A DNA stretch of 64,000 nt, taken from the NCBI RefSeq assembly GCF_054482595.1, contig NZ_CM137008.1. One strand, written 5' to 3'. How positions within the stretch are numbered: position 1 is the first letter of the stretch; the number at the start of each line of letters is the position of its first letter. The notes under the pieces were generated by a model. It saw only the letters and a program-made list of their open reading frames with translations. It ran no database searches and was not told the origin of the DNA. This document shows, piece after piece, positions 1 through 64,000 of the stretch. The translations under genes and the position numbers were made by a program.

Positions 1-533
1 GTTTCCACCGTCACTTCCAGCGGATCGTTAGTTGCAGAAGCCGAAGGCGGTACGATGCGATCAACGGCGGAATCGACAAAGCCAACGTGTTCTTCTACCC
101 ACGCTTTGGCGTCTTCCTGCAGGGCGTTCATCACATGGCCTTTCAGCTGCGTGGTGCCGCGGACCATGTTTTCACAAGCGATGATGTTCAGCGGAGATTC
201 ATTACCTTGTTCTTTACGTTTCACCAGCCCTTTGGCGATAGCCGGAGCAATACGTTCCAGCACTACCGGGCCAACGGCGGTAGTGACTAAATCAACCTGA
301 GCAATGAGATCAACGACATCATCACCAATGCTGCTGACAGCATTGACGCCGGAAACGGTATCTACCTGCTCGGTTTCACCTACCACATGAACCTGATAGC
401 TATGACGGGCATTCAGGGCATCAAGTACCACCTGATTGACATCGGCAAACGTCAGTTGTATACCCGCGTCTGCCAGCAGTTTACCGATAAAGCCACGACC
501 GATATTACCTGCGCCAAAATGTAATGCTTTCAT
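1..533 (-). CDS. mtlD: mannitol-1-phosphate 5-dehydrogenase, 5' part (3' end lies beyond the left edge)
   Basis: Reverse-strand ATG at 531-533 opens [34 protein letters not shown]... (Rossmann GxGxxG). I recognise this as E. coli MtlD. It lies directly downstream of mtlA on the same strand. Confidence 0.9.
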
Positions 534-559
534 AGTATTAACCTTCATCAATGTTTTTA

Positions 560-762
<203 letters not shown>

Positions 763-2676
763 TTACTTATGACCTGCCAGCAGTTCCAGCACTTCATCCA
801 CGCTGGTGGTGTGTGCCAGACGCTCGATGACGGACTCATCATCCAGTGCATTGGTCAGGCTGGTGATAACCTGAATGTGCTCGTTGTTACGGGCAGCAAT
901 ACCAATCACCAGACGGGCAATGTCATCTTCTTCTTCACCGAAGCGCACGCCTTCCGGGTACTGGCAGAACACCACGCCCGTTTTCAGTACGCGATCTTTC
1001 GCTTCAACCGTACCGTGTGGCACCGCGATAGACTCACCCAGATAAGTCGGGGTCAGTTTTTCACGATCCAGCATCGCCTGAACGTATTCCGGCTCAACGT
1101 AACCGCCTTTCACCAGCTGCTCGCCAGCAAAACGAATCGCTTCTTCTTTGGTGGCCGCTTTGCGACCGAGGAAGATGTTCTCCGCGCCCAGTTTGAACAG
1201 GTTAGCACTGGAATCGTCAAAGCTGTCTTTCAGACTGTCTTTCACTTTCACTTCGTTTTCAGTATGGCGCTGGGCAGCAACCAGACGTTCGGTCAGGCTG
1301 GTGTACAGGCCGCTGTCGAGGAAGTTGGTCAGCGAAATATGCTGTGCCTGCGGAACCTGGCGCATAGCGCGTTCGGTCAGGTCACGGTGAGTGATGACGA
1401 GGTCCACATCTGGCGGCAGGTTGTTGATCGCACTGTTAGTGACCGAAATCTGCGACAGACCTGCATCCTGAATTTTCTTACGCAGCACGCCTGCGCCCAT
1501 CGCACTTGAACCCATACCGGCGTCACAGGCAACGATGATTTTACGTACGTGGCTCAGGTCGTTAGTCACATCGCCCGCAGACAGCGGAGATGCACCTTTA
1601 GACTCAGCTTTCATGTCCTGCATACGACGAGTTGCTGCTTCAATATCATCTTCTTCTTTCACTTTGCTGGTTTTCAGCAAAATAGCAGAGACAACAAAGG
1701 AGACAGCCATCGCCGCACACACACCCGCGATGTTAGCGAAATAAGCACCTTTTGGTGTCATCGCCAGTACAGCAAGGATAGAACCCGGAGATGCCGGAGA
1801 AACCAGACCACCGCCCAGGATAGTCAGCGTGAACACGCCAGTCATACCGCCGAGGATAACGGCCAGGATCAGACGCGGATTCATCAACACATACGGGAAG
1901 TAAATTTCGTGGATACCACCCAGGAAGTGGATAATTGCCGCACCGCCCGCAGACTGTTTAGCGCTACCACGACCAAAGAACATGTACGCCAGCAGCACGC
2001 CCATACCCGGACCTGGGTTAGCTTCAATCAGGAAGAATATGGATTTACCCAGTTCATGGGACTGCTGAATACCCAGCGGCGAGAAGATACCGTGGTTAAT
2101 GGCGTTGTTGAGGAACAGGATTTTCGCCGGTTCAACAAAGATAGACGCCAGCGGCAGCATGTCATGGACAACCATGAAGTTAACGCCCGCAGCCAGCATT
2201 TTGGACAGGGCTTCAACAATCGGGCCAATGCCGAGAAATGCCAGAATGGCGAGGATCATCCCGATGATGCCTGCGGAGAAGTTATTCACCAGCATCTCAA
2301 AACCGGATTTGATCTTACCGTCTACCCAGCGGTCGAAGTGCTTAATGCACCAGCCGCCCAGCGGACCTGCAATCATAGAACCGAGGAACATCGGCATGTC
2401 TGCGCCGACGATAACGCCCATGGTGGTGATGGCACCGACTACGCCGCCACGTTCGCCGCCTACCAGCTTACCACCGGTATAACCGATCAGCAGCGGCAGG
2501 AGATAAGTGATCATCGGCCCGACCAGCTTCGCCAGCGTCTCGTTCGGTAACCACCCTGTTGGAATAAATAACGCGGTGATGATACCCCACGCGATAAACG
2601 CGCCGATATTTGGCATCACCATGTTGCTGAGGAAACGACCAAAGCTTTGCACTTTGATCTTAATATCGGATGACAT
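763..2676 (-). CDS. mtlA: PTS mannitol-specific EIICBA component
   Basis: The 637-aa ORF opens [20 protein letters not shown]. Sequence and length match my memory of K-12 MtlA, with polytopic N-terminal, IIB and IIA segments. Confidence 0.95.
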
Positions 2677-2819
2677 AAAAACACCCCTTCTTATGTTTGC
2701 TGTCGCGCAGGCTGGAAGCCCGAGGTTTTTTGTTAATGTGGCGGCAGAGGTAGCCGGACCTTGTAGATACTGCGAAATCTGGCACTGAATCGGTTAACTG
2801 TCCAGTCGACGGCCTTTTG

Positions 2820-3039
2820 TGTGATATCAGTCACATAAATATAGGGGGTAGAGAGGTAATTGACGTGATACTCATCACAAAACGCTTGTGTAAAAAAGCA
2901 ACAAGACGGCGATTTTCGCTAAAAATGGCATTTAAATGTGAGTAGTGTCACATTTTTGTTTTGATGGTTTGTTGAATCTTTGTGATCTGAATCACAAGAT
3001 ATTTTCTTACGGCGTTCACCTGATGTGATCTACAGCATG
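2820..3039 (-). promoter_or_regulatory. mtl operon control region with a cluster of CRP-type sites
   Basis: TGTGA-N6-TCACA matches lie at 2820-2835, 2937-2952 and 2981-2996 (all perfect). Another lies at 2864-2879 (cGTGA-N6-TCACA), and a half-site at 3024-3039. All are upstream of the mtlA start at 2676. The mtl promoter is known to carry multiple CRP sites. Confidence 0.75.
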
Positions 3040-3212
3040 TTATGCCTTCGTCATACAATCGTTATGTAACTAAGCAACTCATCACCTCTAAAAATTATTC
3101 TTTGGTGTTATGGCGAGAATCGCGAACCCGGATTATTGTCAAAATATCAGCCTGACTCCCTTCTGGCTGCCAGCCCAAAAACAACACTGATAAACGTGAA
3201 TCCGAGGCAGAT

Positions 3213-3575
3213 ATGTTTCTAAACTATTTCGCGTTGGGAGTGCTGATCTTCGTCTTTCTGGTGATTTTTTATGGAATCATCGCGATACATGACATCCCTT
3301 ATCTGATTGCCAAAAAGCGCAATCACCCCCATGCCGACGCTATTCATACGGCGGGCTGGGTGAGCCTGTTTACTCTGCATGTTATCTGGCCGTTTCTGTG
3401 GATCTGGGCGACGCTCTATCAACCGGAGCGTGGCTGGGGTATGCAGTCACATGTTGCGTCGCAGGAGAAAGCAACTGACCCGGAAATCGCCTCACTTTCT
3501 GACCGAATTTCCCGGCTGGAGCATCAACTCGCCGCCGAGAAAAAGACTGACTATTCCACGTTCCCGGAGATCTAA
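3213..3575 (+). CDS. yibI: small inner-membrane protein (DUF3302 family), partner of YibH
   Basis: The 120-aa ORF opens [45 protein letters not shown]. It is a paralogue of the yiaW product at 21791 and ends 2 nt before yibH. Confidence 0.85.
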
Positions 3576-3577
3576 TT

Positions 3578-4714
3578 ATGGATCTATTGATTGTTTTAAC
3601 TTACGTGGCGCTGGCGTGGGCGGTCTTTAAAATCTTCCGCATTCCGGTAAATCAGTGGACGCTGGCGACGGCGGCGCTGGGAGGCGTGTTTCTGGTGAGT
3701 GGTTTGATTTTGTTGATGAACTACAACCACCCTTACACTTTTACCGCGCAAAAGGCAGTGATAGCGATCCCTATCACGCCACAGGTGACGGGAATTGTTA
3801 CTGAAGTCACTGACAAGAATAATCAGCTTATTCAAAAGGGCGAGGTGCTTTTTAAGCTCGACCCGGTTCGTTACCAGGCGCGAGTTGACAGACTTCAGGC
3901 TGACCTGATGACGGCGACGCATAATATAAAAACGCTGCGCGCCCAGCTCACTGAAGCGCAGGCCAACACCACCCAGGTTTCAGCGGAGCGCGACCGTCTG
4001 TTTAAAAATTATCAACGTTACCTGAAAGGCAGCCAGGCGGCGGTGAATCCGTTCTCGGAACGTGACATCGACGATGCGCGGCAAAATTTCCTCGCGCAGG
4101 ATGCGTTAGTGAAAGGCTCGGTGGCGGAGCAGGCGCAGATCCAGAGTCAGCTCGACAGTATGGTCAACGGCGAGCAATCGCAGATTGTGAGCTTAAGAGC
4201 GCAACTTACTGAAGCAAAATATAATCTTGAGCAGACTGTCATTCGCGCACCAAGCAATGGCTACGTCACTCAGGTACTGATCCGCCCAGGCACATACGCA
4301 GCTGCCTTGCCGTTGCGTCCGGTGATGGTTTTCATCCCCGAGCAAAAACGGCAAATTGTCGCCCAATTTCGGCAAAACTCGCTGTTACGTCTGAAACCTG
4401 GCGATGATGCGGAAGTGGTGTTTAACGCGCTACCTGGGCAGGTGTTCCACGGCAAACTGACCAGTATTTTACCTGTCGTGCCAGGCGGTTCTTATCAGGC
4501 GCAGGGGGTATTGCAATCATTAACGGTCGTGCCCGGCACGGACGGTGTGCTGGGAACCATTGAACTGGACCCTAACGATGATATCGATGCCTTACCCGAC
4601 GGCATTTACGCCCAGGTGGCAGTTTACTCCGACCATTTCAGCCATGTTTCGGTGATGCGAAAAGTGCTGCTAAGAATGACCAGCTGGATGCATTATCTTT
4701 ATTTGGATCATTGA
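3578..4714 (+). CDS. yibH: HlyD-family membrane-fusion-like protein
   Basis: The ORF is 378 aa, with an N-terminal TM segment, a long coiled-coil-like middle and a shared C-terminus ...[31 protein letters not shown]. It is a clear paralogue of yiaV at 22120. Confidence 0.88.
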
Positions 4715-5173
4715 GGGGGAAGGGGGAGATTATGGAACTTTGCTCCCTGTAAGGACTAATTATTTTTGCATATTATTTCATCGGCTGTGATGATTTTTCG
4801 TTAATATCCATTATGTTAAGAAGTTCGGGATGAGTGTGAACTCATTGGATTTTTTATCCGTCTTGATCTGCCGAAGGATCAGACTATACATTGTCGAGAT
4901 CGCAATGATGATATGAGTTGTTCCTCCTGCGACGGCTCTAATCAAAAAAGAGCAGGAGTGCTTTTCCATCTATTGCGATGATGGCTTTATTATCTGAAGG
5001 ATGACAGTCACATTTAAAAAATATTTAATCTATAGATCACAATGTAGGGTCATGGAATATATGTATACAACTATTTTCTTCTTCACTTTTAATTATCGTG
5101 TTCATTATAAAACCAAGTTAAAAAAACTCCTGGAGAGTGACTTATTAATATATTTTTAAATAAAATTAAGTTA

Positions 5174-5695
5174 TTATTCATCGATGCATTTTATAGAATC
5201 ATCAATGGCCATAATAGTACTATTAACTCTCCACTTTATATTTTTATCATCACTACAAATATTAACTGAATTTATATCAATGATTTTTTTATTCTTATCT
5301 TTTGTTTTATTTACTGTTTCAATGCAATCAGCGGCAAGTTGGAGTGGATTTAGATTTTTCAGATATGGTCTTATGATCTTTCCCTTACTTAATAAATAGC
5401 ATGTATAGGATTCGGAAAGTCCAGCATCTATTTTGTACCTCATTATATTAGATAAGGATGTGAGAAATTCCTTGTTATCATTCGCAGCCATATATGCCAG
5501 TCCGAGTTCAGCCTCTGCGGCCTTACAGGCAAAATAGCTAAGTGAACACGCTTTTCGTCCCTCTTTAGTACTGGCTGATATTAGTGCCCATAATATTGCT
5601 TTGTCTGCCAAATCTAACTCTCTCTGAAATTGTCTTGCAGTAACTGCACTCGCAGAAATAGAGAAAAAAAATACAATTGTTAATAACTTTGCCAT
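5174..5695 (-). CDS. putative secreted (periplasmic) immunity protein for the downstream-most orphan Rhs toxin
   Basis: The 173-aa ORF starts 5 nt after the orphan toxin stop (5701-5703). Its N-terminus MAKLLTIVFFFSISASA/VTA looks like a Sec signal peptide with an AxA site. It is AT-rich like the adjacent toxin tail. I recognise no catalytic motif. Confidence 0.6.
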   Translation of the reverse strand: MAKLLTIVFFFSISASAVTARQFQRELDLADKAILWALISASTKEGRKACSLSYFACKAAEAELGLAYMAANDNKEFLTSLSNIMRYKIDAGLSESYTCYLLSKGKIIRPYLKNLNPLQLAADCIETVNKTKDKNKKIIDINSVNICSDDKNIKWRVNSTIMAIDDSIKCIDE

Positions 5696-5700
5696 ATTTT

Positions 5701-6594
5701 TTAGTCCGTAACTGTTAATGTGCTATCTGGCTCTGAAAATATTAACTCATTTAATTTTTGCATGTCATTAGATGAACCAGTTATACAACCCTCGGAACAG
5801 AATCGAGGTCCTAAAGACGGACCGAAAGCGTTTAAACAACTATGTGTTAAAAATCCATCACGATTATATGTTTCTGTATTTGCTGACGGTACTAAACGTA
5901 TACCATTAGGTTTTCTATTGGTTGCTCCAGGACCATTAACATTCCAGCTCCATACCCCTTGAGGTATTGGACCTCTATTTTGTAAGTGTGTACAACCAGG
6001 ATTATTTTTACATTGCATATTATTACCATTATTACCAGAGGCGACAGGAATAGTAAGCACATCATAAGAGTTATCATCATTTTGCGTATCTGAAACGCAT
6101 GAAAGCATACTTAAAGTTATGCTGTATAAACAGGTCGCTAATCCCAACGGGTCAATATCAGTTATCGGATTCAACGGATACTGATAAAAATTCCATCCCC
6201 CTTTCAGCCCAATCGGATCCTGAGTGATATATCGCCCCTGCAGCGGGTCATAATAGCGGTGGCGGTTGTAATACAGGCCGGACTCCTCATCATACTGCTG
6301 CCCCGGCAGGCGGATAAGCTGCTGCAGCTGATGCGGGTTCTCTTCATTCAGCAGGTTGCCCCACTCATCGTATTCTGCGCACCATTCTGTAGCACCTTCC
6401 GTGCTGATAAGCGCCAGCGGCAGGCCGCGATGGTCGCAGTGGTACAGGTGGATTTTTCGCGCCGGCGTGTACACCGGGTCCATCTGGTTTTGCATCTGCG
6501 CCACCGTCAGGCCGCACGATGCCAGCCAGCGGCGGCTTTCCTCACTCACCCGGTCAGCCAGGATTTCACTTTCCAGCCGGTCGAGCATCTGCAC
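5701..6594 (-). CDS. orphan Rhs C-terminal fragment: about 150 aa of Rhs core, DPLGL, then a 145-aa toxin tail with an L,D-transpeptidase-fold (Tlde1/DUF2778-like) signature
   Basis: Residues (M)[23 protein letters not shown]...[27 protein letters not shown] repeat the rhsA core 3' end. DPLGL lies at 6139-6153. The tail (5704-6138) contains GPIPQGVW and FLTHSC-x13-SEGCI. There is no ATG with a Shine-Dalgarno at the 5' end; the frame opens just after a TGA and the first starts are GTG 6594 and ATG 6588. It occupies the position of K-12 yibJ. Confidence 0.75.
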
Positions 6595-6620
6595 CGTGCC
6601 GGCGGGAATCCCCCACTGTG
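6154..6620 (-). repeat. third copy of the rhsA core 3' segment (about 0.45 kb)
   Basis: It is near-identical at nucleotide level to 10319-10790 and 8448-8915. For example, ggatcctgagtgatata.cgcccctgcagcgggtcataatagcggtggcggttgtaatacaggcc is present in all three. Confidence 0.9.
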
Positions 6621-6635
6621 CATAGGCAACTCACG

Positions 6636-7478
6636 CTATGAACGCTTCAGCTTATCAATAGCGGAAGTTATAATTTCATTGTCATCAAACTTGTACAACA
6701 TAGTATCTAAAACAGGAAGTAGCGTTTTATCACCTAATTCACCCGCAGCTTCAATGATATCATCATAAACAGTATTTTTTTTTAACTCATCGCATAAAAC
6801 AGATAAAACCCTTTTATCTTTTCTGTAGGAAAGTCAGATTATTGCTTCAATACGGACTTCCTCATTTTTATCCTGAAGCATCTCCACAAAATAATCCCTA
6901 ATATCACTATTATCATATTTATTGATATTTATTGCAAATGCGGCCCAGTTTCTGACATCTCCATTTGGATCTTTTAACAGATTAATCAATAGTGGAATTG
7001 TTGCTTTATCATTGATAACAGAAATAGCAAATGCTGTAGCACGTCTGACATTAGTCGATTTATCAAAAGCAGTAATTTGAGATTGTTCTACTATTTTAGG
7101 TGAATAATTTGGGTTTTTCTTGCATCGCTGAGCCGTTGACTCGATTGCCGTAGCTCGAACGCAAGCGCTCTTATCATTCAATGCCATATTGTTCAAAATA
7201 TTAAAAACATTATCTTCGCATTTTTTGCAAATTTTTATTTGCCCGAGTATAAATGCTCCGATATCTCTACGGATATAATTTTTATCAGAGCAGAACTCAA
7301 TTGCCAATCTAACAGCGTCTTGCCCACCTCTTAACTGTAATACTCTGGCAGATGAAATCCTTTTCAAGGAATTGTGATCATCAAGTAAGCGAAATAATTC
7401 ATCATCATTTAGTTTCTTACATTGATTATATAAACCATACTCTTTACTTGCCTTTCTTTTCTGGTATGTATTTGACAT
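6636..7478 (-). pseudogene. yibA: HEAT-repeat protein YibA (K-12 RhsA-associated immunity-type gene) interrupted by an in-frame TGA
   Basis: MSNTYQKRKASKEYGLYNQCKKLNDDELFRLLDDHNSLKR... matches my memory of K-12 YibA (280 aa). The frame reads ...GAA GCA ATA ATC TGA CTT TCC TAC AGA AAA GAT, with TGA at 6834-6836. It continues in the same frame to TAG at 6636-6638, encoding ...LSYRKDKRVLSVLCDELKKNTVYDDIIEAAGELGDKTLLPVLDTMLYKFDDNEIITSAIDKLKRS. The total is 281 codons, the K-12 length. Confidence 0.85.
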
Positions 7479-7498
7479 TGCAGGAACCTCCACAAAGG

Positions 7499-7540
7499 CT
7501 ATCTTTTTTTATCGTTTGACTGTCTGGAGTCCTCCACCTA
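7499..7540 (-). other. relic of the 3' end of a K-12-type rhsA toxin tail, still 20 nt upstream of yibA
   Basis: The reverse strand reads TAG GTG GAG GAC TCC AGA CAG TCA AAC GAT AAA AAA AGA TAG, encoding ...SRQSNDKKR*. I recall this as the C-terminus of K-12 RhsA. The 20-nt spacer to the yibA ATG matches the K-12 arrangement as I remember it. Confidence 0.6.
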
Positions 7541-7582
7541 CTCTGCCATCAGCGCACACGATGTTTGATTATCCTTACATAC

Positions 7583-7966
7583 TTATTTTCCGTGGCCAAA
7601 ATTCAGAATTCTCCCATCATTTTTGCCTATTTCTATAATAAAAACCCCACCAGCAATTTGGTCTGAGTGAATGGTACCTTCAACAACCCAACTTGTTGTT
7701 AACTCAGTGATTTCGTATGGTTTTTCTTCTTCTGCGGCATCCTGTCCATAACGATTCTTAACATATATCTCAGCTAATTCCAATGCTATAGCTTTATTTT
7801 TAACCAAATTTCTAACGGTATATTTACCTTCACTTTCATACTTGCGCATTATTTTAATATTATTATTACACTGCGCCCATGTGTTGTATGTAAAAACAAA
7901 CAAAGATACAATGACACATTTCCTAAACAATATTTTTTTACATATTACCATGAACTCTGCAGACAT
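7583..7966 (-). CDS. YbbC/YhhH-type (NTF2-fold) Rhs immunity protein with probable signal peptide
   Basis: The 127-aa ORF contains ...[42 protein letters not shown]...[22 protein letters not shown]. This closely resembles K-12 YbbC/YhhH, the genes immediately 3' of rhsD and rhsB. The hydrophobic N-terminus is [24 protein letters not shown]. It overlaps the upstream toxin ORF by 29 nt, so the true start is uncertain (7966 or 7951). Confidence 0.75.
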
Positions 7967-9407
7967 TAGGTAATCCTTTTCCGTTTGTTATTTCCTTCCC
8001 GTGGTTATCTATTGCTTTAAAATTACCACTGGGCGTACCTAAATAAAATGACTTGATATTGTTATCTTTACTTTTAACTATTTTCTCATCTTTACCTGAA
8101 AATATTTCGTCCCAATATTCTCCATGACTATCTGCACCATGAGTATGATAAGCTGATACTTTCTCAGTACCATTAGGGCAAGGGCTATTGAATGGATATG
8201 ATCCTTTTCTTTCTCCTCGGTTAGGTGCTGTTGAGAAATATCTGCCACTATTATCCTTACATATTAAACCAGCGAACTCTTTATCTTCGCAAATAGATTG
8301 GCTATTTATTTTATTTAAGGCGTCATATGCGGTGCTATCTATAGAATCAAATTTATCTGGACCTATCATAGCGGATAGTGTGCCGCAAAGACCATTAGTA
8401 CATGCCCCCGATTTTGCATCCTCCCACATAGATAAACCCAGGGGGTCGATGTCTGATATCGGATTCAATTGATATCCATACAGGTTCCATCCCCCCTTCA
8501 GCCCAATCGGATCCTGAGTGATATACCTCCCCTGCAGCGGGTCATAATAGCGGTGGCGGTTGTAATACAGGCCGGACTCCTCATCATACTGCTGACCCGG
8601 CAGGCGGATGAGCTGCTGCAGCTGGTGCGGGTTCTCTTCATTCAGCAGGTTGCCCCATTCATCGTATTCTGCGCACCATTCTGTAGCCCCTTCCGTGCTG
8701 ATAAGCGCCAGCGGCAGGCCGCGATGGTCGCAGTGGTACAGGTGGATTTTTCGCGCCGGCGTGTACACCGGGTCCATCTGGTTTTGCATCTGCTCCACCG
8801 TCAGGCCGCACGATGCCAGCCAGCGGCGGCTTTCCTCACTCACCCGGTCAGCCAGGATTTCACTTTCCAGCCGGTCGAGCATCTGCACCAGCACCGGCGG
8901 GAACACCACACTGCCACCGTCTTCGCCGCCGGACTGCTGAAGGGCATCCGCCAGGCTGCGGCGCTGCGTTTTCGCCAGCTCACCGGTGGCAGTTTCGACC
9001 CTGATGAGTGGCGTGAAGCTCCCCGGCTGATAAATCGTCTGGATGCGGCTCCTGTCGTTCTGTATCGTGGTCAGCCGGTCGCCGTCCCAGCCGTACCAGG
9101 TCACTTGCGGTTTCCGTGACAGCGACATCCAGCCCGTCAGGTCCCGTTCACGCCGCCACACCCGTTTTGCCACCCTGCGGCCCAGCGGGTCGTAAAGATA
9201 GCGACTTTCGACCAGCGGCTCTGCATATTGTGTCCGCGTGTAGTGCACCAGCCGGTGCTGACTGTCGTAATGGTACCGGTGGGTGCGCTCATCATCCGTG
9301 CGGATAACCCCTTCCGGGATGAGGTCGGTTTTCTCCGTCAGCCTGCCGTGACGGTCATACCGGTAAAGATAGTGCGCGTCACGGGCGATACGGTTATCCG
9401 GCCACAT
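7938..9407 (-). CDS. orphan Rhs C-terminal fragment: about 325 aa of Rhs core, DPLGL, then a 164-aa RhsD/RhsB-type tail (DUF4329-like)
   Basis: [29 protein letters not shown]... duplicates the rhsA core. DPLGL lies at 8433-8447. The tail [17 protein letters not shown]...[15 protein letters not shown]...[23 protein letters not shown] resembles the K-12 RhsD C-terminus as I recall it. The first ATG is an internal core Met with no Shine-Dalgarno, so the fragment is probably silent unless recombined. Confidence 0.8.
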
Positions 9408-9497
9408 GCTGAGGGCGCTGTCCGGGTGCAGCTCCGGGTCGGGCAGGCGGTTACCTGCCGGGTCTGTGGCATACGGGATATCAATGCCCAGGTTACA
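8448..9497 (-). repeat. second copy of the rhsA core 3' segment (about 1.0 kb)
   Basis: It aligns with 10319-11367 with only scattered substitutions. Protein-level differences include RHGRL/RYGRL, EGVIRT/EGGIRT, ELAKTQ/ELARTQ and ATEWC/ATAWC. Similarity decays at [10 protein letters not shown] versus [10 protein letters not shown]. Confidence 0.9.
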
Positions 9498-9524
9498 TAT
9501 AATAATAAGAGCAATTAACTTAAT

Positions 9525-9851
9525 TTATTTGTTTATAATGCGCTTACTTAATACAAACCATTGAATATACCCTCCTGACAGAAAATAAAGCCATATTATT
9601 ATCGCCATAATATACTTACTATCAATCCTTACGCCAATAATGTCTGATACAGTCCCTATAAATATTAGAGCAATAAAGAATACTATGCCTGTTGGAAAAC
9701 ATATTACCATCATTCCATAAGACATGAGACTAATTAACTCGCTCACATCACGAGTGGAGTCTAATAGTGAAAGTCTATGCATGGAAAAGAATAGTATTAA
9801 AAGCGATAAAGCCAGCCATATAGCTCTGAATAAAAAAATAATATATTTCAT
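9525..9851 (-). CDS. small polytopic membrane protein, presumed cognate immunity (RhsI) for the rhsA C-terminal toxin
   Basis: The 108-aa ORF has three hydrophobic segments (IIFLFRAIWLALSLLILFF, MSYGMMVICFPTGIVFFIALIFIG, IMAIIIWLYFLSGGYIQWFVL). Its ATG (9849-9851) shares one nt with the rhsA TAA (9851-9853), reading TAATG. It is AT-rich. Confidence 0.7.
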   Translation of the reverse strand: MKYIIFLFRAIWLALSLLILFFSMHRLSLLDSTRDVSELISLMSYGMMVICFPTGIVFFIALIFIGTVSDIIGVRIDSKYIMAIIIWLYFLSGGYIQWFVLSKRIINK

Positions 9852-12800
9852 TACATCACTCCGGTGAATACAAATCTAATAAAACGTCCAATGTTATTTC
9901 CGGAGCACTTCATCTTACATGTTTCTAAAGAATCATTAGACCAGTCTTGGCAGTTTTTAAATAGCCCTAAATTTATAGGTGTGAATATATCAGGCAATAC
10001 AGAATAACGCGGCCTTACCTCTTTAAACTTCCCTTTTAAACAGTTCTCCACACAACTATTATCGGTTTCAACGAGGTCACAACGGCCAGCAGCTTCTTTT
10101 GTATCATTACTTGCTTTACCTGGCCCCCATAGACCATCTCCTTTTGATTCTCCCCGTTGGTCTTGGCCACCACAAGTATAGTCCCCTTTACCATCTGGGA
10201 CACAAAGATATTGATGATAGAACGGATTCCCCCATATATCTGGACCGCTTCTTTCACCAGTTCCGCCCATTGAATGCAGTGGCTTAATGCATTTTAGTGT
10301 TTCTAATCCTAATGGATCTATATTTGAGATCGGATTCAACGGATACTGATAAAAATTCCATCCCCCCTTCAGCCCAATCGGATCCTGAGTGATATACCGC
10401 CCCTGCAGCGGGTCATAATAGCGGTGGCGGTTGTAATACAGGCCGGACTCCTCATCATACTGCTGCCCCGGCAGCCGGATAAGCTGCTGCAGCTGATGCG
10501 GGTTCTCTTCATTCAGCAGGTTGCCCCATTCATCATATTCTGCGCACCACGCTGTTGCCCCTTCCGTGCTGATGAGCGCCAGCGGCAGGCCGCGATGGTC
10601 GCAGTGGTACAGGTGGATTTTTCGCGCCGGCGTGTACACCGGGTCCATCTGGTTTTGCATCTGCTCCACGGTCAGGCCGCACGATGCCAGCCAGCGGCGG
10701 CTTTCCTCACTCACCCGGTCAGCCAGGATTTCACTTTCCAGCCGGTCGAGCATCTGCACCAGCACCGGCGGGAACACCACACTGCCACCGTCTTCGCCGC
10801 CGGACTGCTGAAGCGCATCCGCCAGGCTGCGGCGCTGCGTTCTGGCCAGTTCACCGGTGGCAGTTTCAACTCTGATGAGTGGTGTGAAGCTCCCCGGCTG
10901 ATAAATCGTCTGGATGCGGCTCCTGTCGTTCTGTATCGTGGTCAGCCGGTCGCCGTCCCAGCCGTACCAGGTCACTTGCGGTTTCCGTGACAGCGACATC
11001 CAGCCCGTCAGGTCCCGTTCACGTCGCCATACCCGTTTTGCCACCCTGCGGCCCAGCGGGTCGTAAAGATAGCGACTTTCGACCAGCGGCTCTGCATATT
11101 GTGTCCGCGTGTAGTGCACCAGCCGGTGCTGACTGTCGTAATGGTACCGGTGGGTGCGCTCATCATCCGTACGGATACCCCCTTCCGGGATGAGGTCGGT
11201 TTTCTCCGTCAGCCTGCCGTAACGGTCATACCGGTAAAGATAGTGCGCGTCACGGGCGATACGGTTATCCGGCCACATGCTGAGGGTGCTGTCCGGGTGC
11301 AGCTCCGGGTCGGGCAGGCGGTTGCCCGCCGGGTCCGTGGCATACGGGATGCGGATATCCAGATTCGCTGCGGTGGTGTGAACGCCGGTCAGCCTGCCGG
11401 TGGTGCTGTAGCTGTAACTCCGGGTCTGGCGCGGGCTGCTGATGCGGATGAGTTCGCCGTTGTCGTTCCAGGTGTAATCGCGGTCATACTGCAGGCTGTT
11501 CAGGTGCTGACGCTGTAACTGCCCGGCAGGGGTGTAAGCGGTGGTGAGTTCATAACGACCGAAGCTGCGCAGCGTTTCCCGGTGCAGGCGGTCGCGGGTG
11601 AAATCCACCAGCGGTGTGTCGCCGAGCTTCATGCCTGCCAGCCAGCCGCTGCCGTAGGTCAGCCATTCCACGGCGGGCAGGCTGTCCGGTATACAGCGGT
11701 TCGCCAGTCCCTGCGCGTTGTACGCATGTCTGGTCTCATGCTGCCAGAGCAGTGCTTCCGTCTGCGGGTGATGCACCGTCTGGCGCTCACCGGTCAGGCG
11801 GCCTTTCTCATCATACCTGTAATGCACCGCTACCCGGTGCCCTTCGCTGATATGGCTGATGTCTGTCAGCCAGCCACGTTCGTCATACCGCCACCGCTCT
11901 GCGGTTTCACCCTTCACGGTGCGGTGCGTGAGGCGGTCTGCTTCGTCATAGTGCCAGTGGGTGACCAGACCCTCATCCTCGCTGCGGATAAGTTTGCCGG
12001 TCAGGTCGTGGTGATAACGCTGTGTGCGGCCGTCAAAGCCGGTTTCCTGTATCAGCCGGTCAAGTACATCGTAACGGAAGGTGGTGTGGCTGCCGTTTTC
12101 ACTGGTCAGGCGGATGACCCGTCCGGCAGCATCGTATTCCATACTGCGCGTCAGCCCGCCCTGCGTGGTACGGACGGCCTTTCCCCACGCATCGTACTGT
12201 GTCCCGTTTCTGCTGCCGTCCGGGGCAATGACGGCGGTCAGGTCACCGGCGATGTTGTATTCATACCGCGTTTCATGGCCCTGCGTGTCTTTCACGGCAA
12301 TTAACTGTCCACGGCTGTCGTATGCGCGGTACTGGCTCAGCCCTTCCTCGCGGTGCACCGCCGTCATCTGCCCGAAGCGGTCATGGTCATAACGGGTCTG
12401 GTAGCCGGAACAGTCGGTGAAGCTCAGCAACTGGCCGTAACGGCTCCACGTCATGGTTTTCCGGCTGCCGGTGGCATCGTCCGTTGCGCAGGGGAGGTCA
12501 CTGTGTGGATTATCATAACGGTAGCGGGTGATATCGCCGTCAGGGGCGGTTTCCTGAATCAGACGGCCGGATTCATCATATTCCCGGCGCAATTCCAGCC
12601 CGTCAGGCCCGGTGGCTGACGTTAACTGGTTGTGGTGGTTATAGTAAAACGCCGATGCCCTGCCATCCGGCGTGGTTATGCGCGTGATGAGGCCCGTCAC
12701 CACATCCGGGCTGTACTCTGTTGTCCTGCCTGCGGCATCCGTCTGTGCCCTGAGCCTGCCCACGGCGTCAAACTGACTCTGCGTGACGCTGCCGTCCGCG

Positions 12801-14035
12801 TGTTCCTTTTTCACCACCCGCTTCAGCCCGGCTTCGCCCTGCGTGTGCAGCACTTCACGGCGGTCCAGGCTGTCGGTGATGGTGATGCGGTCTTTCTCAT
12901 ACTGATACGTGTAGCTTAAGCCTGCCGGGTTTAGCTGTTCTGTCACCCGCCCGTCGCTGTCGTAACGGTAACGGATTTCCGGCCGGCCCGTGTGACGGTG
13001 CGCCACCATCCGGCCCCGGTATTTATCATCGTAAGTAAAGCTGCGCACCTGTGTATTGCTGCGGTCATACACTGCCGCCAGTTCGCCGCGCGGCGTCCAG
13101 CCATAGCGCACCAGCGGCGCGGCAGGTAAATTCTCCGGGTATTCCGGGTCGTGCGTCAGCCACACGGCAGACAGACGGATGCCGTTGTCCCGGCCATATT
13201 CGGTGTAACCCGGCAGGGTATCAGGAAAAGCGGACGGTTCCGTCCCGCCGGAAATGGCCTGCTGCCGGGCTTCTTCTGCCTGCTGCGCCTGCGTGGTCAG
13301 TACCAGCCGGAAGTGACGCCCGGCACCATCCGTCACGCCGGTGATTTCGCCGCTGAATTCACCGGCGGCTTCGCGGTGGAACGTCTGTGTGCGCCCGAAG
13401 CGGTCCACCAGCCCGGTCAGTACCCGGTACGGCGGCAGCGGCGCAGGCAGCACCTCATCCGCTTCCGGCACCCGCTCACACCACCACCACGGCCCCTGCG
13501 GACTGTTTGTCGCCAGATAACGATGCGGACTTAAGCGGAGTTCTTCCGGCAGCGCCTGCCAGAGTGCGGCCAGCCGGTGACCTTCATCCAGTTTCGCCAC
13601 GCCGCCGCGCACCAGCCACAGTGACTCGCTGCGGCTGTAACCGTCCTCACCGGGAAACAGGTGCTCAAAATACAGGCTTCTGCCGCCGTTATCACTGAGT
13701 ATCAGTGTGTTATCGCGCAGCTGTAAGCGGATATCCGCAGGCATTTTCCAGCCGGGGCCGAGGCTCCCCACCGGCGCGGGCGTTTTTGTCCGGTAACTGC
13801 TGTAGGTGCGGGAGAGGATGAACGGCAGCGGGGCGGGCAGGGCGATGTCGGTTTCACCGGGAAGGACCTTTGCACCGAGCAGGGGATTGACCGGATGGCC
13901 GGACGTCACTCCGCCGGGGCACCCCGAACAGGCCACACCGGTTGGGGCACCGATGCGCACCCCGGCTGAACCCTGAACAATGCTACCGCCATACTGCGTC
14001 ATGTCGCCCTGACGCGCCGCCGGTTTTCCGCTCAT
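9851..14035 (-). CDS. rhsA: Rhs family polymorphic toxin (PAAR-like N-terminus, YD-repeat shell, DPLGL, variable 150-aa Cys-rich C-terminal domain)
   Basis: The ORF is 1394 aa. The N-terminus is [29 protein letters not shown] (literal PAAR). Many YD-type repeats (xYxYDxxGRL) follow, then the core end ...[40 protein letters not shown] (DPLGL at 10304-10318) and the tail at 9854-10303. It is called rhsA from its position next to yibF and yibA, as in K-12. Confidence 0.93.
10319..11367 (-). repeat. rhsA core 3' segment, the master copy of the three direct repeats
   Basis: See 8448-9497 and 6154-6620. All three copies are in the same (minus-strand) orientation. Confidence 0.9.
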
Positions 14036-14263
14036 CTGCTCATCCTTGTTTTATCGAGTTATTTGTCTGCTTCCAGGCAAAACCCTACAGATTTATAAGA
14101 AAGCCTTAAGTGAGATATCCATCAGATAGAAACAATTAGGAAAATATTTATATCACCATGATAAATATGTGATTTATTTGGAAGTAACAAACCATCAACA
14201 TTTTCTGCCCTTTTTCCCATCACCAGGCCATACTGATATTTTTCCTCGCACAAAGGACTCGGC

Positions 14264-14872
14264 ATGAAACTCGTCGGTAGCTACACCAGCCCGTTTGTAC
14301 GCAAACTTTCTATTCTGTTGTTAGAAAAGGGCATAACTTTCGAATTTATTAATGAACTGCCCTATAACGCGGACAACGGCGTGGCGCAATTTAACCCGTT
14401 AGGAAAAGTGCCGGTGCTGGTGACCGAAGAGGGCGAATGCTGGTTTGATTCGCCGATCATCGCTGAATATATTGAATTAATGAATGTCGCTCCGGCGATG
14501 TTACCGCGCGATCCGCTGGAGTCGTTGCGGGTGCGCAAAATTGAGGCGCTGGCGGATGGCATTATGGATGCCGGGCTGGTATCGGTGCGTGAACAGGCGC
14601 GTCCAGCGGCGCAGCAGTCTGAAGATGAATTGTTACGCCAGCGGGAGAAAATCAACCGTAGTCTGGATGTGCTGGAAGGATATCTGGTCGATGGCACACT
14701 TAAAACCGATACGGTCAATCTGGCGACTATCGCCATTGCCTGTGCCGTCGGATATCTCAATTTCCGCCGCGTTGCGCCAGGCTGGTGTGTCGACCGCCCA
14801 CACTTAGTCAAACTGGTCGAAAACCTGTTTAGCCGCGAAAGTTTTGCTCGCACCGAACCGCCAAAGGCTTGA
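14264..14872 (+). CDS. yibF: glutathione S-transferase family protein
   Basis: The 202-aa ORF opens [31 protein letters not shown] (GST N-terminal thioredoxin-like motif). Length and context match K-12 YibF. Confidence 0.9.
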
Positions 14873-14969
14873 TGCGCGATATGTCCTCCTGACCCATCTC
14901 ACGTTACAATCCGTGGTTATGTTAAACGCCCTTCTCCGTGTGAGAGGGCCTTGATCAGCCAGGTTTCCT

Positions 14970-16361
14970 ATGACAACCGAAACGCGTTCCCTCTATAGTC
15001 AACTTCCGGCTATTGATCGCTTATTGCGCGATAGCTCCTTCCTTTCTTTGCGTGATACTTATGGTCACACCCGCGTGGTGGAATTGTTGCGTCAGATGCT
15101 TGACGAAGCGCGAGAAGTGATTCGTGACAGCCAGATGCTGCCCGCGTGGTGTGAAAACTGGGCGCAAGAAGTCGATGCCCGGTTGACGAAAGAGGCGCAG
15201 AGCGCGCTGCGTCCGGTGATCAACCTGACGGGAACCGTGCTGCATACCAATCTTGGGCGAGCTTTACAGGCGGAAGCTGCGGTGGAAGCCGTTGCGCAGG
15301 CTATGCGTTCGCCAGTGACCCTCGAGTACGATTTGGACGACGCCGGACGCGGACATCGCGATCGGGCGCTGGCGCAGCTGCTGTGCCGCATTACCGGCGC
15401 GGAAGATGCCTGTATCGTTAATAACAATGCGGCGGCGGTGTTATTGATGTTGGCGGCCACTGCCAGCGGGAAAGAGGTGGTGGTTTCTCGCGGCGAACTG
15501 GTGGAGATTGGCGGCGCGTTTCGTATTCCCGATGTTATGCGTCAGGCAGGCTGCACCCTACACGAAGTAGGGACCACCAACCGCACGCACGCGAATGATT
15601 ATCGTCAGGCGGTGAATGAAAATACCGCACTGTTGATGAAAGTACATACCAGTAACTACAGCATTCAGGGGTTCACCAAAGCGATAGACGAAGCTGAACT
15701 GGTGGCGCTCGGCAAAGAGCTGGATGTTCCCGTAGTGACTGATTTAGGCAGTGGCTCGCTGGTCGATCTTAGCCAGTACGGTTTGCCGAAAGAGCCAATG
15801 CCGCAGGAGTTGATTGCGGCGGGCGTCAGTCTGGTGAGTTTCTCCGGCGACAAGTTGTTAGGCGGGCCGCAGGCAGGAATTATCGTTGGTAAAAAAGAGA
15901 TGATCGCCCGCCTGCAAAGCCACCCGCTGAAACGTGCATTACGCGCGGATAAAATGACCCTCGCGGCGTTGGAAGCCACGTTGCGTCTTTATTTACACCC
16001 TGAAGCTCTGAGTGAAAAATTACCGACCCTGCGCCTGCTTACCCGCAGCGCAGAGGTCATTCAAATCCAGGCACAACGTTTACAGGCTCCCCTTGCCGCA
16101 CATTACGGCGCGGAGTTTGCGGTACAGGTTATGCCATGTCTTTCGCAGATTGGCAGTGGTTCGCTGCCGGTTGATCGCCTGCCGAGCGCGGCATTAACGT
16201 TTACACCCCATGATGGACGCGGTAGCCACCTTGAGTCATTAGCCGCCCGCTGGCGTGAATTGCCAGTGCCGGTGATTGGTCGTATTTATGACGGACGATT
16301 GTGGCTGGATTTACGCTGCCTTGAAGATGAGCAACGGTTTTTGGAGATGTTGTTGAAATGA
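14970..16361 (+). CDS. selA: L-seryl-tRNA(Sec) selenium transferase
   Basis: The ORF is 463 aa and contains ...[18 protein letters not shown] (PLP-Lys region). It overlaps selB by ATGA at 16358-16361. Confidence 0.95.
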
Positions 16362-18202
16362 TTATTGCGACTGCCGGACACGTTGACCACGGCAAAACAA
16401 CCTTATTGCAGGCGATTACTGGCGTAAATGCCGATCGTCTGCCGGAAGAAAAAAAGCGCGGCATGACCATCGATCTCGGCTATGCCTACTGGCCGCAGCC
16501 GGATGGTCGTGTGCCTGGTTTTATCGACGTACCCGGTCATGAAAAGTTTCTTTCCAACATGCTGGCGGGCGTTGGTGGTATCGATCACGCGCTGTTGGTG
16601 GTGGCGTGCGATGACGGCGTGATGGCACAGACCCGTGAGCATCTGGCGATTTTGCAGCTGACCGGTAACCCGATGCTGACAGTGGCGCTGACCAAAGCCG
16701 ATCGCGTGGACGAAGCGCGTGTTAATGAGGTTGAACGCCAGGTAAAGGAGGTGCTGCAGGAATACGGTTTTGCTGAGGCAAAACTGTTTATCACCGCAGC
16801 AACCGAAGGTCGGGGAATTGATGCCCTGCGCGAGCATCTGCTTCAGTTACCAGAACGTGAACACGCCAGCCAACATAGTTTCCGCCTCGCGATCGACCGC
16901 GCATTTACCGTAAAAGGTGCCGGGCTGGTCGTCACCGGTACGGCGTTAAGCGGGGAAGTGAAGGTAGGCGATTCACTATGGCTGACTGGTGTAAATAAAC
17001 CGATGCGCGTGCGTGCGCTGCATGCGCAAAACCAGCCAACAGAAACCGCTCATGCCGGGCAGCGTATCGCGCTTAACATCGCGGGGGATGCGGAAAAAGA
17101 GCAGATTAACCGTGGCGACTGGCTGCTTGCCGATGTGCCGCCAGAGCCGTTCACGCGGGTGATTGTCGAGCTTCAAACCCATACGCCGCTGACCCAGTGG
17201 CAGCCGCTGCATATTCACCACGCCGCCAGCCACGTTACGGGACGCGTTTCGCTGCTGGAAGATAACCTTGCCGAGCTGGTGTTCGACACGCCGCTGCGGC
17301 TGGCGGATAACGATCGCTTAGTGTTGCGCGATATCTCGGCCCGCAATACGCTGGCGGGGGCGCGTGTGGTGATGCTTAACCCGCCGCGTCGCGGTAAACG
17401 TAAGCCGGAATATCTGCAATGGCTGGCGTCTCTTGCACGGGCGCAGAGCGATGCCGATGCGTTATCTGTTCATCTGGAACGCGGAGCGGTTAACCTTGCG
17501 GATTTCGCCTGGGCGCGCCAGCTCAACGGCGAAGGGATGCGCGAACTGCTGCAACAGCCGGGCTATATTCAGGCTGGTTATAGCTTGTTGAATGCGCCAG
17601 TTGCCGCCCGCTGGCAGCGGAAAATTCTTGACACATTAGCGACTTATCATGAGCAACATCGCGATGAACCTGGTCCTGGGCGCGAACGTCTGCGACGTAT
17701 GGCGTTGCCAATGGAAGATGAAGCGCTGGTACTGCTGCTGATTGAAAAAATGCGCGAAAGCGGCGACATCCACAGCCATCACGGCTGGCTGCATCTGCCA
17801 GATCACAAAGCGGGCTTCAGCGAAGAGCAGCAGGCCATCTGGCATAAAGCAGAGCCGCTGTTTGGTGACGAACCGTGGTGGGTGCGTGACCTGGCAAAAG
17901 AGACGGGAACCGACGAGCAGGCAATGCGTCTGACGCTACGCCAGGCGGCCCAACAGGGGATAATTACCGCGATCGTCAAAGATCGTTATTACCGTAACGA
18001 TCGGATTGTCGAGTTTGCCAATATGATCCGCGATCTCGATCAGGAATGTGGTTCAACCTGCGCGGCGGATTTCCGCGATCGCTTAGGGGTTGGGCGAAAA
18101 CTGGCGATTCAAATCCTGGAATATTTTGACCGCATTGGCTTTACGCGGCGTCGCGGAAATGATCATTTATTGCGCGACGCATTATTATTTCCGGAAAAAT
18201 AA
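16358..18202 (+). CDS. selB: selenocysteine-specific translation elongation factor
   Basis: The ORF is 614 aa with G-domain motifs [16 protein letters not shown] and TKAD. Length matches K-12 SelB. Confidence 0.95.
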
Positions 18203-18255
18203 GGAAATGATTAATTAAGTTTTAAAATAAATTAATACAAAATTCTTATGATTTT

Positions 18256-18296
18256 AAAAAAAGCACATTGTTTAATGAATACAATGTGCTTTTTAT
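18256..18296. terminator. bidirectional-looking intrinsic terminator after selB
   Basis: A perfect 10-bp stem (agcacattgt at 18262-18271, acaatgtgct at 18281-18290) has a 9-nt loop. An A-run lies upstream and TTTT downstream. Confidence 0.7.
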
Positions 18297-18391
18297 TAGA
18301 TTAATTTTGCTAAACAATAATACTGATCATATTTTCGAATGAAAATCCTCAGTAAGCTGCCCGCCCTTTTTTACACTTTCAGGAGTGTGTT

Positions 18392-19543
18392 ATGGCAGCT
18401 TCAACCTTTTTTATTCCTTCTGTGAATGTCATCGGCGCTGATTCATTGGCTGATGCAATGAATATGATGGCAGAATATGGGTTTCGCCGTACATTGATTG
18501 TCACTGACAGTATGTTAACGAAATTAGGTATGGCGGGCGATGTGCAAAAAGCACTGGAAGAACGCAATATTTTTAGCATTATTTATGATGGCACCCAACC
18601 TAACCCCACCACGGAAAACGTCGCCGCAGGTTTGAAATTACTTAAAGAAAATAATTGCGATAGCGTGATCTCCTTAGGCGGTGGTTCTCCGCACGACTGC
18701 GCAAAAGGTATTGCGCTGGTGGCAGCCAATGGCGGCGATATTCGCGATTACGAAGGCGTTGACCGCTCTGCAAAACCGCAGCTGCCGATGATCGCCATCA
18801 ATACCACGGCGGGTACGGCCTCTGAAATGACCCGTTTCTGCATCATCACTGACGAAGCGCGTCATATCAAAATGGCGATTGTTGATAAACATGTCACTCC
18901 GTTGCTTTCTGTCAATGACTCCTCTCTGATGATTGGTATGCCGAAGTCACTGACCGCCGCAACGGGTATGGATGCCTTAACGCACGCTATCGAAGCGTAT
19001 GTTTCTATTGCCGCTACGCCGATCACTGACGCTTGCGCACTGAAAGCCGTGACCATGATTGCCGAAAACCTGCCGTTAGCCGTTGAAGATGGCAGTAATG
19101 CGAAAGCGCGTGAAGCAATGGCTTATGCCCAGTTCCTCGCCGGTATGGCGTTCAATAATGCTTCTCTGGGTTATGTTCATGCGATGGCGCACCAGCTGGG
19201 CGGTTTCTACAACCTGCCACACGGTGTATGTAACGCCGTACTGCTGCCGCATGTTCAGGTATTCAACAGCAAAGTCGCCGCTGCACGTCTGCGTGACTGT
19301 GCCGCTGCAATGGGAGTGAACGTGACAGGTAAAAACGACGCGGAAGGTGCTGAAGCCTGCATTAACGCCATCCGTGAACTGGCGAAGAAAGTGGATATCC
19401 CGGCAGGCCTGCGCGACCTGAATGTGAAAGAAGAAGATTTCGCGGTTCTGGCGACTAATGCCCTGAAAGATGCCTGTGGCTTTACTAACCCGATTCAGGC
19501 AACTCACGAAGAAATTGTGGCGATTTATCGCGCCGCAATGTAA
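18392..19543 (+). CDS. yiaY: iron-containing (group III) alcohol dehydrogenase
   Basis: The ORF is 383 aa, with [11 protein letters not shown] and HxxxH-type metal-binding regions ([15 protein letters not shown]). AGGAG lies upstream of the ATG. Confidence 0.9.
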
Positions 19544-19707
19544 TCATCATTCCAACAACGGCTGGCAAATTGTCAGCCGCTTTTTCAACTATCTCTGTAA
19601 TCCTTGCCCGTAAATTCGTGATAGCTGTCGTAAAGCTGTTACCGACTGGCGAAGATTTCGCCAGTCACGTCTACCCTTGTTATACCTCACACCGCAAGGA
19701 GACGATC

Positions 19708-21246
19708 ATGACCAACAATCCCCCTTCAGCACGTGTTCAGCCCGGCGAGTATGGTTTTCCTCTTAAGTTAAAAGCACGCTACGACAACTTTATTGGCGGC
19801 GAATGGGTAGCCCCTGCCGACGGCGAGTATTACCAGAACCTGACGCCGGTGACCGGGCAGCTGCTGTGCGAAGTGGCGTCTTCGGGCAAACGAGACATCG
19901 ATCTGGCGCTGGATGCTGCGCACAAAGTGAAAGATAAATGGGCGCACACCTCGGTGCAGGATCGTGCGGCGATTCTGTTTAAGATTGCCGATCGAATGGA
20001 ACAAAACCTCGAGCTGTTAGCGACAGCTGAAACCTGGGATAACGGCAAACCCATTCGCGAAACCAGTGCTGCGGATGTACCGCTGGCGATTGACCATTTC
20101 CGCTATTTCGCCTCGTGTATTCGGGCGCAGGAAGGTGGGATCAGTGAAGTTGATAGCGAAACCGTGGCCTATCATTTCCATGAACCGTTAGGCGTGGTGG
20201 GGCAGATTATCCCGTGGAACTTCCCGCTGCTGATGGCGAGCTGGAAAATGGCTCCCGCGCTGGCGGCGGGCAACTGTGTGGTGCTGAAACCCGCACGTCT
20301 TACCCCGCTTTCTGTACTGCTGCTAATGGAAATCGTCGGTGATTTACTGCCGCCGGGCGTGGTGAACGTGGTCAACGGTGCAGGTGGGGAAATTGGCGAA
20401 TATCTGGCGACCTCGAAACGCATCGCCAAAGTGGCGTTTACCGGCTCAACGGAAGTGGGCCAACAAATTATGCAATACGCAACGCAAAACATTATTCCGG
20501 TGACGCTGGAGCTGGGCGGTAAGTCGCCAAATATCTTCTTTGCTGATGTGATGGATGAAGAAGATGCCTTTTTCGATAAAGCGCTGGAAGGCTTTGCACT
20601 GTTTGCCTTTAACCAGGGCGAAGTTTGCACCTGTCCGAGTCGTGCCTTAGTGCAGGAGTCAATCTACGAACGCTTTATGGAACGCGCCATCCGCCGTGTC
20701 GAAAGCATTCGCAGCGGTAACCCACTCGACAGCGTGACGCAAATGGGTGCGCAGGTTTCTCACGGGCAACTGGAAACCATCCTCAACTACATTGATATCG
20801 GTAAAAAAGAGGGCGCAGACGTGCTCACCGGCGGGCGGCGCAAGCTGCTGGAAGGCGAACTGAAAGACGGCTACTACCTTGAACCGACGATTCTGTTTGG
20901 TCAGAACAATATGCGGGTGTTCCAGGAAGAGATTTTTGGCCCGGTGCTGGCGGTGACCACCTTCAAAACGATGGAAGAAGCGCTGGAGCTGGCGAACGAT
21001 ACGCAATATGGCCTGGGCGCAGGTGTCTGGAGCCGCAACGGTAATCTGGCCTATAAGATGGGGCGCGGCATTCAGGCCGGGCGCGTGTGGACCAACTGTT
21101 ATCACGCTTACCCGGCACATGCGGCGTTTGGCGGCTACAAACAATCAGGCATTGGACGCGAAACCCACAAGATGATGCTGGAGCATTACCAGCAAACCAA
21201 GTGCCTGCTGGTGAGCTACTCAGATAAACCGTTGGGGCTGTTCTGA
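19708..21246 (+). CDS. aldB: aldehyde dehydrogenase B
   Basis: [33 protein letters not shown]... gives 512 aa from the ATG at 19708, preceded by AAGGAG. The ALDH motifs ELGGKSP and EVCTCPSR are present. The 558-aa track ORF is a 5' over-extension. Confidence 0.93.
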
Positions 21247-21249
21247 TGT

Positions 21250-21365
21250 AAGAAGCTGGTCGCATCGGGTATTCATTGCCTGATGCGACGCTTACGCGTC
21301 TTATCATGCCTACGGGGACCTGACCGTAGGCCGGATAAGGCGTACACGCCGCATCCGGCATAAAC
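21250..21365. repeat. REP/BIME elements downstream of aldB
   Basis: gcctgatgcgacgcttacgcgtcttatcatgcctac and gtaggccggataaggcgtacacgccgcatccggca are canonical REP palindromic units. Confidence 0.8.
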
Positions 21366-21464
21366 AAAGCGCACGTTGTTACAATTTACGTTTTAAACCT
21401 ACGTGTGCAATAACCCAGACTACGCCAACAAAAGTGCGTTTCTGGGGCGTGTTTTGCCAGGAGT

Positions 21465-21608
21465 TTAATCTCGCGTTTCGATGGTGAGCGGGCAAACCAG
21501 ACCGTAAATCACCATTGGTATTCCGAGGACAATCAGCAATAAACGGTAGATTATTGAAGGTTTAATACGCTTAATCTGCATTGTGGATGTTTTACGGTTT
21601 TTAATCAT
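21465..21608 (-). CDS. candidate 47-aa single-TM small protein (hypothetical)
   Basis: My own translation gives MIKNRKTSTMQIKRIKPSIIYRLLLIVLGIPMVIYGLVCPLTIETRD*. It has a basic N-terminus and one hydrophobic helix. It is below the ORF-track cutoff and I see no convincing Shine-Dalgarno. Confidence 0.25.
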   Translation of the reverse strand: MIKNRKTSTMQIKRIKPSIIYRLLLIVLGIPMVIYGLVCPLTIETRD

Positions 21609-21790
21609 AAATTTGGCCAATAGTTCCATTATTTCAATATGATAAGCCTCGACCTGTTAAAAAGCCAGGCAGCACACTTCAGGAAGTATATAAAAAACAA
21701 TATGTCGTTATATAAATAAGGAAATTGCACTGCATCATGGCATTTCATAATATGCGTTAATTGTTCTTTTTTATATTCTCTGAGGGAAAT

Positions 21791-22114
21791 ATGTTCCTGG
21801 ACTATTTTGCACTGGGAGTGCTTATTTTTGTATTTCTGGTGATATTCTATGGGATTATTATTTTACATGATATTCCCTACCTGATTGCTAAAAAACGTAA
21901 TCATCCTCATGCCGACGCCATTCATGTTGCAGGTTGGGTGAGTCTTTTTACGTTACATGTTATCTGGCCGTTTTTGTGGATTTGGGCCACGCTTTACCGC
22001 CCGGAGCGGGGATGGGGAATGCAAAGCCATGATTCATCCGTTATGCAACTGCAACAGCGCATTGCCGGGCTGGAGAAACAGCTCGCCGACATCAAATCCT
22101 CTTCTGCCGAGTAA
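21791..22114 (+). CDS. yiaW: small inner-membrane protein (DUF3302 family), partner of YiaV
   Basis: [45 protein letters not shown]... gives 107 aa from the ATG at 21791, with GAGGGA upstream. Confidence 0.88.
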
Positions 22115-22119
22115 TACTT

Positions 22120-23256
22120 ATGGATTTACTGATTATTTTGACCTATGTGGCTTTTGCATGGGCAATGTTTAAGATCTTCAAAATTCCCGTAAATAAATGG
22201 ACCATTCCCACAGCGGCCTTGGGTGGAATATTTATTGTCAGCGGTCTAATTCTGTTAATGAACTATAACCATCCGTATACCTTTAAAGCGCAAAAAGCGG
22301 TTATTTCTATTCCTGTTGTCCCACAGGTGACTGGTGTGGTGATTGAAGTGACGGATAAGAAAAATACGCTGATTAAAAAAGGTGAAGTGCTATTTCGACT
22401 GGACCCGACGCGTTATCAGGCGCGGGTGGATCGGCTGATGGCGGATATCGTTACCGCAGAACATAAACAGCGGGCGTTGGGCGCAGAGTTAGATGAGATG
22501 GTGGCGAATACTCAGCAGGCAAAGGCCACGCGGGATAAATTCGCTAAAGAGTATCAGCGTTACGCACGCGGCAGCCAGGCGAAAGTAAACCCGTTTTCAG
22601 AACGCGATATCGATGTGGCGCGGCAAAATTATCTGGCGCAGGAAGCCTCCGTAAAGTCATCGGCAGCGGAACAAAAACAGATCCAGAGCCAGCTGGATAG
22701 CCTGGTGTTGGGTGAACATTCTCAAATCGCCAGCCTGAAAGCGCAGCTCGCGGAAGCAAAATATAACCTTGAGCAGACGATAGTGCGTGCGCCGAGCGAT
22801 GGTTATGTGACCCAGGTACTGATTCGTCCGGGTACCTATGCCGCGTCGCTGCCGCTACGTCCGGTGATGGTGTTTATACCCGATCAGAAACGACAAATCG
22901 TGGCGCAGTTCCGTCAGAACTCCTTGCTGCGCCTGGCTCCCGGCGATGATGCGGAAGTGGTATTTAACGCTCTGCCAGGCAAAGTGTTCAGCGGTAAGCT
23001 GGCAGCCATTAGTCCAGCTGTTCCCGGCGGAGCTTATCAGTCGACCGGCACCTTACAGACGTTAAACACAGCGCCGGGTTCAGATGGCGTTATCGCGACC
23101 ATTGAACTGAATGAGCACACTGATTTGAGCGCTTTACCAGACGGTATTTACGCCCAGGTGGCGGTCTACTCTGATCATTTCAGCCATGTCTCGGTGATGC
23201 GCAAAGTGTTATTACGTATGACCAGCTGGGTGCATTACCTTTATCTCGATCATTAA
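22120..23256 (+). CDS. yiaV: HlyD-family membrane-fusion-like protein
   Basis: The ORF is 378 aa and a paralogue of yibH, with the same length and C-terminus. Confidence 0.9.
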
Positions 23257-24227
23257 TCTTCGCTTTCCGCCGCTTGTTCAGGCCGCAATTGCTGCGACTG
23301 AGCAAGCTGGTGGCGAATTTCACGCAGCATTTCATCCAGCACATACTGGACCCGCCAGGGCTGGTATTCCCGTTTACGGAAGATAGCCACCAGATCCAGC
23401 CACCATTCATACGGGTGCTGAAAGCAGGGCACCAGCGTGCCGTCTTGCAGATCGCTCTGCACACTTTTGTCTGGCGCAAACACAATCCCCAGGTGATTTC
23501 GTGCCAGCTCCAGCGCCGATTGCGTGTTGTCGCAAACGTAATTTCCCTTCACGCGATAATCCCGCACCTCTTTACTCCCGGCGACGTTGAAGCGCCAGAT
23601 ATTCGCGTCGTCGATCATCATCGAGTCGATCAAAATACAGGAGTGATGTTCGAGTTCGTCAGGACGGCTAATAGGATGTTTCTCAAGATAGCGCTGGCTG
23701 GCATAAGCGGTTACGGCATATTGTGTAATAAAACTGGCAACCAGCGATTCATCTTTTGGTGGAGCGTAGCTGATTAAAACATCACAGTCATCAGGAAATT
23801 CGACGCCTTCATAAAAGGCATTACGCTCAAGATTGCAGGTTTTTAGCGATAAGGTGATATCACCGATATCTTTAATTTTATCGATTACATGTTTGGATAA
23901 ATAGGTAATTATGCCGGTTGGGGCGTAGATGGTGACCCGACCACGTTTCTCATGCTTATAATCTGCAATAAAATTATTAAGCTGCTCGTTTCTGTCCAGC
24001 ATGTCGTTGATGTACGGTAACAGCGCGGTACCAAAAGGTGTGAGCATCAGCTGCCGGGTGGTTCGGTCAAAGACTTTTAAACCCACTTTTGATTCAAAAT
24101 CAGCAAGATATTTGCTGACGTTGGCCTGTGCGATGCCAAGTACAGTCGCGGCATGGCTGATATTTTCACTGGCAGCGATTACCGAGATAATTTTTAACTC
24201 CCGGTACTTAAGTTGTAATTTTGTCAT
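23253..24227 (-). CDS. yiaU: LysR-family transcriptional regulator
   Basis: The ORF is 324 aa with an N-terminal wHTH ([32 protein letters not shown]). It is convergent with yiaV and overlaps it by 4 nt. Confidence 0.9.
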
Positions 24228-24350
24228 CGCAACAGCCCAATTATATATAATTTTATATATTACTATATAAATATGAATCTTGCACCGGAGAAATTGTAAG
24301 CATTACTATGCCGACTCTTTTTTATCTTATTTTAAAATGGAATACCGGAC

Positions 24351-25091
24351 ATGTTAATTAACCGCAATATTGTGGCGTTATTTGCGTTGCCTTTTATGGC
24401 AAGCGCAACTGCTTCTGAATTATCCATTGGTGCTGGTGCGGCTTATAATGAATCGCCTTATCGCGGTTATAATGAAAATACAAAGGCAATTCCGCTGATT
24501 AGCTATGAAGGTGATACTTTTTATGTTCGTCAGACCACGTTAGGTTTTATTCTGTCGCAAAGTGAAAAAAATGAACTTAGCCTGACCGCATCCTGGATGC
24601 CGCTGGAATTTGACCCTGCCGATAATGACGATTATGCCATGCAACAGCTTGATAAGCGTGATAGTACGGCTATGGCGGGGGTTGCCTGGTATCACCACGA
24701 GCGTTGGGGAACCGTGAAAGCCTCTGCAGCTGCGGACGTTCTGGATAACAGCAACGGCTGGGTGGGGGAGCTATCGGTATTCCACAAAATGCAGATAGGT
24801 CGTCTGTCGCTGACACCTGCGCTGGGCGTTCTCTATTATGACGAGAATTTCAGTGACTATTACTATGGCATTTCAGAGAGTGAGTCCCGTCGTAGCGGTC
24901 TGGCAAGTTATTCCGCGCAGGATGCCTGGGTGCCCTATGTCAGCCTGACGGCAAAATACCCGATAGGAGAGCACGTCGTATTGATGGCGAGCGCAGGATA
25001 CAGCGAGCTGCCGGAAGAGATTACCGACAGCCCGATGATTGATCGTAATGAGAGTTTTACCTTCGTCACCGGCGTGAGCTGGCGTTTTTAA
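24351..25091 (+). CDS. yiaT: MipA/OmpV-family outer-membrane protein
   Basis: The ORF is 246 aa with signal peptide MLINRNIVALFALPFMASATA. It has beta-barrel-like alternation ending in ...FVTGVSWRF. Confidence 0.9.
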   Translation: MLINRNIVALFALPFMASATASELSIGAGAAYNESPYRGYNENTKAIPLISYEGDTFYVRQTTLGFILSQSEKNELSLTASWMPLEFDPADNDDYAMQQLDKRDSTAMAGVAWYHHERWGTVKASAAADVLDNSNGWVGELSVFHKMQIGRLSLTPALGVLYYDENFSDYYYGISESESRRSGLASYSAQDAWVPYVSLTAKYPIGEHVVLMASAGYSELPEEITDSPMIDRNESFTFVTGVSWRF

Positions 25092-25094
25092 TTC

Positions 25095-25222
25095 ACCGGT
25101 GGATGTCGGTGCGGCTGGCCTACGCTCTCGCACCGACTTGTATGCCTGATAAGACGTGTTAAGCGTCGCATCAGGCAATGTGCTCCTTACGTTGGATGCG
25201 GCGCGAGTGCCTTATCCAACCT
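25095..25222. repeat. REP elements at the left border of the sugar island
   Basis: gcctgataagacgtgttaagcgtcgcatcaggc and ggatgcggcgcgagtgccttatccaacctacgg are present. The second abuts the GH127 stop codon. Confidence 0.75.
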
Positions 25223-27191
25223 ACGGATGGCAATGCTTTTCCTCATTCACCCAGATCCGCATTTCGCCTTCACCCCGGTTGGCCCAGCTAAACCACGGGA
25301 TAAAGGTCAGAGTTTGCGTCTGGCGTTTGGCTGGCGCGCTGTCGTAATGCCACAGCGGTTGCTGCTCTGGATTGCTCTGTTCATACCGGTAACCCGGTGC
25401 CTGGATTAAGATCTTATGGCTAAACAATCCATTGCCTTCAAATGTCGTAAATGGCGCATCGGTGGGCAGCCACAGATTATGCAGTGACTCGCCGTTGTCG
25501 GCCTGTTCCAGGCAATACACCAGCGGGCCGCGCTGAATCGCCACTTTTCCGGCGACGTGACGCACCAGCGGGTTACCGTAAACGCGACGTACTGGCATCG
25601 GCAAAGTCAGATTCAGCGTGTCGCCCTCCTGCCATTCGCGGGTAATGTGCAAATACCCTTTACGAATATCCTGCTCGACCTCTTCCCCATTCAATATGAT
25701 CTGCGGCTGTGTGCACCAGTCCGGCAGACGTAAAGCAAGTGTATGACGCACCGGCTGGGGCGATTCGACCGCAATCGTCACCTGTTCCTGCCACGGATAG
25801 TTCCCGCTAACCCGCAGGCGCAGCGTGCCATTTTCTACCGGCACTTCCATGCTGTTTCCTGCGTATATGTTGATATACAACGCATCTTCTCGCGGCGTGT
25901 AGAGATAATGACCAATCGAGGTCAGCACGCGGGCGATATTTGGCGGACAACAAGCGCAGCCAAACCAACGCTGGCGGATCGGTTTAACGTGATCGTAGAT
26001 ATGGTTGAATTTCAGCGATTTTGGATGTACTTCCAGCGGATTCACATAGAAGAAATGTTTGCCATCCAGCGCCATGCCGCCGAGCACGGTGTTGTACAGT
26101 GCGCGCTCCATCACATCGGCATATTGACTGTCGCCTTCCATTTCCAGCATTCGTCGGGCAAACATCATCAGGCCGATGGAGGCGCAACTTTCAGCGTATA
26201 CCGTGTCATTCGGCAGATCGTAATCGCTGCTGAACGCTTCACCGCTGCTCTGTGAGCCAATGCCGCCGGTAATATATAACTGACGCTGGGCCATATTGTT
26301 CCACAGCCGCAGGCAGTTCTGACGCTTGCTGTCATCGTGACTTAAACGCGCGAGATGCGCGACGCCGGTCATCAGATAGACAAAACGTACCGCGTGACCG
26401 ATGGCGGTTTGCTGTTGCGCAAGGGGCAAATGTGCCTGGCTGTAGGCTTTGTCTTTCACCATCCACGCCGGGCCGTAGGTGTGCCAGTGCGATGTCTGCC
26501 CGCGCTTTTCATATTCCTGGTCGTAATAGTGCGGTTGCGCACCACGTTGTTCGACAAAATAGTTCGTCAGTGCCAGGTAGCGCGGCTCTTCGGTCACTTC
26601 ATACAGACGCATCAGTGCCAGTTCAATTTCCGGGTGACCAGGGTAACCGTGTAACTTACTTTCATCTGGACCAAACACGCTGTCGATATGATCGGCCAGA
26701 CGGCAAACCACTTCCAGCAAGCGCCGCTTGCCCGTGGCCTGGAAGAAGGCGACTCCAGCTTCAATCAGATGACCTGCGCAGTAAAGTTCATGACACTCCG
26801 CCAGATTGCTCCAGCGTTCTTCGGGTGCTTTTACCGTAAAGTAAGTATTGAGATAGCCGTCTTCGCATTGGGCGGAGGCGATCAGTTCGATTACCTCGTC
26901 GGCGGTTTTTTCCAGTTCGGCGTCTGGCTTCTGGCACAGCGACCAGGCTACCGCTTCCAGCCATTTGGCGACATCGCTGTCCTGAAACACCATCCCGTAA
27001 AATTCACCCTCCTGAAGTCCGGCGGCAATGCGAAAGTTTTCAATCGCATGGCTGGGTTCCGCTTCTGGTATACGATCGTTCAAGGCATCCCACTGATAAG
27101 GAATCACCACGTCGCGGACCAGTTGTTGGTACTGACCGAGAAACGGATCGCTGACCGTCAGTTTATGCAGATCGACTTCCGAAATGTTCAT
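25221..27191 (-). CDS. glycoside hydrolase family 127 (DUF1680; beta-L-arabinofuranosidase-type)
   Basis: The CDS is 656 aa from the ATG at 27189-27191, with AAGGAG 6 nt upstream overlapping the transporter stop. It contains AESCAS and FGCACCPPN. I recall these as the Glu/Cys Zn-site and catalytic-Cys motifs of GH127 (HypBA1). The 672-aa track ORF is over-extended. Confidence 0.8.
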   Translation of the reverse strand: MNISEVDLHKLTVSDPFLGQYQQLVRDVVIPYQWDALNDRIPEAEPSHAIENFRIAAGLQEGEFYGMVFQDSDVAKWLEAVAWSLCQKPDAELEKTADEVIELIASAQCEDGYLNTYFTVKAPEERWSNLAECHELYCAGHLIEAGVAFFQATGKRRLLEVVCRLADHIDSVFGPDESKLHGYPGHPEIELALMRLYEVTEEPRYLALTNYFVEQRGAQPHYYDQEYEKRGQTSHWHTYGPAWMVKDKAYSQAHLPLAQQQTAIGHAVRFVYLMTGVAHLARLSHDDSKRQNCLRLWNNMAQRQLYITGGIGSQSSGEAFSSDYDLPNDTVYAESCASIGLMMFARRMLEMEGDSQYADVMERALYNTVLGGMALDGKHFFYVNPLEVHPKSLKFNHIYDHVKPIRQRWFGCACCPPNIARVLTSIGHYLYTPREDALYINIYAGNSMEVPVENGTLRLRVSGNYPWQEQVTIAVESPQPVRHTLALRLPDWCTQPQIILNGEEVEQDIRKGYLHITREWQEGDTLNLTLPMPVRRVYGNPLVRHVAGKVAIQRGPLVYCLEQADNGESLHNLWLPTDAPFTTFEGNGLFSHKILIQAPGYRYEQSNPEQQPLWHYDSAPAKRQTQTLTFIPWFSWANRGEGEMRIWVNEEKHCHP

Positions 27192-27201
27192 CTTGTGCTC
27201 C

Positions 27202-28602
27202 TTAAGGCTGTACATGACGCTGACGCAGGTCGGTAGCAATGCGTGACATCATAGGGTTATTGAGTTTGCAAAAGCGGATCGCCCCTGCCAGCAGCAGGTG
27301 GAATAGCGCAGGCAGTAATGTTTCCATCGCCGTGATCCCGCCAAGCGAACTGGTGGTCTGGTTTTCCACGCCTGGCTGGTAGGCGACAAAAATAAACAGC
27401 AGGCTGATGATCCCGGCGCTGGAGGCCCAGGCCAGCTTGATGAAAAACAGATTGAAGGCGAAGTTCATGCCGGAAGAACGTACGCGGGTTTTCCACTCGC
27501 CGTAGTCATCGGCAAAGGCCATCAATGAGAAGTGCAGTGGCAATGTGAAGCCAAGAATCACGCCATTACCGAGGATCACCGCCAGCCACAGCGTTTGATA
27601 AGCCGGGCCGGAGGGCAGGAACCACATCAACACCGCCAGTGCAGCGAGGAGCAGGTTGGTGTAGTAATAAATTTTGACGGTATCGAAACGCCGCGTTAAC
27701 GGGCTGACAATCACCGAGCCGATAATGGAGGCGAAGGTGACCATGGTGAAGAACAGCGACGTGTAGCCCGTGCTGCCTTGTAAGACGTAGGTAATGAAGT
27801 ACATATACCCACCGCCGCGAATATTAAAGACGTTAATCAGCAGGAAAGACATGACCAGCATCAGCAGCAGTTGGTCGTTGTTCCGCAGCCCGGCAAGATG
27901 TTCGCGCAGGGTAAATTTCCCCATTGTGGAGAGTGGCACCCGTTCACGAACCCAGAAAAAACAGCACAGGAACATCACCACGGCAATGGCGCACAGCACG
28001 CCGACGCCCAATTGATAGCCGCGCGCGGCATTACCCTGACCGAAGAGATCTACCATCCACGGTAAGCCTACCGAAACCAGAAATCCCGCTACGCCACAGA
28101 GAACGAATCGCCAGGACTGGCAGGAGATCACTTCATTGTGGCGGGTGGTCATGGTGTTGATCAGCGCGCAGTACGGTACGTTGATGGCGGTATAACCGAC
28201 TGAAAGGAGCAGGTAAGTACCGAACGCCCAGGCGATTTTTACTCCCATGCTGGCATCTGGCACGGTGAACGTCAGGATGCCGATAATGCCGATGGGAATG
28301 GCAATCCATAGCTGCCACGGACGAAAGCGCCCCCAGCGACTTTGCGTCCGGTCGGCAATGACGCCCATCACCGGGTCGGAGATGGCATCAAACACGCGCA
28401 GTGCAATAAACAGCGTGCCAACCAGCGCCGGAGTTAATCCAAAAACGTCGGTGTAGAAAAAGGTGAGAAAGTTCATGATCAGGCAAGTTATTACGGTGCC
28501 GCCTGCGTCACCCAGGCCGTAGCCTATTTTTTCCCGTACCGATAACGCATCGTCAATTTTACCTTTAGCGATATCAGCGGTAGTAATCGGTGTAGAGGTC
28601 AT
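27202..28602 (-). CDS. glycoside-pentoside-hexuronide (GPH) family sugar:cation symporter
   Basis: The 466-aa polytopic ORF carries an N-terminal [13 protein letters not shown] motif typical of the MelB/YicJ/UidB family. It forms a tight operon with the GH127 gene. Confidence 0.85.
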
Positions 28603-28740
28603 AGATATTCCTCGTGAATAGGGAGCAATTTTTAGTTTTATTGAAATGACCTGATTAATTCTGCCGTGAACGGGAATATCAACAAGGCGAGAAAAGAGTA
28701 AAAAAAGGTGACGATTCCGACCTGAATTTAAAAGTGTGAA

Positions 28741-29643
28741 ATGGATCAGGTGAAATTAATGTTTTTTATTAATAATCAAAAGGTAATGTGTTTTGTCATT
28801 AATGAAGAAGCGGGAAATTACATATCAATGCTCGAATTATCCATGACGTTACCGATTAAAGTGCAAAATGGTGGATTATTTATTTCCCGTGGCGTAGGGA
28901 GGCATCCTGCAAGGCGGCTGGAGTCATGGGAAATTATCTTTGTCGAAAAAGGTCGATTAACGATTCAGGAAGAAGAACGGATATTTCTGGTCGATGCGGG
29001 AGAGAGTTTATTACTCTGGCCGAACCGACAACATGTTGGGGTGGAGGATTTTCCCGCCGATCTCAAATTTTACTGGCTGCATTTTGAGGTTAAAGCGCCG
29101 GACAACGACCCTCGCTGGCTTACTCATCTTAGCGTGCCGCAACAAACGAAGGTTGTCGATCCGCAGGCGCTGGTGGCCCTGTTTCGCCAGTTCTTAAGCG
29201 AACAGGAAAAGCATCAACGCACTCCGGCGCTGGAGTTTATTGTGCTGCTCATTTTGCAGCAGCTCACCCGTGACGCGCGTCTTGATGAACAGGCCGATGG
29301 CGCAGGCACCACCCTTGCCTGGAAAGCGCAGAAACTGATCCGCACGCAATATCATCGCCCGCTTTCTACGGTGCTTCTGGCCCGCGAGCTGTACTGCAAT
29401 GCCGATTATCTTGGGCGCGTCTACCGGCGGGTGTTTCATCTGACGTTAACAGAAGCAATCCATCGCCAGCGGGTGCGCGAAGCCGAAAAGCTGTTAATTA
29501 GCGAAGCGCGATCGCTCACGGAAGTGGCGGCGTTGTGCGGGTTTAATGACGTTGGCTATTTCCGGCAGATTTTTCGCAAACACACCGGTTTAACGCCAGC
29601 AGCGTGGAAGCGGCGTTACAGCAAGGAACATATCAATTCGTAG
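28741..29643 (+). CDS. AraC/XylS-family transcriptional regulator (cupin sensor plus C-terminal double HTH)
   Basis: The C-terminus reads ...[81 protein letters not shown]. It is divergent from the transporter/GH127 operon. The start is uncertain; in-frame ATGs at 28828 and 28843 are alternatives. Confidence 0.8.
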
Positions 29644-29785
29644 TGCCGTGTCGATTTCGCTTTCGACATCACGTCTGAAACAGGTGGGGGAGAAAAATCT
29701 CCTGAAACCACTGCGTGAAACCGCGCAGGCTATTTCTAATGAACTGGGATTTACTGTCAGGGATGACCTTGGCGCGATCACATAA
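29642..29785 (+). pseudogene. yiaJ: 47-codon relic of an IclR-family regulator 3' end (presumed yiaJ remnant)
   Basis: The frame gives [47 protein letters not shown]. This is an IclR effector-domain C-terminal pattern with no upstream remainder. It begins at the AraC stop codon and lies immediately upstream of ysaA on the same strand, which is where yiaJ sits in K-12. Confidence 0.65.
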
Positions 29786-29886
29786 CGCTTTGGACAAGTG
29801 CCAAAACTTTAACATTTCCTTCGTTGGATCAAAGCAGTAGGGACGTGCTCTCTGGCACTCTGCTGTTTTAGTGCAAAGGAGTGATC

Positions 29887-30360
29887 ATGAACCGGTTTAT
29901 TATTGCGGATGCGACGAAATGTATCGGTTGCCGTACCTGTGAAGTGGCTTGCGCAGTGTCGCATCAGGAGAATCAGGATTGCGCTGCGTTGTCACCAGAC
30001 GAGTTTATTTCCCGTATTCGTGTTATTAAAGACCACAGCTGGACCACGGCAGTAGCCTGTCATCAGTGTGAAGATGCACCGTGCGCGAATGTCTGCCCTG
30101 TTGACGCGATAAGCCGCGAACATGGGCATATTTTCGTTGAACAATCACGTTGCATTGGCTGTAAAAGCTGTATGCTGGCTTGCCCGTTTGGTGCGATGGA
30201 GGTCGTTTCTTCGCGCAAAAAGGCGAGGGCGATTAAGTGCGATCTGTGCTGGCATCGGGCGACGGGACCGGCCTGTGTTGAAGCCTGCCCGACAAAGGCG
30301 TTGCAGTGCATGGATGTCGAGAAAGTGCAGCGGCATCGGCTACGGCAGCAGCCTGTTTGA
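29887..30360 (+). CDS. ysaA: 4Fe-4S ferredoxin-type protein
   Basis: MNRFIIADATKCIGCRTCEVACAVSH... gives 157 aa with several CxxCxxCxxxC(P) clusters. AAGGAG lies upstream of the ATG at 29887. Confidence 0.9.
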   Translation: MNRFIIADATKCIGCRTCEVACAVSHQENQDCAALSPDEFISRIRVIKDHSWTTAVACHQCEDAPCANVCPVDAISREHGHIFVEQSRCIGCKSCMLACPFGAMEVVSSRKKARAIKCDLCWHRATGPACVEACPTKALQCMDVEKVQRHRLRQQPV

Positions 30361-30398
30361 AACGTTTTTCCGGCGTTTCTCAACGCCGGAATAGCGTA

Positions 30399-31652
30399 TT
30401 AATGGCTTTCAGCCCAGGCGCGTTCAATCTCTTCCGCCAGAATCTTCACACCCGCCTCAATTTTCTCCGGCTCCGGCACGTAGTTCATGCGCATACATTG
30501 ATGTGTATGTGGCCACGGTTTATCCAGTCCTGGGAAGAAGTTGTGCCCCGGCACCATCAGCACGCCGCGTGCTTTCAGGCGCTGATAGAGCTGCTCGGTC
30601 GTAATGGGCAAATCCTTAAACCATAGCCAGAGGAAAATGGCTCCTTCCGGTTTATGAATCAGGCAGCGATTTTCCGGTAAATAGCGGCGAATGATGGCGA
30701 TAGTTTCCTGAACACGCTGGTAGTAAAACGGTTTGATGACTGTTTCAGACAGGCGCAGCAGATCGTTACGCTTAATCATTTCACACATCATCGCCGGACC
30801 AATACCGCCAGGTGCCAGGCTGATAATGCCGTTCATATTGGTGATGGCGGTGATGATTTTTTCATTGGCGATGATAATGCCGCAGCGGGAGCCAGGTAGA
30901 CCCAGCTTGGAAAGACTCATGCACAGCACGATATTCGGATTCCATAGCGGGCGCGCTTCACTGAAGATGATACCCGGGAACGGGACGCCATAAGCGTTAT
31001 CAATCACCAGCGGAATGCCGTGTTGATTCGCCAGCGCGTCAAGCTTCAGCAACTCTTCGTCAGTAATCACATTGCCTGTTGGATTCGTCGGCCGGGAGAC
31101 GCAAATCATCCCGGTTTCTTCGCCAATATGCAGATGCTCAAAATCGACGTGGTATTTAAACTGGCCTTCAGGCAGCAGTTCAATATTCGGACGCGCAGAG
31201 ACAAACAGATCTTCTTCCAGTCCGGCGTCAGCGTAGCCAATGTATTCCGGTGCCAGCGGGAACAGCACTTTTTTGACCCGACCATCGGCACGGCGTCCGG
31301 CAAATAGATTAAATAAGTAGAAAAACGCGCTCTGGCTGCCGTTTGTTAGTGCAATATTCTGTGGTTCGATATCCCAACCCAACTTCTCGTGCAGCATTCC
31401 GGCAAGCAGTGTGAGTAGCTCCGTTTTCCCCTGTGGACCGTCGTAATTGCACAGTGCATCAGTCGCTTTGCCACTTTCCAGCATGTCGGTCAGTAGCGTC
31501 TGGAAGTAGTCCTGCATTTCCGGGATCTGCGCCGGATTACCGCCGCCGAGCATAATCGCGCCAGGCGTGCGTAAACCGTCGTTCAGATCTTCCATCAGCA
31601 GCGTAATGCCGGAGTGGCGGGTAAATTTGTCACCAAAAAGGGAGAATGTCAT
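30399..31652 (-). CDS. avtA: valine-pyruvate aminotransferase
   Basis: MTFSLFGDKFTRHSGITLLMEDLNDGL... gives 417 aa from the ATG at 31650-31652, with a PLP-Lys region SLSKLGLPG. The track ORF is over-extended by 35 codons. Confidence 0.93.
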   Translation of the reverse strand: MTFSLFGDKFTRHSGITLLMEDLNDGLRTPGAIMLGGGNPAQIPEMQDYFQTLLTDMLESGKATDALCNYDGPQGKTELLTLLAGMLHEKLGWDIEPQNIALTNGSQSAFFYLFNLFAGRRADGRVKKVLFPLAPEYIGYADAGLEEDLFVSARPNIELLPEGQFKYHVDFEHLHIGEETGMICVSRPTNPTGNVITDEELLKLDALANQHGIPLVIDNAYGVPFPGIIFSEARPLWNPNIVLCMSLSKLGLPGSRCGIIIANEKIITAITNMNGIISLAPGGIGPAMMCEMIKRNDLLRLSETVIKPFYYQRVQETIAIIRRYLPENRCLIHKPEGAIFLWLWFKDLPITTEQLYQRLKARGVLMVPGHNFFPGLDKPWPHTHQCMRMNYVPEPEKIEAGVKILAEEIERAWAESH

Positions 31653-31829
31653 AGCGGGATATCTGTCGAACTCTGTAGCAAGGAAGGTAACAATAACGCT
31701 ACATTTGCTGGGGTGCAAATCAGTCTGTTGAAGAGTGAGTGGTGCTTTATCCTGCAACGCTGATTAGGGCTGACATTTTATCCTGGTTGGCGGCTTCCCG
31801 AGGTACTGACTAACGGGAAGCCGGAAAAG

Positions 31830-33860
31830 TCACTGTTGCCCAGCCCAGATGACCAGCACTTTATCGTCGCCATGCTCACGAACAAAGCCGTAGCCCTGCT
31901 TCAGCGAAAGTGTCGTTTGTTTGCCCGCGCCAATTGCGGGATGACGGGCGCGGAACTGGCTGATTTTCTGCCAGTGCGCGACGCTGGTGGCAGATTTACC
32001 GCTAACATCCTGCCAGTTCATATCCGAACGCGTACCTTGCAGCGGATCAGAACCGGTAGGACCGAACGGACGCGAGGATTCATCACCATAAAAGATTTGT
32101 ACCGCGCCTGGCGCTAATAATAATAACTCTGCTGCTTTGTCGCCCCCTTCACGGAACAGGCGGGTATCATGCGACGAGAGGTAGCTCAACACGTTGAAAC
32201 CCTGCAATTTCTCCGCCATTTGCTGCCAGGTCGTATCCATCTGCGCCAGACAATCGACTGCTTTCGCCGCCTGCTCCTGATAATCGAAATTGATCATCGC
32301 ATCGAAGCCGTGGCGATAGTAGTCACTTTGCATCACGCCGTGGCCCCAGGCTTCACCGGTCATCCAGAAAGGTTTGTCATCTAATGCTTTGTCGGGGTTA
32401 GCTTTTTTCCATTCGCGAAGCGCGGCGCTGGCTTCGGTTTTCAGTTGCTGCCAGGCGGGCAACTCAACATGTTTGGCGGTATCGACTCGAAAACCATCAA
32501 TCCCATAGTCGCGGACCCACTGACTTAACCAGTGGGTTAAGTAATCGCGAGGGGTAAAGCCGTCGATGACTTTAGCGTGGGTATCCGTTTTGTTTTTATA
32601 GAACACCGGCAGACCAGAAGCGGTCGTTGATTCGGTTTTGATATCCGGCAAAAAGGCCAGCGACATAGTGAGATCGTCAAATCCAGGATTGTCGTAATCG
32701 CCGATATCCGTTCTGATCCAGTTTTTTCCCCACCATTTATCCCAGCCTGTTTTGTCGCTGAAATTAATGTAATCGTTAAAGCTATGCCAGGTTTGCCCGG
32801 CGGCAGGTTTCCAGTCACTCCAGCGTTCACCCAGCGTTTTTTTCAGCTCGTCACCAGAAAGATATAACGCGCCAAACTGATACTCCTGCATATCCGCCAG
32901 CGTGGCATAGCCGGTGTGGTTCATCACGACATCAAAGAGAATACGAATACCGCGCTGATGCGCGCTATCAACCAGCGTCCGTAGATCGGCTTCGTTGCCC
33001 ATATTGGCATCAAGATTCGTCCAGTCCTGTGTGTAATAACCGTGGTAGGCATAATGCGGGAAATCACCTTTTGTACCGCCGCCGACCCAGCCGTGAATTT
33101 GCTCAAATGGGGCGCTTATCCACAAAGCATTGACGCCCAGCTGCTGGAGATAATCCAGTTTGTTGGTCAGGCCGCGTAAATCGCCGCCGTGAAAAGTACC
33201 TATTTCCGCCATACCGTCTTTATGACGTCCGTAACTCTGGTCATTACTGGGATCGCCGTTTTCGAAACGATCTGTCAGCACAAAGTAAACCGTGGCGTTA
33301 TGCCAGTCGAAAGGGGCAGGGGCGTCAGTTTCTGCCCGTTCCAGCAGGAGTAAACCGTTGCTGGTGGCAGCGGGTTGTAACGTTATTTGACCGTTCTTCA
33401 CTATCGCAATTTGCTGGCTGTAATAATCCCGTACGGCGGCTCCTTCCGGAAAAGTGGCGCTGACATCCAGCGTGAGCGGTAATCCATCCCATTTCGGGCA
33501 TACACGGACCTGGCTTGCTACCGGTTCGGCGGCGTTCTGGATGGAAATCATCAATGTTGGCGTGCCGGAGCGGGTGTCTATTTGCAGCGTATATTCGCCG
33601 TCCCTGAACAATCGCCATTGAGGCGGCGTGTTGCTACAAGGTTGCAGGGAAAGCATCTGATTGAGTTTTATCGCATCCGCAGGCTGCCAGCACTGTTGGT
33701 CAAAATTTAGCGTTAGTGGACGCGTACCTTTGGGCAACTGCGCGTGGCTGACAAATGTTCCCGTTCCCTGTTCACTAAAGGCAGGGAACCCCGGAGAAGT
33801 CCAGCTGGCGGCAACGGCGAAGCCAGGAAGGAGTGTCAGAAAACAGGCGGCGAGTTTCAT
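31830..33860 (-). CDS. malS: periplasmic alpha-amylase
   Basis: The ORF is 676 aa with signal peptide MKLAACFLTLLPGFAVA and GH13 motifs DVVMNH, GFRVDTAKH and EAWGH. Confidence 0.95.
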   Translation of the reverse strand: MKLAACFLTLLPGFAVAASWTSPGFPAFSEQGTGTFVSHAQLPKGTRPLTLNFDQQCWQPADAIKLNQMLSLQPCSNTPPQWRLFRDGEYTLQIDTRSGTPTLMISIQNAAEPVASQVRVCPKWDGLPLTLDVSATFPEGAAVRDYYSQQIAIVKNGQITLQPAATSNGLLLLERAETDAPAPFDWHNATVYFVLTDRFENGDPSNDQSYGRHKDGMAEIGTFHGGDLRGLTNKLDYLQQLGVNALWISAPFEQIHGWVGGGTKGDFPHYAYHGYYTQDWTNLDANMGNEADLRTLVDSAHQRGIRILFDVVMNHTGYATLADMQEYQFGALYLSGDELKKTLGERWSDWKPAAGQTWHSFNDYINFSDKTGWDKWWGKNWIRTDIGDYDNPGFDDLTMSLAFLPDIKTESTTASGLPVFYKNKTDTHAKVIDGFTPRDYLTHWLSQWVRDYGIDGFRVDTAKHVELPAWQQLKTEASAALREWKKANPDKALDDKPFWMTGEAWGHGVMQSDYYRHGFDAMINFDYQEQAAKAVDCLAQMDTTWQQMAEKLQGFNVLSYLSSHDTRLFREGGDKAAELLLLAPGAVQIFYGDESSRPFGPTGSDPLQGTRSDMNWQDVSGKSATSVAHWQKISQFRARHPAIGAGKQTTLSLKQGYGFVREHGDDKVLVIWAGQQ

Positions 33861-34179
33861 GGCGGATGAGTCCTTATTGCTGCGATTTCAGACAGTTTGC
33901 CAGCGATAAGCCATACAAAACTCATCCCTGAGCGGTAAGTCCACAGGATGAGAAGCAAGGGTGAGCGATCTCGCGCAAAAAACGGCTGAATTTTGCGATA
34001 AACCCCACATTTTCTGCGATTTAGCGCCAATCTGAATCGTTAACACGTGACATAGTTTCAGATTTGGACTATTCCTTGGGGTGCTCTTGACAGCTATTTT
34101 TGATATGATTTGAGATTCAACTCTCAAATTTGTGAAAAATATAAGGTGTTGGAATGATTAAATCCGACCAGGAGACCTG

Positions 34180-35004
34180 ATGATTTTGACTCCCATACGA
34201 CGATATGGGGCGATGATTCTTATGTTACTCACTCTGGTGTTTTCGAGTGAGGTGTTAGCGAAGACGCACACAACAACAGCGAGTCAAAAGTCCCACTTAA
34301 CTAAAGCTAGTAATAAACAGGTAAGCAGTAAACAAGAGTATTCTCGCAATAGTGCAAAGAGTAGTTCACTTCCTGATTTGCGAAAATACCCTTCCGGAAC
34401 ACCAAGGAAAAAGGCGTTTCTCCGGACCGTAATGCCTTACATTACCAGCCAAAATGCAGCCATTACTGCAGAACGTAACTGGCTGATTTCAAAACAGTAT
34501 CAGGGCCAATGGTCACCTGCTGAGCGTGCGCGTCTGAAAGACATCGCCAAACGCTACAAGGTGAAGTGGTCTGGTAATACGCGAAAAATCCCGTGGAATA
34601 CCTTGCTTGAACGCGTAGACATTATCCCTACCAGTATGGTGGCGACGATGGCTGCAGCAGAAAGCGGTTGGGGAACGTCGAAGCTGGCGCGCAACAACAA
34701 CAATCTTTTCGGCATGAAATGCATGAAAGGACGTTGTACCAATGCGCCGGGTAAAGTGAAAGGGTACTCACAGTTTAGTTCTGTCAAAGAATCGGTGAGC
34801 GCCTATGTCACTAACCTCAATACGCATCCGGCTTACTCTTCGTTCCGTAAATCGCGTGCGCAGCTGCGTAAAGCTGATCAGGAAGTGACTGCCACAGCGA
34901 TGATTCACAAGCTGAAGGGCTACTCGACCAAAGGGAAGAGTTATAACAACTACCTGTTCGCAATGTACCAGGATAACCAACGGTTAATCGCGGCGCATAT
35001 GTAA
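34180..35004 (+). CDS. bax: Bax protein (glucosaminidase-domain family)
   Basis: The ORF is 274 aa and contains ...AAAESGWGTSKLARNNNNLFGMKC.... Length and context match K-12 bax. Confidence 0.88.
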   Translation: MILTPIRRYGAMILMLLTLVFSSEVLAKTHTTTASQKSHLTKASNKQVSSKQEYSRNSAKSSSLPDLRKYPSGTPRKKAFLRTVMPYITSQNAAITAERNWLISKQYQGQWSPAERARLKDIAKRYKVKWSGNTRKIPWNTLLERVDIIPTSMVATMAAAESGWGTSKLARNNNNLFGMKCMKGRCTNAPGKVKGYSQFSSVKESVSAYVTNLNTHPAYSSFRKSRAQLRKADQEVTATAMIHKLKGYSTKGKSYNNYLFAMYQDNQRLIAAHM

Positions 35005-35009
35005 TTGTA

Positions 35010-35105
35010 TTTCCTCGAGCCTTATCCGACTTGTCGGTCGGATAAGGCTTTTGATCGCATCAGGTGGTTGTGCTGAGTTACCTGATGCGACGCCGACAAT
35101 TCTCA
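35010..35105. repeat. hairpin and REP-like sequence between bax and xylR
   Basis: gccttatccgacttgtcggtcggataaggc is a perfect palindrome. gcatcaggtggttgtgctgagttacctgatgcgacgc is REP-like. Confidence 0.65.
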
Positions 35106-35111
35106 TCATCG

Positions 35112-36290
35112 CTACAACATGACCTCGCTATTTACATCGCGATACTCTTTTGGCGTCGTGTCATATGCTTTTTTAAAAACAGAGTAGAAATATTGCAGCG
35201 ATGGATAACCGCACATTTGCGATATCTCATTGATCGACAAGGTGGTTGAAATCAGCAGACTGCGCGCTTTCTCCAGCTTCTCGGCATGAATCATGGCATG
35301 GATGGTTTCACCCACCTCTTCTTTAAAACGCTTCTCAAGATTGGAGCGCGAGATCCCGACCGCATCGAGTACCTGATCCACTTTAATCCCTTTACAGGCG
35401 TGATTACGAATGTAATGCATGGCCTGAATAACGGCGGGATCGGTCAGCGAACGGTAATCTGTTGAGCGCCGTTCAATGACGCGAACTGGAGGGACCAAAA
35501 TCCGCTGTAGCGGCATTTCTTCTTTATCTAATAATCGATGCAACAGTTTTGCCGCCTGATAGCCCATTTGCCGCGCGCCCTGAGCGACCGAAGAAAGGGC
35601 GACACGCGACAGATAGCGGGTCAGTTCTTCGTTATCGATGCCAATCACGCATAATTTTTCCGGTACGGGAATGTGTAGATGTTCACATACTTGCAGAATA
35701 TGCCGCGCCCGGGCGTCAGTAACGGCAATAATCCCGGTTTGCGGTGGCAGCGTTTGTAGCCAGTCTGCCAGCCGATTTTGCGCGTGTTGCCAGTTCTCTG
35801 GTGCGGTTTCTAACCCCTGATAAACCACTCCGCGATACTTTTCTTCGGCGACAAGCTGACGAAATGCATATTCGCGTTCAGTGGCCCAACGTTTGCCGCT
35901 TGATTCCGGAAGACCATAAAAAGCAAAGCGGTTAACGCCTTTCTCTTTTAAATGCAAAAATGCGCTTTCAACCAGCGCATAGTTATCGGTGGCAATGTAA
36001 TGAACGGGTGGGTAACTTTCTGCAAGGTGATACGAGCCGCCAACCCCAACAATGGGGACGTCGACATCAGCCAGCGCTTGCTCGATTTGTTTGTCGTCGA
36101 AGTCGGCAATGACGCCATCTCCTAACCAGTCCTTGATTTTATCAATGCGGGCGCGGAAATCTTCTTCAATGAAAATATCCCATTCCGATTGTGACGCCTG
36201 TAAATATTCCCCTACGCCTTCTACTACCTGCCGGTCATAGGCTTTATTGGCATTGAACAGTAATGTGATGCGGTGACGTTTAGTAAACAT
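35112..36290 (-). CDS. xylR: xylose-responsive AraC-family activator
   Basis: The ORF is 392 aa with a periplasmic-binding-protein-like N-domain and a C-terminal AraC HTH (...INEISQMCGYPSLQYFYSVFKKAYDTTPKEYR). Confidence 0.95.
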   Translation of the reverse strand: MFTKRHRITLLFNANKAYDRQVVEGVGEYLQASQSEWDIFIEEDFRARIDKIKDWLGDGVIADFDDKQIEQALADVDVPIVGVGGSYHLAESYPPVHYIATDNYALVESAFLHLKEKGVNRFAFYGLPESSGKRWATEREYAFRQLVAEEKYRGVVYQGLETAPENWQHAQNRLADWLQTLPPQTGIIAVTDARARHILQVCEHLHIPVPEKLCVIGIDNEELTRYLSRVALSSVAQGARQMGYQAAKLLHRLLDKEEMPLQRILVPPVRVIERRSTDYRSLTDPAVIQAMHYIRNHACKGIKVDQVLDAVGISRSNLEKRFKEEVGETIHAMIHAEKLEKARSLLISTTLSINEISQMCGYPSLQYFYSVFKKAYDTTPKEYRDVNSEVML

Positions 36291-36317
36291 GGTTCTTTTC
36301 CTGCTGAATCATGCAAA

Positions 36318-36350
36318 AACTCAAAACCGGTAATACGTTACCGGCTTTGA
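36318..36350 (-). terminator. intrinsic terminator after xylH
   Basis: The reverse strand reads aagccggtaacgtattaccggttttgagttttt, a GC stem followed by a U-run. Confidence 0.6.
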
Positions 36351-36367
36351 GAAAATTTTTATCAAAA

Positions 36368-37549
36368 TCAAGAACGGCGTTTGGTTGCGGAGTCCATCCA
36401 TACTGCCAGCAACAGAATCGCACCTTTAACGATATACTGCCAGAAGGTCGGTACATCCATCATACTCATACCGTTATCCAGTGAAGCCATGATGAATGCC
36501 CCCATTACCGCTCCAGCCACGCTCCCGACGCCGCCTGCCAGACTGGTGCCGCCAATCACGCATGCTGCAATTGCGTCCAGCTCGGCGATATTCCCCGCAG
36601 AAGGTGAACCAGCGCCAAGTCGAGAACTGAGGATTAATCCGGCGATGGCTACCATTAATCCGTTAATAGCGAACACGGCAAGTTTGGTGCGTTCAACGTT
36701 AATCCCGGAGAGACGTGCTGCTTCCAGATTGCCGCCGATGGCATAAATGCGTCGTCCAAATGCTGTCCGCGTTGCCATAAACATTCCGCCGAGTAACAGC
36801 AACGTCAGCAGCAGAACAGGAGTGGGAACGCCACGATAATCATTCAACAGCCAGATTGCGCCTAATACGATGATAGCGGTTAAAGCCTGGCGACCGACTA
36901 CTGCGGTAGAGGCCGGAGACTGCAAACCCAAAGCCTGACGGCGCATTCTTCCGCGCCATTGCCAACCAACAAAAGCCATTAAGCCAAGCGCGCCAATGAT
37001 GAAGCCGGTGCTGGCGGGGAGATAGCTTTGCCCAATTTGTGACATCGCGGCGCTGGTGGGGGATACTGTCGTGCCGTTGGTGATGCCAATGAGTATGCCG
37101 CGAAATGCCAACATGCCCGCGAGGGTGACAATAAATGAAGGAACTTTACGATACGCGACCCACCATCCGTTCCAGGCACCGAGAAGCAGTCCCAGAACCA
37201 GCGTCACAATGATGGTAAGTGGTAAAGGCCAGCCTAGCCAGACGTCACAAATCGCCGCGACGCCACCTAATAGCCCCATCATTGAGCCGACGGAAAGGTC
37301 GATTTCAGCAGAAATTATGACGAACACCATTCCTACCGCGAGGATGCCGGTAATCGCGGTCTGGCGTAACAGGTTGGAGACGTTACGGGCGCTTAAGTAG
37401 GCACCATCGGTGGTCCAGGTAAAGAACAGCATGATTGCGATGATAGCTGCAATCATCACGAAGACCTGCAAATTCAGTGATTTCAGCCCGGAGAAGCCAC
37501 CGGATGTCGGTACGGCCAATTTCACTTCAGACGGATTGCTTTTCGACAT
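36368..37549 (-). CDS. xylH: xylose ABC transporter permease
   Basis: The ORF is 393 aa and polytopic. It overlaps the xylG 3' end by 23 nt. Confidence 0.95.
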
Positions 37550-39068
37550 GATGTTCGCTCCTCAATGCGGCTTCCATCACCTGCTCCTGAGTCAGGTTAT
37601 GATTTATCAGGTTGGCTTTTAGTTTCCCTTCATGCATCACTAGTACACGATCGCTAAGGCCGAGCACTTCAGGTAATTCAGAAGAGATGACAATAACGGC
37701 AATACCCTGCTGGACGAGTTGGTTAATTAATTTGTAGATCTCGTATTTCGCGCCAATATCGATACCCCTGGTGGGTTCATCAAGAATGAGAATGCGCGGG
37801 TTAAGTAACAGACAGCGAGCGAGGATCGCTTTTTGCTGATTGCCGCCGCTCAAACGTCCAATAGCAAGGTCGGGGGACGACGTTTTAACTTTGAGTTGCT
37901 GGATTGATTCCAGAATACATTTTTGCTCTGCCGCGTCATCAAGCTGGCTAATGCCACCGGTAAATTTATTGAGTGCGGCGAGGGTAATATTTTTACCAAC
38001 CGCCATTACCGGAACGATGCCGTCGCGCTTTCTGTCTTCGGGGACCATCGCAATCCCCTGGGCGATGGCTTGCTGACAGTTACGAATATCTACCTGTTTG
38101 CCATCAATATAAATTTTTCCTTCCCATTGTCCGGGCCACACACCAAACAGGCACTGAATGGTCTCGGTACGTCCGGCACCAACGAGTCCGGCAATACCCA
38201 GTATTTCGCCACGTTTCAGGGAAAACGAGACATCATTAACTCGTTTAATATGACGATTAACCGGATGCCATGCCGTCAGATGTTCAATACGTAATATTTC
38301 ATCTCCGGTGGTATGTGGTTCATTAGGGTAAAGCGCGGTTAACTCTCGCCCGACCATCATGGTGATAATATCGTCTTCACTCATTCCGGCAGCATCACGC
38401 GTACCAATGTGCTGTCCGTCGCGAATAACGCAAATCGTATCGGAAATCGCTTTGACTTCGTTGAGTTTGTGCGAAATATAAATACAGGCGATACCGTGCT
38501 GTTGTAGATCGCGAATAATATCCAGTAAAACCGACGTTTCCTGCTCAGTTAATGAGGCTGTCGGTTCATCGAGAATTAACAAGCGCACCTGTTTATTAAG
38601 TGCCTTGGCAATTTCAACCAGTTGTTGTTGCCCAAGCCCTAAATCGCCAACGCGGGTATCAGGTGAAATGGATAAACTGACCTGTGCGAGCAGCTTCTGA
38701 CAGCGTAGCGTCATCAGGTCATAATCCATAATGCCATTGTGGGTTATTTCGTTACCCAGGAAGATATTTTCCAGCACGGTCAATTCTTTCACCAGGGCCA
38801 ATTCCTGGTGAATGATGGCGATACCTTTGCGTTCGGTATCGCGGATGTGACTCGCCTGAATCTCTTCTCCCGCAAAAATAATTTCGCCTTCGTAGGAGCC
38901 ATGGGGATAAATACCACACAGCACTTTCATCAGCGTTGATTTACCAGACCCATTTTCCCCACAGAGTGAGACGATTTCGCCAGCATTCAACCGCAAGCTG
39001 ACGTTATCAATCGCCTTCACACTGCCGAAGGTTTTGGTAATGTTCTTCATTTCAAGTAGATAAGGCAT
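37527..39068 (-). CDS. xylG: xylose ABC transporter ATP-binding protein (duplicated ABC domains)
   Basis: The ORF is 513 aa with Walker [10 protein letters not shown], signature LSGGNQQK and two LILDEPT Walker B motifs. Confidence 0.95.
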
Positions 39069-39145
39069 AACGACTCCACCTAAGCCAATTCATTCACGCG
39101 GCATGGAGAGAAATCACGCCCCCGCTCCGCGCTGGGGCGTAACGC

Positions 39146-40138
39146 TTACAACTCGCTCTCTTTGTGGAATCCGTCTTTAATTACCGTATCTTTGATGTTG
39201 TTTTTATTCACATCTATCGGTGTCAGGAGGCGGGAGGGGACATCTTTCAAGCCATTATTCAGTGAGGTATCTGCTTTTGGCTCCTGACCATTGCCCAACT
39301 CAACGGCAATTTCTGCGGCAGTATTTGCCAGCAATGTAATAGGTTTATATACCGTCATAGTTTGCGTACCGGCAGCAATACGTTTAATACCTGCGAGATC
39401 CGCATCCTGGCCGGAAATTGCTACTTTCCCTGATAAACCTTGCGCGCTTAATGCCTGAATTGCCCCACCTGCGGTGGCATCGTTTGAGGCAACTACAGCA
39501 TCAATTTTGTTATTATTGGCGGTTAGCGCGTTTTCCATAATTTTCAATGCGTTTTCCGGTAACCAGCCATCAACCCATTGGTCACCAACGACTTTAATTT
39601 TTCCGGAATCAACGTAAGGTTTTAACACTTTCATTTGTCCGGCGCGGAACAGCTTGGCGTTGTTATCTACCGGCGAGCCGCCCATCAGGAAGTAATTACC
39701 TTGTGGAACAATATCGACCAGGGCTTTTGCCTGCAGTTCACCGACTTTTTCGTTATCGAAAGAAATATAAAAATCGATATCCGCATCGTTAATCATACGG
39801 TCGTAAGCTAATACTTTAATGCCTTCTTGTTTGGCTTCTTTTACAACGTTACTTAATACCTGACCGTTATACGGAATAATGACAAGAACATCGACACCCC
39901 GGTTTATCATGTTTTCAATCTGCGACATTTGTGTTTCTTCATTGCCATTTGCAGACTGTACAAATACTTTCGCGCCGAGAGATTCTGCCTTTTTCACAAA
40001 GATATCTCGATCTTTTTGCCAGCGTTCAAGACGGAGATCATCAATCGCCATACCTATTTTGACTTCTTTGGCGTGTGCAGCAACGTTGGTAAGCAGGAGT
40101 GAGGTGCAAAGGGTGAGTAGAATGTTCTTTATTTTCAT
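39146..40138 (-). CDS. xylF: periplasmic D-xylose-binding protein
   Basis: MKIKNILLTLCTSLLLTNVAAHA/KEVKIGMAIDDL... gives 330 aa from the ATG at 40136-40138. The track ORF is over-extended by 26 codons. Confidence 0.95.
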   Translation of the reverse strand: MKIKNILLTLCTSLLLTNVAAHAKEVKIGMAIDDLRLERWQKDRDIFVKKAESLGAKVFVQSANGNEETQMSQIENMINRGVDVLVIIPYNGQVLSNVVKEAKQEGIKVLAYDRMINDADIDFYISFDNEKVGELQAKALVDIVPQGNYFLMGGSPVDNNAKLFRAGQMKVLKPYVDSGKIKVVGDQWVDGWLPENALKIMENALTANNNKIDAVVASNDATAGGAIQALSAQGLSGKVAISGQDADLAGIKRIAAGTQTMTVYKPITLLANTAAEIAVELGNGQEPKADTSLNNGLKDVPSRLLTPIDVNKNNIKDTVIKDGFHKESEL

Positions 40139-40216
40139 GGTGTAGGGCCTTCTGTAGTTAGAGGACAGCTTTAATAAGTAACAATCACCGCGATAAACGT
40201 AACCAATTTTTAGCAA

Positions 40217-40503
40217 CTAAACAGGGGAAAACAATTACAGATTTTTATCTTTCGATTACGATTTTTGGTTTATTTCTTGATTTATGACCGAGATCTTACT
40301 TTTGTTGCGCAATTGTACTTATTGCATTTTTCTCTTCGAGGAATTACCCAGTTTCATCATTCCATTTTATTTTGCGAGCGAGCGCACACTTGTGAATTAT
40401 CTCAATAGCAGTGTGAAATAACATAATTGAGCAACTGAAAGGGAGTGCCCAATATTACGACATCATCCATCACCCGCGGCATTACCTGATTATGGAGTTC
40501 AAT
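40217..40503. promoter_or_regulatory. divergent xylA / xylF control region (CRP site plus XylR-binding region)
   Basis: A CRP-like site TGTGAattatcTCAAT lies at 40391-40406, in an AT-rich region between the divergent operons. XylR operators are known to flank it but I cannot place them precisely. Confidence 0.6.
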
Positions 40504-41826
40504 ATGCAAGCCTATTTTGACCAGCTCGATCGCGTTCGTTATGAAGGCTCAAAATCCTCAAACCCGTTAGCATTCCGTCACTACAATCCCGACGAACTGG
40601 TGTTGGGCAAGCGTATGGAAGAGCACTTGCGATTTGCCGCCTGCTACTGGCACACCTTCTGCTGGAACGGGGCGGATATGTTTGGTGTGGGGGCGTTTAA
40701 TCGTCCGTGGCAGCAGCCTGGTGAGGCACTGGCGTTGGCGAAGCGTAAAGCAGATGTCGCATTTGAGTTTTTCCACAAGTTACATGTGCCATTTTATTGC
40801 TTCCACGATGTGGATGTTTCTCCTGAGGGCGCGTCGTTAAAAGAGTACATCAATAATTTTGCGCAAATGGTTGATGTTCTGGCAGGCAAGCAAGAAGAGA
40901 GCGGCGTGAAGCTGCTGTGGGGAACCGCTAACTGCTTTACAAACCCTCGCTATGGCGCGGGTGCGGCGACGAACCCAGATCCAGAAGTCTTCAGCTGGGC
41001 GGCAACGCAAGTTGTTACAGCGATGGAAGCAACCCATAAATTGGGTGGTGAAAACTATGTCCTGTGGGGCGGTCGTGAAGGTTACGAAACGCTGTTAAAT
41101 ACCGATTTGCGTCAGGAGCGTGAACAACTGGGCCGCTTTATGCAAATGGTGGTTGAGCATAAACATAAAATCGGCTTCCAGGGCACGTTGCTTATCGAAC
41201 CGAAACCGCAAGAACCGACTAAACATCAATATGATTACGATGCTGCGACAGTCTATGGCTTCCTGAAACAGTTTGGTCTGGAAAAAGAGATTAAACTGAA
41301 CATTGAAGCTAACCACGCGACGCTGGCAGGTCACTCTTTCCATCATGAAATTGCCACCGCCATTGCGCTTGGCCTGTTTGGTTCTGTCGACGCCAACCGT
41401 GGCGATGCTCAACTGGGCTGGGACACCGATCAGTTCCCGAACAGTGTGGAAGAGAATGCGCTGGTAATGTATGAAATTCTCAAAGCAGGCGGTTTCACCA
41501 CCGGCGGTCTGAACTTCGATGCCAAAGTACGTCGTCAAAGTACTGATAAATATGATCTGTTTTACGGTCATATCGGCGCGATGGATACGATGGCACTGGC
41601 GCTGAAAATTGCAGCGCGCATGATTGAAGATGGCGAGCTGGATAAACGCATCGCGCAGCGTTATTCCGGCTGGAATAGCGAATTAGGCCAGCAAATCCTG
41701 AAAGGCCAAATGTCACTGGCAGATTTAGCCAAATATGCTCAGGAACATAATTTGTCTCCGGTGCATCAGAGTGGTCGCCAGGAGCAACTGGAAAATCTGG
41801 TAAATCATTATCTGTTCGACAAATAA
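40504..41826 (+). CDS. xylA: xylose isomerase
   Basis: [31 protein letters not shown]... gives 440 aa from the ATG at 40504. Confidence 0.96.
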
Positions 41827-41847
41827 CGGCTAACTGTGCAGTCCGTT

Positions 41848-41884
41848 GGCCCGGTTATCGGTAGCGATACCGGGCATTTTTTTA
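41848..41884 (+). terminator. hairpin plus T-run between xylA and xylB (possible partial terminator or stabiliser)
   Basis: gcccggttatcggtagcgataccgggc is followed by attttttt. Confidence 0.45.
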
Positions 41885-41897
41885 AGGAACGATCGAT

Positions 41898-43352
41898 ATG
41901 TATATCGGGATAGATCTTGGCACCTCGGGCGTAAAAGTTATTTTGCTTAACGAGCAGGGTGAGGTGGTTGCTTCGCAAACGGAAAAGCTGACCGTTTCGC
42001 GCCCGCATCCACTCTGGTCGGAACAAGACCCGGAACAGTGGTGGCAGGCAACTGATCGCGCAATGAAAGCTCTGGGCGATCAGCATTCTCTGCAGGACGT
42101 TAAAGCATTGGGTATTGCCGGCCAGATGCACGGAGCAACCTTACTGGATGCTCAACAACGGGTATTGCGCCCTGCCATTTTGTGGAACGACGGGCGCTGT
42201 GCGCAAGAGTGCACTTTGCTGGAAGCGAGAGTTCCGCAATCACGAGTGATTACCGGCAACCTGATGATGCCCGGATTTACTGCGCCTAAATTGCTATGGG
42301 TTCAGCGGCATGAGCCGGAGATATTCCGTCAAATCGACAAAGTATTATTACCGAAAGATTACTTGCGTCTGCGTATGACGGGGGAGTTTGCCAGCGATAT
42401 GTCTGACGCAGCTGGCACCATGTGGCTGGATGTCGCAAAGCGTGACTGGAGTGACGTCATGCTGCAGGCTTGCGACTTATCTCGTGACCAGATGCCCGCA
42501 TTATACGAAGGCAGCGAAATTACTGGTGCTTTGTTACCTGAAGTTGCGAAAGCGTGGGGTATGGCGACGGTGCCAGTTGTCGCAGGCGGTGGCGACAATG
42601 CAGCTGGTGCAGTTGGTGTGGGAATGGTTGATGCTAATCAGGCAATGTTATCGCTGGGGACGTCGGGGGTCTATTTTGCTGTCAGCGAAGGGTTCTTAAG
42701 CAAGCCAGAAAGCGCCGTACACAGCTTTTGCCATGCGCTACCGCAGCGTTGGCATTTAATGTCTGTAATGCTGAGTGCAGCGTCGTGTCTGGATTGGGCC
42801 GCGAAATTAACCGGCCTGAGCAATGTCCCAGCTTTAATCGCTGCAGCTCAACAGGCTGATGAAAGTGCCGAGCCAGTTTGGTTTCTGCCTTATCTTTCCG
42901 GCGAGCGTACACCACACAATAATCCCCAGGCGAAAGGGGTTTTCTTTGGTTTGACTCATCAACATGGCCCCAATGAACTGGCGCGAGCAGTGCTGGAAGG
43001 CGTGGGTTATGCGCTGGCAGATGGCATGGATGTCGTGCATGCCTGCGGCATTAAACCGCAAAGTGTTACGTTGATTGGTGGCGGGGCGCGTAGTGAGTAC
43101 TGGCGTCAGATGCTGGCGGATATCAGCGGTCAGCAGCTCGATTACCGTACGGGGGGGGATGTGGGGCCAGCACTGGGCGCAGCAAGGCTGGCGCAGATTG
43201 CGGCGAATCCAGAGAAATCGCTCATTGAGTTGTTGCCGCAGCTACCGTTAGAACAGTCGCATCTACCAGATGCGCAGCGTTATGCCGCTTATCAGCCACG
43301 ACGTGAAACATTCCGTCGCCTCTATCAGCAACTTCTGCCATTAATGGCGTAA
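41898..43352 (+). CDS. xylB: xylulokinase
   Basis: The 484-aa ORF opens MYIGIDLGTSGVKVILLNEQGEVVASQ (FGGY kinase N-terminal motif). Confidence 0.96.
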   Translation: MYIGIDLGTSGVKVILLNEQGEVVASQTEKLTVSRPHPLWSEQDPEQWWQATDRAMKALGDQHSLQDVKALGIAGQMHGATLLDAQQRVLRPAILWNDGRCAQECTLLEARVPQSRVITGNLMMPGFTAPKLLWVQRHEPEIFRQIDKVLLPKDYLRLRMTGEFASDMSDAAGTMWLDVAKRDWSDVMLQACDLSRDQMPALYEGSEITGALLPEVAKAWGMATVPVVAGGGDNAAGAVGVGMVDANQAMLSLGTSGVYFAVSEGFLSKPESAVHSFCHALPQRWHLMSVMLSAASCLDWAAKLTGLSNVPALIAAAQQADESAEPVWFLPYLSGERTPHNNPQAKGVFFGLTHQHGPNELARAVLEGVGYALADGMDVVHACGIKPQSVTLIGGGARSEYWRQMLADISGQQLDYRTGGDVGPALGAARLAQIAANPEKSLIELLPQLPLEQSHLPDAQRYAAYQPRRETFRRLYQQLLPLMA

Positions 43353-43520
43353 ACGTTATCCCCTGCCTGACCGGGTGGGGGATAATTCACATCTATATAT
43401 CTCAGCAATTAATTAATATTTAGTATGAATTTATTCTGAAAATCATTTGTTAATGGCATTTTTCAGTTTTGTCTTTCGTTGGTTACTCGTAATGTATCGC
43501 TGGTAGATATGGAGATCGTT

Positions 43521-43862
43521 ATGAAAACCTCAAAAACTGTGGCAAAACTATTATTTGTTGTCGGGGCGCTGGTTTATCTGGTTGGGCTATGGATCTCATG
43601 CCCATTGTTGAGTGGAAAAGGCTATTTTCTTGGCGTGTTAATGACAGCAACTTTTGGCAACTATGCATATCTTCGCGCAGAAAAACTCGGGCAACTGGAT
43701 AATTTTTTTACCCATATTTGCCAGTTAGTTGCGTTAATCACTATCGGTCTCTTGTTTATCGGTGTTTTAAATGCACCTATCAATGCTTATGAAATGGTGA
43801 TCTACCCCATCGCCTTTTTTGTCTGCTTGTTTGGTCAAATGCGTTTGTTTCGCTCGGTATGA
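43521..43862 (+). CDS. yiaB: inner-membrane protein YiaB
   Basis: MKTSKTVAKLLFVVGALVYLVGLWISCPLL... gives 113 aa from the ATG at 43521, with GGAG upstream. Confidence 0.85.
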   Translation: MKTSKTVAKLLFVVGALVYLVGLWISCPLLSGKGYFLGVLMTATFGNYAYLRAEKLGQLDNFFTHICQLVALITIGLLFIGVLNAPINAYEMVIYPIAFFVCLFGQMRLFRSV

Positions 43863-43907
43863 GCAACATAAAGCTCTTACACATTCAGGAATGAAAGGAA
43901 TACTGTG

Positions 43908-44345
43908 ATGGACAACAAAATATCAACCTATTCACCGGCCTTTAGTATTGTGTCATGGATAGCTCTCGTTGGTGGTATCGTTACCTATCTGTTAGGGCTA
44001 TGGAATGCAGAGATGCAGTTAAATGAAAAAGGATATTATTTTGCCGTACTGGTATTAGGACTGTTTTCTGCGGCGTCTTATCAAAAGACCGTTCGGGACA
44101 AGTATGAAGGCATACCGACCACTTCCATTTATTATATGACCTGCCTGACTGTCTTTATTATCTCTGTTGCATTACTGATGGTAGGTCTGTGGAATGCGAC
44201 ATTATTACTCAGCGAAAAAGGTTTTTATGGACTGGCTTTCTTCTTAAGCTTGTTTGGTGCAGTAGCGGTGCAGAAAAATATTCGTGATGCCGGAATAAAC
44301 CCACCAAAAGAAACACAGGTTACCCAGGAAGAATACAGCGAATAA
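43908..44345 (+). CDS. yiaA: inner-membrane protein YiaA (tandem YiaAB domains)
   Basis: [45 protein letters not shown]... gives 145 aa from the ATG at 43908. Confidence 0.85.
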
Positions 44346-44351
44346 CTCACG

Positions 44352-44386
44352 TAAGCCCGGTCAGTCCAATGTGACCGGGCTTTTAC
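44352..44386. terminator. hairpin shared by the convergent yiaA and wecH genes
   Basis: aagcccggtcagtccaatgtgaccgggctttt is present. Confidence 0.6.
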
Positions 44387-45382
44387 TTAACTCACTAATC
44401 TGTTTCTGTCGATTCGTTGTACCAGCATAGAAAGTAACAAACTCGCTGCCAACGTCGCGCAAAAAATCCAAATAATATCCAGTATTGGCCAATTTTTAAG
44501 CTCAATTCCCCGGGTGCGCAGCGCATGAATAATCAAGGCGTGGAATCCGTATATACCCAACGAATGGCGGGAGATTAAGCCAAGTCCGCGAATGGTACGC
44601 GTATCCAGCGTGTTTTTAACCAGAGTCAATAGCGCGATTGCGCAGATAAAAACCATCGGCCCACTGTAAAGATACCAGGTATCGGCAAAATTTCCGCGCC
44701 ACTGCAATTCATATAATGTCCCGCGAGAGATAATAAAAACTCCCGTCGCAAACAGTGCGGCGCTCACCCACGACAGTGCTTTATGCTGTGTGTCCATCAT
44801 CCCTATAGCGCGGCCCAACATGCCATACAGAATGTAGTAAAAAGTATCGCCATTGATATATAAGTTAATTGGCAGCCATTCAAAACCGTCGATTTTCTGC
44901 GGCACGGTGTTTGGGTTAGCGATGATACCAATCACCACCATTAGCACCAGCAACATTTTTCCGCCGACGTTCTTCACCTGAATCAGCGGTGAAACCAGAT
45001 AAATCACCGCAATCGCGAAGAAAAACCATAAGTGGTAAAACACTGGCTTTTGCAGCAGGTTTTTCAGCGCTAACTCCACATTAATGGAGGTAAACAGTGC
45101 AATGTAGAGCAGCGCGATTGCGCTATAAAAAAACAGACATAAGCCGATACGCAAGAAATGGCGCGGCTGGGCGCTGCGTTCGCCAAAAAAGAGATAGCCG
45201 GAAATCATGAAAAATAGCGGCACGCTGACACGAGAGGCAGAGTTCAGAACATTGGCGATATCCCAGGTGACGGGGCTAACACTATGAGCATTGGTCACAT
45301 ACCAGGTAGTGGTGTGAATCATCACCACCATTAAACACGCTATCCCTCGCAGGTTATCAATCCAGTAAATTTTGGGCTGCAT
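44387..45382 (-). CDS. wecH: O-acetyltransferase of enterobacterial common antigen (acyltransferase-3 family)
   Basis: The ORF is 331 aa and polytopic, opening [25 protein letters not shown].... Confidence 0.9.
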
Positions 45383-45556
45383 CTGTGTCTCTGTATCTGG
45401 TTAAAAAAAGTCTGACCGATAAATCATTCAGTTGGCGCACTGGAATAATCTGAGTTTTAACACTACAGCTTATAGAGGCTTAAGGAAATTCGTAAGATAT
45501 CAGCCACTATACCGATATAAATAATAAGACTCACCTGCAAACCAGACGGTAATTTA

Positions 45557-45856
45557 ATGATGATGAACGCTTTCTTTCCGGCAATGGCGCTTATGGTGCT
45601 AGTGGGTTGTTCTACACCGTCACCCGTGCAGAAAGCACAACGGGTAAAGGTTGATCCTCTGCGTTCGTTGAATATGGAAGCGTTATGCAAGGATCAGGCG
45701 GCAAAACGTTATAACACCGGCGAGCAAAAAATCGACGTCACCGCCTTCGAACAGTTCCAGGGAAGCTATGAAATGCGCGGTTATACCTTCCGTAAAGAGC
45801 AGTTTGTCTGTTCTTTTGACGCAGATGGCCATTTTTTGCATCTTTCCATGCGTTAA
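45557..45856 (+). CDS. ysaB: small lipoprotein YsaB
   Basis: The ORF is 99 aa with a lipobox LVGC in MMMNAFFPAMALMVLVGCSTP. Confidence 0.85.
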   Translation: MMMNAFFPAMALMVLVGCSTPSPVQKAQRVKVDPLRSLNMEALCKDQAAKRYNTGEQKIDVTAFEQFQGSYEMRGYTFRKEQFVCSFDADGHFLHLSMR

Positions 45857-45950
45857 GCCCTGCTTTTTCCCGTTTCATACTGTATATCTTCCATCCAGCG
45901 GGTATACTGATCCCTTCCTTTAAATCCACACGTATCCAGCACGAAATAAT

Positions 45951-46862
45951 ATGCAAAAGTTTGATACCAGGACCTTCCAGGGCTTGATCCTGACCTTACA
46001 GGATTACTGGGCTCGCCAGGGCTGCACCATTGTTCAACCATTGGACATGGAAGTCGGCGCGGGAACCTCTCACCCAATGACCTGTCTGCGCGCGCTGGGG
46101 CCAGAACCGATGGCGGCTGCTTATGTTCAGCCTTCTCGTCGCCCGACCGATGGTCGCTACGGCGAAAACCCCAACCGTTTACAGCACTACTATCAGTTCC
46201 AGGTGGTCATTAAGCCATCGCCGGACAATATTCAGGAGCTGTACCTTGGTTCTCTGAAAGAGCTGGGCATGGACCCGACTATCCACGATATCCGTTTCGT
46301 GGAAGATAACTGGGAAAACCCGACGCTGGGTGCCTGGGGACTGGGCTGGGAAGTGTGGCTAAACGGCATGGAAGTGACGCAGTTCACTTACTTCCAGCAG
46401 GTTGGTGGTCTGGAGTGTAAACCGGTTACCGGCGAGATCACCTACGGTCTGGAACGTCTGGCCATGTACATTCAGGGCGTAGACAGCGTTTACGACCTGG
46501 TCTGGAGCGACGGCCCGCTGGGTAAAACCACCTACGGCGACGTGTTCCATCAGAACGAAGTGGAGCAGTCCACTTACAACTTCGAATACGCGGACGTGGA
46601 CTTCCTGTTCACCTGCTTCGAGCAGTACGAGAAAGAAGCGCAGCAGCTGCTGGCGCTGGAAAATCCGCTGCCGCTGCCAGCTTACGAGCGTATTCTGAAA
46701 GCCGCCCACAGCTTCAACCTGCTGGATGCGCGTAAAGCCATCTCCGTCACCGAGCGTCAGCGCTACATTCTGCGCATTCGCACCCTGACCAAAGCAGTGG
46801 CAGAAGCATATTACGCTTCCCGTGAAGCCCTCGGCTTCCCGATGTGCAACAAAGATAAGTAA
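45951..46862 (+). CDS. glyQ: glycine--tRNA ligase alpha subunit
   Basis: The 303-aa ORF opens [39 protein letters not shown].... Confidence 0.97.
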
Positions 46863-46871
46863 GAGGCGGCT

Positions 46872-48941
46872 ATGTCTGAGAAAACTTTTCTGGTGGAAAT
46901 CGGCACTGAAGAGCTGCCACCAAAAGCACTGCGCAGCCTGGCAGAGTCCTTTGCTGCGAACTTTACTGCGGAGCTGGATAACGCAGGCCTCGCACACGGC
47001 ACCGTTCAATGGTTTGCTGCTCCGCGTCGTCTGGCGCTGAAAGTAGCTAACCTGGCGGAAGCGCAACCGGATCGTGAAATCGAAAAACGCGGCCCGGCGA
47101 TTGCCCAGGCGTTCGACGCTGAAGGCAAACCGAGCAAAGCGGCAGAAGGTTGGGCGCGTGGTTGCGGTATTACCGTTGACCAGGCTGAGCGTCTGACTAC
47201 CGATAAAGGCGAATGGCTGCTGTATCGCGCCCATGTGAAGGGCGAAAGCACTGAAGCACTGCTGCCGAATATGGTTGCGACTTCGCTGGCGAAACTGCCG
47301 ATTCCGAAACTGATGCGCTGGGGTGCAAGCGACGTGCACTTCGTGCGTCCGGTGCACACCGTGACCCTGCTGCTGGGCGACAAAGTCATTCCTGCAACCA
47401 TTCTGGGCATTCAGTCCGATCGCGTGATTCGCGGCCACCGCTTTATGGGCGAGCCGGAATTCACCATCGATAACGCCGATCAGTATCCGGAAATTCTGCG
47501 TGAGCGTGGGAAAGTCATCGCCGATTACGAAGAACGTAAGGCGAAGATTAAAGCCGATGCCGAAGAAGCAGCGCGTAAGATTGGCGGTAACGCTGACTTA
47601 AGCGAAAGCCTGCTGGAAGAAGTGGCTTCGCTGGTGGAGTGGCCGGTCGTTCTAACCGCGAAATTTGAAGAGAAATTCCTCGCGGTGCCGTCTGAAGCAC
47701 TGGTTTACACCATGAAAGGTGACCAGAAGTACTTCCCGGTGTATGCGAACGACGGCAAACTGCTGCCGAACTTTATCTTCGTTGCCAACATCGAATCGAA
47801 AGATCCGCAGCAAATTATCTCTGGTAACGAGAAAGTCGTTCGTCCACGTCTGGCTGATGCCGAGTTCTTCTTCAACACCGACCGTAAAAAACGTCTGGAA
47901 GATAACCTGCCGCGTCTGCAAACCGTGCTGTTCCAGCAACAGCTGGGTACGCTGCGTGACAAGACTGACCGCATCCAGGCGCTGGCTGGCTGGATCGCCG
48001 AACAGATTGGCGCTGACGTTAACCACGCAACCCGTGCGGGCCTGCTGTCTAAGTGTGACCTGATGACCAACATGGTCTTCGAGTTCACCGACACCCAAGG
48101 CGTTATGGGGATGCACTATGCGCGTCACGATGGCGAAGCGGAAGACGTAGCCGTGGCGCTGAATGAGCAGTATCAGCCGCGTTTTGCTGGTGATGACCTG
48201 CCGTCCAACCCGGTAGCTTGTGCGCTGGCGATTGCTGACAAGATGGATACTCTGGCGGGTATCTTCGGTATCGGTCAGCATCCGAAAGGCGACAAAGACC
48301 CGTTTGCGCTGCGTCGTGCCGCGCTTGGCGTGCTGCGTATTATCGTTGAGAAGAACCTCAACCTTGATCTGCAAACGCTGACCGAAGAAGCGGTGCGTCT
48401 GTATGGCGATAAGCTGACTAATGCCAACGTAGTTGATGATGTTATCGACTTTATGCTCGGTCGCTTCCGCGCCTGGTATCAGGACGAAGGTTATACCGTT
48501 GACACCATCCAGGCGGTACTGGCGCGTCGTCCGACTCGTCCGGCTGATTTCGATGCCCGCATGAAAGCGGTATCGCACTTCCGTACCCTGGAAGCAGCTG
48601 CAGCACTGGCGGCGGCGAACAAACGTGTATCTAACATCCTGGCGAAATCTGACGAAGTGCTGAGCGATCGCGTGAATGCCTCTACTCTGAAAGAGCCGGA
48701 AGAAATTAAACTGGCGATGCAGGTTGTGGTGCTACGTGACAAGCTGGAGCCGTACTTTGCGGAAGGTCGTTACCAGGATGCGCTGGTCGAACTGGCAGAG
48801 CTGCGTGAACCGGTCGATGCCTTCTTCGATAAAGTGATGGTCATGGTTGATGACAAAGAATTGCGTATCAACCGTCTGACCATGCTGGAGAAACTGCGCG
48901 AACTGTTCCTGCGCGTTGCGGATATTTCGCTGTTGCAGTAA
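46872..48941 (+). CDS. glyS: glycine--tRNA ligase beta subunit
   Basis: The 689-aa ORF opens [27 protein letters not shown]... and starts 9 nt after glyQ. Confidence 0.97.
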
Positions 48942-48954
48942 TAACGCCGTTATT

Positions 48955-48985
48955 AAAAAGCCTGCCATCTGGCAGGCTTTTTTTA
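48955..48985 (+). terminator. glyQS intrinsic terminator
   Basis: agcctgcc-atct-ggcaggct is followed by ttttttt. Confidence 0.8.
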
Positions 48986-49162
48986 TCGCTAAATAATACA
49001 GCAACCTTTAATAATCTTCTGCTGAATAAAGATTATCTCATATATTAATTTTATGAGATTTTTTAGGATTATATCAAGGAGAAGAAACAAACTTATTAAG
49101 CTAGAATAGCCACGGGTGCTTGAGACTGTTTGTCTCAGGTATTCACCGAAAGGCAGACAGAG

Positions 49163-49230
49163 AAAAGCCCCACCTGACTATAAATCAAAGTGAGGCCCCT
49201 CTATGCATAGACACCATAAGGTTAGCCTCT
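49163..49230 (-). ncRNA. sokA: candidate SokA antisense RNA of the hokA locus (approximate coordinates)
   Basis: The reverse strand gives ...GCCTCACtttgatttatagtcagGTGGGGCtttt, a stem-loop with a U-run. It is antisense to the leader just upstream of hokA, which is the position expected for Sok RNAs. The ends are not determinable by eye. Confidence 0.4.
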
Positions 49231-49262
49231 TACTCGTTGGAAATCAACACAGGGGGCTGGGA

Positions 49263-49415
49263 ATGCCGCAGAAATATAGATTGCTTTCTTTAATAGTGAT
49301 TTGTTTCACGCTTTTATTTTTCACCTGGATGATAAGAGATTCACTGTGTGAATTGCATATTAAACAGGGGAGTTATGAGCTGGCGGCATTTTTAGCCTGC
49401 AATTTGAAAGAGTAA
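49263..49415 (+). CDS. hokA: Hok-family type I toxin (small membrane peptide)
   Basis: MPQKYRLLSLIVICFTLLFFTWMIRDSLCELHIKQGSYELAAFLACNLKE is 50 aa and matches the Hok family and K-12 HokA closely as I recall. A GC hairpin (ggcgggaagttattcccgcc) lies just downstream. Confidence 0.85.
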   Translation: MPQKYRLLSLIVICFTLLFFTWMIRDSLCELHIKQGSYELAAFLACNLKE

Positions 49416-49544
49416 GAGTCTTCGGCGGGAAGTTATTCCCGCCTTTCTTACGGCGTTGCGCATTCTCATTGCACCCAAATTTATTTTTCACAAAAATAAT
49501 ACTAGATTTTATTACGCGATCGATTATTTATTTCCTGAAAAACA

Positions 49545-49576
49545 AATAAAAAAATCCCCGCCAAATGGCAGGGATC
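49545..49576 (-). terminator. cspA intrinsic terminator
   Basis: The reverse strand reads atccctgccatttggcggggat followed by tttttttattt. Confidence 0.8.
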
Positions 49577-49602
49577 TTAGATTCTGTGCTTTTAAGCAGA
49601 GA

Positions 49603-49815
49603 TTACAGGCTGGTTACGTTACCAGCTGCCGGGCCTTTAGCGCCGCTTTCGATGGTGAAGGACACTTTCTGACCTTCGTCCAGAGATTTGTAACCATCGT
49701 TCTGGATAGCAGAGAAGTGTACGAACACGTCTTTAGAGCCATCGTCAGGAGTGATGAAGCCGAAGCCTTTGTCAGCGTTGAACCATTTTACGATACCAGT
49801 CATTTTACCGGACAT
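49603..49815 (-). CDS. cspA: major cold-shock protein
   Basis: The 70-aa product [70 protein letters not shown] matches CspA as I recall it. Confidence 0.98.
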
Positions 49816-49974
49816 AGTGTATTACCTTTAATAATTAAGTGTGCCTTTCGGCGATATGGCGTGCTTTACAGATTTTGAAGCGTTAAAGGAATGTGCACTA
49901 CGAGGGGTATCAACGATAACTCTTGAAGGGACTTGCCTTACTACACTGCTTTAATGGTCTGTACGTCAAACCGT
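49816..49974 (-). promoter_or_regulatory. cspA 159-nt 5' UTR (cold-box / RNA thermosensor leader)
   Basis: The reverse strand from 49974 reads ACGGTTTGACGTACAGACCATTAAAGCAGTGTAGTAAGGCAAG.... This is the known cspA mRNA 5' end, exactly 159 nt before the ATG. Confidence 0.85.
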
Positions 49975-50040
49975 TGATGTGCATTAAGCCACGCATTGGC
50001 GGGTGATGCAACAATTATTTTTCATATTTATGATTAATCG
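49975..50040 (-). promoter_or_regulatory. cspA promoter (-10 CTTAAT, -35 TTGCAT, AT-rich UP element)
   Basis: The reverse complements lie at 49983-49988 (attaag) and 50006-50011 (atgcaa). An AT-rich tract lies immediately upstream. Confidence 0.8.
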
Positions 50041-50095
50041 GTTGGAAAACGGTCCTGTCATCAGGACCGTAAACCGCAATAAAGTGGATAAAAGT

Positions 50096-50386
50096 CTATT
50101 CCATCAACTGCTTACTTAATGCCGGGTTGGCTTGAATCAAACGCATCAATTTTAGTTCGGCACTTGAAGGCTTCACGCGTCTGGATTCCCATTCCTTTAC
50201 CATGGCGACTGATACGCCCAAAACCCGGGCGAAATCATCGATTTTTAATCCTGTCCCTTTTCGTAACTGCTCAATTTCGGTACAGGACGTTGTTCTGTGC
50301 GTCAGGGTAATTTTCTGCGTTTCATCTTTAAAAACAATCTGTTCCAGGCTGCTCAACAGCTCATGCATTGGATCTTTATATTCCAT
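50096..50386 (-). CDS. yiaG: XRE-family HTH protein
   Basis: The ORF is 96 aa with an HTH region (GLKIDDFARVLGVSVAMVKEWESRR). Confidence 0.88.
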   Translation of the reverse strand: MEYKDPMHELLSSLEQIVFKDETQKITLTHRTTSCTEIEQLRKGTGLKIDDFARVLGVSVAMVKEWESRRVKPSSAELKLMRLIQANPALSKQLME

Positions 50387-50819
50387 TGAAAACTCCTCAA
50401 ATCACACTGCGGGATCGTGAATTGCATCGAAGCTCATTAAGAATAGTCGGGAAAAGCAGACACAGCGGGGTGAAGTCAGGGCATGCTCTGGCTATGATTC
50501 GATTCAGCCAGTCATTTAGCGTGACTTATAGCCACCTAACGATCTGATAAATGCCGATATATCTCTTACCACTCCTGGTTTGTAAAGATTTCGAAAATCT
50601 AACCTTCTGCGAAGGCGTAAATCTCTGGCTACAAAAAAGGCAACGGCAATATCATTTTTTAACAATGAAACAACAAATTAACCTTGTTTCATTTTCTCCA
50701 TGATTTTACCAGGAAGATTACGTAGAAAGGGTATCCTGCAAGCCTGTCCTGGACTATCCTTGTCACGTCAGACACGCGTGTGTCGTTGTGCGCTTTTTTT
50801 GGGTGAAAGGAGTAAGAAA

Positions 50820-51530
50820 ATGGCGACAGGAAAGTCCTGCTCTCGCTGGTTTGCGCCTCTTGCGGCGTTATTAATGGTAGTTAGCCTGAGTGGGTGTTTT
50901 GATAAAGAAGGCGATCAGCGTAAAGCGTTTATCGACTTCCTGCAGAATACAGTGATGCGTAGCGGTGAACGTCTACCAACCCTGACTGCCGATCAGAAAA
51001 AACAGTTTGGTCCTTTTGTCTCTGATTACGCGATTCTGTATGGTTATTCTCAGCAGGTGAATCAGGCGATGGATTCCGGTCTGCGCCCGGTTGTAGACAG
51101 CGTTAACGCAATTCGCGTACCGCAGGATTACGTTACGCAAAGCGGTCCGCTGCGTGAAATGAATGGTTCGCTGGGTGTGCTGGCGCAACAACTGCAAAAT
51201 GCGAAGTTGCAGGCCGATGCTGCGCACTCTGCGCTAAAACAGAGTGATGACCTGAAACCGGTCTTTGATCAGGCATTCACCAAAGTGGTAACGACGCCAG
51301 CTGATGCATTGCAACCATTGATTCCGGCGGCACAAACTTTCACGCAACAACTGGTGATGGTTGGAGACTACATTGCCCAACAAGGTACTCAGGTGAGCTT
51401 TGTAGCAAATGGCATCCAGTTCCCGACTTCACAGCAGGCAAGTGAATATAACAAACTGATTGCGCCATTACCGGCACAGCATCAGGCGTTTAATCAGGCC
51501 TGGACTACAGCAGTTACTGCAACCCAATAA
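50820..51530 (+). CDS. yiaF: DUF3053-family lipoprotein
   Basis: MATGKSCSRWFAPLAALLMVVSLSGC/FDKEG gives 236 aa from the ATG at 50820, with a lipobox LSGC and AAGGAG upstream. The track ORF is over-extended. Confidence 0.88.
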   Translation: MATGKSCSRWFAPLAALLMVVSLSGCFDKEGDQRKAFIDFLQNTVMRSGERLPTLTADQKKQFGPFVSDYAILYGYSQQVNQAMDSGLRPVVDSVNAIRVPQDYVTQSGPLREMNGSLGVLAQQLQNAKLQADAAHSALKQSDDLKPVFDQAFTKVVTTPADALQPLIPAAQTFTQQLVMVGDYIAQQGTQVSFVANGIQFPTSQQASEYNKLIAPLPAQHQAFNQAWTTAVTATQ

Positions 51531-51579
51531 AGAGTAAAAGCCCGAGTGATTATCGGGCTTTACTCCACGCAGTCGCGGC

Positions 51580-52554
51580 TTAGTCCGCGACGTGCGGATT
51601 CACACAGTTCTTCTCAACCTTTCCTAGTAACGCATCAATCAAATTATCCACGGCACAGGCGGCCATGCCATAACGCGTCTCATGGGTGGCAGATCCAATA
51701 TGCGGTACTGCGACGACGTTGGCCATTGAGAGCAACGGCGAATCTACGGAAAGTGGCTCTTGTTCGAAGACATCCAGCCCGGCGGCGTGAATTTCGCCTT
51801 TCTGCAATGCAGCAATCAGTGCATTTTCATCAACCACCGGGCCACGTCCGGCATTAATGAATATGGCGGAGGATTTCATTTTGGCGAATTGTTCTGCGCC
51901 AAATAGATGATACGTCTCATCAGTTAACGGCAGGATCAGGCAAACGAAATCTGACTCTTGTAACAGTGTATCCAAATCGCAGTAGCGGGCGTTGAAGCGT
52001 TCTTCTGCTTCTTTATGGTGGCGGCGCGCGTTATAGAGGATGGGCATGTTGAAGCCAAAGTGCGCACGTTGTGCCAGCGCCATACCGATCCGTCCCATCC
52101 CGACAATGCCCAGTGTTTTATGGTGAACGTCAGTGCCGTACCAGTCCGGGCCTATGCTCGCGGTCCATTCGCCTGCTTTTACCCGTTCTGCTACCTCCAC
52201 AACCCGACGAGCGGTAGACAACATCAGCGCCATCAGCGTATCGGCGACGGTTTCTGTTAATACGGTTGGCGTGTGCATGAGCAGAATTTTTCGGGCGGTA
52301 AGCGCATCGACATCAAAATTGTCATAGCCGACGGAGATCGTTGATGTGGCACGCAGTTTCGGCATTTTTTCCAGCAATGCGGCATCTACATTCTCGTTTG
52401 AACCCAGTAAACCTTCAGCTTCTGCAAAAATTGCTGCATTTTGATCGACGGTTTGTGGGCTGAGGTTTGCCACCTGGTGAACGGTGAAATGCTCTTGCAG
52501 GCGTTGCAGTAAATCATCAGGTAAGGCTTTGTAGAGGATAACGGACGGCTTCAT
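51580..52554 (-). CDS. ghrB: glyoxylate/hydroxypyruvate (2-ketogluconate) reductase B
   Basis: [28 protein letters not shown]... gives 324 aa, with the D-2-hydroxyacid dehydrogenase NAD motif GIVGMGRIG. Confidence 0.93.
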
Positions 52555-52657
52555 GCTTCTCTCCATTCACTGATAAGGCGATCACCTTAGCCTGAAATAT
52601 GATGAAGGAAAACTGAAGAATGCCAGGTGATTTCTGCATCACCTGGCATGAAAGGGA

Positions 52658-53317
52658 TTACAGCGGGCTTAAGGTAATTTCTACACGGCGGTTTTGCGCC
52701 TTACCTTCTGCGGTGCTGTTGCTGGCGATTGGGTTAGCCGGGCCAAGGCCCTGAGTACGGATGCGGCTGGCGTCCACGCCCTGGGTGATCAACGCGCTGG
52801 CAACGGAATCCGCACGCTGCTGGGAGAGACGCATGTTCAGATCGTGACCACCCGTGCTGTCGGTATAACCAATCACGTTAACCGCCGTTTTCGGATACTC
52901 TTTCAGCACCATTGCCACGCCGGTCAGGGTGTTAGCGCCCGCAGGTTTCAGGGTCGCGCTGCTGCTGTCGAAGGTCACATTGTTCGGCATATTGAGGATA
53001 ATGTTATCCCCGCTGCGGGTTACGCTAACACCAGTGCCGCGCATTTTGTCACGCAGCTTCGCTTCCTGCACATCCATGTAATAACCCACGCCGCCGCCCA
53101 GAGCTGCGCCTGCTGCTGCGCCAATCAGCGCGCCTTTACCGCGATCTTTCTTAGAAGAAGAGAGCGCTCCAATACCCGCGCCCACGAGAGAGCCCAGACC
53201 TGCGCCGATAGCAGATTTACCTGCTTCGCGTTCGCCGGTGTAAGGGTTAGTTGTGCAGCCAGATACCGCCAGAGCGCCACTCACTACGGCGGCAATAAGA
53301 TAAACACGTTTCTTCAT
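52658..53317 (-). CDS. yiaD: OmpA-domain lipoprotein
   Basis: The ORF is 219 aa with a lipobox AVSGC, a Gly-rich segment and a C-terminal OmpA-like domain (...NRRVEITLSPL). Confidence 0.92.
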   Translation of the reverse strand: MKKRVYLIAAVVSGALAVSGCTTNPYTGEREAGKSAIGAGLGSLVGAGIGALSSSKKDRGKGALIGAAAGAALGGGVGYYMDVQEAKLRDKMRGTGVSVTRSGDNIILNMPNNVTFDSSSATLKPAGANTLTGVAMVLKEYPKTAVNVIGYTDSTGGHDLNMRLSQQRADSVASALITQGVDASRIRTQGLGPANPIASNSTAEGKAQNRRVEITLSPL

Positions 53318-53469
53318 TGTTAATCCTTAATAACCTTTTTATTCTTTGCCACGGGTTCCGTGGCGGGAGATTATGCCGCGTGAACATGAAGATTATTCCT
53401 GGGAATACTCGGAAATTTGTAAGTAATATTTAACTGCTCAATACATCTAACCTTTCAGGAGTCTTCGGT

Positions 53470-55803
53470 TTGGCCAACTCATCCTCACGATATTCCGTTC
53501 TGACTGCCGCCCATTGGGGGCCCATGCTGGTTGAAACCGACGGCGAAACCGTGTTTAGCTCGCGTGGCGCGTTAGCCACAGGAATGGAAAACTCCTTGCA
53601 GAGCGCGGTTCGCGACCAGGTTCACAGCAATACGCGGGTACGATTTCCAATGGTGCGCAAAGGCTTTCTCGCGTCACCGGAAAACCCGCAAGGCATTCGT
53701 GGGCAGGATGAATTTGTTCGCGTGAGTTGGGATGAGGCGCTGGATCTTATTCACCAACAACATAAACGCATTCGTGAGGCTTATGGTCCGGCATCGATTT
53801 TTGCTGGTTCCTACGGCTGGCGTTCAAACGGCGTGCTGCATAAGGCCTCGACATTATTACAACGCTATATGGCGCTGGCAGGCGGTTATACCGGGCATCT
53901 GGGGGATTATTCGACCGGTGCGGCACAGGCGATCATGCCGTATGTCGTGGGTGGCAGCGAAGTTTATCAACAGCAAACCAGTTGGCCGCTGGTGCTGGAA
54001 CATAGCGATGTCGTGGTGCTGTGGAGTGCTAACCCACTCAATACGCTGAAAATTGCGTGGAATGCATCTGATGAGCAGGGGCTTTCTTACTTTTCCGCAC
54101 TGCGTGACAGCGGGAAAAAGCTGATCTGCATTGATCCAATGCGATCGGAAACCGTCGATTTCTTTGGCGATAAAATGGAGTGGGTGGCACCGCACATGGG
54201 CACCGATGTTGCGCTGATGCTGGGGATCGCCCATACGTTGGTGGAAAATGGTTGGCACGACGAAGCGTTTCTGGCGCGTTGCACCACCGGTTATGCCGTC
54301 TTCGCCTCTTATTTGCTGGGCGAGAGTGACGGAATAGCGAAAAACGCCGAATGGGCGGCAGAGATTTGTGGTGTTGGCGCAGCGAAAATCCGCGAGCTGG
54401 CGGCTATTTTCCACCAAAATACCACCATGCTGATGGCAGGCTGGGGAATGCAGCGCCAACAGTTTGGTGAGCAAAAACACTGGATGATCGTCACGCTGGC
54501 AGCAATGTTGGGGCAAATCGGCACACCCGGCGGCGGTTTTGGTCTTTCTTATCATTTTGCCAATGGTGGTAACCCCACGCGGCGTTCTGCGGTGCTCTCT
54601 TCCATGCAGGGCAGCTTGCCGGGTGGCTGCGATGCGGTGGATAAAATCCCTGTTGCCCGCATTGTTGAAGCACTGGAAAACCCTGGTGGCGCATATCAAC
54701 ACAACGGTATGAACCGACATTTCCCGGATATTCGTTTTATCTGGTGGGCGGGCGGTGCCAACTTTACTCATCATCAGGATACCAATCGCCTGATCCGTGC
54801 CTGGCAAAAACCGGAGCTGGTGGTGATCTCTGAATGCTTCTGGACGGCGGCGGCAAAACACGCGGATATCGTTCTGCCTGCGACTACCTCTTTTGAGCGT
54901 AATGATCTCACCATGACCGGTGATTACAGTAATCAGCATCTGGTGCCGATGAAGCAAGTGGTGCCGCCACGCTATGAAGCGCGTAATGATTTTGATGTTT
55001 TTGCCGAGTTAAGTGAACGCTGGGAGAAGGGCGGTTATGCACGTTTTACGGAAGGAAAAAGTGAGCTGCAATGGCTGGAAACGTTTTATAACGTTGCCCG
55101 ACAGCGCGGGGCAAACCAGCAGGTTGAATTGCCGCCATTTGCTGAGTTCTGGCAAGCCAATCAGTTAATTGAGATGCCGGAAAACCCGGACAGCGAGCGG
55201 TTTATTCGCTTCGCTGATTTTTGCCGCGATCCGCAGGCGCATCCATTAAAAACCGCCAGCGGTAAGATTGAAATCTTCTCGCAGCGTATTGCCGATTACG
55301 CTTATCCGGATTGCCCGGGGCATCCAATGTGGCTGGTGCCGGACGAATGGCAGGGCAATGCCGAACCGGAACAGTTACAGGTACTTTCTGCTCATCCGGC
55401 GCATCGTCTGCACAGCCAGCTGAATTACAGTTCTCTGCGCGAATTGTACGCGGTGGCAAACCGTGAGCCTGTCACCATTCATCCTGACGATGCCCAGGCG
55501 CGCGGCATACAAGATGGCGATACTGTTCGGCTGTGGAACTCACGCGGGCAAATTCTTGCCGGAGCGGTCATTAGCGAGGGAATTAAACCTGGCGTGATTT
55601 GCATTCACGAAGGGGCATGGCCGGATCTGGATTTAACCGCTGACGGTATTTGTAAAAACGGCGCAGTGAACGTGCTGACCAAAGATCTCCCCAGCTCGCG
55701 GCTGGGGAATGGCTGTGCGGGTAATACGGCGCTGGCATGGCTAGAAAAATACAACGGTCCGGAACTGACACTTACAGCGTTTGAACCACCGGCCAGCTCA
55801 TAA
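53470..55803 (+). CDS. bisC: biotin sulfoxide reductase (molybdopterin oxidoreductase)
   Basis: The ORF is 777 aa from a TTG start, with AGGAG 8 nt upstream, opening (M)[25 protein letters not shown].... Its 3' end overlaps convergent yiaC by 32 nt. Confidence 0.93.
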
Positions 55804-56212
55804 TCCAGGTGGGTAGTTGGGTTTCATCCTGCCATGCGCAATCGACAATGTGAAAACCCTGCGCCTGGTAAAAATCTATCGCCGGTTGATTTTTTTGATA
55901 AACCTCCAGCATCAGATGGGGATGGCGCTGTTGCACATACTGCATCAGCGCCTTACCAATACCGCGCCTGACGGCCTTCGGTGCGACAAACATCGCTGCC
56001 AGAAATCGGCCTTCCATAATGCTGACAAAACCAAGAAGCTTACTGTCTTCTTCCCAGACCCAGTTTTGTGCGTTGGCAAGATAGGCATCCCGCACCAGCG
56101 GAATGCACTCGCGCCAGTAATTCGCTTTTATAAAGGGATGGCCCCAGGTTGTACTTTCCAGCCACAGTTCGAGGATCGCGGGGAGTTCTGAACGTTGCGC
56201 TTCCCTAATCAT
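55772..56212 (-). CDS. yiaC: GNAT-family N-acetyltransferase
   Basis: The ORF is 146 aa with the GNAT motif [12 protein letters not shown]. Its start overlaps the tag stop (ATGA). Confidence 0.9.
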
Positions 56213-56772
56213 GGTTTATTTCCCGGATAGCAACAGCAGCCAACCACATGATCATTCACCAGCCCACATGCCTGCATAAAGGAGTAACAGATTGTGGTAC
56301 CGACAAACTTAAAACCACGTTTTTTCAGTGCCTTAGATAGGGCGTCGGAGGCGGGCGTAGATGTGGGGATTTCGCTCAACGTTGTGGCTTGTGTCACCTG
56401 TGGCTGATGATTTACAAACGACCAGACAAAGTCGGCAAACGGTTCGCCGTTCTGTTCCATTTGCAGGTACGCCCGCGCATTACCAATAATTGCCTGAATT
56501 TTCCCGCGATGGCGGATAATCCCGGCGTCCTGTACCAGTCTTTCGACATCCTCTTCCTGCATTGCGGCAACCTTCACCGGATCGAACTGATGAAAGCAGG
56601 CGCGATAGTTTTCGCGTTTTTTGAGGACGGTGATCCACGATAACCCAGCCTGCTGCCCTTCCAGGCAGATCATTTCGAACAGTTTTTTACTGTCAGTTTC
56701 AGGCACGCCCCACTCATTATCATGGTAGGCAATATAAAGCGGGTCCTGACTCACCCAGCCGCAACGTTCCAT
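56209..56772 (-). CDS. tag: 3-methyladenine DNA glycosylase I
   Basis: MERCGWVSQDPLYIAYHDNEWGVPETDSKKLFEMICLEGQQAGLSW... gives 187 aa from the ATG at 56770-56772. The 266-aa track ORF is over-extended. Confidence 0.95.
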   Translation of the reverse strand: MERCGWVSQDPLYIAYHDNEWGVPETDSKKLFEMICLEGQQAGLSWITVLKKRENYRACFHQFDPVKVAAMQEEDVERLVQDAGIIRHRGKIQAIIGNARAYLQMEQNGEPFADFVWSFVNHQPQVTQATTLSEIPTSTPASDALSKALKKRGFKFVGTTICYSFMQACGLVNDHVVGCCCYPGNKP

Positions 56773-56929
56773 ACTTTCCCTCGCTATGTACCCGATCGTA
56801 AAAATTTCAGCCGCTTTTCTTGACGCATCGGTGAAAAAGTCAATATTTAATACAGGGCTACTATGCCCGATATCCTTCATACAATGACAATAATATTGCC
56901 GAATTCGGCTCTTCCCTGGAGTCGTGTTA

Positions 56930-57628
56930 ATGATCATAAAAAAAAGCGGTGGTCGCTGGCAGCTAAGCCTGCTGGCGAGTGTGGTAATCAGTGCCTTTTT
57001 TCTCAACACAGCTTACGCCTGGCAACAAGAATATATCGTTGATACGCAACCCGGGCATTCCACAGAGCGTTACACCTGGGATAGTGATCATCAACCTGAT
57101 TACAACGATATTTTGTCGCAACGTATTCAAAGTAGCCAAAGGGCGCTGGGACTGGAAGTCAATCTGGCGGAAGAAACCCCTGTGGATGTGACCAGCAGTA
57201 TGAGTATGGGCTGGAATTTTCCTTTATATGAACAGGTTACAACTGGCCCGGTCGCGGCATTACATTACGATGGCACAACCACCTCGATGTATAACGAGTT
57301 TGGCGACAGTACTACCACTCTGACCGATCCGTTATGGCATGCCAGCGTGAGTACCTTAGGCTGGCGTGTTGACTCCCGGCTTGGCGATCTCCGACCCTGG
57401 GCGCAAATCAGCTATAACCAGCAATTTGGCGAGAATATCTGGAAGGCGCAATCAGGCCTGAGCCGGATGACGGCGACAAACCAGAACGGCAACTGGCTGG
57501 ATGTCACCGTAGGCGCTGATATGTTGCTCAATCAAAATATTGCCGCCTATGCCGCGCTATCTCAGGCAGAAAATACCACTAACAATAGCGATTATCTGTA
57601 TACGATGGGGGTTAGTGCCAGATTTTAA
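56930..57628 (+). CDS. yhjY: autotransporter-beta-domain-like outer-membrane protein
   Basis: MIIKKSGGRWQLSLLASVVISAFFLNTAYA... gives 232 aa and ends in ...YTMGVSARF (terminal Phe). Confidence 0.88.
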   Translation: MIIKKSGGRWQLSLLASVVISAFFLNTAYAWQQEYIVDTQPGHSTERYTWDSDHQPDYNDILSQRIQSSQRALGLEVNLAEETPVDVTSSMSMGWNFPLYEQVTTGPVAALHYDGTTTSMYNEFGDSTTTLTDPLWHASVSTLGWRVDSRLGDLRPWAQISYNQQFGENIWKAQSGLSRMTATNQNGNWLDVTVGADMLLNQNIAAYAALSQAENTTNNSDYLYTMGVSARF

Positions 57629-57742
57629 CGTAACAATCACAATTAAAACCATTGAATAACAATAGTTGTGGCGATAGTGGGTGCTAACTTACCAAATAAT
57701 AAATTTGGTGAATAATTGTCGCGTCATTCATTCCTGAACTAA

Positions 57743-57773
57743 GGCATTTCATTCCGTTCTGATGGCATTTCAT
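57743..57773 (+). promoter_or_regulatory. YpdB (PyrR) response-regulator binding site in the yhjX promoter
   Basis: A perfect direct repeat GGCATTTCAT (57743-57752) - N11 - GGCATTTCAT (57764-57773) is present. It matches the published YpdB motif and lies about 85 nt upstream of the yhjX ATG. Confidence 0.8.
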
Positions 57774-57856
57774 GCCGTTTTTCCCCAGGCATAAAGTGCA
57801 CTTCGTTATGGTTGTCGGCAGAGATTTTTCCTTTTTATTACTGCAGGAATACTGCC

Positions 57857-59059
57857 ATGACACCTTCAAATTATCAGCGTACCCGCTGGTTGACACTCAT
57901 CGGTACTATCATTACCCAGTTTGCGCTGGGGTCGGTTTATACCTGGAGCCTGTTTAACGGCGCGCTTTCCGCCAAGCTGGATGCGCCGGTAAGCCAGGTC
58001 GCTTTCTCTTTCGGCTTGTTAAGTCTGGGGCTGGCAATATCGTCTTCTGTTGCGGGCAAATTGCAGGAACGTTTTGGTGTTAAACGCGTCACCATCGCTT
58101 CCGGCATTTTGCTGGGATTAGGGTTCTTCCTGACAGCGCATTCTGACAACCTGATGATGCTGTGGTTAAGCGCCGGTGTGCTGGTCGGTCTGGCGGATGG
58201 CGCGGGTTACCTGCTGACGCTCTCTAACTGCGTGAAATGGTTCCCGGAGCGTAAAGGTCTGATCTCCGCGTTCGCTATCGGTTCTTATGGTCTGGGTAGC
58301 CTGGGTTTCAAATTTATCGACACGCAGCTGCTGGAAACGGTCGGTCTGGAAAAAACCTTTGTGATTTGGGGAGCGATTGCGCTGGTGATGATTGTTTTCG
58401 GCGCAACATTAATGAAAGACGCACCAAAACAGGAAGTGAAAACCAGCAATGGCGTAGTGGAGAAAGATTACACGCTGGCAGAGTCGATGCGTAAACCGCA
58501 GTACTGGATGTTAGCGGTAATGTTCCTGACTGCCTGCATGAGCGGCCTGTATGTGATTGGGGTAGCGAAAGATATCGCCCAAAGTCTGGCACACCTTGAT
58601 GTGGTTTCCGCAGCCAATGCAGTCACTGTTATTTCCATCGCCAACCTTTCAGGTCGTCTGGTGCTGGGCATTCTGTCTGACAAAATCGCCCGTATCCGTG
58701 TTATCACCATTGGTCAGGTAATTTCGCTTGTGGGTATGGCGGCCCTGCTGTTTGCACCATTGAATGCAGTGACGTTCTTTGCAGCGATTGCCTGCGTGGC
58801 ATTTAACTTTGGCGGCACTATTACCGTCTTTCCGTCACTGGTCAGTGAGTTCTTCGGCCTCAATAACCTGGCGAAAAACTACGGTGTGATTTACCTCGGT
58901 TTCGGTATCGGTAGCATTTGTGGTTCGATTATCGCCTCACTGTTTGGCGGCTTCTATGTGACGTTCTACGTCATCTTTGCTCTGCTGATTCTGTCATTGG
59001 CGCTTTCTACGACGATTCGTCAGCCAGAGCAGAAAGTATTGCGTGAGGCGCATATTTAG
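57857..59059 (+). CDS. yhjX: MFS (oxalate/formate antiporter-like) transporter, pyruvate-inducible
   Basis: MTPSNYQRTRWLTLIGTIITQFALGSVYTWSLFNGAL... gives 400 aa from the ATG at 57857. The product is polytopic. Confidence 0.92.
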   Translation: MTPSNYQRTRWLTLIGTIITQFALGSVYTWSLFNGALSAKLDAPVSQVAFSFGLLSLGLAISSSVAGKLQERFGVKRVTIASGILLGLGFFLTAHSDNLMMLWLSAGVLVGLADGAGYLLTLSNCVKWFPERKGLISAFAIGSYGLGSLGFKFIDTQLLETVGLEKTFVIWGAIALVMIVFGATLMKDAPKQEVKTSNGVVEKDYTLAESMRKPQYWMLAVMFLTACMSGLYVIGVAKDIAQSLAHLDVVSAANAVTVISIANLSGRLVLGILSDKIARIRVITIGQVISLVGMAALLFAPLNAVTFFAAIACVAFNFGGTITVFPSLVSEFFGLNNLAKNYGVIYLGFGIGSICGSIIASLFGGFYVTFYVIFALLILSLALSTTIRQPEQKVLREAHI

Positions 59060-59082
59060 CCAGGAACTACAGATTTTGAACG

Positions 59083-59110
59083 AAAGGGGGAGGAAATCCT
59101 CCTTTTTTAT
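59083..59110 (+). terminator. yhjX intrinsic terminator
   Basis: gggaggaaatcctcc is followed by ttttttatt. Confidence 0.65.
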
Positions 59111-59403
59111 TGCATTTTAAAGAATAAAAATGAAAATATTTTATCTTATTATTTGTGTGGTGAATGTTTTTGTTTTGTTTAATTGATATTTTATATTTAT
59201 TTATTCCTAAAAATAAACGATGGCTTTTTATGTGAAAATGTAACGCAATGATTTTTTTTAAGATTTAAAGTTGGATGCGCTATTAATATATTATTCGTAT
59301 AATTTTATTATTCGTATTTCATTGTATAATCCTTCCTTCAAAGTTGTCGATTTTGATACATCAAGATTTTCTTTTTAATGTAATTTTTTAAATGGAGTTT
59401 TTC

Positions 59404-59928
59404 ATGAAAAAGGTCGTTTTTGCCTTAACCGCACTGGCGTTAACTTCTGGCACTGTATTCGCAGCAGAGTCTGGTGACGGCACGGTTAAATTTACAGGCG
59501 AGATCGTGGATTCACCTTGCGTACTGTCCGTTGACTCTCAGAACCAGGAAGTTGTGTTGGGTCAGGTACAAAAATCTGTATTTGCTGCGGTTGGTGACAA
59601 ATCCCCGGCAAAACCTTTCGAAATCAAACTGGAAGATTGCGATACCACCACGATGAAAAAAGCCAATGTGAGCTTTAGCGGTGTTGGTGATGCAGATCAA
59701 TCTGATCTGATTTCTGTTAGTACTGAAGCCGGTGCGGCGAAAGGTGTTGGTATCGGTATTTATGATAACAGCAACACCCTGGTCGCTCTTAACGGTGGTA
59801 AAGCAAGTGTTGATCTGAGTAAAGGCCAGACGGTTCTCTACTTTACCGCCAACTACGTTTCAACTCTGGCAACGGTAACGACCGGTTACGGCAATGCGCA
59901 GGTCGATTTCAACCTGTCTTACGAGTAA
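59404..59928 (+). CDS. lpfA: long polar fimbriae major subunit
   Basis: MKKVVFALTALALTSGTVFA/AESGDGTVKFTGEIVDSPCV...GYGNAQVDFNLSYE has a type-1-like pilin layout and is very similar to E. coli LpfA as I recall. GGAG lies 6 nt before the ATG at 59404. Confidence 0.88.
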   Translation: MKKVVFALTALALTSGTVFAAESGDGTVKFTGEIVDSPCVLSVDSQNQEVVLGQVQKSVFAAVGDKSPAKPFEIKLEDCDTTTMKKANVSFSGVGDADQSDLISVSTEAGAAKGVGIGIYDNSNTLVALNGGKASVDLSKGQTVLYFTANYVSTLATVTTGYGNAQVDFNLSYE

Positions 59929-59980
59929 TCGTCTGTTTTACCCATGGCGGCGTAATTGCCGCCATTAGTCGTCAAAATTC

Positions 59981-60679
59981 ATGGATCGAATGATGAAAAG
60001 TAAATTTGTTGCGTTGGCTCTGTCTCTGTTCCTCTCCCAGTCAGTTCTGGCGGGGGGCGTTGGGCTTAGTGCTACCCGTGTGATTTATGATGGCAGTAAG
60101 AAAGAAGCCTCGCTGACCGTACAGAATAAAAGTAAGACGGAAGAGTTTCTGATCCAGTCCTGGGTGGATGATGCCGCGGGCAGCAAAAAAACACCGTTTA
60201 TAATTACCCCGCCGTTGTTCAGGCTCGATCCTGGAAAAAACAATATATTGCGTATTGTAAATACTACCCCTGGCCTGCCGCAGGATCGCGAATCGGTCTA
60301 CTGGGTTAATGTGAAAGCCATTCCGTCTAAAAGTGACGACAGCGAAAACAAAAATGTATTACAGATTGCTGTTCGCACCCGAATCAAACTTTTTTATCGC
60401 CCGGCAGGTTTAAAGGGTGATGTAAAAACCGCGCCAAATGAACTGCGATTTACGCGTAACGGTAATCAGCTCCGCGTTGATAATCCGACAGTTTTTAATA
60501 TTACCTTTAATCAATTTTTTGCGAATGACAAAGAAATTGAAAAAGCAGGCATGGTACCCGCTAAAGGGGCATTAAATATCACATTACCCGCCGGGGTAGG
60601 TAGCGTTTCTAAAATTAAATATAACGCCATCAATGACTTTGGATCGTCAGCGGAAATGATGACTAAAAATGTTGATTGA
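59981..60679 (+). CDS. lpfB: fimbrial periplasmic chaperone (PapD-like)
   Basis: The ORF is 232 aa and contains ...GGVGLSATRVIYDGSKKEASLTVQNKS...FLIQSWVDD...YWVNVKAIPS (chaperone signature). The start may be at 59990 or 59993. Confidence 0.88.
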   Translation: MDRMMKSKFVALALSLFLSQSVLAGGVGLSATRVIYDGSKKEASLTVQNKSKTEEFLIQSWVDDAAGSKKTPFIITPPLFRLDPGKNNILRIVNTTPGLPQDRESVYWVNVKAIPSKSDDSENKNVLQIAVRTRIKLFYRPAGLKGDVKTAPNELRFTRNGNQLRVDNPTVFNITFNQFFANDKEIEKAGMVPAKGALNITLPAGVGSVSKIKYNAINDFGSSAEMMTKNVD

Positions 60680-60707
60680 TTAATATCTTTTCAGGAGAAA
60701 TAGCTCA

Positions 60708-63281
60708 ATGTCACGGAAGACCGTTTCACGTACTTTTTCTTCCTTTTCTATCTCTGTGGTGGCGGTTGCTGTTGCCAGCACGTTTTCTGCACATGCCGGA
60801 AAGTTTAACCCCAAATTCCTGGAGGACGTTCAGGGTGTGGGCCAGCATGTCGATTTAACGATGTTCGAAAAAGGCCAAGAACAGCAGTTACCCGGCATCT
60901 ATCGTGTCTCTGTTTACGTCAATGAACAGAGAATGGAAACCCGCACACTGGAATTTAAAGAGGCCACAGAAGCACAGCGCAAAGCGATGGGGGAATCCCT
61001 TGTGCCTTGCCTTAGCCGGACGCAACTGGCAGAGATGGGCGTGCGCGTTGAAAGCTTTCCGGCCCTCAATCTGGTGCCTGCCGAAGCCTGCGTACCGTTT
61101 GACGAAATCATTCCCCTGGCCTCAAGCCATTTCGACTTCAGTGAACAAAAGCTGGTATTAAGTTTCCCTCAGGCGGCGATGCACCAGGTGGCGCGTGGCA
61201 CGGTGCCGGAATCTTTATGGGACGAAGGTATCCCTGCGTTGCTGCTGGATTACAGTTTTAGCGGGAGCAACAGTGAATATGACTCGACGGGGTCTTCCAG
61301 CAGTTATGTCGATGATAATGGCACTGTTCATCATGATGATGGTAAAGATACGCTAAAGAGCGACAGCTACTACCTCAACTTACGCAGCGGGCTGAACCTT
61401 GGCGCTTGGCGGTTACGGAATTACAGTACCTGGAGCCATTCCGGTGGCAAAGCGCAGTGGGATAATATCGGTACGTCTTTGAGTAGGGCCATCATCCCTT
61501 TCAAAGCGCAATTAACAATGGGGGATACGGCGACCGCGGGGGATATTTTTGACAGCGTTCAGATGCGTGGCGCGATGTTAGCCTCCGATGAAGAGATGCT
61601 GCCCGACAGCCAGCGAGGCTTTGCACCCATCGTTCGTGGGATCGCCAAAAGTAACGCCGAAGTCAGTGTTGAACAAAACGGCTACGTTATTTATCGCACC
61701 TATGTGCAGCCTGGTGCCTTTGAAATAAACGATCTTTACCCCACTGCAAACAGCGGTGATCTCACGGTCATTATTAAAGAAGCGGATGGCAGTGAACAAC
61801 GCTTTATTCAGCCATTCTCATCGGTGCCAATTTTCCAGCGTGAAGGCCATCTCAAATATAGCTTTGCCGCAGGTGAATATCAGGCCGGGAATTATGACAG
61901 CGGCTCGCCGCGTTTCGGGCAGCTTGATCTGATTTATGGTTTACCGTGGGGGACGACCGCCTACGGCGGCGCATTAATCTCCAATAATTACAATGCGTTT
62001 GCATTAGGGATAGGTAAAAACTTTGGTTATATCGGGGCGATTTCCATCGATGTGACACAGGCGAAAAGCGAGCTGAATAACGATCGCGATAGCCAGGGAC
62101 AATCTTATCGCTTCTTATATTCCAAGAGCTTCGAAAGCGGCACCGATTTCCGCCTCGCGGGCTATCGATACTCTACCAGCGGTTTCTATACCTTCCAGGA
62201 AGCCACCGATGTTCGCAATGATGCCGACAGCGACTATAACCGTTATCACAAGCGCAGCGAAATACAGGGTAACCTGACGCAGCAATTAGGGTCATATGGC
62301 TCTGTTTATTTAAATTTAACGCAGCAGGATTACTGGAACGACGCAGGTAAACAGAACACGGTATCGGCGGGTTACAACGGACGTATTGGCAAGGTCAGTT
62401 ACAGTATTGCATATAGCTGGAATAAAAGCCCTGAATGGGATGAAAGCGATCGCTTGTGGTCTTTCAATATTTCCGTTCCACTAGGCCGGGCCTGGAGTAA
62501 CTATCGCGTCACGACCGACCAGGATGGTCGTACCAATCAACAGGTTGGGGTCAGCGGAACGCTGCTTGAGGATCGCAACCTGAGCTACAGTGTCCAGGAA
62601 GGCTACGCCAGCAACGGTGTGGGTAACAGCGGTAATGCTAACGTTGGCTATCAGGGTGGGTCCGGTAATGTCAACGTAGGCTATAGCTACGGGAAAGATT
62701 ACCGGCAGCTCAACTACAGCGTTCGCGGCGGCGTGATAGTTCATAGCGAAGGCGTGACGCTTTCCCAACCGCTAGGCGAAACCATGACGCTCATCTCCGT
62801 ACCCGGTGCGCGCAATGCCCGCGTGGTGAATAACGGCGGCGTTCAGGTTGACTGGATGGGTAACGCGATCGTGCCTTACGCCATGCCGTATCGTGAAAAC
62901 GAAATCTCACTGCGTAGCGATTCGTTGGGTGACGATGTTGACGTTGAAAATGCGTTCCAGAAAGTGGTGCCAACGCGTGGAGCGATTGTCAGAGCGCGTT
63001 TTGATACCCGCGTTGGTTACCGCGTATTAATGACGCTGCTTCGTTCCGCGGGCAGCCCGGTGCCCTTTGGAGCAACGGCAACGCTAATCACCGATAAACA
63101 AAACGAGATGAGCAGTATCGTTGGTGAAGAAGGACAGCTCTATATTAGCGGAATGCCAGAGGAAGGACGGGTATTGATTAAATGGGGTAATGACGCGTCG
63201 CAGCAATGCGTGGCGCCTTATAAATTATCCCTGGAATTAAAACAGGGCGGAATTATTCCTGTTTCGGCCAATTGCCAGTAA
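60708..63281 (+). CDS. lpfC: fimbrial outer-membrane usher, uninterrupted
   Basis: A single 857-aa ORF with AGGAG upstream and a signal peptide. Usher hallmarks are present (...FNPKFLED...; C-terminal ...QQCVAPYKLS...ANCQ). Confidence 0.9.
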   Translation: MSRKTVSRTFSSFSISVVAVAVASTFSAHAGKFNPKFLEDVQGVGQHVDLTMFEKGQEQQLPGIYRVSVYVNEQRMETRTLEFKEATEAQRKAMGESLVPCLSRTQLAEMGVRVESFPALNLVPAEACVPFDEIIPLASSHFDFSEQKLVLSFPQAAMHQVARGTVPESLWDEGIPALLLDYSFSGSNSEYDSTGSSSSYVDDNGTVHHDDGKDTLKSDSYYLNLRSGLNLGAWRLRNYSTWSHSGGKAQWDNIGTSLSRAIIPFKAQLTMGDTATAGDIFDSVQMRGAMLASDEEMLPDSQRGFAPIVRGIAKSNAEVSVEQNGYVIYRTYVQPGAFEINDLYPTANSGDLTVIIKEADGSEQRFIQPFSSVPIFQREGHLKYSFAAGEYQAGNYDSGSPRFGQLDLIYGLPWGTTAYGGALISNNYNAFALGIGKNFGYIGAISIDVTQAKSELNNDRDSQGQSYRFLYSKSFESGTDFRLAGYRYSTSGFYTFQEATDVRNDADSDYNRYHKRSEIQGNLTQQLGSYGSVYLNLTQQDYWNDAGKQNTVSAGYNGRIGKVSYSIAYSWNKSPEWDESDRLWSFNISVPLGRAWSNYRVTTDQDGRTNQQVGVSGTLLEDRNLSYSVQEGYASNGVGNSGNANVGYQGGSGNVNVGYSYGKDYRQLNYSVRGGVIVHSEGVTLSQPLGETMTLISVPGARNARVVNNGGVQVDWMGNAIVPYAMPYRENEISLRSDSLGDDVDVENAFQKVVPTRGAIVRARFDTRVGYRVLMTLLRSAGSPVPFGATATLITDKQNEMSSIVGEEGQLYISGMPEEGRVLIKWGNDASQQCVAPYKLSLELKQGGIIPVSANCQ

Positions 63282-63295
63282 GCAAGGAGAGCGAA

Positions 63296-64000
63296 ATGAA
63301 AGCGGCAATAGCATTATCCTTATTAGGATGCGTATTCGGATTTTCTGGCAAGGCATTTGCCGGAGATGCGTGGGGGCCATGTACCCCCGCGGATGGCACG
63401 ACTTATCACTATAATGTCGATGTGGATGTTGGTATACCTGATGCGGCAAAAAACGTCGCAGGAACGGTTTTACCGGATGTCCTTAACTGGTCTAATGGAC
63501 AAAACGTATCGCTAATTTGTGAATGTCCTGATTCTTATAAGAATGAAAAAGATACTCTAGTACAAGGGGTGAGTATGCTTCCCCCTTCTGGCCGTTCGGT
63601 TGACAGTATGAAATATTATACTTTGACGGAGGAACTGGAGGTTGCGACGAAAATTCGCATCAGTACCAGTGTGTATGGATTTGTTCCTTTCAAAAACCAG
63701 CAGGCGCTGCAAACAACCGGATGCAACAAAGTCATTACTACGCCCTATATGGGCGGCGCAGGTCTACTTTCCTTTGCTATTACTAAACCCTTTATCGGCG
63801 ATTCAGTCATCCCTCCCACGTTAATTGCCGAACTGTATGCCTCCAAAACAAATAAAGATTACGGAACAATGCCAATATCTTCCGTATCTATTCAGGGCCG
63901 CGTCACCATAACCCAGGATTGCGAAATTAAACCTGGCACGGTGCTGGATGTGCCATTTGGTGAATTCCCCTCCTCGGCATTCAAAAACAGGCAAGGGCAA
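63296..64000 (+). CDS. lpfD: fimbrial minor or tip subunit, 5' part (runs off the right edge)
   Basis: My own translation from the ATG at 63296 (AAGGAG upstream) gives MKAAIALSLLGCVFGFSGKAFA/GDAWGPCTPADGTTYHYNVDVDV.... It stays open to the window end (235 codons). It is absent from the ORF track because no stop is reached. Confidence 0.8.
   Translation, partial: MKAAIALSLLGCVFGFSGKAFAGDAWGPCTPADGTTYHYNVDVDVGIPDAAKNVAGTVLPDVLNWSNGQNVSLICECPDSYKNEKDTLVQGVSMLPPSGRSVDSMKYYTLTEELEVATKIRISTSVYGFVPFKNQQALQTTGCNKVITTPYMGGAGLLSFAITKPFIGDSVIPPTLIAELYASKTNKDYGTMPISSVSIQGRVTITQDCEIKPGTVLDVPFGEFPSSAFKNRQGQ

Follow-up and report, generated by a model that had tools for sequence, protein, structure and literature searches.

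Two paralogous DUF3302–HlyD gene pairs of Escherichia coli, yibIH and yiaWV, probably of ancient separation

Introduction

Two similar gene pairs, set in direct orientation on either side of 17 kb of unrelated sequence, raise three linked questions: how the pairs are related, what their products might do, and whether such a repeat matters for the stability of the DNA between them. The window analysed here, 64,000 nucleotides of contig NZ_CM137008.1 (assembly GCF_054482595.1), is E. coli DNA with 100% identity to strain XH990, whose RefSeq annotation agrees with the open reading frames on the gene set and starts of both pairs (Table 1). The original prediction, made from the letters alone, described a small DUF3302 gene followed by an HlyD-like gene in each pair and called their function essentially unknown. 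The pairs are the already-known E. coli operons yibIH and yiaWV, both listed as sigma-70 transcription units (PMC3946193). The literature that we searched agrees on function: it holds no characterisation of yibH, yiaV, yiaW or yiaU beyond incidental phenotypes and uses, it assigns no pump to YibH or YiaV, and its full texts say essentially nothing of the DUF3302 family, with one passing mention.

Table 1. Genes and repeats at the two loci, in window coordinates
Feature	Position	Strand	Description
yibI	3213..3575	+	120-aa DUF3302 protein; ORF, Pfam, RefSeq annotation, family alignment
yibH	3578..4714	+	378-aa HlyD/membrane-fusion-family periplasmic adaptor, EmrA/MdtN/AaeA class
yiaW	21791..22114	+	107 aa from ATG; DUF3302 paralogue of yibI
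yiaV	22120..23256	+	378-aa HlyD-family paralogue of yibH
yiaU	23253..24227	-	LysR-type regulator; convergent with yiaV, 4-nt overlap; in yiaWVUT block
yiaT	24351..25091	+	MipA/OmpV-family outer-membrane protein; Pfam MipA 178 bits; last gene of yiaWVUT
REP-type palindromic repeats, 3' of aldB	21277..21360	.	left edge of yiaWVUT block
REP-type palindromic repeats, 3' of yiaT	25139..25230	.	right edge of yiaWVUT block

Results and discussion

The two pairs are diverged paralogues under purifying selection

Open reading frames, protein alignments and Pfam matches together bore out two paralogous pairs of the same gene order and strand. YibH and YiaV are identical at 291 of 378 positions (77%, ungapped, E = 0), and YibI and YiaW at 85 of 113 (75%, E = 2e-62), where the alignment opens a single gap, of 8 aa, in the C-terminal tail; the lack of significant similarity that would have spoken against the prediction was thus not seen. 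The second genes are equal in length, as had been noted, and all six of the identical peptide runs quoted at the time were found in both YibH and YiaV. Spacing, given as shared, is similar but not identical, with 2 nt between the yibI stop and the yibH start and 5 nt between the yiaW stop and the yiaV start. The bracketed interval measures 17,076 bp (4715-21790) and, as described, contains the Rhs locus and selAB-aldB; the annotation places yibF, selA, selB, yiaY and aldB there beside the Rhs locus. In genomes without the Rhs element the distance from yibIH to yiaWV falls to about 8 kb.

Nucleotide divergence had been judged substantial, and the computed identity of yibH and yiaV, 789 of 1137 positions (69.4%), agrees. 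By codon position it stands at 77% (first), 88% (second) and 43% (third), and the longest perfect run is 20 bp. For the large genes pN is 0.158 against a pS of 0.78, and for the small genes yibI and yiaW 0.075 against 0.80; with pN far below pS, both are under strong purifying selection. No significant gene-conversion tract emerged from about 350 overlapping windows of yibH against yiaV; third-position identity rises only in the last ~90 nt (0.70 versus 0.43), non-significantly after correction for the number of windows.

Scans for other functional elements were unrewarding. Rfam models gave zero matches across 2600-25400, and promoter consensus scans round both operons gave no clear excess over shuffled controls (6 versus 4.6, and 7 versus 6.8). 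Terminator-like sites in the same kind of scan reached about twice expectation, yet all were intragenic, and they too showed no clear excess over the shuffled controls. PADLOC models of anti-phage defence returned no meaningful match, only two of coiled-coil type at E ~0.005.

Family membership and relation to known adaptor systems

YibI and YiaW match Pfam DUF3302 (PF11742, a 77-position model with a cutoff of 32) at 140 and 146.7 bits, each over profile positions 1-76. A search of the profile against PDB sequences yielded weak hits alone, to helices of microbial rhodopsins (E ~7e-4), which we read as matches of hydrophobic composition rather than homology. YibH scores 56.7 bits against CusB_dom_1 (cutoff 26.5), 42.1 against HlyD_D23 (30) and 33.2 against HlyD_3 (22.2); the corresponding scores of YiaV, 57.3, 44.6 and 27.3 bits, also exceed these cutoffs. 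By this sequence criterion both proteins classify as members of the HlyD/membrane-fusion protein family (TC 8.A.1). Adaptors of this family act together with an inner-membrane transporter, as a rule one from the same operon, and form oligomeric tubes that touch an outer-membrane factor such as TolC. The RND-type adaptor model TIGR01730 (cutoff 94.9 bits) gave 99.9 for YibH and 88.1 for YiaV, and neither gene has an adjacent RND pump.

YibI comprises two hydrophobic helices, a conserved loop ([15 protein letters not shown]) and a short, coiled-coil-like C-terminal tail. By conservation and hydropathy YibH, too, has a hydrophobic helix pair at the N terminus, and its C-terminal tail is conserved. 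Within the adaptor, conservation peaks in this helix pair with its loop (0.78-0.84) and in the tail (0.83), and is lowest in the hairpin (0.57-0.62); the short loops between helices are strongly conserved in both adaptor and DUF3302 protein. An AF2 monomer model of YibH, built from an alignment of YibH and YiaV, reached a mean pLDDT of 48.7 and a pTM of 0.32, with values of 74-89 in the hairpin (residues 96-218). Because the model is poor outside the hairpin, the placement of the transmembrane helices and C-terminal tail is inferred from sequence.

The best NCBIfam models for YibH and YiaV are EmrA/EmrK, MdtN and AaeA, all with scores far below the family cutoffs. The best solved relative is EmrA of EmrAB-TolC (PDB 8zar, 8zal; E = 1.7e-11), with 8zar as the top structure. 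Only one gap, of 2 aa, interrupts the alignment over residues 54-285, so that the lipoyl halves and alpha-hairpin are equally long, and both proteins have an inner-membrane anchor. In contrast to EmrA, no MFS pump gene adjoins yibIH or yiaWV, the two N-terminal hydrophobic helices and the conserved 33-aa C-terminal tail of YibH and YiaV fall outside the EmrA alignment, and scores of 113.5 and 111.1 bits leave the two proteins outside the EmrA/EmrK subfamily (TIGR00998, cutoff 390.8). MdtN of MdtNOP is the first or second NCBIfam match (111 bits, residues 38-299), but this is far under its equivalog cutoff of 376, and no MdtO or MdtP genes adjoin the pairs.

The layout of the pairs recalls AaeXAB/AaeR, the p-hydroxybenzoate efflux system of E. 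coli. The aaeR-aaeXAB operon places a small membrane protein before the adaptor and a LysR-type regulator next door; here too, the gene for a small membrane protein lies directly 5' of one for an EmrA-class, inner-membrane-anchored adaptor, a LysR-type regulator is a neighbour, and AaeA is among the best NCBIfam matches. There are also differences. The small proteins match DUF3302 only in Pfam, not the AaeX family; no FUSC/PET pump gene comparable to aaeB lies 3' of either pair; yiaU is convergent and downstream, whereas AaeR is encoded divergently and upstream; and with 75.1 bits for YibH and 62.3 for YiaV against the AaeA equivalog cutoff of 400, the pairs fall outside the AaeXAB type.

A conserved two-gene cassette and its candidate mechanism

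We sampled the neighbourhoods of about 160 loci in other genomes and in metagenomes. The HlyD gene directly follows the DUF3302 gene in 78 of 80 genome loci, while the flanks differ between genera, and in 67 of 69 metagenome loci whose sequence reaches far enough downstream. This near-universal adjacency extends from Enterobacterales to Alphaproteobacteria, and marks the pair as an obligate two-gene cassette across Proteobacteria. No conserved pump accompanies it in the ~160 loci. In the window, too, the annotation shows neither a transporter gene nor a TolC-type outer-membrane factor beside either pair, as the original prediction had stated; the implied isolation of the pairs needs amending for yiaWV, which sits in a block with yiaU and the MipA-family gene yiaT. 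YiaU has been named LpsR and regulates yiaT and the waa operon (PMC9068703).

Elsewhere, LysR-type regulators neighbour the pair in at least 15 genome loci of varied context and in further metagenome loci. A DUF3313 protein gene adjoins it in four loci; three times it lies immediately 5' of the pair on the same strand, and once it is divergent. A Porin_2 protein, an MltF-like lytic transglycosylase and an MscS-type channel were each sighted once, and a TolC-type OEP gene occurs at one locus only (L086), three genes downstream. Two sets of candidate pumps were discarded. In a divergent subfamily (L083, L086, L091), the large genes just 5' of the pair proved to code for a channel of MscS type, a transglycosylase like MltF and an isoamylase. 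The EmrAB-like MFS-plus-HlyD operon that adjoins the pair in Yersinia vastinensis runs convergently and is a full unit in itself, and was treated as coincidental.

Overall, we favour a reading, with a probability of roughly 0.55, in which yibIH and yiaWV are two old paralogous cassettes, each joining an adaptor of the EmrA/AaeA class to a dedicated small inner-membrane subunit, with partners encoded elsewhere. Each operon encodes a small two-helix DUF3302 protein of the inner membrane and a periplasmic adaptor whose gene, a few bases downstream, is probably translationally coupled to the first. The N-terminal helices and conserved C-terminal tail of the adaptor may dock on the DUF3302 protein and with it make up a base in the membrane, from which a hairpin of EmrA length could reach an outer-membrane channel, TolC being the obvious candidate. 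The assembly would then supply the adaptor part of an export machine that spans the envelope and is energised by a transporter encoded at another locus. By analogy with aaeR-aaeXAB, nearby LysR-type regulators may control expression. The two copies differ in regulation and distribution. This export-adaptor mechanism is itself tentative, and we put it at somewhat less than even odds; if the hairpin carried a conserved tip for docking to TolC, its conservation would not be expected to be the lowest in the protein, as it is.

The chief competitor, which we consider unlikely though well ahead of the others, dispenses with the pump: the two transmembrane helices of the DUF3302 protein and the two of the adaptor would make up the whole inner-membrane base of a self-contained envelope module. 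The base might be a ring of 4-TM units, and the complex would do without a classical transporter, serving either as a conduit, passive or PMF-gated, or as a scaffold across the periplasm with ties to partners in the outer membrane or associated with peptidoglycan. The missing pump across the ~160 loci favours it, as do the strongly conserved inter-helix loops of both proteins and the recurrent non-regulatory neighbours, which are envelope proteins (MipA-family YiaT, DUF3313 and others) rather than pumps. Two envelope-related phenotypes point the same way: deletion of yibH in Klebsiella reduces plaque formation (PMC11796411), and deletion of yiaW raises transformation efficiency according to a secondary citation (PMC12844161). 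Each of the neighbour associations, however, is confined to few lineages, and neither an energy source nor a substrate can be proposed for the module. To our knowledge, every characterised HlyD-family adaptor (TC 8.A.1) pairs with a transporter, and E. coli often encodes such partners at separate loci, as with tolC, which lies apart from acrAB and emrAB; both points tell against a pump-less system.

One pair is core, the other accessory

A search for genomes with a single pair, suggested with the original prediction, found yiaWV to be often missing. Among 5426 complete E. coli genomes, yibIH is present in 5383 (99%), compared with 3769 for yiaWV, and about 30% are without yiaWVUT. Set side by side, the members of the block gave nearly equal counts, 3800 for yiaWV and 3783 for yiaUT. 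In one genome examined all four genes are absent, and its sequence matches the window up to 21313 and again from 25164. The core operon is yibIH, and yiaWV is accessory, gained or lost together with yiaU and yiaT as a block bounded by REP elements. The four-gene block after aldB is conserved in Escherichia and Citrobacter, and the arrangement of the two pairs round selAB-aldB is kept in other genera as well.

This patchy distribution could be taken to mean that one or both pairs are functionless relics in decay, a reading that might also appeal to the internal deletion of yiaWVUT in Pseudocitrobacter cyperus (locus L036) and to the published use of yibH as a neutral integration site (PMC5852967). 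We regard it as very improbable, given that the reading frames are intact, the 378-aa length is constant across Enterobacterales, pN is far below pS, yibIH is nearly ubiquitous in E. coli and the pair is conserved out to Alphaproteobacteria.

The split between the pairs appears to be old

Synonymous divergence proved unsuitable as a clock, as pS is already ~0.75 between E. coli and Citrobacter orthologues, and we therefore used pN and a tree. The pN between YibH and YiaV (0.158) exceeds that between E. coli and Yersinia or Serratia orthologues (0.11-0.12), and YiaV is about equidistant from every YibH-type protein (0.15-0.17). The YiaV clade was monophyletic in 100 of 100 bootstraps, and in 95 it fell outside the whole set of Enterobacterales YibH-type proteins, to which Yersinia, Serratia, Pantoea and Budvicia also contribute. 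Only neighbour-joining underlies the tree, and if YiaV changed in a burst early on, the age of the split could be overstated. We are confident, on these sequence comparisons, that yibIH and yiaWV are paralogues that go back to an old split of a single conserved two-gene operon.

One could instead suppose that the duplication was recent and local, within Escherichia, and that one copy then diverged fast, which would fit the closeness of the pairs in genomes that lack the Rhs element. This is highly improbable: its topology appeared in 1 of 100 bootstraps, the relative positions of both pairs are the same in Citrobacter, Pseudocitrobacter and other genera, YiaV shows the equidistance just described, and no raised rate is seen within the YiaV lineage (pN is 0.035 when YiaV of E. 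coli is compared with that of C. amalonaticus, and 0.064 when YibH of E. coli is compared with that of Citrobacter).

The repeats are too diverged to recombine

Recombinogenic repeats need perfect runs well above ~25-30 bp, the usual minimum for efficient RecA-dependent exchange, and a divergence of only a few percent. The longest run here falls short of that minimum, and the overall divergence of yibIH and yiaWV is far beyond what such exchange tolerates. Judged by sequence, the pairs do not qualify as recombinogenic direct repeats and are too diverged to recombine. The suggestion that they could mediate duplication or deletion is unsupported, since the DNA is 69% identical with a 20-bp longest run and selAB is near-universal (5425 of 5426 genomes, 5426 places in total). 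Homologous recombination between the pairs as the agent deleting or duplicating the 17-kb Rhs-selAB-aldB interval is accordingly the least probable of all the alternatives: direct orientation and the two selAB places in 1 of 5425 genomes are outweighed by the retention of selAB, the absence of any gene-conversion tract or megablast cross-match between the pairs, a single place per genome as the megablast median for either pair, and the true boundaries of yiaWVUT presence and absence, which lie in REP elements and not in the paralogues.

Conclusions

For genome stability the outcome is negative: the repeats are not substrates of recombination. Where the locus does vary in structure, REP elements and the Rhs element set the limits. 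For the family, the preferred reading remains that of adaptor cassettes with partners elsewhere. A bolder proposal, which we think doubtful and a little less probable than the pump-less module in its general form, is that the DUF3302 protein and its HlyD partner constitute a self-sufficient envelope machine, in which the helices of both proteins would form the base, the hairpin would span the periplasm and the outer partner would vary with lineage (a MipA-type YiaT, a DUF3313 protein, a porin or a TolC-type channel). If this were true, it would define a new functional class of membrane-fusion-protein system, represented in E. coli by two versions that parted long ago. The obligate pairing, and a conserved signature that lies in the membrane-embedded parts rather than in the hairpin, provide a concrete starting point for experiments.

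Results

Two diverged paralogous gene pairs

The original prediction, that two paralogous DUF3302/HlyD-family gene pairs (yibIH and yiaWV) lie on the + strand of the window, is borne out far beyond chance by open reading frames and protein alignments (see table). The large proteins YibH and YiaV align without gaps over their full length, with 291/378 identities (77%, E = 0), and every peptide run that had been quoted as shared is found in both. The small proteins YibI and YiaW share 75% identity (E = 2e-62), the main difference being an 8-aa gap in the C-terminal tail. Within a pair the genes are 2 nt (yibIH) or 5 nt (yiaWV) apart, and 17,076 bp, annotated as an Rhs locus, yibF, selA, selB, yiaY and aldB, separate the pairs. 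E. coli strain XH990 is 100% identical over this 21.6-kb stretch and has the same genes in its RefSeq annotation; the prediction is a correct description of already known, annotated E. coli K-12 y-genes.

A further suggestion, that the two copies could mediate deletion or duplication, is not supported. yibH and yiaV share 69.4% nucleotide identity and 43% at third codon positions, with difference proportions of 0.78 (saturated) at synonymous and 0.158 at non-synonymous sites. Perfect runs reach at most 20 bp between the large genes and 18 bp between the small ones, and sliding windows along yibH and yiaV revealed no tract of gene conversion. Identity over the last ~90 nt of these two genes reaches 86% (70% at third positions; full-length values 69% and 43%), a rise that is not significant once corrected for multiple windows and that could reflect either constrained codon choice in the invariant C-tail or a small conversion event long ago. 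Either pair, used as a megablast query, matches a median of one place per complete E. coli genome, indicating that the pairs do not cross-match. The intervening selAB is present in 5425/5426 complete E. coli genomes (5426 places in total; one genome has two), and the order yibIH ... selAB-yiaY-aldB-yiaWV recurs in Citrobacter, Pseudocitrobacter and other Enterobacteriaceae. This combination of divergence, selAB retention and kept order, with neither conversion nor cross-matching, leaves a role in deletion or duplication unsupported.

When 38 HlyD partners from the fetched loci were placed in a neighbour-joining tree (100 bootstraps), the aldB-linked YiaV clade was monophyletic in 100/100 replicates. 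All YibH-type proteins, including those of Yersinia, Serratia, Pantoea, Rahnella and Budvicia, grouped without YiaV in 95/100, and a recent-duplication topology appeared in 1/100. Synonymous sites cannot date the split, since E. coli and Citrobacter orthologues are already saturated there. The non-synonymous difference between YibH and YiaV exceeds the 0.11-0.12 separating E. coli YibH from that of Yersinia or Serratia, YiaV is about equally distant from every YibH-type protein (0.15-0.17), and the YiaV lineage has no raised internal rate. On the tree and these differences the split is old, arising by ancient duplication with many losses or by horizontal acquisition, with two caveats: the tree rests on distances, and YiaV may have gone through an early burst of change.

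Coordinates of the gene pairs and associated features (window positions, or positions in fetched loci with L-numbers)
Feature	Location	Strand	Description
yibI	3213-3575	+	ORF, 120 aa; "DUF3302 domain-containing protein" (RefSeq, XH990)
yibH	3578-4714	+	ORF, 378 aa; "HlyD family secretion protein" (RefSeq, XH990)
yiaW	21791-22114	+	ORF, 107 aa; "DUF3302 domain-containing protein" (RefSeq, XH990)
yiaV	22120-23256	+	ORF, 378 aa; "HlyD family secretion protein" (RefSeq, XH990)
yibH/yiaV 3' ends	4613-4714; 23155-23256		Raised identity
yiaV/yiaU overlap	23253-23256		Convergent, 4 nt
yiaWVUT block	21314-25163		Variable
WP_152936587.1	21465-21608	-	47-aa hypothetical protein (RefSeq), aldB-yiaW intergenic
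Rhs region	4715-14263		Imm57 immunity gene, RHS fragments, yibA pseudogene (internal stop), yhhH, partial rhsB, ybfB, full-length Rhs core gene
yibH-yibF junction	L002 8015-8086		IPCEC48
Fic-family gene	L002 13496-14791		IPCEC48, between yiaY and aldB
yiaV-yiaT fusion	L036 8330-8533		Pseudocitrobacter cyperus
IS4-family transposase gene	L095 8430-9749		Marine metagenome contig
DUF3313 genes	L074 7307-7960; L116 7309-7962; L055 7193-7861; L075 6984-7652		Divergent paralogue lineages, often with divergent LysR gene
Five-gene run	L086 8001-13498		Soil metagenome
AAA ATPase/purT marine loci	L098 5255-6814; L095 5268-6755; L140 10841-12310; L142 5969-7438		Near pair

A variable yiaWVUT block

The proposed search for genomes with one pair only was productive: yibIH is core (5383/5426 complete genomes at >=80% coverage), and yiaWV is accessory (3769/5426), being absent from ~30% of E. 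coli. Genomes with a match to yiaU-yiaT (3783) and to yiaWV (3800) are nearly equal in number, and the whole yiaWVUT block, which adds the LysR regulator gene yiaU and the MipA-family outer-membrane protein gene yiaT, is a presence/absence polymorphism carried by ~70% of complete genomes. Strain IPCEC48 lacks the entire block and has a GH127 gene directly after aldB; it matches the window to 21313 and again from 25164, with REP-type palindromic repeats at both edges. Because the block occupies the same post-aldB position in several Citrobacter and related species, the simplest account of its absence from ~30% of E. coli is deletion. Pseudocitrobacter cyperus carries an independent internal deletion, in which the first 28 yiaV codons are fused to the last 43 yiaT codons; this deletion spares yiaW but takes out yiaU entirely, together with the greater part of both yiaV and yiaT.

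Several other features were recorded around the block. The yiaV-yiaU pair, convergent and overlapping, has been named among candidate excludons (PMC12288877). At the site of WP_152936587.1, inside the block, the mechanical ORF is 54 aa and hydrophobic. The Fic-family gene of IPCEC48 is absent from the window; a Fic-family protein is also named under the match in other block-less genomes among the matches listed. IPCEC48 also lacks the whole Rhs region, placing yibF ~70 bp after yibH, and many other genomes match that region only in part. In genomic SELEX, yibIH and yiaWV are tabulated as sigma-70 transcription units, and the yiaWV and yiaT/yiaU promoter regions are marked H-NS associated (PMC3946193).

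The DUF3302-HlyD pair as a conserved unit

An HlyD gene directly follows the DUF3302 gene in 78/80 species-representative genome loci, the other two being the Pseudocitrobacter locus with the deletion and a contig of 433 bp. Among 80 metagenome loci picked with a divergent query, 69 had enough downstream sequence and 67 of these showed the same adjacency; in one exception an IS4-family transposase gene separates the two. Flanks vary between genera, which marks the pair itself as the conserved unit. The short contig (L020) comes from a Myxococcus assembly and has low coverage; its YibI is of enterobacterial type (73% identical), and the contig is probably contamination. One pair (L067) lies on a 666-kb plasmid of a Pantoea strain.

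The pairs had been described as having no adjoining pump or outer-membrane factor. No conserved transporter was found beside the pair in the genome and metagenome loci; the description of missing partners has to be amended in that yiaWV travels with yiaU and yiaT. A LysR-type regulator is the commonest non-syntenic neighbour (in varied contexts at 15 or more genome loci, and at further metagenome loci). Envelope-protein neighbours (MipA-family YiaT, DUF3313, Porin_2, TolC-type OEP) are each confined to few lineages. At four loci a DUF3313 gene adjoins the pair, directly upstream and in the same direction at three of them and divergently at the fourth; its product may serve those lineages as a third component. 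Only a single locus has a TolC-type OEP gene nearby, three genes downstream, in a co-directional run of DUF3302, HlyD, DUF3300, DUF2950 and OEP genes. Four marine loci have purT and a gene for a 490-520-aa AAA ATPase close to the pair, on differing sides and in two arrangements; this association could reflect either common gene order or a link in function.

Features of the small and large proteins

YibI and YiaW are full-length members of DUF3302, a small family with 816 clusters at 50% identity (E <= 0.001) among 1.84 billion representatives. No fusions were seen among 150 members listed, all <=229 aa, and no solved relative was found. Alignment of 20 diverse members reveals two hydrophobic helices, a conserved connecting loop ([15 protein letters not shown]...), invariant P29, A33, H38, P39, A43, W49, S51, W59, P60 and W65, and a variable tail with a short leucine-zipper-like motif.

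YibH and YiaV match HlyD-family Pfam models above cutoffs; their best NCBIfam matches, EmrA/EmrK, MdtN and AaeA, all fall far below equivalog/subfamily cutoffs. By sequence they belong to the broad HlyD family and lie outside those three. The closest solved relative is EmrA (8zar, E = 1.7e-11), aligned over residues 54-285 with a single 2-aa gap, so that the lipoyl halves and alpha-hairpin have EmrA length. AF2, given an alignment of two sequences, returned a model of poor overall quality (pLDDT 48.7) in which the hairpin at residues 96-218 is confident. Hydropathy indicates two N-terminal hydrophobic segments (~residues 1-24 and 27-49) rather than a single anchor. Across 12 divergent members, including alphaproteobacterial proteins at 40-46% identity, mean conservation is 0.78-0.84 for the two N-terminal helices and short loop, 0.83 for the C-terminal tail (residues 346-378) and 0.57-0.62 for the hairpin; the membrane-proximal parts are thus most conserved and the hairpin least.

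Discussion

The best-supported reading is that yibIH and yiaWV are ancient paralogues of a two-gene operon encoding an EmrA/AaeA-class adaptor and, dedicated to it, a small inner-membrane subunit. Their layout is similar to that of aaeR-aaeXAB, which likewise combines a small membrane protein, an adaptor and a LysR regulator; in contrast, yibIH and yiaWV have no pump, and their small protein is from a different family. We propose that the DUF3302 protein and adaptor would form a membrane base through their conserved helices, that the adaptor hairpin would reach an outer-membrane channel, and that energy would come from a transporter encoded elsewhere. As a whole, we give this mechanism a probability of about 0.4. 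The main rival, that the pump-less pair works on its own as a conduit or scaffold whose outer partners differ between lineages, fits both the low hairpin conservation and the absence of any linked pump, and we consider it rather unlikely.

No assigned function for either pair was found in the literature searched, where DUF3302 occurs only in a gene-description table of one paper. A 2024 E. coli y-ome review counts yibH and yibI among the members of an uncharacterised gene cluster (PMC11551758). One study chose yibH as a neutral site for integration (PMC5852967), and yibIH proved dispensable for an NO-scavenging activity (PMC5320621). In Klebsiella pneumoniae, yibH deletion reduces plaque formation by evolved phages (PMC11796411). 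For the other pair, yiaV is mildly induced in mixed biofilms (PMC3646849), a yiaW IS1 insertion in a macrophage-evolved clone was not the cause of the phenotype studied (PMC5495878), and yiaW deletion is credited with higher transformation efficiency by a secondary citation (PMC12844161). YiaU, renamed LpsR, regulates yiaT and the waa operon (PMC9068703). Overall, the DUF3302-HlyD cassette emerges as a conserved, unstudied and apparently pump-less module.

Follow-up and report, generated by a model that had tools for sequence, protein, structure and literature searches.

An Escherichia coli rhsA locus with one full-length Rhs toxin gene followed by older displaced tips and immunity genes

How does one chromosomal site come to hold a full-length Rhs toxin gene and, behind it, further toxin tips joined to pieces of an Rhs core, each next to an immunity gene? 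The 64,000-nucleotide window analysed here (contig NZ_CM137008.1 of assembly GCF_054482595.1) raises this question on its minus strand, between yibF and yibH. A previous sequence-only reading had divided the interval into eight parts and attributed them to serial C-terminal displacement. We find that the interval is the E. coli rhsA locus, with one full-length Rhs toxin gene and then older displaced tips with their immunity genes. The feature is real, but this kind of locus has already been described, and all of its parts are known and annotated in public genomes.

Results

The rhsA site is identified by its flanks, yibF-selA on one side and yibH-yibI-mtlA on the other, and the locus is identical here to that of E. 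coli strain XH990. All eight parts were found on the minus strand in the order previously proposed, almost base for base (Table 1). The proposed contrast between a GC-rich core and AT-rich cassettes was borne out as well: the GC content of the three cores is 0.62, 0.61, and 0.58 (58-62%), against 0.31-0.41 (31-41%) for the tips and immunity genes and 0.52 for the flanking yibH and yibF.

Table 1. Features of the rhsA locus, in order along the minus strand
Feature	Position	Strand	Description
Main rhs gene	14035..9851	minus	1394 aa; core 14035..10304, tip CT1 10303..9854
ybfB	9525..9851	minus	108 aa; 108/108 identical to K-12 YbfB
Orphan 1	7938..9479	minus	5'-truncated core fragment 9479..8433 (1.05 kb); tip CT2 8432..7941 (164 aa)
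yhhH	7583..7966	minus	127 aa; Pfam Imm-NTF2-2, E = 2.5e-26; 126/127 vs K-12 YhhH
Relic of displaced RhsA tip	7499..7537	minus	13-codon stop-to-stop frame VEDSRQSNDKKR*
yibA	6636..7478	minus	HEAT-repeat immunity gene of the RhsA tip; pseudogene, TGA at codon 215
Orphan 2	5701..6618	minus	yibJ-type core fragment 6618..6139 (0.48 kb); tip CT3 6138..5704 (145 aa)
Imm57 gene	5174..5695	minus	173 aa, intact; Pfam E = 1.3e-47
H-repeat (ISAs1-type) transposase gene fragment	4779..5011	minus	far end of the element; counterpart of K-12 yibU

The main Rhs protein matches the NCBIfam RHS_core profile (NF041261) with 2627 bits over residues 1-1244 and Pfam RHS_repeat in 11 stretches (E = 2.1e-68); TIGR01643 also matches, and DUF6531 was clearly found. 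TIGR03696 covers residues 1167-1244, the core ends in DPLGL at residues 1240-1244, and an AT-rich tip of 150 aa follows. At the N-terminus, a PAAR_motif match over residues 2-20 only stays below threshold (16.2 bits, cut-off 27). The tip, CT1, is the K-12 RhsC-CT, with 150/150 residues identical, and PGAP names the main gene rhsC in XH990. Searches with CT1 against Pfam, NCBIfam, and PDB sequences gave no match, even at E = 10. In 18 homologues with identities as low as 43%, H35 and Q124 never vary and C123, inside the motif NCQ[DE]W, is at least 90% conserved. This pattern suggests that the conserved His and Cys may form a catalytic pair. A conserved His followed by a Cys is also the order in the NlpC/P60 - LRAT - PPPDE clan of permuted papain-like hydrolases; no profile match placed CT1 there. 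The neighboring YbfB is hydrophobic, with three segments (about three transmembrane), and has no family in Pfam or NCBIfam; we presume that it is the immunity protein for CT1. Gene order and translational coupling, the ybfB ATG overlapping the rhs stop codon (TAATG), suggest that CT1 may be toxic and neutralized by the ybfB product.

Both orphan frames are intact, at 489 and 297 codons. The core part of orphan 1 corresponds to positions 937-1261 of the NF041261 profile and shares 96.1% identity with the main core across 1037 nt; that of orphan 2 corresponds to positions 1111-1261, with 94.6% identity across 482 nt. The cores are mosaic, with mismatches to each paralogue spread in blocks. The orphan 1 tip, CT2, is the K-12 RhsB tip (163/164 aa) and belongs to DUF4329 (PF14220, E = 6.7e-39); it contains H[ST]H, the motif of Tox-JAB-2 (DUF4329), for which a nuclease has been suggested (PMC3482391). 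The gene that follows, overlapping the 3' end of orphan 1 by 29 nt, had been called a YbbC-like immunity gene. The Imm-NTF2-2 match supports the immunity assignment, and PGAP names the gene YhhH in XH990; YhhH is the paralogue of YbbC. The N-terminal segment of YhhH is hydrophobic.

The predicted 13-codon toxin relic is present, and its last 32 nt, from position 7530 on, are homologous to the end of K-12 rhsA, with nine identical residues. The K-12 tip has been lost from this site, as proposed, except for these 32 nt. The interruption of yibA was likewise confirmed: codon 215 (6836..6834) is TGA here and GGA in K-12, the remaining 66 codons stay in frame, and PGAP flags an internal stop in XH990. 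Strains that have no RhsA tip show yibA broken in at least three independent ways: G215*, a further stop at codon 126, and loss of 1 nt at nt 55.

Orphan 2 starts after a TAG, 8 codons ahead of the core homology, and PGAP annotates only its core part in XH990. Its tip, CT3, barely exceeds the Pfam Tlde1_dom cut-off of 30.1, with 33.8 bits for the tip alone and 31.1 for the whole orphan. The Tlde1 or LD-peptidase-like domain was formerly DUF2778; members of the NCBI cluster are named DUF2778 or tlde1 domain proteins, and annotation of strain ST70 gives its homologue the latter name. A PDB sequence search with CT3 gave no match. Compared with the Tlde1 catalytic motif, H...(S/T)HGC[hydrophobic] (PMC9638812), CT3 reads THSC-x14-SEGCI, keeping the His and Cys with a Glu in place of the second His. 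The immunity candidate beside it, predicted to be secreted, proved to be Imm57 with a signal-peptide-like N-terminus (MAKLLTIVFFFSISASAVTA). A T8 tract at 5671..5664 keeps the gene in frame, whereas a T7 gives a frameshift in K-12 and many other strains; the exact protein was found on 440 contigs. The stack ends in the H-repeat fragment, which shares about 80% identity with internal stretches of K-12 yhhI and ybfL and lies in the position that yibU occupies in K-12.

Alignment against K-12 showed that the architecture differs from that of the K-12 rhsA element. Its junctions run collinear with the rhsC, rhsB, and rhsA loci of K-12. Positions 14153..8460 are collinear with K-12 rhsC-ybfB-ybfO(core) (97.1%), and 9479..7132 with K-12 rhsB(3' core)-tip-yhhH-yrhC (98.7%). 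The end of K-12 rhsA, yibA, and the yibJ core match 7530..6166 (98.2%), and K-12 yibS-yibW-yibV-yibU-yibH matches 6349..4500 (92.8%). The K-12 rhsA element lies at the same site in the same orientation, and its core shares about 97% identity with the main core here. Contrary to the earlier reading, it does not hold only rhsA-yibA-yibJ-yibG; it continues into yibS, yibW, yibV, and yibU, a decayed bottom cassette in which yibS/yibW is the counterpart of orphan 2 and yibV (PF15596) is Imm57. The two loci share yibA, a yibJ-type core fragment, the bottom Tlde1-like/Imm57 cassette, and the H-repeat remnant. In K-12, however, the RhsA tip is still attached and yibA is intact, neither of which holds here; K-12 has a yibJ-tip/yibG cassette that this strain lacks; and its bottom cassette has decayed into four pseudogene or fragment calls, whereas here that cassette is intact. 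Unlike K-12, this locus has RhsC and RhsB cassettes on top. These are the two extra cassettes of the sequence-only reading, and both do lie upstream of yibA, but they are not new toxins: they are the RhsC-tip/YbfB and RhsB-tip/YhhH pairs of K-12.

Genome counts of the layers are nested. Among 5426 complete genomes, the bottom cassette occurs in 3696, the arrangement RhsB-tip/yhhH-yibA-...-Imm57 at the rhsA site in about 600, and the full three-layer stack, with the RhsC-tip cassette on top, in 24; the site is empty in roughly one-quarter of the sampled rows. Intermediate and alternative stacks occupy it in strains 1504D004, GF8, and ST70. Genomes with two layers, in which the main tip is the RhsB tip, may have preceded the three-layer stack or have come from it by deletion; the main core of 1504D004 differs by about 3% throughout from the main core here, which settles neither direction.

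Discussion

The arrangement of the parts, the identities across the junctions, the nested frequencies among genomes, and the pattern of decay describe an rhsA-site Rhs element whose once-attached tips were, very probably, displaced downstream by recombination in the conserved core. K-12, with a different stack at the same site, supports this reading. The full-length gene would encode the delivery shell, an RHS/YD-repeat cocoon ending in PxxxxDPxGL, with the K-12 RhsC toxin as its tip and translational coupling to the immunity gene ybfB. The tips downstream would formerly have been on this core: the RhsB tip (Tox-JAB-2) with YhhH; then a layer reduced to the 32-nt RhsA-tip stub and yibA, which now carries a nonsense codon; and last the Tlde1-like LD-peptidase tip with a periplasmic Imm57. 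At each step, an incoming core fragment with a new tip and immunity gene would cross over with the resident core, so that the new tip becomes attached and the old one is shunted downstream, stripped of start codon and delivery domain. The joint between ybfB and the core fragment below it is collinear with K-12 and is exactly what integration of a circle cut out of an rhsC-type locus would leave.

One step does not fit a simple single-crossover shunt, since the RhsA tip left no core fragment at the locus; this tip was deleted, not shunted. At least this step would have been a replacement, the RhsB tip over the RhsA tip, in which the old toxin was removed and only its immunity gene kept. In addition, the oldest cassette is the best preserved, with tip and Imm57 intact, while the younger yibA is broken, so position in the stack does not predict decay. 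Serial displacement as previously proposed agrees with both the collinear junctions and the nested counts. Yet the description of a dated stack holds only as a relative order: the mosaic cores indicate that gene conversion has blurred any clock. The order of events given here is what we infer from the layers.

The displacement model of rhs evolution was set out by Jackson et al. in 2009 (PMC2935791), and this locus shares its arrays of dissociated tips, each with a core piece, downstream of an intact rhs gene, its evolutionary decoupling of tips and cores, and strains that differ in which tip displaces a common one at a locus. It departs from that model in having core fragments that are not identical to the main core but differ from it by 4-6%, and in the step that removed an old tip outright, leaving 32 nt. 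In the Salmonella Typhimurium rhs-main/rhs-CT-orphan locus (PMC3967940; PMC7043789), a full-length rhs gene is also followed by an orphan tip that lacks a start and has an immunity gene of its own. Both loci have about 0.5-1 kb of homology to the main core at about 95%, which would suffice for recombinational activation. Against the single orphan there, this locus has two and an immunity-only layer.

What might the displaced tips do? Three envelope-directed toxins had been proposed, but family membership supports this for the Tlde1-like tip only; elsewhere the claim goes beyond the evidence, as Tox-JAB-2 is perhaps a nuclease (PMC3482391). The pairings DUF4329/Imm-NTF2-2 and Tlde1_dom/Imm57 are both listed as toxin-immunity pairs (PMC3482391), the latter catalogued by Zhang et al. 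as Tox-LD-peptidase/Imm57. The cassette resembles the T6SS effector pair Tlde1/Tldi1 and Tox-LD-peptidase/Imm57 (PMC9638812; PMC3482391): CT3 matches the Tlde1 domain, Imm57 follows it, and the export signal of the immunity protein is what a periplasmic target would call for; the combination of a Tlde1-like tip and a signal-peptide Imm57 would fit such a target here. However, CT3 is fused to an Rhs core fragment instead of being a free effector, and where Tlde1a has (S/T)HGC its motif is H-x15-SEGC.

The cassettes could also have come from within the genome. In that case, the RhsB and RhsC cassettes would have reached the rhsA site through unequal recombination or gene conversion among the rhsA, rhsB, and rhsC elements, and rearrangement of the strain's own Rhs elements, not lateral tip acquisition, would have built the stack. 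The cassettes and junctions are indeed those of the K-12 rhsC and rhsB loci, and the yhhH-relic-yibA' junction recurs in the K-12 rhsB locus as yrhC, which means that whole segments moved between these sites. In XH990, moreover, each cassette is single copy and the K-12 rhsB site (nikR-yhhJ) has no Rhs element. But a single copy is equally expected under lateral entry, or if the K-12 rhsB element was copied from such an rhsA-site stack; the nikR-yhhJ site of XH990 holds an unrelated HicAB/PTS island with no Rhs scar; and Jackson et al. (PMC2935791) saw little sign of donors within the same genome. We regard an origin from the strain's own elements as possible but doubtful; it is compatible with displacement in the core because the recombination chemistry is the same. 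An assembly artefact of the repeated rhs cores, three copies at least 94% identical inside 8 kb, is extremely improbable. With differences at 25-40 positions, the repeats can be resolved, and six complete genomes of human, pig, and chicken origin, each assembled independently, have the same 5.7-kb interval at 100% identity (98-99.9% in others).

It is tempting to see the orphans as active, each tip made in the cell from a promoter and start within its core fragment and forming with its immunity gene a toxin-antitoxin-like module that maintains itself. In Salmonella, main and orphan tips alike are driven by internal promoters lying just ahead of PxxxxDPxGL, and similar sequences are reported for E. 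coli rhs genes (PMC7043789). That only one toxin is expressed here, as the sequence-only reading had it, is a prediction. The intact orphan frames agree with this, as do promoter-like sites upstream of orphan 1 (9625..9598, 10-of-12) and of Imm57 (5768..5739, 9-of-12). However, the promoter-like sites, 19 against 13.8 +/- 3.3 expected from shuffled sequence, are not enriched, and the final 200-300 nt of each of the three cores contains none on the minus strand. The orphan 1 frame is open from the ybfB stop with no ATG, GTG, or TTG before an internal Met at 9407, and that ATG has no Shine-Dalgarno sequence. Strain 1504D004 keeps a tip identical to CT3 beside a frameshifted Imm57, which is hard to square with expression unless the tip is harmless in the cytoplasm. 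Active orphans are thus unlikely, and the displaced tips are probably translationally silent.

Silent tips need not be lost to the cell. In Salmonella, orphan re-attachment was shown experimentally with 522 bp at 95% identity (Koskiniemi et al. 2014, PMC3967940), and the 1.0-kb and 0.48-kb core repeats here may allow RecA-dependent re-attachment of the orphan tips. Meanwhile, the retained immunity genes may protect the strain against neighbors armed with those same tips.

Architecture of the Rhs locus

The interval at 4715-14035 occupies the site of the K-12 rhsA element, flanked by yibI-yibH (with mtlA beyond) on one side and by yibF-selA-selB on the other. ORFs, profiles and alignments recovered every part named in the sequence-only reading, in the same order and on the minus strand (see the table). 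The interval is identical to that of E. coli strain XH990 (window position = XH990 coordinate - 128000), and misassembly of the stack is rejected because independent assemblies are identical. The main Rhs protein matches NCBIfam RHS_core over residues 1-1244 (2627 bits); its core ends in DPLGL (residues 1240-1244), followed by a 150-aa tip, CT1. The reported GC contrast is real: the three core pieces have 0.58-0.62 GC and the flanking genes 0.52, against 0.31-0.41 for tips and immunity genes. The H-repeat fragment lies at the distal end of the element and is the counterpart of K-12 yibU (blastn). Elsewhere, the window carries an island of a glycoside hydrolase family 127 gene, an MFS transporter and an AraC regulator beside an IclR-family regulator gene remnant (~25220-29790), and ends in a long polar fimbria operon, lpfA1-lpfB-lpfC (~59400-64000).

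Features of the Rhs locus, in order along the minus strand
Feature	Coordinates	Strand	Description
Main rhs gene	14035..9851	-	1394 aa; DUF6531, 11 RHS-repeat stretches, Rhs-associated core
ybfB	9851..9525	-	Three hydrophobic segments; ATG overlaps rhs stop codon (TAATG)
Orphan 1 core fragment	9479..8433	-	Tip CT2 at 8432..7941, DUF4329 E = 6.7e-39
yhhH	7966..7583	-	Imm-NTF2-2; PGAP name YhhH, paralogue of YbbC
Relic frame VEDSRQSNDKKR*	7537..7499	-	In the yhhH-yibA spacer
yibA	7478..6636	-	Codon 215 TGA vs GGA in K-12; rest in frame
Orphan 2 core	6618..6139	-	Tip CT3 at 6138..5704; 297-codon frame intact
Imm57	5695..5174	-	E = 1.3e-47; signal-peptide-like N-terminus
H-repeat (ISAs1-type) transposase fragment	4779-5011	-	~80% identical to internal part of yhhI and ybfL

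Origin of the pieces

Comparison by blastn with three K-12 loci resolves the mosaic. The segment 14153..8460 is collinear (97.1%) with rhsC, ybfB and the beginning of ybfO in K-12, so ybfB is joined to the next core fragment just as in the K-12 rhsC locus. Further along, 9479..7132 is collinear with the rhsB 3' core, tip, yhhH and yrhC (98.7%); 7530..6166 corresponds to the final 32 nt of rhsA followed by yibA and the yibJ core (98.2%); and 6349..4500 matches yibS-yibW-yibV-yibU-yibH (92.8%). At the protein level, CT1 is identical to the K-12 RhsC tip (150/150 aa) and its neighbor to YbfB (108/108), while CT2 and its partner match the RhsB tip (163/164 aa) and YhhH (126/127). The two layers that this strain has on top of the K-12 arrangement, correctly recognized as additional, are therefore the cassettes found in K-12 at rhsC and rhsB. 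Each occurs once in the XH990 genome, where the K-12 rhsB site (yhhJ-nikR; comparison locus L009 31456-37746, XH990 286455-292745) is without an Rhs element. Instead, XH990 has a sugar island (PTS/aldolase/kinase) and a hicAB toxin-antitoxin pair at this site, with chuA-chuS nearby.

The second and third K-12 matches overlap, which means that the K-12 rhsB locus (L003 5784-6234) shares the joint of yhhH, the 32-nt RhsA-tip stub and 5' yibA (window 7132-7582). In that locus, yibA is shortened to the pseudogene yrhC, and the H-repeat gene yhhI comes next. The joint arose once and later moved between sites, and because it is shared, the K-12 rhsB element appears to be a truncated version of an rhsA stack of the kind in the window.

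The K-12 RhsA tip had been reported lost here, and indeed only 32 nt are left; the final nine residues of the relic frame are the K-12 RhsA C-terminus. The accompanying description of K-12 as having only rhsA-yibA-yibJ-yibG was incomplete, since yibS, yibW, yibV and yibU follow. By tblastn, yibS/yibW correspond to a frameshifted copy, full of stop codons, of orphan 2, the displaced core fragment with tip CT3, and yibV plus downstream sequence is a twice-frameshifted Imm57; yibV is annotated PF15596, which is Imm57. The bottom cassette (CT3 plus Imm57) is thus intact in the window, whereas it is decayed in the K-12 rhsA element. The K-12 element has a yibJ-tip/yibG layer that is absent from the window, so that a yibJ-type core joins the Tlde1-like tip CT3 directly. 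The CT3 frame (5704-6138, minus strand) is intact, yet RefSeq/PGAP leaves it unannotated in XH990, calling the core fragment alone as a partial pseudogene.

Distribution and order of layers

Among 5426 complete E. coli genomes, 3696 contain the bottom cassette. Only 35 of these 3696 carry the window-type allele (at least 99% identical), most having the decayed allele of the K-12 type, ~94% identical. In ~600 of the 5426, 80% or more of 4715-10400 is present, from the RhsB tip and yhhH-yibA to Imm57 at the rhsA site. The RhsC tip and ybfB lie directly upstream of the RhsB tip and yhhH in only 24, as counted with a synthetic two-cassette query. The yibH-yibF site is empty in about one-quarter of evenly sampled rows.

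Individual strains show variations on this arrangement. In 1504D004 and NCTC9112, the main tip is the RhsB tip, followed by yhhH-yibA-orphan 2-Imm57. GF8 has the yibJ/yibG layer in addition in its stack at the rhsA site, and ST70 differs in its main tip and has several further immunity genes above yhhH. ETEC F9792 and L7_E1373 have the three-layer stack with a "main" rhs consisting of the last 1326 nt (L011/L012 9628-10953), so all three tips are orphans and the locus is without a full-length rhs. The invariant order and nested frequencies agree with layers having been added serially at the core-proximal end. The main core of the two-layer strain 1504D004 differs by ~3% from that of the window over its entire length, a divergence that favors neither direction of change, so that 1504D004 may be either an ancestral form or a recent deletion derivative of the three-layer stack.

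How did the layers accumulate?

In the model of Jackson et al. (2009; PMC2935791), rhs tips are displaced by circle excision and integration. A circle of core fragment, tip and immunity gene would be excised when a main core recombines with a core fragment downstream of it; the circle would enter a resident core by a single crossover, which would attach the new tip and shunt the old one downstream. The proposal of serial C-terminal displacement holds for the RhsC layer, which fits exactly because its distal joint is the K-12 rhsC-ybfB-ybfO joint. The RhsB-over-RhsA step is not a simple shunt: the relic has no preceding core fragment, and the old RhsA tip is reduced to 32 nt. This step was a replacement that retained the immunity gene. 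The repeats match the main core over 1037 nt at 96.1% and 482 nt at 94.6%, and orphan activation in Salmonella is supported by 522 bp at 95% identity (PMC3967940); by this comparison, they are a recombination substrate at least as good. The stack had also been called dated. When cores were compared in 250-nt bins with K-12 rhsA, rhsB and rhsC and three other strains, mismatches fell into mosaic blocks; the cores therefore date nothing, and a clock from core divergence is ruled out.

A more speculative reading makes the stack an active store from which toxins could be switched reversibly, not a fossil. RecA-mediated crossover of either core fragment (1.0 or 0.48 kb) with the main core would re-arm the cell with the RhsB or Tlde1-like tip, and some of the ~600 genomes with an RhsB main tip at this site would be re-armed derivatives. 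Slippage of the T8/T7 tract in signal-peptide codons would also turn the bottom immunity gene on and off. Altogether, we consider such a switching store unlikely. The Imm57 T tract (window 5664-5671, minus strand, codons 9-11) is in frame as T8 in the window, XH990, APEC37, Res13, NCTC9112, Santai and A16, and frameshifted as T7 in K-12, 1504D004, GF8, F9792, L7_E1373 and ETEC6335. The tract state does not track the other haplotype markers. ETEC6335 and A16 share a 1-nt yibA deletion at nt 55 and differ in the tract, as do 1504D004 and the window, which share yibA G215*. This points to either recurrent slippage or homopolymer errors in long-read assemblies.

Neither orphan has its own start signals, and in a search for promoters and terminators belonging to the orphans, the counts of such sites did not exceed shuffled expectation. 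Since rhs cores in Salmonella are documented to contain internal promoters (PMC7043789), we infer, rather than observe, that only one toxin is expressed.

Decay of immunity genes

The description of yibA as a decaying immunity gene is supported: strains that lack the RhsA tip carry several independent lesions, while K-12, which has kept the tip, carries none. G215* is common to the window, XH990, APEC37, Res13, Santai and 1504D004, the last with a second stop at codon 126. Besides the nt 55 deletion, there is a deletion within an A9 tract in NCTC9112 and A16. GF8, ST70, F9792, L7_E1373 and K-12 have intact yibA. The oldest layer, the bottom cassette, is intact in the window strain; therefore, stack position does not predict state.

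Predicted targets of the tips

The three toxins were proposed to be envelope directed, a claim that is supported for CT3 and plausible for one of the other two tips. CT3 scores 33.8 bits against Pfam Tlde1_dom (cut-off 30.1) and probably belongs to the Tlde1/LD-peptidase family, whose pairing with Imm57 is catalogued (PMC3482391). Family membership, together with an exported immunity protein, gives good support to the predicted peptidoglycan target. CT3 has H-x15-SEGC where Tlde1 has (S/T)HGC (PMC9638812), and it has no match among PDB sequences. CT2 is a Tox-JAB-2 domain with an HTH motif; a nuclease role has been suggested for Tox-JAB-2 (PMC3482391). For CT1, Pfam, NCBIfam and PDB phmmer searches gave no match, matches of its profile to PDB were confined to the Rhs-core part of the alignment, Foldseek with a CT1 model gave no significant match, and a literature search on YbfB/RhsC function found nothing relevant. 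CT1 would be a putative papain-like Cys-His hydrolase toxin, neutralized by the membrane protein YbfB.

Implications

The observation is real and is an instance of a mechanism published in 2009-2014, assembled from known parts: all of the tips and immunity proteins either are members of catalogued families or have an identical counterpart in K-12, and 24 complete RefSeq genomes carry the three-layer stack in annotated form. The tentative fold assignment for the uncharacterized RhsC tip is a useful by-product. K-12 yibS/yibW/yibV/yibU can now be read as a decayed Tlde1-like/Imm57 cassette, of which the window strain has the intact version, and strains without the cognate tip of yibA have lost this gene to several independent inactivations. 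The locus illustrates cleanly, in nature, how a polymorphic-toxin locus gathers displaced tips and orphan immunity genes, with stack junctions traceable to three K-12 loci.

Follow-up and report, generated by a model that had tools for sequence, protein, structure and literature searches.

Results

Organization of the locus

The window, that is, the whole 64,000-nucleotide stretch of E. coli DNA that was analysed, carries a two-gene cassette on the minus strand (positions are those of the stretch). The upstream gene is an orphan Rhs fragment ORF of 297 aa with a GTG start (5701..6594). It begins with an Rhs core fragment that comprises the last 152 core residues (6139..6595; Pfam RHS PF03527) and ends, in translation, with DPLGL (6139..6153), the end of the Rhs core. 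A C-terminal toxin domain of the Tlde1/DUF2778 family follows (5704..6138, 145 aa), and then the stop codon TAA (5701-5703). The downstream gene is an Imm57-family immunity gene of 173 aa (5174..5695; Pfam PF15596), separated from the toxin stop by 5 nt (5696-5700). A preliminary description of this DNA had given the position of DPLGL, the 145-aa tail beyond it, the GPIPQGVW stretch within that tail, the H-x15-S-x-G-C arrangement, the 5-nt gap and the 173-aa ORF, and all were confirmed from the sequence; it had not named the strand. The PGAP annotation of the identical strain XH990 omits the intact Tlde1-like tail.

The genes upstream of the cassette are also on the minus strand. Directly upstream of the orphan lies a yibA-like HEAT-repeat gene that is interrupted by an internal stop (6636..7478, the RefSeq coordinates of XH990 shifted to window numbering), which was matched by NCBIfam PRK09687 (E 7e-103) and by Pfam HEAT. 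Between it and the main rhs gene lies another orphan module, identified by Pfam matches (7583..9407), in which an Rhs fragment ending in DUF4329 (7938-9407; E 7e-39) is accompanied by an NTF2-fold immunity gene (7583-7966; Imm-NTF2-2, E 2.5e-26). The main, full-length rhs gene (9851..14035) encodes 1394 aa and scored 2627 bits against NF041261 RHS_core; its product shows Pfam DUF6531 and 11 RHS repeats. The N-terminus of this protein includes a literal PAAR motif, although Pfam detects no PAAR domain there. No vgrG, hcp, PAAR or chaperone gene is annotated within 9 kb in XH990. Given this, and the lack of a Pfam PAAR domain on the main Rhs protein, the delivery route is an assumption.

The core fragment closely matches the main rhs gene

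DPLGL corresponds to the DPxGL boundary at which the tails of Rhs proteins are cut from the core. The orphan ORF was matched by PF03527, by TIGR03696 (Rhs_assc_core) and by the last 151 positions of NF041261, and ORF residue 152 is the last one covered by either of the latter two models. Over its 457 nt the core fragment shares 95.6% identity with positions 10304-10760 of the main rhs gene, including uninterrupted identical stretches as long as 90 nt, and the homology breaks off abruptly at 6595 rather than 6620. The fragment is one copy of a three-copy direct repeat, the other copies starting at 8433 and 10304. GC content is 0.57 in the core fragment and 0.37 in the tail. The cassette is thus organised as an orphan Rhs module: the 3' end of an Rhs core closes with DPLGL, a variable tail follows, the immunity gene is adjacent, and neither an N-terminal region nor a YD shell is present. 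The preliminary description spoke of a Tlde1-like domain delivered on an Rhs scaffold; this copy, being an orphan, has no such scaffold and retains only the last 152 core residues.

We scanned positions 4700-7000 for promoters and found 11 sites, against 8.0 +/- 2.8 expected, which is not above chance; terminator counts in the same interval were likewise at chance level. Because of these counts we make no claim about independent expression of Imm57. One candidate from the scans lies at 5768-5739 on the minus strand.

The tail is a Tlde1-family domain

The proposal that the tail is Tlde1/DUF2778-like was borne out by PF10908 (Tlde1_dom), which gave 33.8 bits (E 5e-8) for the tail and 31.1 bits for the 297-aa ORF as a whole; both scores exceed the curated gathering cut-off of 30.1 bits by a small margin of just 1-4 bits. 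The match to the tail spans profile positions 10-106 of 120. The same proposal had named YkuD, and here the profile evidence went the other way, as PF03734 gave no match to the tail even at E <= 1. Searches of PDB sequences with the tail alone and with the family profile returned no relative, and aligning the tail profile to E. coli LdtB with hhalign gave a probability of 0.8% and a meaningless alignment that is unusable for mapping catalytic residues. Neither the toxin nor Imm57 was matched by the PADLOC defence models.

Comparison of folds was informative. The tail has an L,D-transpeptidase (YkuD-like) fold, as had been suggested, and fold searches tied it to solved members, Tlde1a among them; the solved structures are linked through fold comparison alone, and the relationship to YkuD is visible at the fold level only. 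DpaA (8ikr), Bd1075, Pgp2 and Csd6 ranked equal to or above Tlde1a in these searches. A profile search with the tail found 394 cluster representatives at E <= 1e-3 among 1.84 billion. In an alignment that takes in distant Tlde1_dom proteins (A5), R93, H99, S115, G117 and C118 are invariant. These residues make up the predicted active-site stretch (5785..5862, minus strand), with R93 at 5860-5862, H99 at 5842-5844 and S115-E116-G117-C118 at 5785-5796. Fifteen residues lie between H99 and S115, and C118 is 19 positions from H99. Between the His and the Cys is an insertion of about 7-8 residues (AFGPSLGPR), bordered by C101 and C114, and the corresponding loop of the tail model (residues 104-113) has a pLDDT below 50. 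The toxin subfamily has seven invariant Cys. Every family-invariant residue is retained in the window tail, and its reading frame is fully intact. These data show that the tail belongs to the Tlde1 family, adopts an L,D-transpeptidase fold and has kept the Arg, His and Ser-x-Gly-Cys active-site residues.

The neighbouring gene encodes Imm57 with a signal-peptide-like N-terminus

The downstream 173-aa ORF matched PF15596 (Imm57) at 160.4 bits (E 1.3e-47; cut-off, 25 bits), and its structural model is all-alpha with a pLDDT of 88. Imm57 was also the downstream gene at 17 of 22 homologous tail loci. In the predicted Sec signal peptide (5645..5695, minus strand; MAKLLTIVFFFSISASA, then V), the n-region contains Lys and is followed by a hydrophobic core; A-S-A precedes the cleavage site, which falls between ASA and V. 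Kyte-Doolittle hydropathy averages 2.77 across 10 residues. Of the 22 syntenic genes downstream of the tail in other genomes, 21 encode a signal-peptide-like N-terminus; in a set of 30 diverse Imm57 proteins, 24 have such an N-terminus and 25 have six Cys in the mature part. The immunity protein with a signal peptide that had been proposed for this ORF is thus an Imm57 protein with a predicted signal peptide of the AxA type, and this N-terminus is conserved across homologous loci. Its recurrence, together with the usual six mature cysteines, points to a periplasmic location of Imm57, as far as can be judged from sequence.

The exact Imm57 protein of the window was found on 440 contigs, and another intact 173-aa allele had 542 cluster members. 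Imm57 proteins of Shigella sonnei and S. boydii are 98% identical to it. In DNA alignments, a T8 homopolymer (5664..5671, minus strand) provides the codons for FFF of the signal peptide. K-12, ECDA1023, PE164, PI24 and F2_81 have T7 instead, which is a frameshift, and E105 Imm57 is likewise annotated as frameshifted in RefSeq. The T7 state occurs on two allelic backgrounds.

The same tail ends full-length Rhs proteins in other genomes

Our first homologue search returned short or orphan proteins only, as if the domain were confined to orphans. An exhaustive HMMER search and inspection of genome loci overturned this. In the HMMER matches the Tlde1-like domain is C-terminal. Rhs ORFs 1500-1950 aa long terminate in it in Paraburkholderia, Stenotrophomonas, Solilutibacter, Pseudoxanthomonas, Luteimonas and a Proteobacteria MAG. 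The long carriers that were scanned with Pfam show RHS repeats and DUF6531. E. coli Ec73552 encodes an intact 1392-aa Rhs protein whose tail is identical to that of the window at 138 of 145 residues, followed by an intact 173-aa Imm57 to which the window Imm57 is 88% identical; 2013C-4282 is another armed strain. In PE164 and F2_81 the tail of the full-length Rhs is identical at 145 of 145. These loci show that full-length Rhs proteins of other genomes, among them E. coli proteins encoded at the rhsA locus, terminate in the same tail.

Copies of the cassette in E. coli are mostly decayed; the cassette or its remnants were present in 3696 of 5426 complete genomes. The T7 state was seen in three independent assemblies whose Rhs gene bears this tail. 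Three strains have a frameshifted Imm57 beside a full-length Rhs gene with this tail; two of these Rhs genes are intact, and the other contains an internal stop. Such an arrangement is awkward, being hard to square with active use of the toxin.

Discussion

A proposed intact but unarmed cassette

We propose that the two genes form an orphan toxin/immunity cassette, intact but not armed, that belongs to the Rhs polymorphic toxin system at the E. coli rhsA locus, and we put the probability of this reading at roughly 80%. The cassette lacks an Rhs shell, an N-terminal export region and any evident start signal, so the window toxin is most likely silent. Export of the orphan tail would require the scaffold of the main rhs gene (9851..14035). 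Because the core fragment is 95.6% identical to that gene, 4 kb upstream, homologous recombination between the two could arm the orphan, and such an event would remove the modules in between. In the meantime the orphan Imm57 may guard the cell against relatives that carry an armed version.

Once carried on a full-length Rhs protein, the tail would be cut after DPLGL and delivered to the periplasm of a neighbouring cell. Indirect support for periplasmic action comes from the signal-peptide-like N-terminus of Imm57 and from the conserved cysteines. There it may fold with disulfides, the seven invariant Cys allowing three possible pairs plus the catalytic C118. By analogy with Salmonella Tlde1a, it would attack the stem peptides of peptidoglycan by L,D-carboxypeptidase or D-amino-acid exchange chemistry, and this attack is expected to block cross-linking and cause lysis. 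Imm57, exported by Sec and probably disulfide-bonded through its six conserved Cys, would bind and block the toxin in the periplasm.

Alternative explanations

The cassette might instead be a relic of C-terminal displacement, in which the toxin half is never deployed here and only Imm57 functions, against armed Rhs-Tlde1 strains. We hold this as a tentative alternative with a real, if lesser, chance of being right. It fits the spread of the cassette or its remnants through the complete E. coli genomes, the frequency of intact 173-aa Imm57 alleles, and the breakage of the toxin half in K-12 and others by a 9-nt deletion, which takes part of the invariant GNNG, and a 1-nt deletion. It also fits an orphan that has no upstream Rhs shell or evident start signal, with a promoter scan not above chance. 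Against it stand a fully intact toxin frame with every family-invariant residue, a tail protein identical to that of the full-length Rhs of PE164 and F2_81, and a core fragment with long runs that match the main rhs gene exactly. The relic and the unarmed cassette are compatible readings, and the sole difference between them is whether recombination ever occurs.

The substrate raises a separate question. A domain with the L,D-transpeptidase fold could have a target other than stem-peptide D-Ala, cleaving the Lpp-peptidoglycan link as DpaA does or acting as an endopeptidase. DpaA and the L,D-carboxypeptidases Bd1075, Pgp2 and Csd6 came out at or above Tlde1a in the fold searches, the insertion between His and Cys is specific to the subfamily, the motif is S-E-G-C rather than S-H-G-C, and Tlde1a alone has the capping-subdomain insert that has been tied to exchange activity (PMC9638812). 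Rank within one fold says little about substrate, however, and R93 and G117, the putative equivalents of R115 and G130 of the D-amino-acid pocket of Tlde1a, are invariant; we regard a different target as unlikely. That the His...S-x-G-C pattern arose by chance in an unrelated cytoplasmic toxin, like most characterised Rhs tails, is hardly credible. The Pfam score close to the cut-off, the lack of a PDB sequence match and the uninformative hhalign comparison with LdtB leave some room for it, but the fold search and the broad alignment A5 effectively refute it. We also considered that the T8/T7 tract is a slippage-prone switch, not simple decay, and, separately, that the Cys-flanked insertion alters substrate specificity relative to Tlde1a; we find this very improbable. 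A -1 slip on the U-run would recover the exact VFFFSISASA of Imm57. If the switch were real, immunity would be phase-variable or held low by frameshifting.

Comparison with known systems

The preliminary description had thought an Rhs-borne Tlde1 domain in E. coli worth documenting, a view now out of date because such proteins are already published and annotated. The pairing of Rhs, Tlde1 (Tox-LD-peptidase) and Imm57 is known, having been catalogued in 2012 and 2020, and the exact window proteins are already deposited in GenBank; for these reasons the locus has little discovery value. Our literature search found two bioinformatic descriptions only and no experimental work on an Rhs-borne Tlde1 or an Imm57 protein. 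The remaining value is practical and lies in the annotation gap and in a natural series of E. coli strains at one locus for experiments: armed in Ec73552, armed with frameshifted immunity in PE164 and F2_81, an intact orphan in the window and decayed in K-12. This series could be used to ask how an Rhs cage carries a disulfide-rich toxin that acts in the periplasm.

The cassette agrees throughout with the Tox-LD-peptidase/Imm57 entry of the catalogue of Zhang, de Souza, Anantharaman, Iyer and Aravind (2012), and is one instance of that class. Tox-LD-peptidase was described there with H, S and C residues and the 1ZAT fold, in a trafficking context of RHS repeats and T6SS, and with Imm16 or Imm57 as immunity; Imm57 was presented as a mostly alpha family of beta- and gamma-proteobacteria in which D, SE and C are conserved (PMC3482391). 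Rhs-DUF2778 fusions were reported by Sibinelli-Sousa et al. (2020) as the Tae7 (later Tlde1c) family, for example Shigella sonnei WP_052983304.1, and the link to Imm57 is cited in the same preprint (bioRxiv 10.1101/2020.02.18.954545). They have the same architecture, with DUF2778 at the C-terminus of Rhs in Escherichia and Shigella, but are full-length, whereas the window copy is an orphan fragment.

Tlde1a (Tae5-STM, STM14_0336; structure 7UMA) belongs to the SPI-6 T6SS of Salmonella Typhimurium. Its H121A and C131A mutations abolish periplasmic toxicity (bioRxiv 10.1101/2020.02.18.954545; PMC9638812), and R115 and G130 are conserved across subfamilies (PMC9638812). The R-x5-H and G-C spacing of R115, H121, G130 and C131 (PMC9638812 numbering) is mirrored by R93, H99, G117 and C118 of the tail, an equivalence that rests on spacing and the family alignment. 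The cognate immunity protein of Tlde1a is Tldi1 (DUF2195) rather than Imm57, and the His and Cys of Tlde1a are 10 residues apart rather than 19. On these two grounds the tail belongs to the Tlde1 superfamily but lies outside the Tlde1a subfamily.

In Salmonella Typhimurium LT2, a cryptic orphan toxin becomes armed when its module recombines with the main rhs gene (Koskiniemi et al. 2014, PMC3967940). [quoted passage not shown] The LT2 toxin domain differs from ours, and armed versions of the window locus are confined to other strains. A further parallel is the set of rhsA-locus remnants downstream of yibG in K-12, where the same cassette occupies the distal end of this rhs locus, immediately upstream of yibH, with DNA about 94% identical to the window copy. 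In K-12 the cassette is dead: the tail has lost 9 nt and carries a frameshift, and Imm57 is frameshifted at two homopolymers. Both genes of the window are intact.

Genomic setting and layout of the cassette

The locus is E. coli rhsA (yibF-yibH), and strain XH990 is 100% identical to the window over the cassette. On the minus strand a full-length rhs gene of 1394 aa (9851-14035) comes first, followed by a small 108-aa ORF that RefSeq names ybfB (9525-9851). Next come an orphan module at 7583-9407, in which a fragment with a DUF4329 tail is paired with an NTF2-fold immunity gene, then a HEAT-repeat gene resembling yibA that is interrupted by a stop codon (6636-7478; ORF 6834-7493), and finally the cassette; yibH and yibI lie beyond it on the opposite strand. 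The cores have a GC content of 0.57-0.60, the tails and immunity genes one of 0.31-0.41, which is the usual Rhs core/tip discontinuity.

The orphan ORF of 297 aa (5701..6594, minus strand) opens with 152 residues from the 3' end of a core, recognised by Pfam RHS PF03527, by TIGR03696 and by NCBIfam RHS_core, of which the last 151 positions are covered; this core part closes with DPLGL (6139-6153). The 145-aa tail (5704-6138) and its stop codon (5701-5703) follow, and 5 nt past the stop codon lies a 173-aa ORF beginning MAKLLTIVFFFSISASAV (5174..5695, minus strand), with gap and length as the preliminary description gave them. The Rhs fragment, the tail and the downstream ORF that it reported are thus all present, and every peptide it quoted was found in the translated sequence. 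Only the end of its span, 6620, has to be moved, because the sequence shared with other rhs copies stops at 6595, slightly inside.

The yibA-like gene is flanked by the two orphan modules and has no toxin tail beside it; yibA of K-12 comes immediately after rhsA. The window copy has the look of an immunity-type gene left behind by a module since lost. No Pfam or NCBIfam family was matched in the region 9525-10303, either by the roughly 150-residue tail behind the core of the main Rhs or by the 108-aa ORF, so that the type of toxin now armed at the locus is unassigned. The main Rhs N-terminus (13997-14035) holds a literal PAAR motif; Pfam reported no PAAR domain on this protein. No vgrG or chaperone gene was found near the main rhs, and the export route of the Rhs proteins of the locus is not evident from the window.

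The tail is a Tlde1-type domain

The tail had been proposed to carry a DUF2778-like domain, and it scored 33.8 bits (E 5e-8) against Pfam PF10908 (Tlde1_dom, formerly DUF2778), just passing the curated cut-off of 30.1. This was its sole Pfam match; the YkuD family, also suggested, was not matched, and PDB sequence searches gave no relative. An exhaustive HMMER search with the tail profile returned 394 cluster representatives at E <= 1e-3, and in each of 10 distant standalone representatives scanned, Tlde1_dom was the only match. In an alignment that covers this diversity, G35, N45, G56, P59, G61, R93, H99, S115, G117, and C118 are invariant, and 15 residues separate H99 from S115 of S-E-G-C, as had been noted. 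The close subfamily of the tail has seven invariant cysteines, a number consistent with three putative disulfides and a catalytic thiol. Loop 104-113 was poorly modelled in the predicted structure of the tail.

The downstream ORF encodes Imm57

The 173-aa ORF matched Imm57 (PF15596) with 160 bits (E 1.3e-47). At its N-terminus are a Lys, ten consecutive residues with a mean hydropathy of 2.77, and an A-S-A|V site, in keeping with the signal peptide predicted earlier. We fetched 34 genomic loci encoding tail relatives and examined the downstream gene in 22; the gene immediately downstream was Imm57 in 17 of these, and the start resembled a signal peptide in 21, one or two of them looking like lipoproteins. 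Among 30 Imm57 proteins sampled more widely, 24 passed the same heuristic and 25 had exactly six cysteines in the mature part. The signal-like N-terminus is a family trait and no local accident. The confident structure model (pLDDT 88) is all-alpha, and its fold likeness is to generic helical repeats only. Because an exported, cysteine-rich antidote adjoins a cysteine-rich toxin of the L,D-peptidase fold, the pairing argues that the toxin would act in the periplasm. The PF10908 match, the conserved residues and the signal-like N-terminus of Imm57 all support the earlier interpretation of a Tlde1-like toxin with an exported immunity protein.

Carriers, spread, and decay

The tail domain is C-terminal in the hits of the exhaustive search. 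Rhs frames of 1500-1950 aa end in it in Paraburkholderia, Stenotrophomonas, Solilutibacter, Pseudoxanthomonas, Luteimonas, and a Proteobacteria MAG, and those long carriers that were scanned with Pfam contain RHS repeats together with DUF6531. E. coli Ec73552 and 2013C-4282 carry a full-length Rhs (1392 or 1389 aa) at yibF-yibH without orphans; the Ec73552 tail is identical to the window tail at 138/145 residues, and 4 nt downstream lies an intact Imm57 of 173 aa (153/173 identical). The 1392-aa Rhs of PE164 and F2_81 has a tail that is 145/145 identical. The tail domain is genuine Rhs cargo.

The tail family is also found at the C-terminus of secreted proteins other than Rhs, which carry PKD, Big_7, dockerin, or CBM96 domains (profile hits P0026 and P0031), so that Rhs is not its only kind of polymorphic-toxin carrier. 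Two Amycolatopsis orientalis contigs (L028 and L029; 258 and 330 nt) encode the last 63 tail residues at 89% identity to the E. coli protein; these are most likely E. coli contamination, not true actinobacterial genes.

Of 5426 complete E. coli genomes, 3696 have the cassette or what is left of it, in most cases an allele about 94% identical; the intact window allele, at >=99% identity, is in about 32-35. The K-12 ~94% allele is dead: its tail has a 9-nt deletion, which takes part of the invariant GNNG, and another of 1 nt, and its Imm57 is frameshifted at two homopolymers.

A T8 run in the signal-peptide codons of Imm57 (5664-5671) is T7, a frameshift, in K-12 RV308, ECDA1023, PE164, PI24, and F2_81, a state that spans two allelic backgrounds; an A7 run near the 3' end (5284-5290) is A8 in K-12. 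E105 Imm57 is likewise annotated as frameshifted. PE164, E105, and F2_81 (loci L039, L041, and L042), sequenced independently, two from China and one from Australia, combine a full-length Rhs gene bearing a window-matching tail region with a frameshifted Imm57; in E105 the Rhs gene is itself interrupted by a stop codon. It is unexpected to find an armed periplasmic toxin without antidote. A -1 slip on the U7 run would bring back exactly VFFFSISASA, and the T7/T8 difference may reflect decay, slippage, or assembly error.

Comparison with known systems

Zhang et al. (2012; PMC3482391) listed Tox-LD-peptidase with RHS repeats and T6SS trafficking, and Imm16 and Imm57 as its immunity proteins. The preprint of Sibinelli-Sousa et al. 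(2020) described Rhs proteins with a C-terminal DUF2778, among them Shigella sonnei WP_052983304.1, counted such a fusion in 387 of the 3510 genomes of the Tae7 family, and cited Imm57. The exact 297-aa orphan is already deposited (e.g. APY02161.1) and lies on 145 contigs, and members of its cluster bear the name 'DUF2778 domain-containing protein' or 'tlde1 domain-containing protein'; Imm57 of the window occurs unchanged on 440 contigs. RefSeq labels a 94%-identical tail in JNE21-003 'tlde1 domain-containing protein'. In XH990, PGAP annotates the core fragment alone, as a pseudogene, and gives the intact 145-aa Tlde1-type tail (L002 9531-9965; window 5704-6138) no feature. In our literature searches, neither Rhs-borne Tlde1 nor Imm57 turned up as the subject of an experimental study. 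The cassette is an unremarkable representative of a known class and had been catalogued before.

Of the core, only 457 nt are left in the window copy. They are 95.6% identical to main rhs 10304-10760 and 94.7% to the second orphan, and the longest identical runs reach 90-105 nt. It lacks the Rhs shell, the N-terminal region, and an evident start signal, and a promoter scan of the region stayed at chance level. It is a fragment of exactly the same type as the orphan of Salmonella LT2, which stays silent as long as it has not recombined with the main rhs; once it is joined to the scaffold in this way, the evolved cells kill ancestral cells (PMC3967940). By analogy, we infer that such recombination is open to the window cassette too and would yield the locus structure of PE164 and Ec73552. 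The proposed mechanism is well grounded by homology and context: an Rhs-delivered L,D-peptidase would attack peptidoglycan in the periplasm, exported Imm57 would block it, and the window copy would serve as a recombination-ready spare.

The R-x5-H and G-C arrangement of the tail mirrors R115, H121, G130, and C131 of Tlde1a, the T6SS effector of Salmonella Typhimurium, in which H121A and C131A are reported to abolish periplasmic toxicity and R115 and G130 to be conserved across subfamilies. In contrast to the 10-residue His-Cys spacing of Tlde1a, that of the tail is 19 residues because its subfamily has an insertion of about 7-8 residues (AFGPSLGPR, flanked by C101 and C114) between the His and the Cys, and Imm57 is unrelated by Pfam family to Tldi1 (DUF2195), the immunity protein of Tlde1a. 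The cassette thus belongs with PF10908, Imm57, and the Rhs orphan class, and falls outside the Tlde1a subfamily, from which it differs in both immunity protein and His-Cys spacing.

Follow-up and report, generated by a model that had tools for sequence, protein, structure and literature searches.

Organisation of the yibF–yibH locus

The DNA analysed here (the window, 64,000 nucleotides) was compared with E. coli XH990 (NZ_CP019359) over stretches of 1,601 nt and 24 kb, and both are identical; window position p equals position 128000 + p of NZ_CP019359. The region of interest is flanked by yibF and yibH; in K-12, this is the rhsA locus. In the window it holds an array of Rhs cassettes (Table 1). 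The rhsC-type gene, which we predict to be the active head of the array, is followed by ybfB, an orphan rhsB-type fragment, yhhH, yibA, a second orphan fragment with a Tlde1-domain tip and an Imm57-family gene. yhhH begins inside the orphan DUF4329 tip ORF and shares its last 29 nt (7938–7966), and the same overlap is found between rhsB and yhhH in K-12. The Tlde1 orphan, whose ORF is open from a GTG at 6594, opens the last cassette of the array; its Imm57 gene is intact in the window and frameshifted in other strains.

Table 1. Features of the Rhs array and of yibA in the window.
Feature	Position	Strand	Details and basis
rhsC-type gene, full length	9851..14035	minus	1,394 aa; PxxxxDPxGL motif; 150-aa tip; RHS_repeat and PF03527 matches; array head
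ybfB	9525..9851	minus	directly 3' of the main rhs gene; no Pfam match (annotation, Pfam)
Orphan rhsB-type fragment, 5'-truncated	7938..9494	minus	3' end of core, PxxxxDPxGL motif, DUF4329 tip (annotation, Pfam)
yhhH (Imm-NTF2-2, PF15631)	7583..7966	minus	predicted to confer immunity to the DUF4329 Rhs tip (annotation, Pfam)
Spacer 3' of yhhH	7531..7582	minus	52 nt; sequence as at the K-12 rhsB locus; recombination junction at 7530/7531
Relic of the Ntox34 (K-12 RhsA) toxin 3' end	7499..7530	minus	32 nt, ...(H)SRQSNDKKR*, non-coding (alignment to K-12 rhsA)
rhsA–yibA intergenic spacer	7479..7498	minus	20 nt; GGAGG ribosome-binding site kept (alignment)
yibA pseudogene	6636..7478	minus	ATG 7478–7476, TAG 6638–6636; 280 sense codons and stop; stop at codon 215
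I124N missense relative to K-12	7108..7108	minus	alignment; common to the sister alleles of DSM 103246 and PSJ-14 (A8 frameshift, without TGA)
C196Y missense relative to K-12	6892..6892	minus	alignment; found in 69 genomes and in the intact allele WP_000072870.1
Premature stop TGA (G215*)	6834..6836	minus	translation and K-12 alignment; GGA in K-12 and about 2,930 other genomes; next base C
A9 homopolymer in yibA	6775..6783	minus	codons 232–235; intact in the window; site of the A8 frameshift in 210 other genomes
Orphan Rhs fragment with Tlde1-domain tip (PF10908)	5701..6606	minus	PxxxxDPxGL motif; 3' of yibA (annotation, Pfam)
Imm57-family immunity gene	5174..5695	minus	after the Tlde1 orphan; intact in the window (annotation, Pfam)

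In the yibA cassette, Rhs core fragment, PxxxxDPxGL motif and toxin tip are all missing, and only the 32-nt relic precedes the gene. YibA is a HEAT-repeat protein with Pfam matches to HEAT_2 and HEAT_PBS (the HEAT_PBS match covers residues 144–170), and the K-12 protein has a crystal structure (PDB 1OYZ). Pfam assigns the tip of K-12 RhsA to the Ntox34 domain. Poole et al (2011; PMC3150448), citing Vlazny and Hill, state that expression of yibA, the ORF just 3' of rhsA, neutralises the K-12 RhsA toxin. Because a scan between yhhH and yibA for promoters and terminators returned no promoter-like or terminator-like site, the orphan yibA is presumably co-transcribed with the array by read-through transcription, as has been shown for an orphan cdiI gene (PMC3150448).

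A single nonsense codon in yibA

Translation identifies codon 215 (TGA, 6836–6834) as the sole in-frame break of yibA. A preceding sequence-only reading of the window had taken the frame to be open apart from this codon, which holds over all 280 sense codons and the terminal stop, and had given a glycine codon, GGA, for K-12 in the context ...EAII-G-LSYRKDK, which is what the alignment with yibA of K-12 MG1655 (NC_000913) gives. Its view of the stop as decay depended on K-12 lacking the TGA, and K-12 does lack it. Its product length of 213 aa needs correction: the TGA allele is predicted to yield 214 aa, losing the last 66 of the 280 residues (roughly two HEAT repeats) and keeping 76% of the protein.

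Over the whole gene, 840 of 843 nt are identical between the window and K-12 (99.6%). The three differences, I124N, C196Y and G215*, are all non-synonymous; C196Y is a natural polymorphism and not damage. The closest alleles without the TGA, those of DSM 103246 and PSJ-14, share I124N and C196Y and have GGA at codon 215; they carry a 1-nt deletion in the A9 tract (6783–6775) and are annotated as “frameshifted”. Codon 215 encodes glycine in all non-TGA yibA copies aligned, and the residue falls in “EVRIEAIIGL”, which we take to be a conserved motif of PBS-lyase HEAT-like repeats. The identical yibA sequence of XH990 is annotated by RefSeq as a pseudogene (“internal stop”). The lesion in the window is an ordinary pseudogene: a known gene with a nonsense mutation, in a type of locus that is known as well. 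The truncated YibA has presumably lost its function.

To place the allele among other genomes, we used 5,426 complete E. coli genomes; the 3' part of yibA was found in 2,953 of them and the Ntox34 tip (300-nt probe) in 1,787. An exact 57-mer centred on the T of the TGA matched 20 of the 2,953 yibA-bearing genomes, all of them complete, while 2,930 differed by about one base. Thirteen of the 20 match the window at approximately 100% identity across 24 kb of adjoining backbone and constitute one clone, with isolates from humans, pigs, poultry and a duck. Among the matches listed, the allele also occurs in 1504D004, 1604D011, ES5, PS10-3 and CM196106, and because the backbone of these genomes is only about 99.0% identical, the allele has persisted and moved beyond one clone.

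The recurrence of the identical TGA in 20 independently assembled complete genomes rules out a sequencing error, and the probability that the codon reflects an artefact of sequencing or assembly, or is recoded to selenocysteine, is negligible. Selenocysteine could be considered because selA and selB lie only about 1–4 kb from the rhs array and an 8-bp AU hairpin (6819–6801) is located 15 nt 3' of the TGA. However, neither a SECIS element nor any other Rfam family was detected in 6600–7000, the stability of the hairpin does not exceed that of shuffled sequence (z = −1.05), the hairpin is present in GGA alleles too, and the invariant glycine in the aligned non-TGA copies speaks against selenocysteine.

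It is also unlikely, if less decidedly so, that the stop is no real knock-out, the 214-aa fragment or a product of UGA-C read-through (with Trp) still conferring immunity and the allele being nearly neutral. The retained three quarters of the protein include codons 1–159, where the diverged intact allele described below concentrates its substitutions, and the allele is maintained on several chromosomal backgrounds. A UGA with C as the next base is a leaky (weak) termination context in E. coli, so that some full-length G215W protein may be made. On the other hand, the stability of HEAT solenoids usually depends on their terminal repeats, no in-frame restart codon follows soon after the TGA, and glycine is the only residue seen at codon 215 in the other copies aligned. 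The frameshift at codons 232–235, gained independently in the sister strains, fits a constraint that had already been relaxed. We therefore favour an inactivated yibA.

The toxin relic and the recombination junction

Upstream of yibA, the relic ends in TAG (7501–7499), 20 nt 5' of the yibA ATG. As the sequence-only reading had stated, ...SRQSNDKKR* at this distance is the end of the RhsA toxin: it is the exact C-terminus of K-12 RhsA (...CRHSRQSNDKKR*), and the 32 nt upstream align to the 3' end of rhsA. These 32 nt comprise nine sense codons and a stop, preceded by 2 nt of a His codon. The complete stop-to-stop frame over the relic reads VEDSRQSNDKKR*, of which the leading three codons do not derive from rhsA; what had been described as a relic of 13 codons shrinks to nine sense codons and a stop. 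At the DNA level, the match to K-12 rhsA begins at 7530 and breaks off abruptly at 7531, which puts the junction at 7530/7531, the low edge of the interval 7530–7545 that had been proposed for it. The sequence 5' of the junction has indeed been replaced, although not by a YbbC-like gene alone: the gene is yhhH, a paralogue of ybbC and not ybbC itself, and it is part of a DUF4329-tip/yhhH cassette.

With no cognate toxin adjoining it, yibA is an orphan, as had been supposed. We extended this to whole genomes with a core-free chimeric query in which the yhhH–relic–yibA sequence was combined with the 300-nt Ntox34 probe; the Rhs core was left out of the query because a tip on another rhs core could merge into an existing place. 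Each TGA genome gave a single place, and at megablast sensitivity the K-12-type Ntox34 tip is absent anywhere in the 20 TGA genomes.

Outside E. coli, a scan of YibA relatives for co-occurrence of toxin and antidote comprised six loci only. Neisseria sp. Ec49-e6-T10 (NZ_CP152375), outside the Enterobacteriaceae, encodes a YibA homologue with 44% identity, and a tblastn search upstream of this homologue found no Ntox34-like sequence. In Shigella flexneri SFBU0723 (CP182557 2080761–2087596), the rhs/yibA locus is fragmented into many short frames, reflecting either heavy pseudogenisation or a low-accuracy assembly. The “59% identity” obtained for YibA of this strain is an artefact of the many frameshifts and was left out as evidence.

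Age and spread of the toxin-less arrangement

The junction is not confined to the lineage of the window. At the K-12 rhsB locus (NC_000913, about 3623783–3624234), yhhH is followed by the same 52 nt, the 32-nt relic and the first ~346 nt of yibA, a fragment annotated as the pseudogene yrhC. yrhC differs by eight substitutions, one of which gives a TAA stop, and it stops short of yhhI, an ISEc1/H-repeat element. The yhhH–relic–yibA arrangement at the rhsA locus is present in 1,181–1,185 of the 5,426 complete E. coli genomes, counted at a query coverage of at least 80%; in some of these genomes, for example CFSAN061769, the head gene is a full-length rhsB. Because the junction is common to ~1,180 genomes and to the K-12 rhsB locus, the event that deleted the toxin is old and happened once.

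A further combination of the same elements is found at the rhsC locus of E. coli MT102 (NZ_CP034953 3127932–3136930), next to ybgA and phrB. Here, rhsC–ybfB is followed by an Ntox34 orphan with an intact yibA, and the array continues with a DUF4329 orphan carrying yhhH and a yrhC-like fragment before it reaches ISEc1. This array looks like a product of recombination between rhsA, rhsB and rhsC elements.

Lesions in toxin-less and toxin-linked yibA copies

The TGA is not the only lesion of yibA. The A9-to-A8 frameshift, counted with an exact 89-mer, occurs in 210 of the 2,953 genomes, and 191 of these have the yhhH–yibA arrangement according to a three-part chimeric query whose E-value cut-off was passed only by the exact A8 89-mer. 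Because it is found on at least five distinct yibA haplotypes, four of them orphan, the frameshift is recurrent. In strain 55989 (NC_011748 4137456–4139075), an IS1A element is inserted into the orphan yibA; the head gene of this array, rhsB, has an internal stop. K-12 yrhC, truncated by ISEc1, represents a further lesion in a toxin-less copy.

Considering only the TGA and the A8 frameshift, at least 211 of ~1,181 toxin-less copies are broken (18%) versus at most 19 of ~1,787 toxin-linked copies (~1%). Inactivating lesions are thus about 15–20 times commoner in toxin-less yibA copies, with an odds ratio of ~20 that treats the genomes as independent although they are related, so that a P value means little. 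Independent knock-out events, of which there are at least seven in toxin-less and at least one in toxin-linked copies, point in the same direction. The A8 counts have to be read with the caveat that the A9 tract is a hotspot for sequencing error as well as for mutation, but random homopolymer errors would not split 191:19 against a background of 40:60. In the one toxin-linked A8 case that was inspected, APEC O78, rhsA is frameshifted too. Both rhsA (Ntox34) and the adjoining yibA of this strain (NC_020163 4517244–4522238) are annotated as frameshifted, which may reflect a shared decay of the pair or may stem from homopolymer errors in an older assembly.

An excess of this kind might also arise if inactivation of yibA were selected and not just tolerated, either because expressing an unneeded HEAT-repeat binder is costly or because the A9 tract or the nonsense site serve as on/off switches. 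The repeated origin of A8 on several haplotypes, its presence in 16% of toxin-less copies and the spread of the TGA allele past one clone are in line with such selection. Slippage in an A9 tract, however, is expected of a mutational hotspot, and most orphan yibA copies are intact and under purifying selection. We regard selected inactivation as very improbable and take the lesions to be tolerated in copies on which selection would have been relaxed.

Retention of intact orphan copies

Approximately 82% of the toxin-less yibA copies are free of the two counted lesions, the TGA and A8. The 3%-diverged toxin-less allele WP_000072870.1, which has tyrosine at position 196, is intact in strains 1190, PCN033, JNE070796 and ST70, while in the same four strains frameshifts affect the adjoining yhhH homologue (an NTF2-fold immunity gene), the Imm57 gene and the Rhs fragments. 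In place of an rhs tip, these strains have fragments of pentapeptide-repeat genes upstream. Compared with K-12 yibA, this allele has a dS of 0.098 and a dN of 0.017, and the resulting dN/dS of 0.17 implies that yibA has been under purifying selection. Since the diverged allele combines this ratio with an intact frame among frameshifted neighbours, toxin loss alone does not make yibA neutral.

The sequence-only reading had interpreted the TGA as an immunity gene beginning to decay once its toxin had gone. The association with toxin loss is borne out by the excess of lesions in toxin-less copies; the notion of a beginning is not, given the old junction, the large majority of unbroken copies and the low dN/dS. 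The TGA is instead a late, lineage-restricted loss against a background of long-term retention, and decay is sporadic and recurrent. Retention of yibA would fit a defensive role, since one in three E. coli genomes sampled carries the Ntox34 tip.

Proposed history of the locus

We consider it quite likely that an overwrite deleting the toxin was followed by relaxed but not abolished selection and subsequently by a lineage-specific knock-out of yibA. An ancestral pair of rhsA-Ntox34 and yibA would have been overwritten by a DUF4329-tip/yhhH cassette, with the right-hand crossover falling 32 nt before the rhsA stop, which would have deleted the toxin and kept the ribosome-binding site of yibA. 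The composite of yhhH, 52 nt, the 32-nt relic and yibA would then have spread widely. In the lineage of the window, an rhsC-type tip with ybfB would later have displaced the array once more; yibA is now in its third cassette.

Without a resident toxin, yibA would be unneeded for self-protection and useful only against neighbours armed with Ntox34. Selection on the gene would have weakened without being abolished, and null alleles could arise and persist in some lineages. In the window, a G-to-T change would have turned codon 215 into a stop. Relaxed selection would then be the cause of the lesion excess observed in toxin-less copies.

The locus lends itself to studying the strength of selection on “defensive” orphan immunity genes in E. 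coli: its copies can be counted across genomes, and a crystal structure (1OYZ) is available. What is added here is the ancient junction that the window shares with K-12 yrhC and the marked excess of knock-outs in toxin-less copies. A more far-reaching view would treat the system as a natural experiment on the survival of immunity genes: one ancient junction in ~1,180 genomes, retention presumably owed to the third of E. coli genomes in which the Ntox34 RhsA tip persists, at least seven independent knock-outs that nearly all occurred where the toxin is absent or broken, and an A9 tract that is perhaps a reversible switch. We put this view forward tentatively and regard it as rather doubtful.

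Comparison with known systems

The type of locus is already known, as a Rhs C-terminal displacement array, and the gene has already been flagged by RefSeq. A literature search on yrhC together with yibA and on orphan-immunity pseudogenes in Rhs loci found no paper that describes the junction or the allele. Like the displacement arrays of Jackson et al (2009; PMC2935791), the locus in the window consists of a full-length rhs gene followed by 5'-truncated rhs fragments. The composition of the fragments is also the same as in these arrays and in the orphan toxin–immunity modules of Rhs and CDI systems (Poole et al, 2011; PMC3150448), namely conserved core, PxxxxDPxGL, an alternative tip and a small immunity gene. 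As in the known Rhs/CDI orphan modules (PMC3150448), orphan immunity genes in the window keep their own translation signals. The full-length rhs gene combines YD repeats and the PxxxxDPxGL motif with a variable tip and has a small ORF behind it (ybfB), and the truncated fragments come with tips and immunity genes (DUF4329/yhhH and Tlde1/Imm57). An orphan cassette of a displacement array should keep its toxin tip; the yibA cassette has none. It differs from the cassettes of such arrays as an immunity-only orphan that was made by replacement and not by displacement, and in addition it carries a nonsense mutation.

The window shares with the K-12 rhsA–yibA pair a yibA of 99.6% identity, the 20-nt spacer, the last 32 nt of rhsA and the location between yibF and yibH. 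In contrast to K-12, the toxin is deleted, the head gene is of the rhsC type and yibA carries I124N, C196Y and G215*. Measured against the RhsA(Ntox34)/YibA pair, the window thus has the antidote ortholog and lacks both the adjacent Ntox34 tip and an intact antidote frame.

The closest counterpart of the junction is K-12 yrhC, 3' of rhsB–yhhH, in which yhhH, the 52-nt spacer, the 32-nt relic and the junction to the start of yibA are arranged identically. The two copies differ in what became of yibA: yrhC ends after ~346 nt of the gene at ISEc1/H-repeat and has an internal stop of its own, whereas the copy in the window is full length and interrupted by one stop.

Follow-up and report, generated by a model that had tools for sequence, protein, structure and literature searches.

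A truncated rhs gene that lies behind a complete one raises the questions of which toxin and immunity protein it carries, whether the pair can be brought into play, and where the toxin would act. We examined such an orphan module in an E. coli strain, within a window of 64,000 nucleotides (the whole stretch of DNA that was analysed; contig NZ_CM137008.1, assembly GCF_054482595.1).

A spare RhsB/YhhH cassette behind a full-length rhs gene

The orphan is located at an rhsA-type locus between yibF and mtlA, 1.9 kb downstream of the resident full-length rhs gene and in the same orientation (Table 1). Neither the N-terminal PAAR region nor the greater part of the shell is present; the core homology continues in frame up to ~9494, with neither a start codon nor a Shine-Dalgarno sequence upstream of the ATG at 9407. 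The TIGR03696 (Rhs_assc_core) model matches residues 248-325 of the toxin ORF, up to the PxxxxDPxGL motif, and the GC content falls from ~63% to ~33% at the core/tip boundary. An AT-rich tip past this motif, followed by a small immunity ORF, is the arrangement that characterises orphan cassettes. The original prediction of an orphan rhs module with a DUF4329 tip is borne out by the Pfam match (see below), by the K-12 alignment and by the PGAP annotation, which in the 100%-identical strain APEC37 labels the segment 7938-9494 as 'rhsB, partial, missing N-terminus' (pseudogene). The overlap between the toxin ORF and yhhH (7938-7966) has the 29 nt first given for it.

Table 1. Coordinates, within the window, of the orphan module, its functional elements and the resident rhs gene
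Feature	Position	Strand	Remarks
5'-truncated rhs gene (orphan)	7938-9494	minus	1.06 kb core plus tip
rhs core fragment	8433-9494	minus	NCBIfam RHS_core 937-1261, corresponding to ORF aa 1-325; longest ORF from ATG 9407
Toxin ORF, 489 aa	7938-9407	minus	overlaps yhhH by 29 nt
PxxxxDPxGL demarcation, end of core	8433-8462	minus	ten residues, read from the translation
RhsB-type toxin tip, 164 aa plus stop	7938-8432	minus	163/164 identical to K-12 RhsB tip
DUF4329 / Tox-JAB-2 domain	7986-8336	minus	ORF aa 358-474
Glu52 codon (tail numbering), predicted catalytic glutamate	8277-8279	minus	99% conserved in 134 homologues
His96-Thr97-His98 codons, predicted zinc ligands	8139-8147	minus	99%, 96% and 99% conserved
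Ser112-Gly-Lys-Asp115 codons (SxxD)	8088-8099	minus	S and D 97% conserved each
yhhH immunity gene, 127 aa	7583-7966	minus	126/127 identical to K-12 YhhH
Shine-Dalgarno-like AAGGA	7974-7978	minus	7 nt upstream of the yhhH ATG; read from the sequence
YhhH predicted export signal, aa 1-32	7871-7966	minus	KK..RK n-region, hydrophobic core of 11 residues, then TWA/QC
Mature Imm-NTF2-2 domain, aa 60-127	7586-7789	minus	
Direct repeat, orphan copy (recombination substrate)	8443-9479	minus	1037 bp, 96.1% identity, no gaps
Direct repeat, partner copy inside the resident rhs	10314-11350	minus	same alignment
Resident full-length rhs	9851-14035	minus	RhsC-type tip

The tip and the immunity protein are nearly identical to those of K-12 RhsB and YhhH (b3482/b3483), at 99.4% and 99.2% of the amino acids, respectively. 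The RhsD/YbbC pair of K-12 belongs to the same Pfam families and shares the E, HTH and SxxD residues, the six cysteines of the tip and a hydrophobic immunity leader; unlike RhsB/YhhH, this pair is only 53% (tip) and 55% (immunity protein) identical to that of the orphan, which makes the two paralogues with their own specificities and not the same allele. Of the double naming proposed at first, RhsD/RhsB with YbbC/YhhH, the RhsB/YhhH half therefore stands and the RhsD/YbbC half does not. The identity of the tip with the K-12 RhsB allele had escaped the first reading. The similarity to K-12 extends to the DNA (98.9% over 2080 bp, including 180 bp past yhhH and the yibA-derived 'yrhC' fragment), and the 29-nt overlap is identical. 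The setting is different: K-12 has the tip at the end of a full-length RhsB of 1411 aa at the nik-side locus, whereas the tip studied here follows no more than the final 1.06 kb of a core, downstream of a full-length Rhs with a tip of another type and between other flanking genes.

About half of the complete E. coli genomes carry the RhsB tip, and an orphan-type arrangement of this exact form is present in 25 of 5426 complete genomes. The orphan is a spare RhsB/YhhH cassette, a silent copy of a well-known E. coli pair. As such, the object itself is ordinary, the tip and the immunity gene being already present in K-12, and the RhsB and RhsD tips belong to Rhs elements that have been known since the 1980s. 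The PADLOC defence models yielded no match, nor did Rfam on 4700-14300.

The toxin tip and its predicted JAMM-like site

The tail comprises 164 residues counted after DPLGL. Of the two families that the original prediction had named for profile searching, DUF4329 (PF14220) is matched by the tip with 132.9 bits (cut-off 28.6; E 6.7e-39), and JAB is not: neither this Pfam model nor Prok-JAB or RadC matches at E up to 10, DUF4329 alone being reported. The residues singled out at the start as loosely recalling a JAB/MPN metalloprotease pattern, E52, H96-T97-H98 and S112-G-K-D115, were recovered at precisely these positions of the tail. In 134 diverse homologues, E52, H96-T97-H98, S112 and D115 are conserved at 96-99%, and in a 40-sequence alignment (A1), the invariant columns are limited to S46, E52, H96, T97, H98, S112 and D115. 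The gap between H98 and S112 is 13 residues, so that the canonical E-x(n)-H-x-H-x(7)-S-x-x-D pattern is not satisfied; across the DUF4329 family, the spacer between HxH and S ranges from 10 to 29, with a mode of 12, and is never 7. Judged by these conserved residues, the predicted site is JAMM-like and non-canonical. The initial reading was the same, and it can now be added that the residues in question are family invariants and that the deviant spacer is a property of the family as a whole.

The AF2 model of the tip (pLDDT 86.6, pTM 0.79) places HxH at the end of a strand (90-97) and SxxD at the start of a helix (113-120), as in JAMM enzymes. In a Foldseek search of the PDB with this model, no hit was significant; the best one, with an E value of 0.02, is an MPN protein, and MPN proteins top the list. 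At the sequence level, the PDB yielded no usable match to the tip, to the immunity protein or to the 40-sequence profile. The tip is a member of the DUF4329 / Tox-JAB-2 family with, as modelled, a JAB/MPN-like (deaminase-like) fold. The order E...HxH...SxxD and, in the model, the strand-end and helix-start placement of the motifs are shared with the JAMM/MPN+ proteins (AfJAMM, PfJAMM1, Rpn11, AMSH, BRCC36, Cap3) and RadC. Unlike these, which have the canonical spacer of 7, the tip has a longer one and lacks a match to the respective Pfam models, contains conserved cysteine pairs, and is borne on a toxin that is paired with a predicted exported inhibitor.

Both the name Tox-JAB-2 and the recognition of Imm-NTF2-2 as its immunity family are due to Zhang et al. 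2012 (PMC3482391), whose description the orphan fits in the DUF4329 domain, the signature E, H[ST]H, S and D, the Rhs context and the immunity family. Right as they are, the JAB interpretation and the pairing of toxin with immunity protein were published in that paper, which the first reading had missed. According to the same source (Zhang et al., PMC3482391), the characterised JAB enzymes are all intracellular, the toxin clades have not kept the residues that line the ubiquitin-tail tunnel, and the sister family Tox-JAB-1 has a lipoprotein as its immunity protein. What we add concerns the predicted export of Imm-NTF2-2, the wider occurrence of the pair and the co-variation of two cysteines in the tip.

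YhhH and the predicted export of the Imm-NTF2-2 family

YhhH matches Pfam PF15631 (Imm-NTF2-2) over residues 60-127 with 92.1 bits (cut-off 26; E 2.5e-26). Its structural model consists of one helix and four strands (pLDDT 84), a size at which an NTF2-like alpha+beta cone and related small folds are inseparable. Together with the K-12 alignment and the leaders found throughout the family, this match upholds the early description of a YbbC/YhhH-type NTF2 immunity protein with a signal-like N-terminus. We considered YhhH as a lipoprotein and rejected this assignment: its -1 residue is Gln (WAQC), unlike the lipobox-like LFAC of YbbC, and the predicted leader ends TWA/QC.

The leader is not a peculiarity of YhhH. 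In a set of 29 non-redundant full-length Imm-NTF2-2 proteins, collected with a profile of the mature domain only, 27 begin with a hydrophobic leader, and in the remaining 2 the start site looks miscalled. Among the leaders are one from Ralstonia that ends VSA/QE and, in distant members, some with the lipoboxes ISGC and VAAC. The signal-peptide calls were made by hand-made hydrophobicity rules of low specificity: the loose rule selected 27 of the 29 family members against 22 of 50 control ORFs of the window (44%; p 9e-6), and the stricter one 22 of 29 (76%) against 17 of 50 (34%; p 4e-4). Because envelope genes abound in the window, the export argument leans chiefly on the family alignment (A4). 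As predicted from these sequences, nearly every member of the Imm-NTF2-2 family has a Sec or lipoprotein signal peptide.

The Imm-NTF2-2 gene lies directly downstream of DUF4329 here and in 7 of the 9 other DUF4329 contexts examined. The succession of the two domains was found in Ralstonia, Rahnella, one Omnitrophica genome and metagenomes; in contrast, Zhang et al. (PMC3482391) list Imm-NTF2-2 in E. coli only. The toxin/immunity pairing thus reaches well past E. coli. There is a counter-example, a DUF4329 effector in a VgrG/PAAR/DUF4123 cluster that is followed by a leaderless ORF of 109 aa.

The several cysteines mentioned in the original prediction number six (positions 11, 16, 48, 58, 85 and 158), all of them shared by the RhsB and RhsD tips. 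Among the 134 homologues, Cys58 and Cys85 are both present in 55 and both absent in 61; Cys85 occurs alone in 17 and Cys58 alone in 1. Hence this pair appears to co-vary in the toxin family, a pattern for which common descent, and not a disulfide, may be the reason. Conserved cysteine pairs would also fit an oxidising compartment.

Where the toxin would act

Taken together, the exported immunity family, the wider pairing and the co-variation of Cys58 and Cys85 suggest a periplasmic site of toxin action, not the RNase activity with which the domain is usually labelled. According to the competing explanation, the tip is a nuclease or RNase that acts in the cytoplasm, and the hydrophobic N-terminus of the immunity protein is irrelevant to the site of neutralisation. 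By analogy with RadC, Zhang et al. 2012 (PMC3482391) argued for a possible nuclease activity of toxin JAB domains, a line of reasoning also given in Iyer et al. 2011; subsequent genome surveys enter the domain under the RNases, and the one DUF4329 effector followed by a leaderless ORF is compatible with neutralisation in the cytoplasm. The papers behind the label, however, report no assay on the DUF4329 domain. Moreover, cytoplasmic toxins normally have cytoplasmic immunity proteins, whereas nearly all Imm-NTF2-2 proteins carry predicted export signals; a nuclease would find no nucleic acid substrate in the periplasm; and the conserved cysteine pairs suit an oxidising compartment. We regard a cytoplasmic nuclease as unlikely, and the near-universal predicted export of the immunity proteins, which argues for a periplasmic target, is where we part from the 2012 paper.

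The "RNase" label appears to originate with Ma et al. 2017, as relayed by a review (PMC6730261). The same review names Rhs-CT1, CT3 and CT5 as the only tested tips, and a 2024 preprint describes the activity and substrate of Tox-JAB-2/DUF4329 as unknown. No measured activity of a DUF4329/Tox-JAB-2 domain was found in the literature searched, in keeping with the original statement that the activity had not been established. The "RNase" or "nuclease" label of this family is an inference only.

The explanation that we prefer, and consider probable as a whole, combines a spare cassette, a periplasmic JAB-type toxin and an exported YhhH that blocks it. As it stands, the toxin fragment would not be deployed; recombination between the cores would activate it by fusing the tip to the full-length Rhs, and the fused protein, now armed with the RhsB tip, would be delivered via the type VI secretion system. 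Meanwhile, yhhH could be expressed alone and would guard against RhsB-armed neighbours. The tip may be a zinc-dependent JAB-type hydrolase, its metal held by H96, H98 and D115, with E52 and S112 assisting catalysis. The target would be in the periplasm or cell envelope, not a nucleic acid. Bonds of the extended-peptide or isopeptide type are the likeliest candidates, for instance in peptidoglycan stem peptides and cross-links or where Lpp is joined to peptidoglycan. YhhH, exported and probably a small cystatin/PepSY/NTF2-like protein, would block the toxin in the periplasm. Given a predicted exported immunity family and co-varying cysteine pairs, we expect the tip to kill from the periplasm alone and to require E52, H96, H98 and D115 for it.

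The most specific form of this proposal, in which RhsB/RhsD-type tips are disulfide-stabilised periplasmic JAB zinc hydrolases with an envelope peptide or isopeptide target and an exported inhibitor, and not RNases, is tentative and less likely than not to hold in full. If true, it would mean that the "RNase" label spread via surveys of type VI effectors is wrong for DUF4329 / Tox-JAB-2. Two classical K-12 Rhs elements would gain a mechanism, and the tip would be the first JAB/MPN enzyme known to act outside the cytoplasm, giving JAB an extracytoplasmic role.

Integrity of the cassette and toxin switching

Instead of a spare cassette, the orphan might be a decaying remnant of past recombination whose present function is at most that of the immunity gene. 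The PGAP pseudogene call points in this direction, as do the internal stop in the adjacent yibA, the rarity of the exact arrangement, and the lack of a start codon, a Shine-Dalgarno sequence and an above-chance promoter in front of the core fragment. In a promoter and terminator scan of 7300-10000, sites were no commoner than in shuffled sequence; we therefore claim no promoter, and the expression of yhhH here is an assumption. Against decay, the reading frame of 1.5 kb is intact and differs from K-12 rhsB by 13 synonymous and 3 non-synonymous codons out of 489, the tip and the immunity protein being each one residue off K-12. Furthermore, Salmonella uses similar orphan cassettes (PMC3967940), and there the orphans can also be expressed from promoters within the core (PMC7043789). 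On this evidence, a mere remnant is quite improbable. That the orphan is an internally expressed toxin-antitoxin pair acting on the physiology of its producer and not in competition is hardly credible: core-internal promoters do drive tip and immunity gene in S. Typhimurium, with similar sequences in E. coli (PMC7043789), and the orphan retains the same conserved core upstream of PxxxxDPxGL, but a predicted exported immunity protein could not neutralise a toxin made in the cytoplasm, the tip would be inert there if it required disulfides or a periplasmic substrate, and the promoter signal is not above chance.

For the spare cassette, the route into use would be the core repeat. The retention of about 1 kb of core homology, remarked on at the outset, amounts to 1037 bp shared with the resident rhs gene, the longest identical run being 143 bp, compared with ~481 bp for the second orphan module (orphan 2). 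In Salmonella, 522 bp at 95% identity sufficed for a switch to the orphan toxin (Koskiniemi et al. 2014, PMC3967940), and by this measure the repeat examined here is enough for toxin switching through recombination. It is plausible that the module is the best switching substrate, as was originally proposed.

The layout resembles that of the main and orphan rhs modules of S. Typhimurium (PMC3967940), with a full-length rhs gene followed by a truncated fragment that has its own tip and immunity gene, and a near-identical core repeat in both. The toxin families differ, and switching at the present locus is deduced from sequence. At 1037 bp and 96% identity, the repeat has about double the length of its Salmonella counterpart (522 bp, 95%), and with this 1-kb extent the locus offers a convenient natural system in which to follow Rhs toxin switching in E. 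coli.

Organization of the locus

The first part of the window (1-16000) is E. coli chromosome extending from mtlA/yibI/yibH to yibF/selA and encompasses an rhsA-type locus, in which all the rhs-locus genes of interest are on the minus strand. Orphan 1, a 5'-truncated rhs core with its tip and yhhH, is 100% identical in APEC37. The yibA-like HEAT pseudogene is not preceded by any RhsA-type tip.

Features of the rhs locus (window positions)
Feature	Position	Strand	Remarks
Full-length rhs (main gene)	9851-14035	minus	1394 aa; tip and 3-TM partner are RhsC/YbfB by annotation of identical genomes
Orphan 1	7583-9494	minus	rhs core fragment, tip and yhhH
Toxin ORF	7938-9407	minus	489 aa
yhhH immunity ORF	7583-7966	minus	127 aa; 29-nt overlap with toxin ORF
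yibA-like HEAT gene	6636-7493	minus	directly after yhhH; internal stop, pseudogene (PGAP)
Second, shorter orphan	5701-6594	minus	Tlde1-domain match, weak (E 3.5e-7)
Imm57 gene	5174-5695	minus	partner of second orphan

In the PGAP annotation, 7938-9494 is a partial rhsB missing the N-terminus. Core homology continues in frame to ~9494, upstream of the 489-aa ORF, and no start codon or Shine-Dalgarno sequence was found before the core fragment up to that point; yhhH has an AAGGA 7 nt upstream of its ATG. The GC content drops from ~63% in the core to ~33% in the tip, and a repeat search places the three core ends in register. Compared with K-12 rhsB, 13 codons of the orphan ORF differ synonymously and 3 non-synonymously; the ORF is intact and has not decayed.

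The factual statements of the original prediction all hold, including the ORF overlap, the residues of the 164-aa tail (E52, H96-T97-H98 and S112-G-K-D115, as read from the translation), the thirteen residues between H98 and S112, the several cysteines (six) and the full kilobase of core homology, which amounts to 1037 gap-free bp at 96.1% identity to the main gene, with the longest identical run of 143 bp.

A known allele in an uncommon arrangement

Pfam assigns the tip to DUF4329 (E 6.7e-39) and the small ORF to Imm-NTF2-2 (E 2.5e-26). The tail had been described as RhsD/RhsB-type and its neighbor as YbbC/YhhH-like; the match to K-12 is nearly complete for RhsB-CT (163/164 identical) and YhhH (126/127), whereas RhsD-CT and YbbC are only 53% and 55% identical. 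The six cysteines are all common to the K-12 RhsB and RhsD tips. At the DNA level, the K-12 rhsB locus is 98.9% identical over 2080 bp, running past yhhH into the 'yrhC' pseudogene (5888-6234 in the K-12 comparison locus), a yibA 5' fragment (98.2% over 569 bp). Because a yibA-like pseudogene follows yhhH here and the same yibA 5' fragment does so in K-12, the RhsB-tip/yhhH/yibA' block was transferred between rhs loci as one unit.

The tip with yhhH is present in 2683 of the 5426 complete E. coli genomes, mostly in single copy and mostly terminating a full-length rhsB. Just 25 of the 5426 have the order found here, with an RhsC-type tip, ybfB, the orphan core and the RhsB tip. Within 9420-14035 (minus strand), the full-length Rhs of this rhsA-type locus bears an RhsC-type tip and YbfB, and the ybfB/orphan-core junction is that of the common rhsC locus (2659 genomes).

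As it stands, the orphan toxin would be silent, since the fragment has neither a delivery domain nor evident translation signals. Recombination between the core repeats would put the RhsB tip and yhhH in place of the RhsC-type tip and ybfB. For activation of a Salmonella rhs orphan, 522 bp at 95% identity suffices (PMC3967940), and the repeat here is twice that length. Orphan 1 had been considered the likeliest switching substrate, which agrees with its 1037 bp against only ~481 bp that the second orphan has in common with the main gene; switching itself is suggested by analogy. The orphan tip and immunity gene of Salmonella can also be expressed from core-internal promoters (PMC7043789), which by analogy could be a source of yhhH expression here; a promoter scan around the orphan gave no support above chance for this.

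A divergent JAB-fold tip

HMMER, run in full against 1.84 billion representatives, yielded 753 homologues. Among 134 diverse ones, the motif residues that had been noted as recalling the JAB/MPN pattern E...HxH...SxxD are almost universal (E52, H96 and H98, 99%; S112 and D115, 97%; T97, 96%), with S46, G55 and F111 likewise among the best-conserved positions; in a 40-sequence alignment, only S46, E52, H96, T97, H98, S112 and D115 are invariant. The HxH-to-S spacer is 10-29 residues across the family (mode 12), and the canonical 7 is never seen, so the pattern is indeed non-canonical. Unlike DUF4329, the Pfam JAB-type models do not match the tip sequence. The AlphaFold2 model built from the 40-sequence alignment (pLDDT 86.6, pTM 0.79) has HTH closing a strand and SxxD opening the helix that follows; the Foldseek result, taken alone, is not significant. 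Together, the conserved residues and the confident model indicate that the tip is a divergent JAB-fold protein with the signature of its predicted metal site intact.

This reading of toxin and immunity protein is right but is a rediscovery. Tox-JAB-2, which overlaps DUF4329, was described as Rhs-borne, carrying the E, H[ST]H, S, D signature and having Imm-NTF2-2 as its immunity family (Zhang et al. 2012, PMC3482391), and an I-TASSER model of EHEC RhsB matched Rpn11 earlier (PMC7216683). The observation is confirmed and its interpretation supported, but the orphan RhsB/YhhH module was already known. Nuclease activity was proposed for Tox-JAB-2 from the RadC analogy (PMC3482391; reasoning in PMC3239186), and later genome surveys attach an RNase label, citing Ma et al. 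2017, whose experiments, according to a review (PMC6730261), covered only Rhs-CT1, CT3 and CT5. A 2024 preprint gives both activity and substrate of Rhs-Tox-JAB-2 as unknown, and we found no measured activity for DUF4329/Tox-JAB-2 in the literature searched, in line with the original prediction.

Exported immunity proteins and a probable periplasmic target

The signal-like N-terminus ascribed to YhhH is evident in the sequence, with a charged stretch followed by a hydrophobic core and TWA|QC. Inspection of the genes after diverse DUF4329 toxins identified Imm-NTF2-2 in Ralstonia solanacearum, Rahnella, an Omnitrophica genome and several metagenome contigs (comparison loci L005, L006, L009, L012, L015); the Omnitrophica locus harbors a main and orphan pair of the same toxin family, each with Imm-NTF2-2. 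The pairing thus extends beyond E. coli, whereas the 2012 catalogue listed Imm-NTF2-2 (PF15631) from E. coli only. The N-termini outside E. coli are classical signal peptides (e.g. ...FVSA|QE), lipoboxes (ISGC, VAAC) and signal anchors.

In a less biased test, with a search profile built from the mature domain only, 27 of the 29 non-redundant full-length matches carry a hydrophobic leader, and the two leaderless ones look like start-site miscalls. An unconserved hydrophobic leader precedes the conserved domain in all rows of the alignment (28/28). By admittedly crude scoring rules, leaders were called in 93% of the family against 44% of control ORFs from this window (loose rule), or 76% against 34% (strict rule).

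Cys58 and Cys85 of the toxin tend to co-occur across the family (both, 55; neither, 61; Cys85 alone, 17; Cys58 alone, 1). In the sister family Tox-JAB-1, the immunity protein is a lipoprotein (PMC3482391), and the YhhH model, a predicted helix with a four-stranded sheet, resembles cystatin, PepSY, metalloprotease propeptides and NTF2/VirB8 domains. Combined with the exported leaders and the six shared cysteines, these features make the periplasm the most likely place for the toxin to encounter its inhibitor, and hence its substrate. An envelope peptide or isopeptide-type bond fits such a site better than nucleic acid; any specific envelope substrate is a guess. This evidence for periplasmic action of the DUF4329 family, the one addition of some value, contradicts the circulating RNase label and is testable by simple genetics.

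One comparison locus (L013, 3001-3862) has a VgrG/PAAR/DUF4123 cluster with a stand-alone DUF4329 protein, and the next ORF, of 109 aa, lacks a signal peptide and matches nothing in Pfam; either this ORF breaks the exported-immunity rule or it is not the immunity gene. The Imm57 partner of the second orphan (5174-6594, minus strand) has a signal-peptide-like start (MAKLLTIVFFFSISASAVTA); YbfB has 3 TM segments and YhhH is exported, so that the locus's three immunity genes all look membrane-bound or periplasmic. Among the control ORFs, a second yibH-like HlyD-family ORF elsewhere in the window (22120-23256, plus strand) begins with a sequence close to that of yibH (3578-4714).
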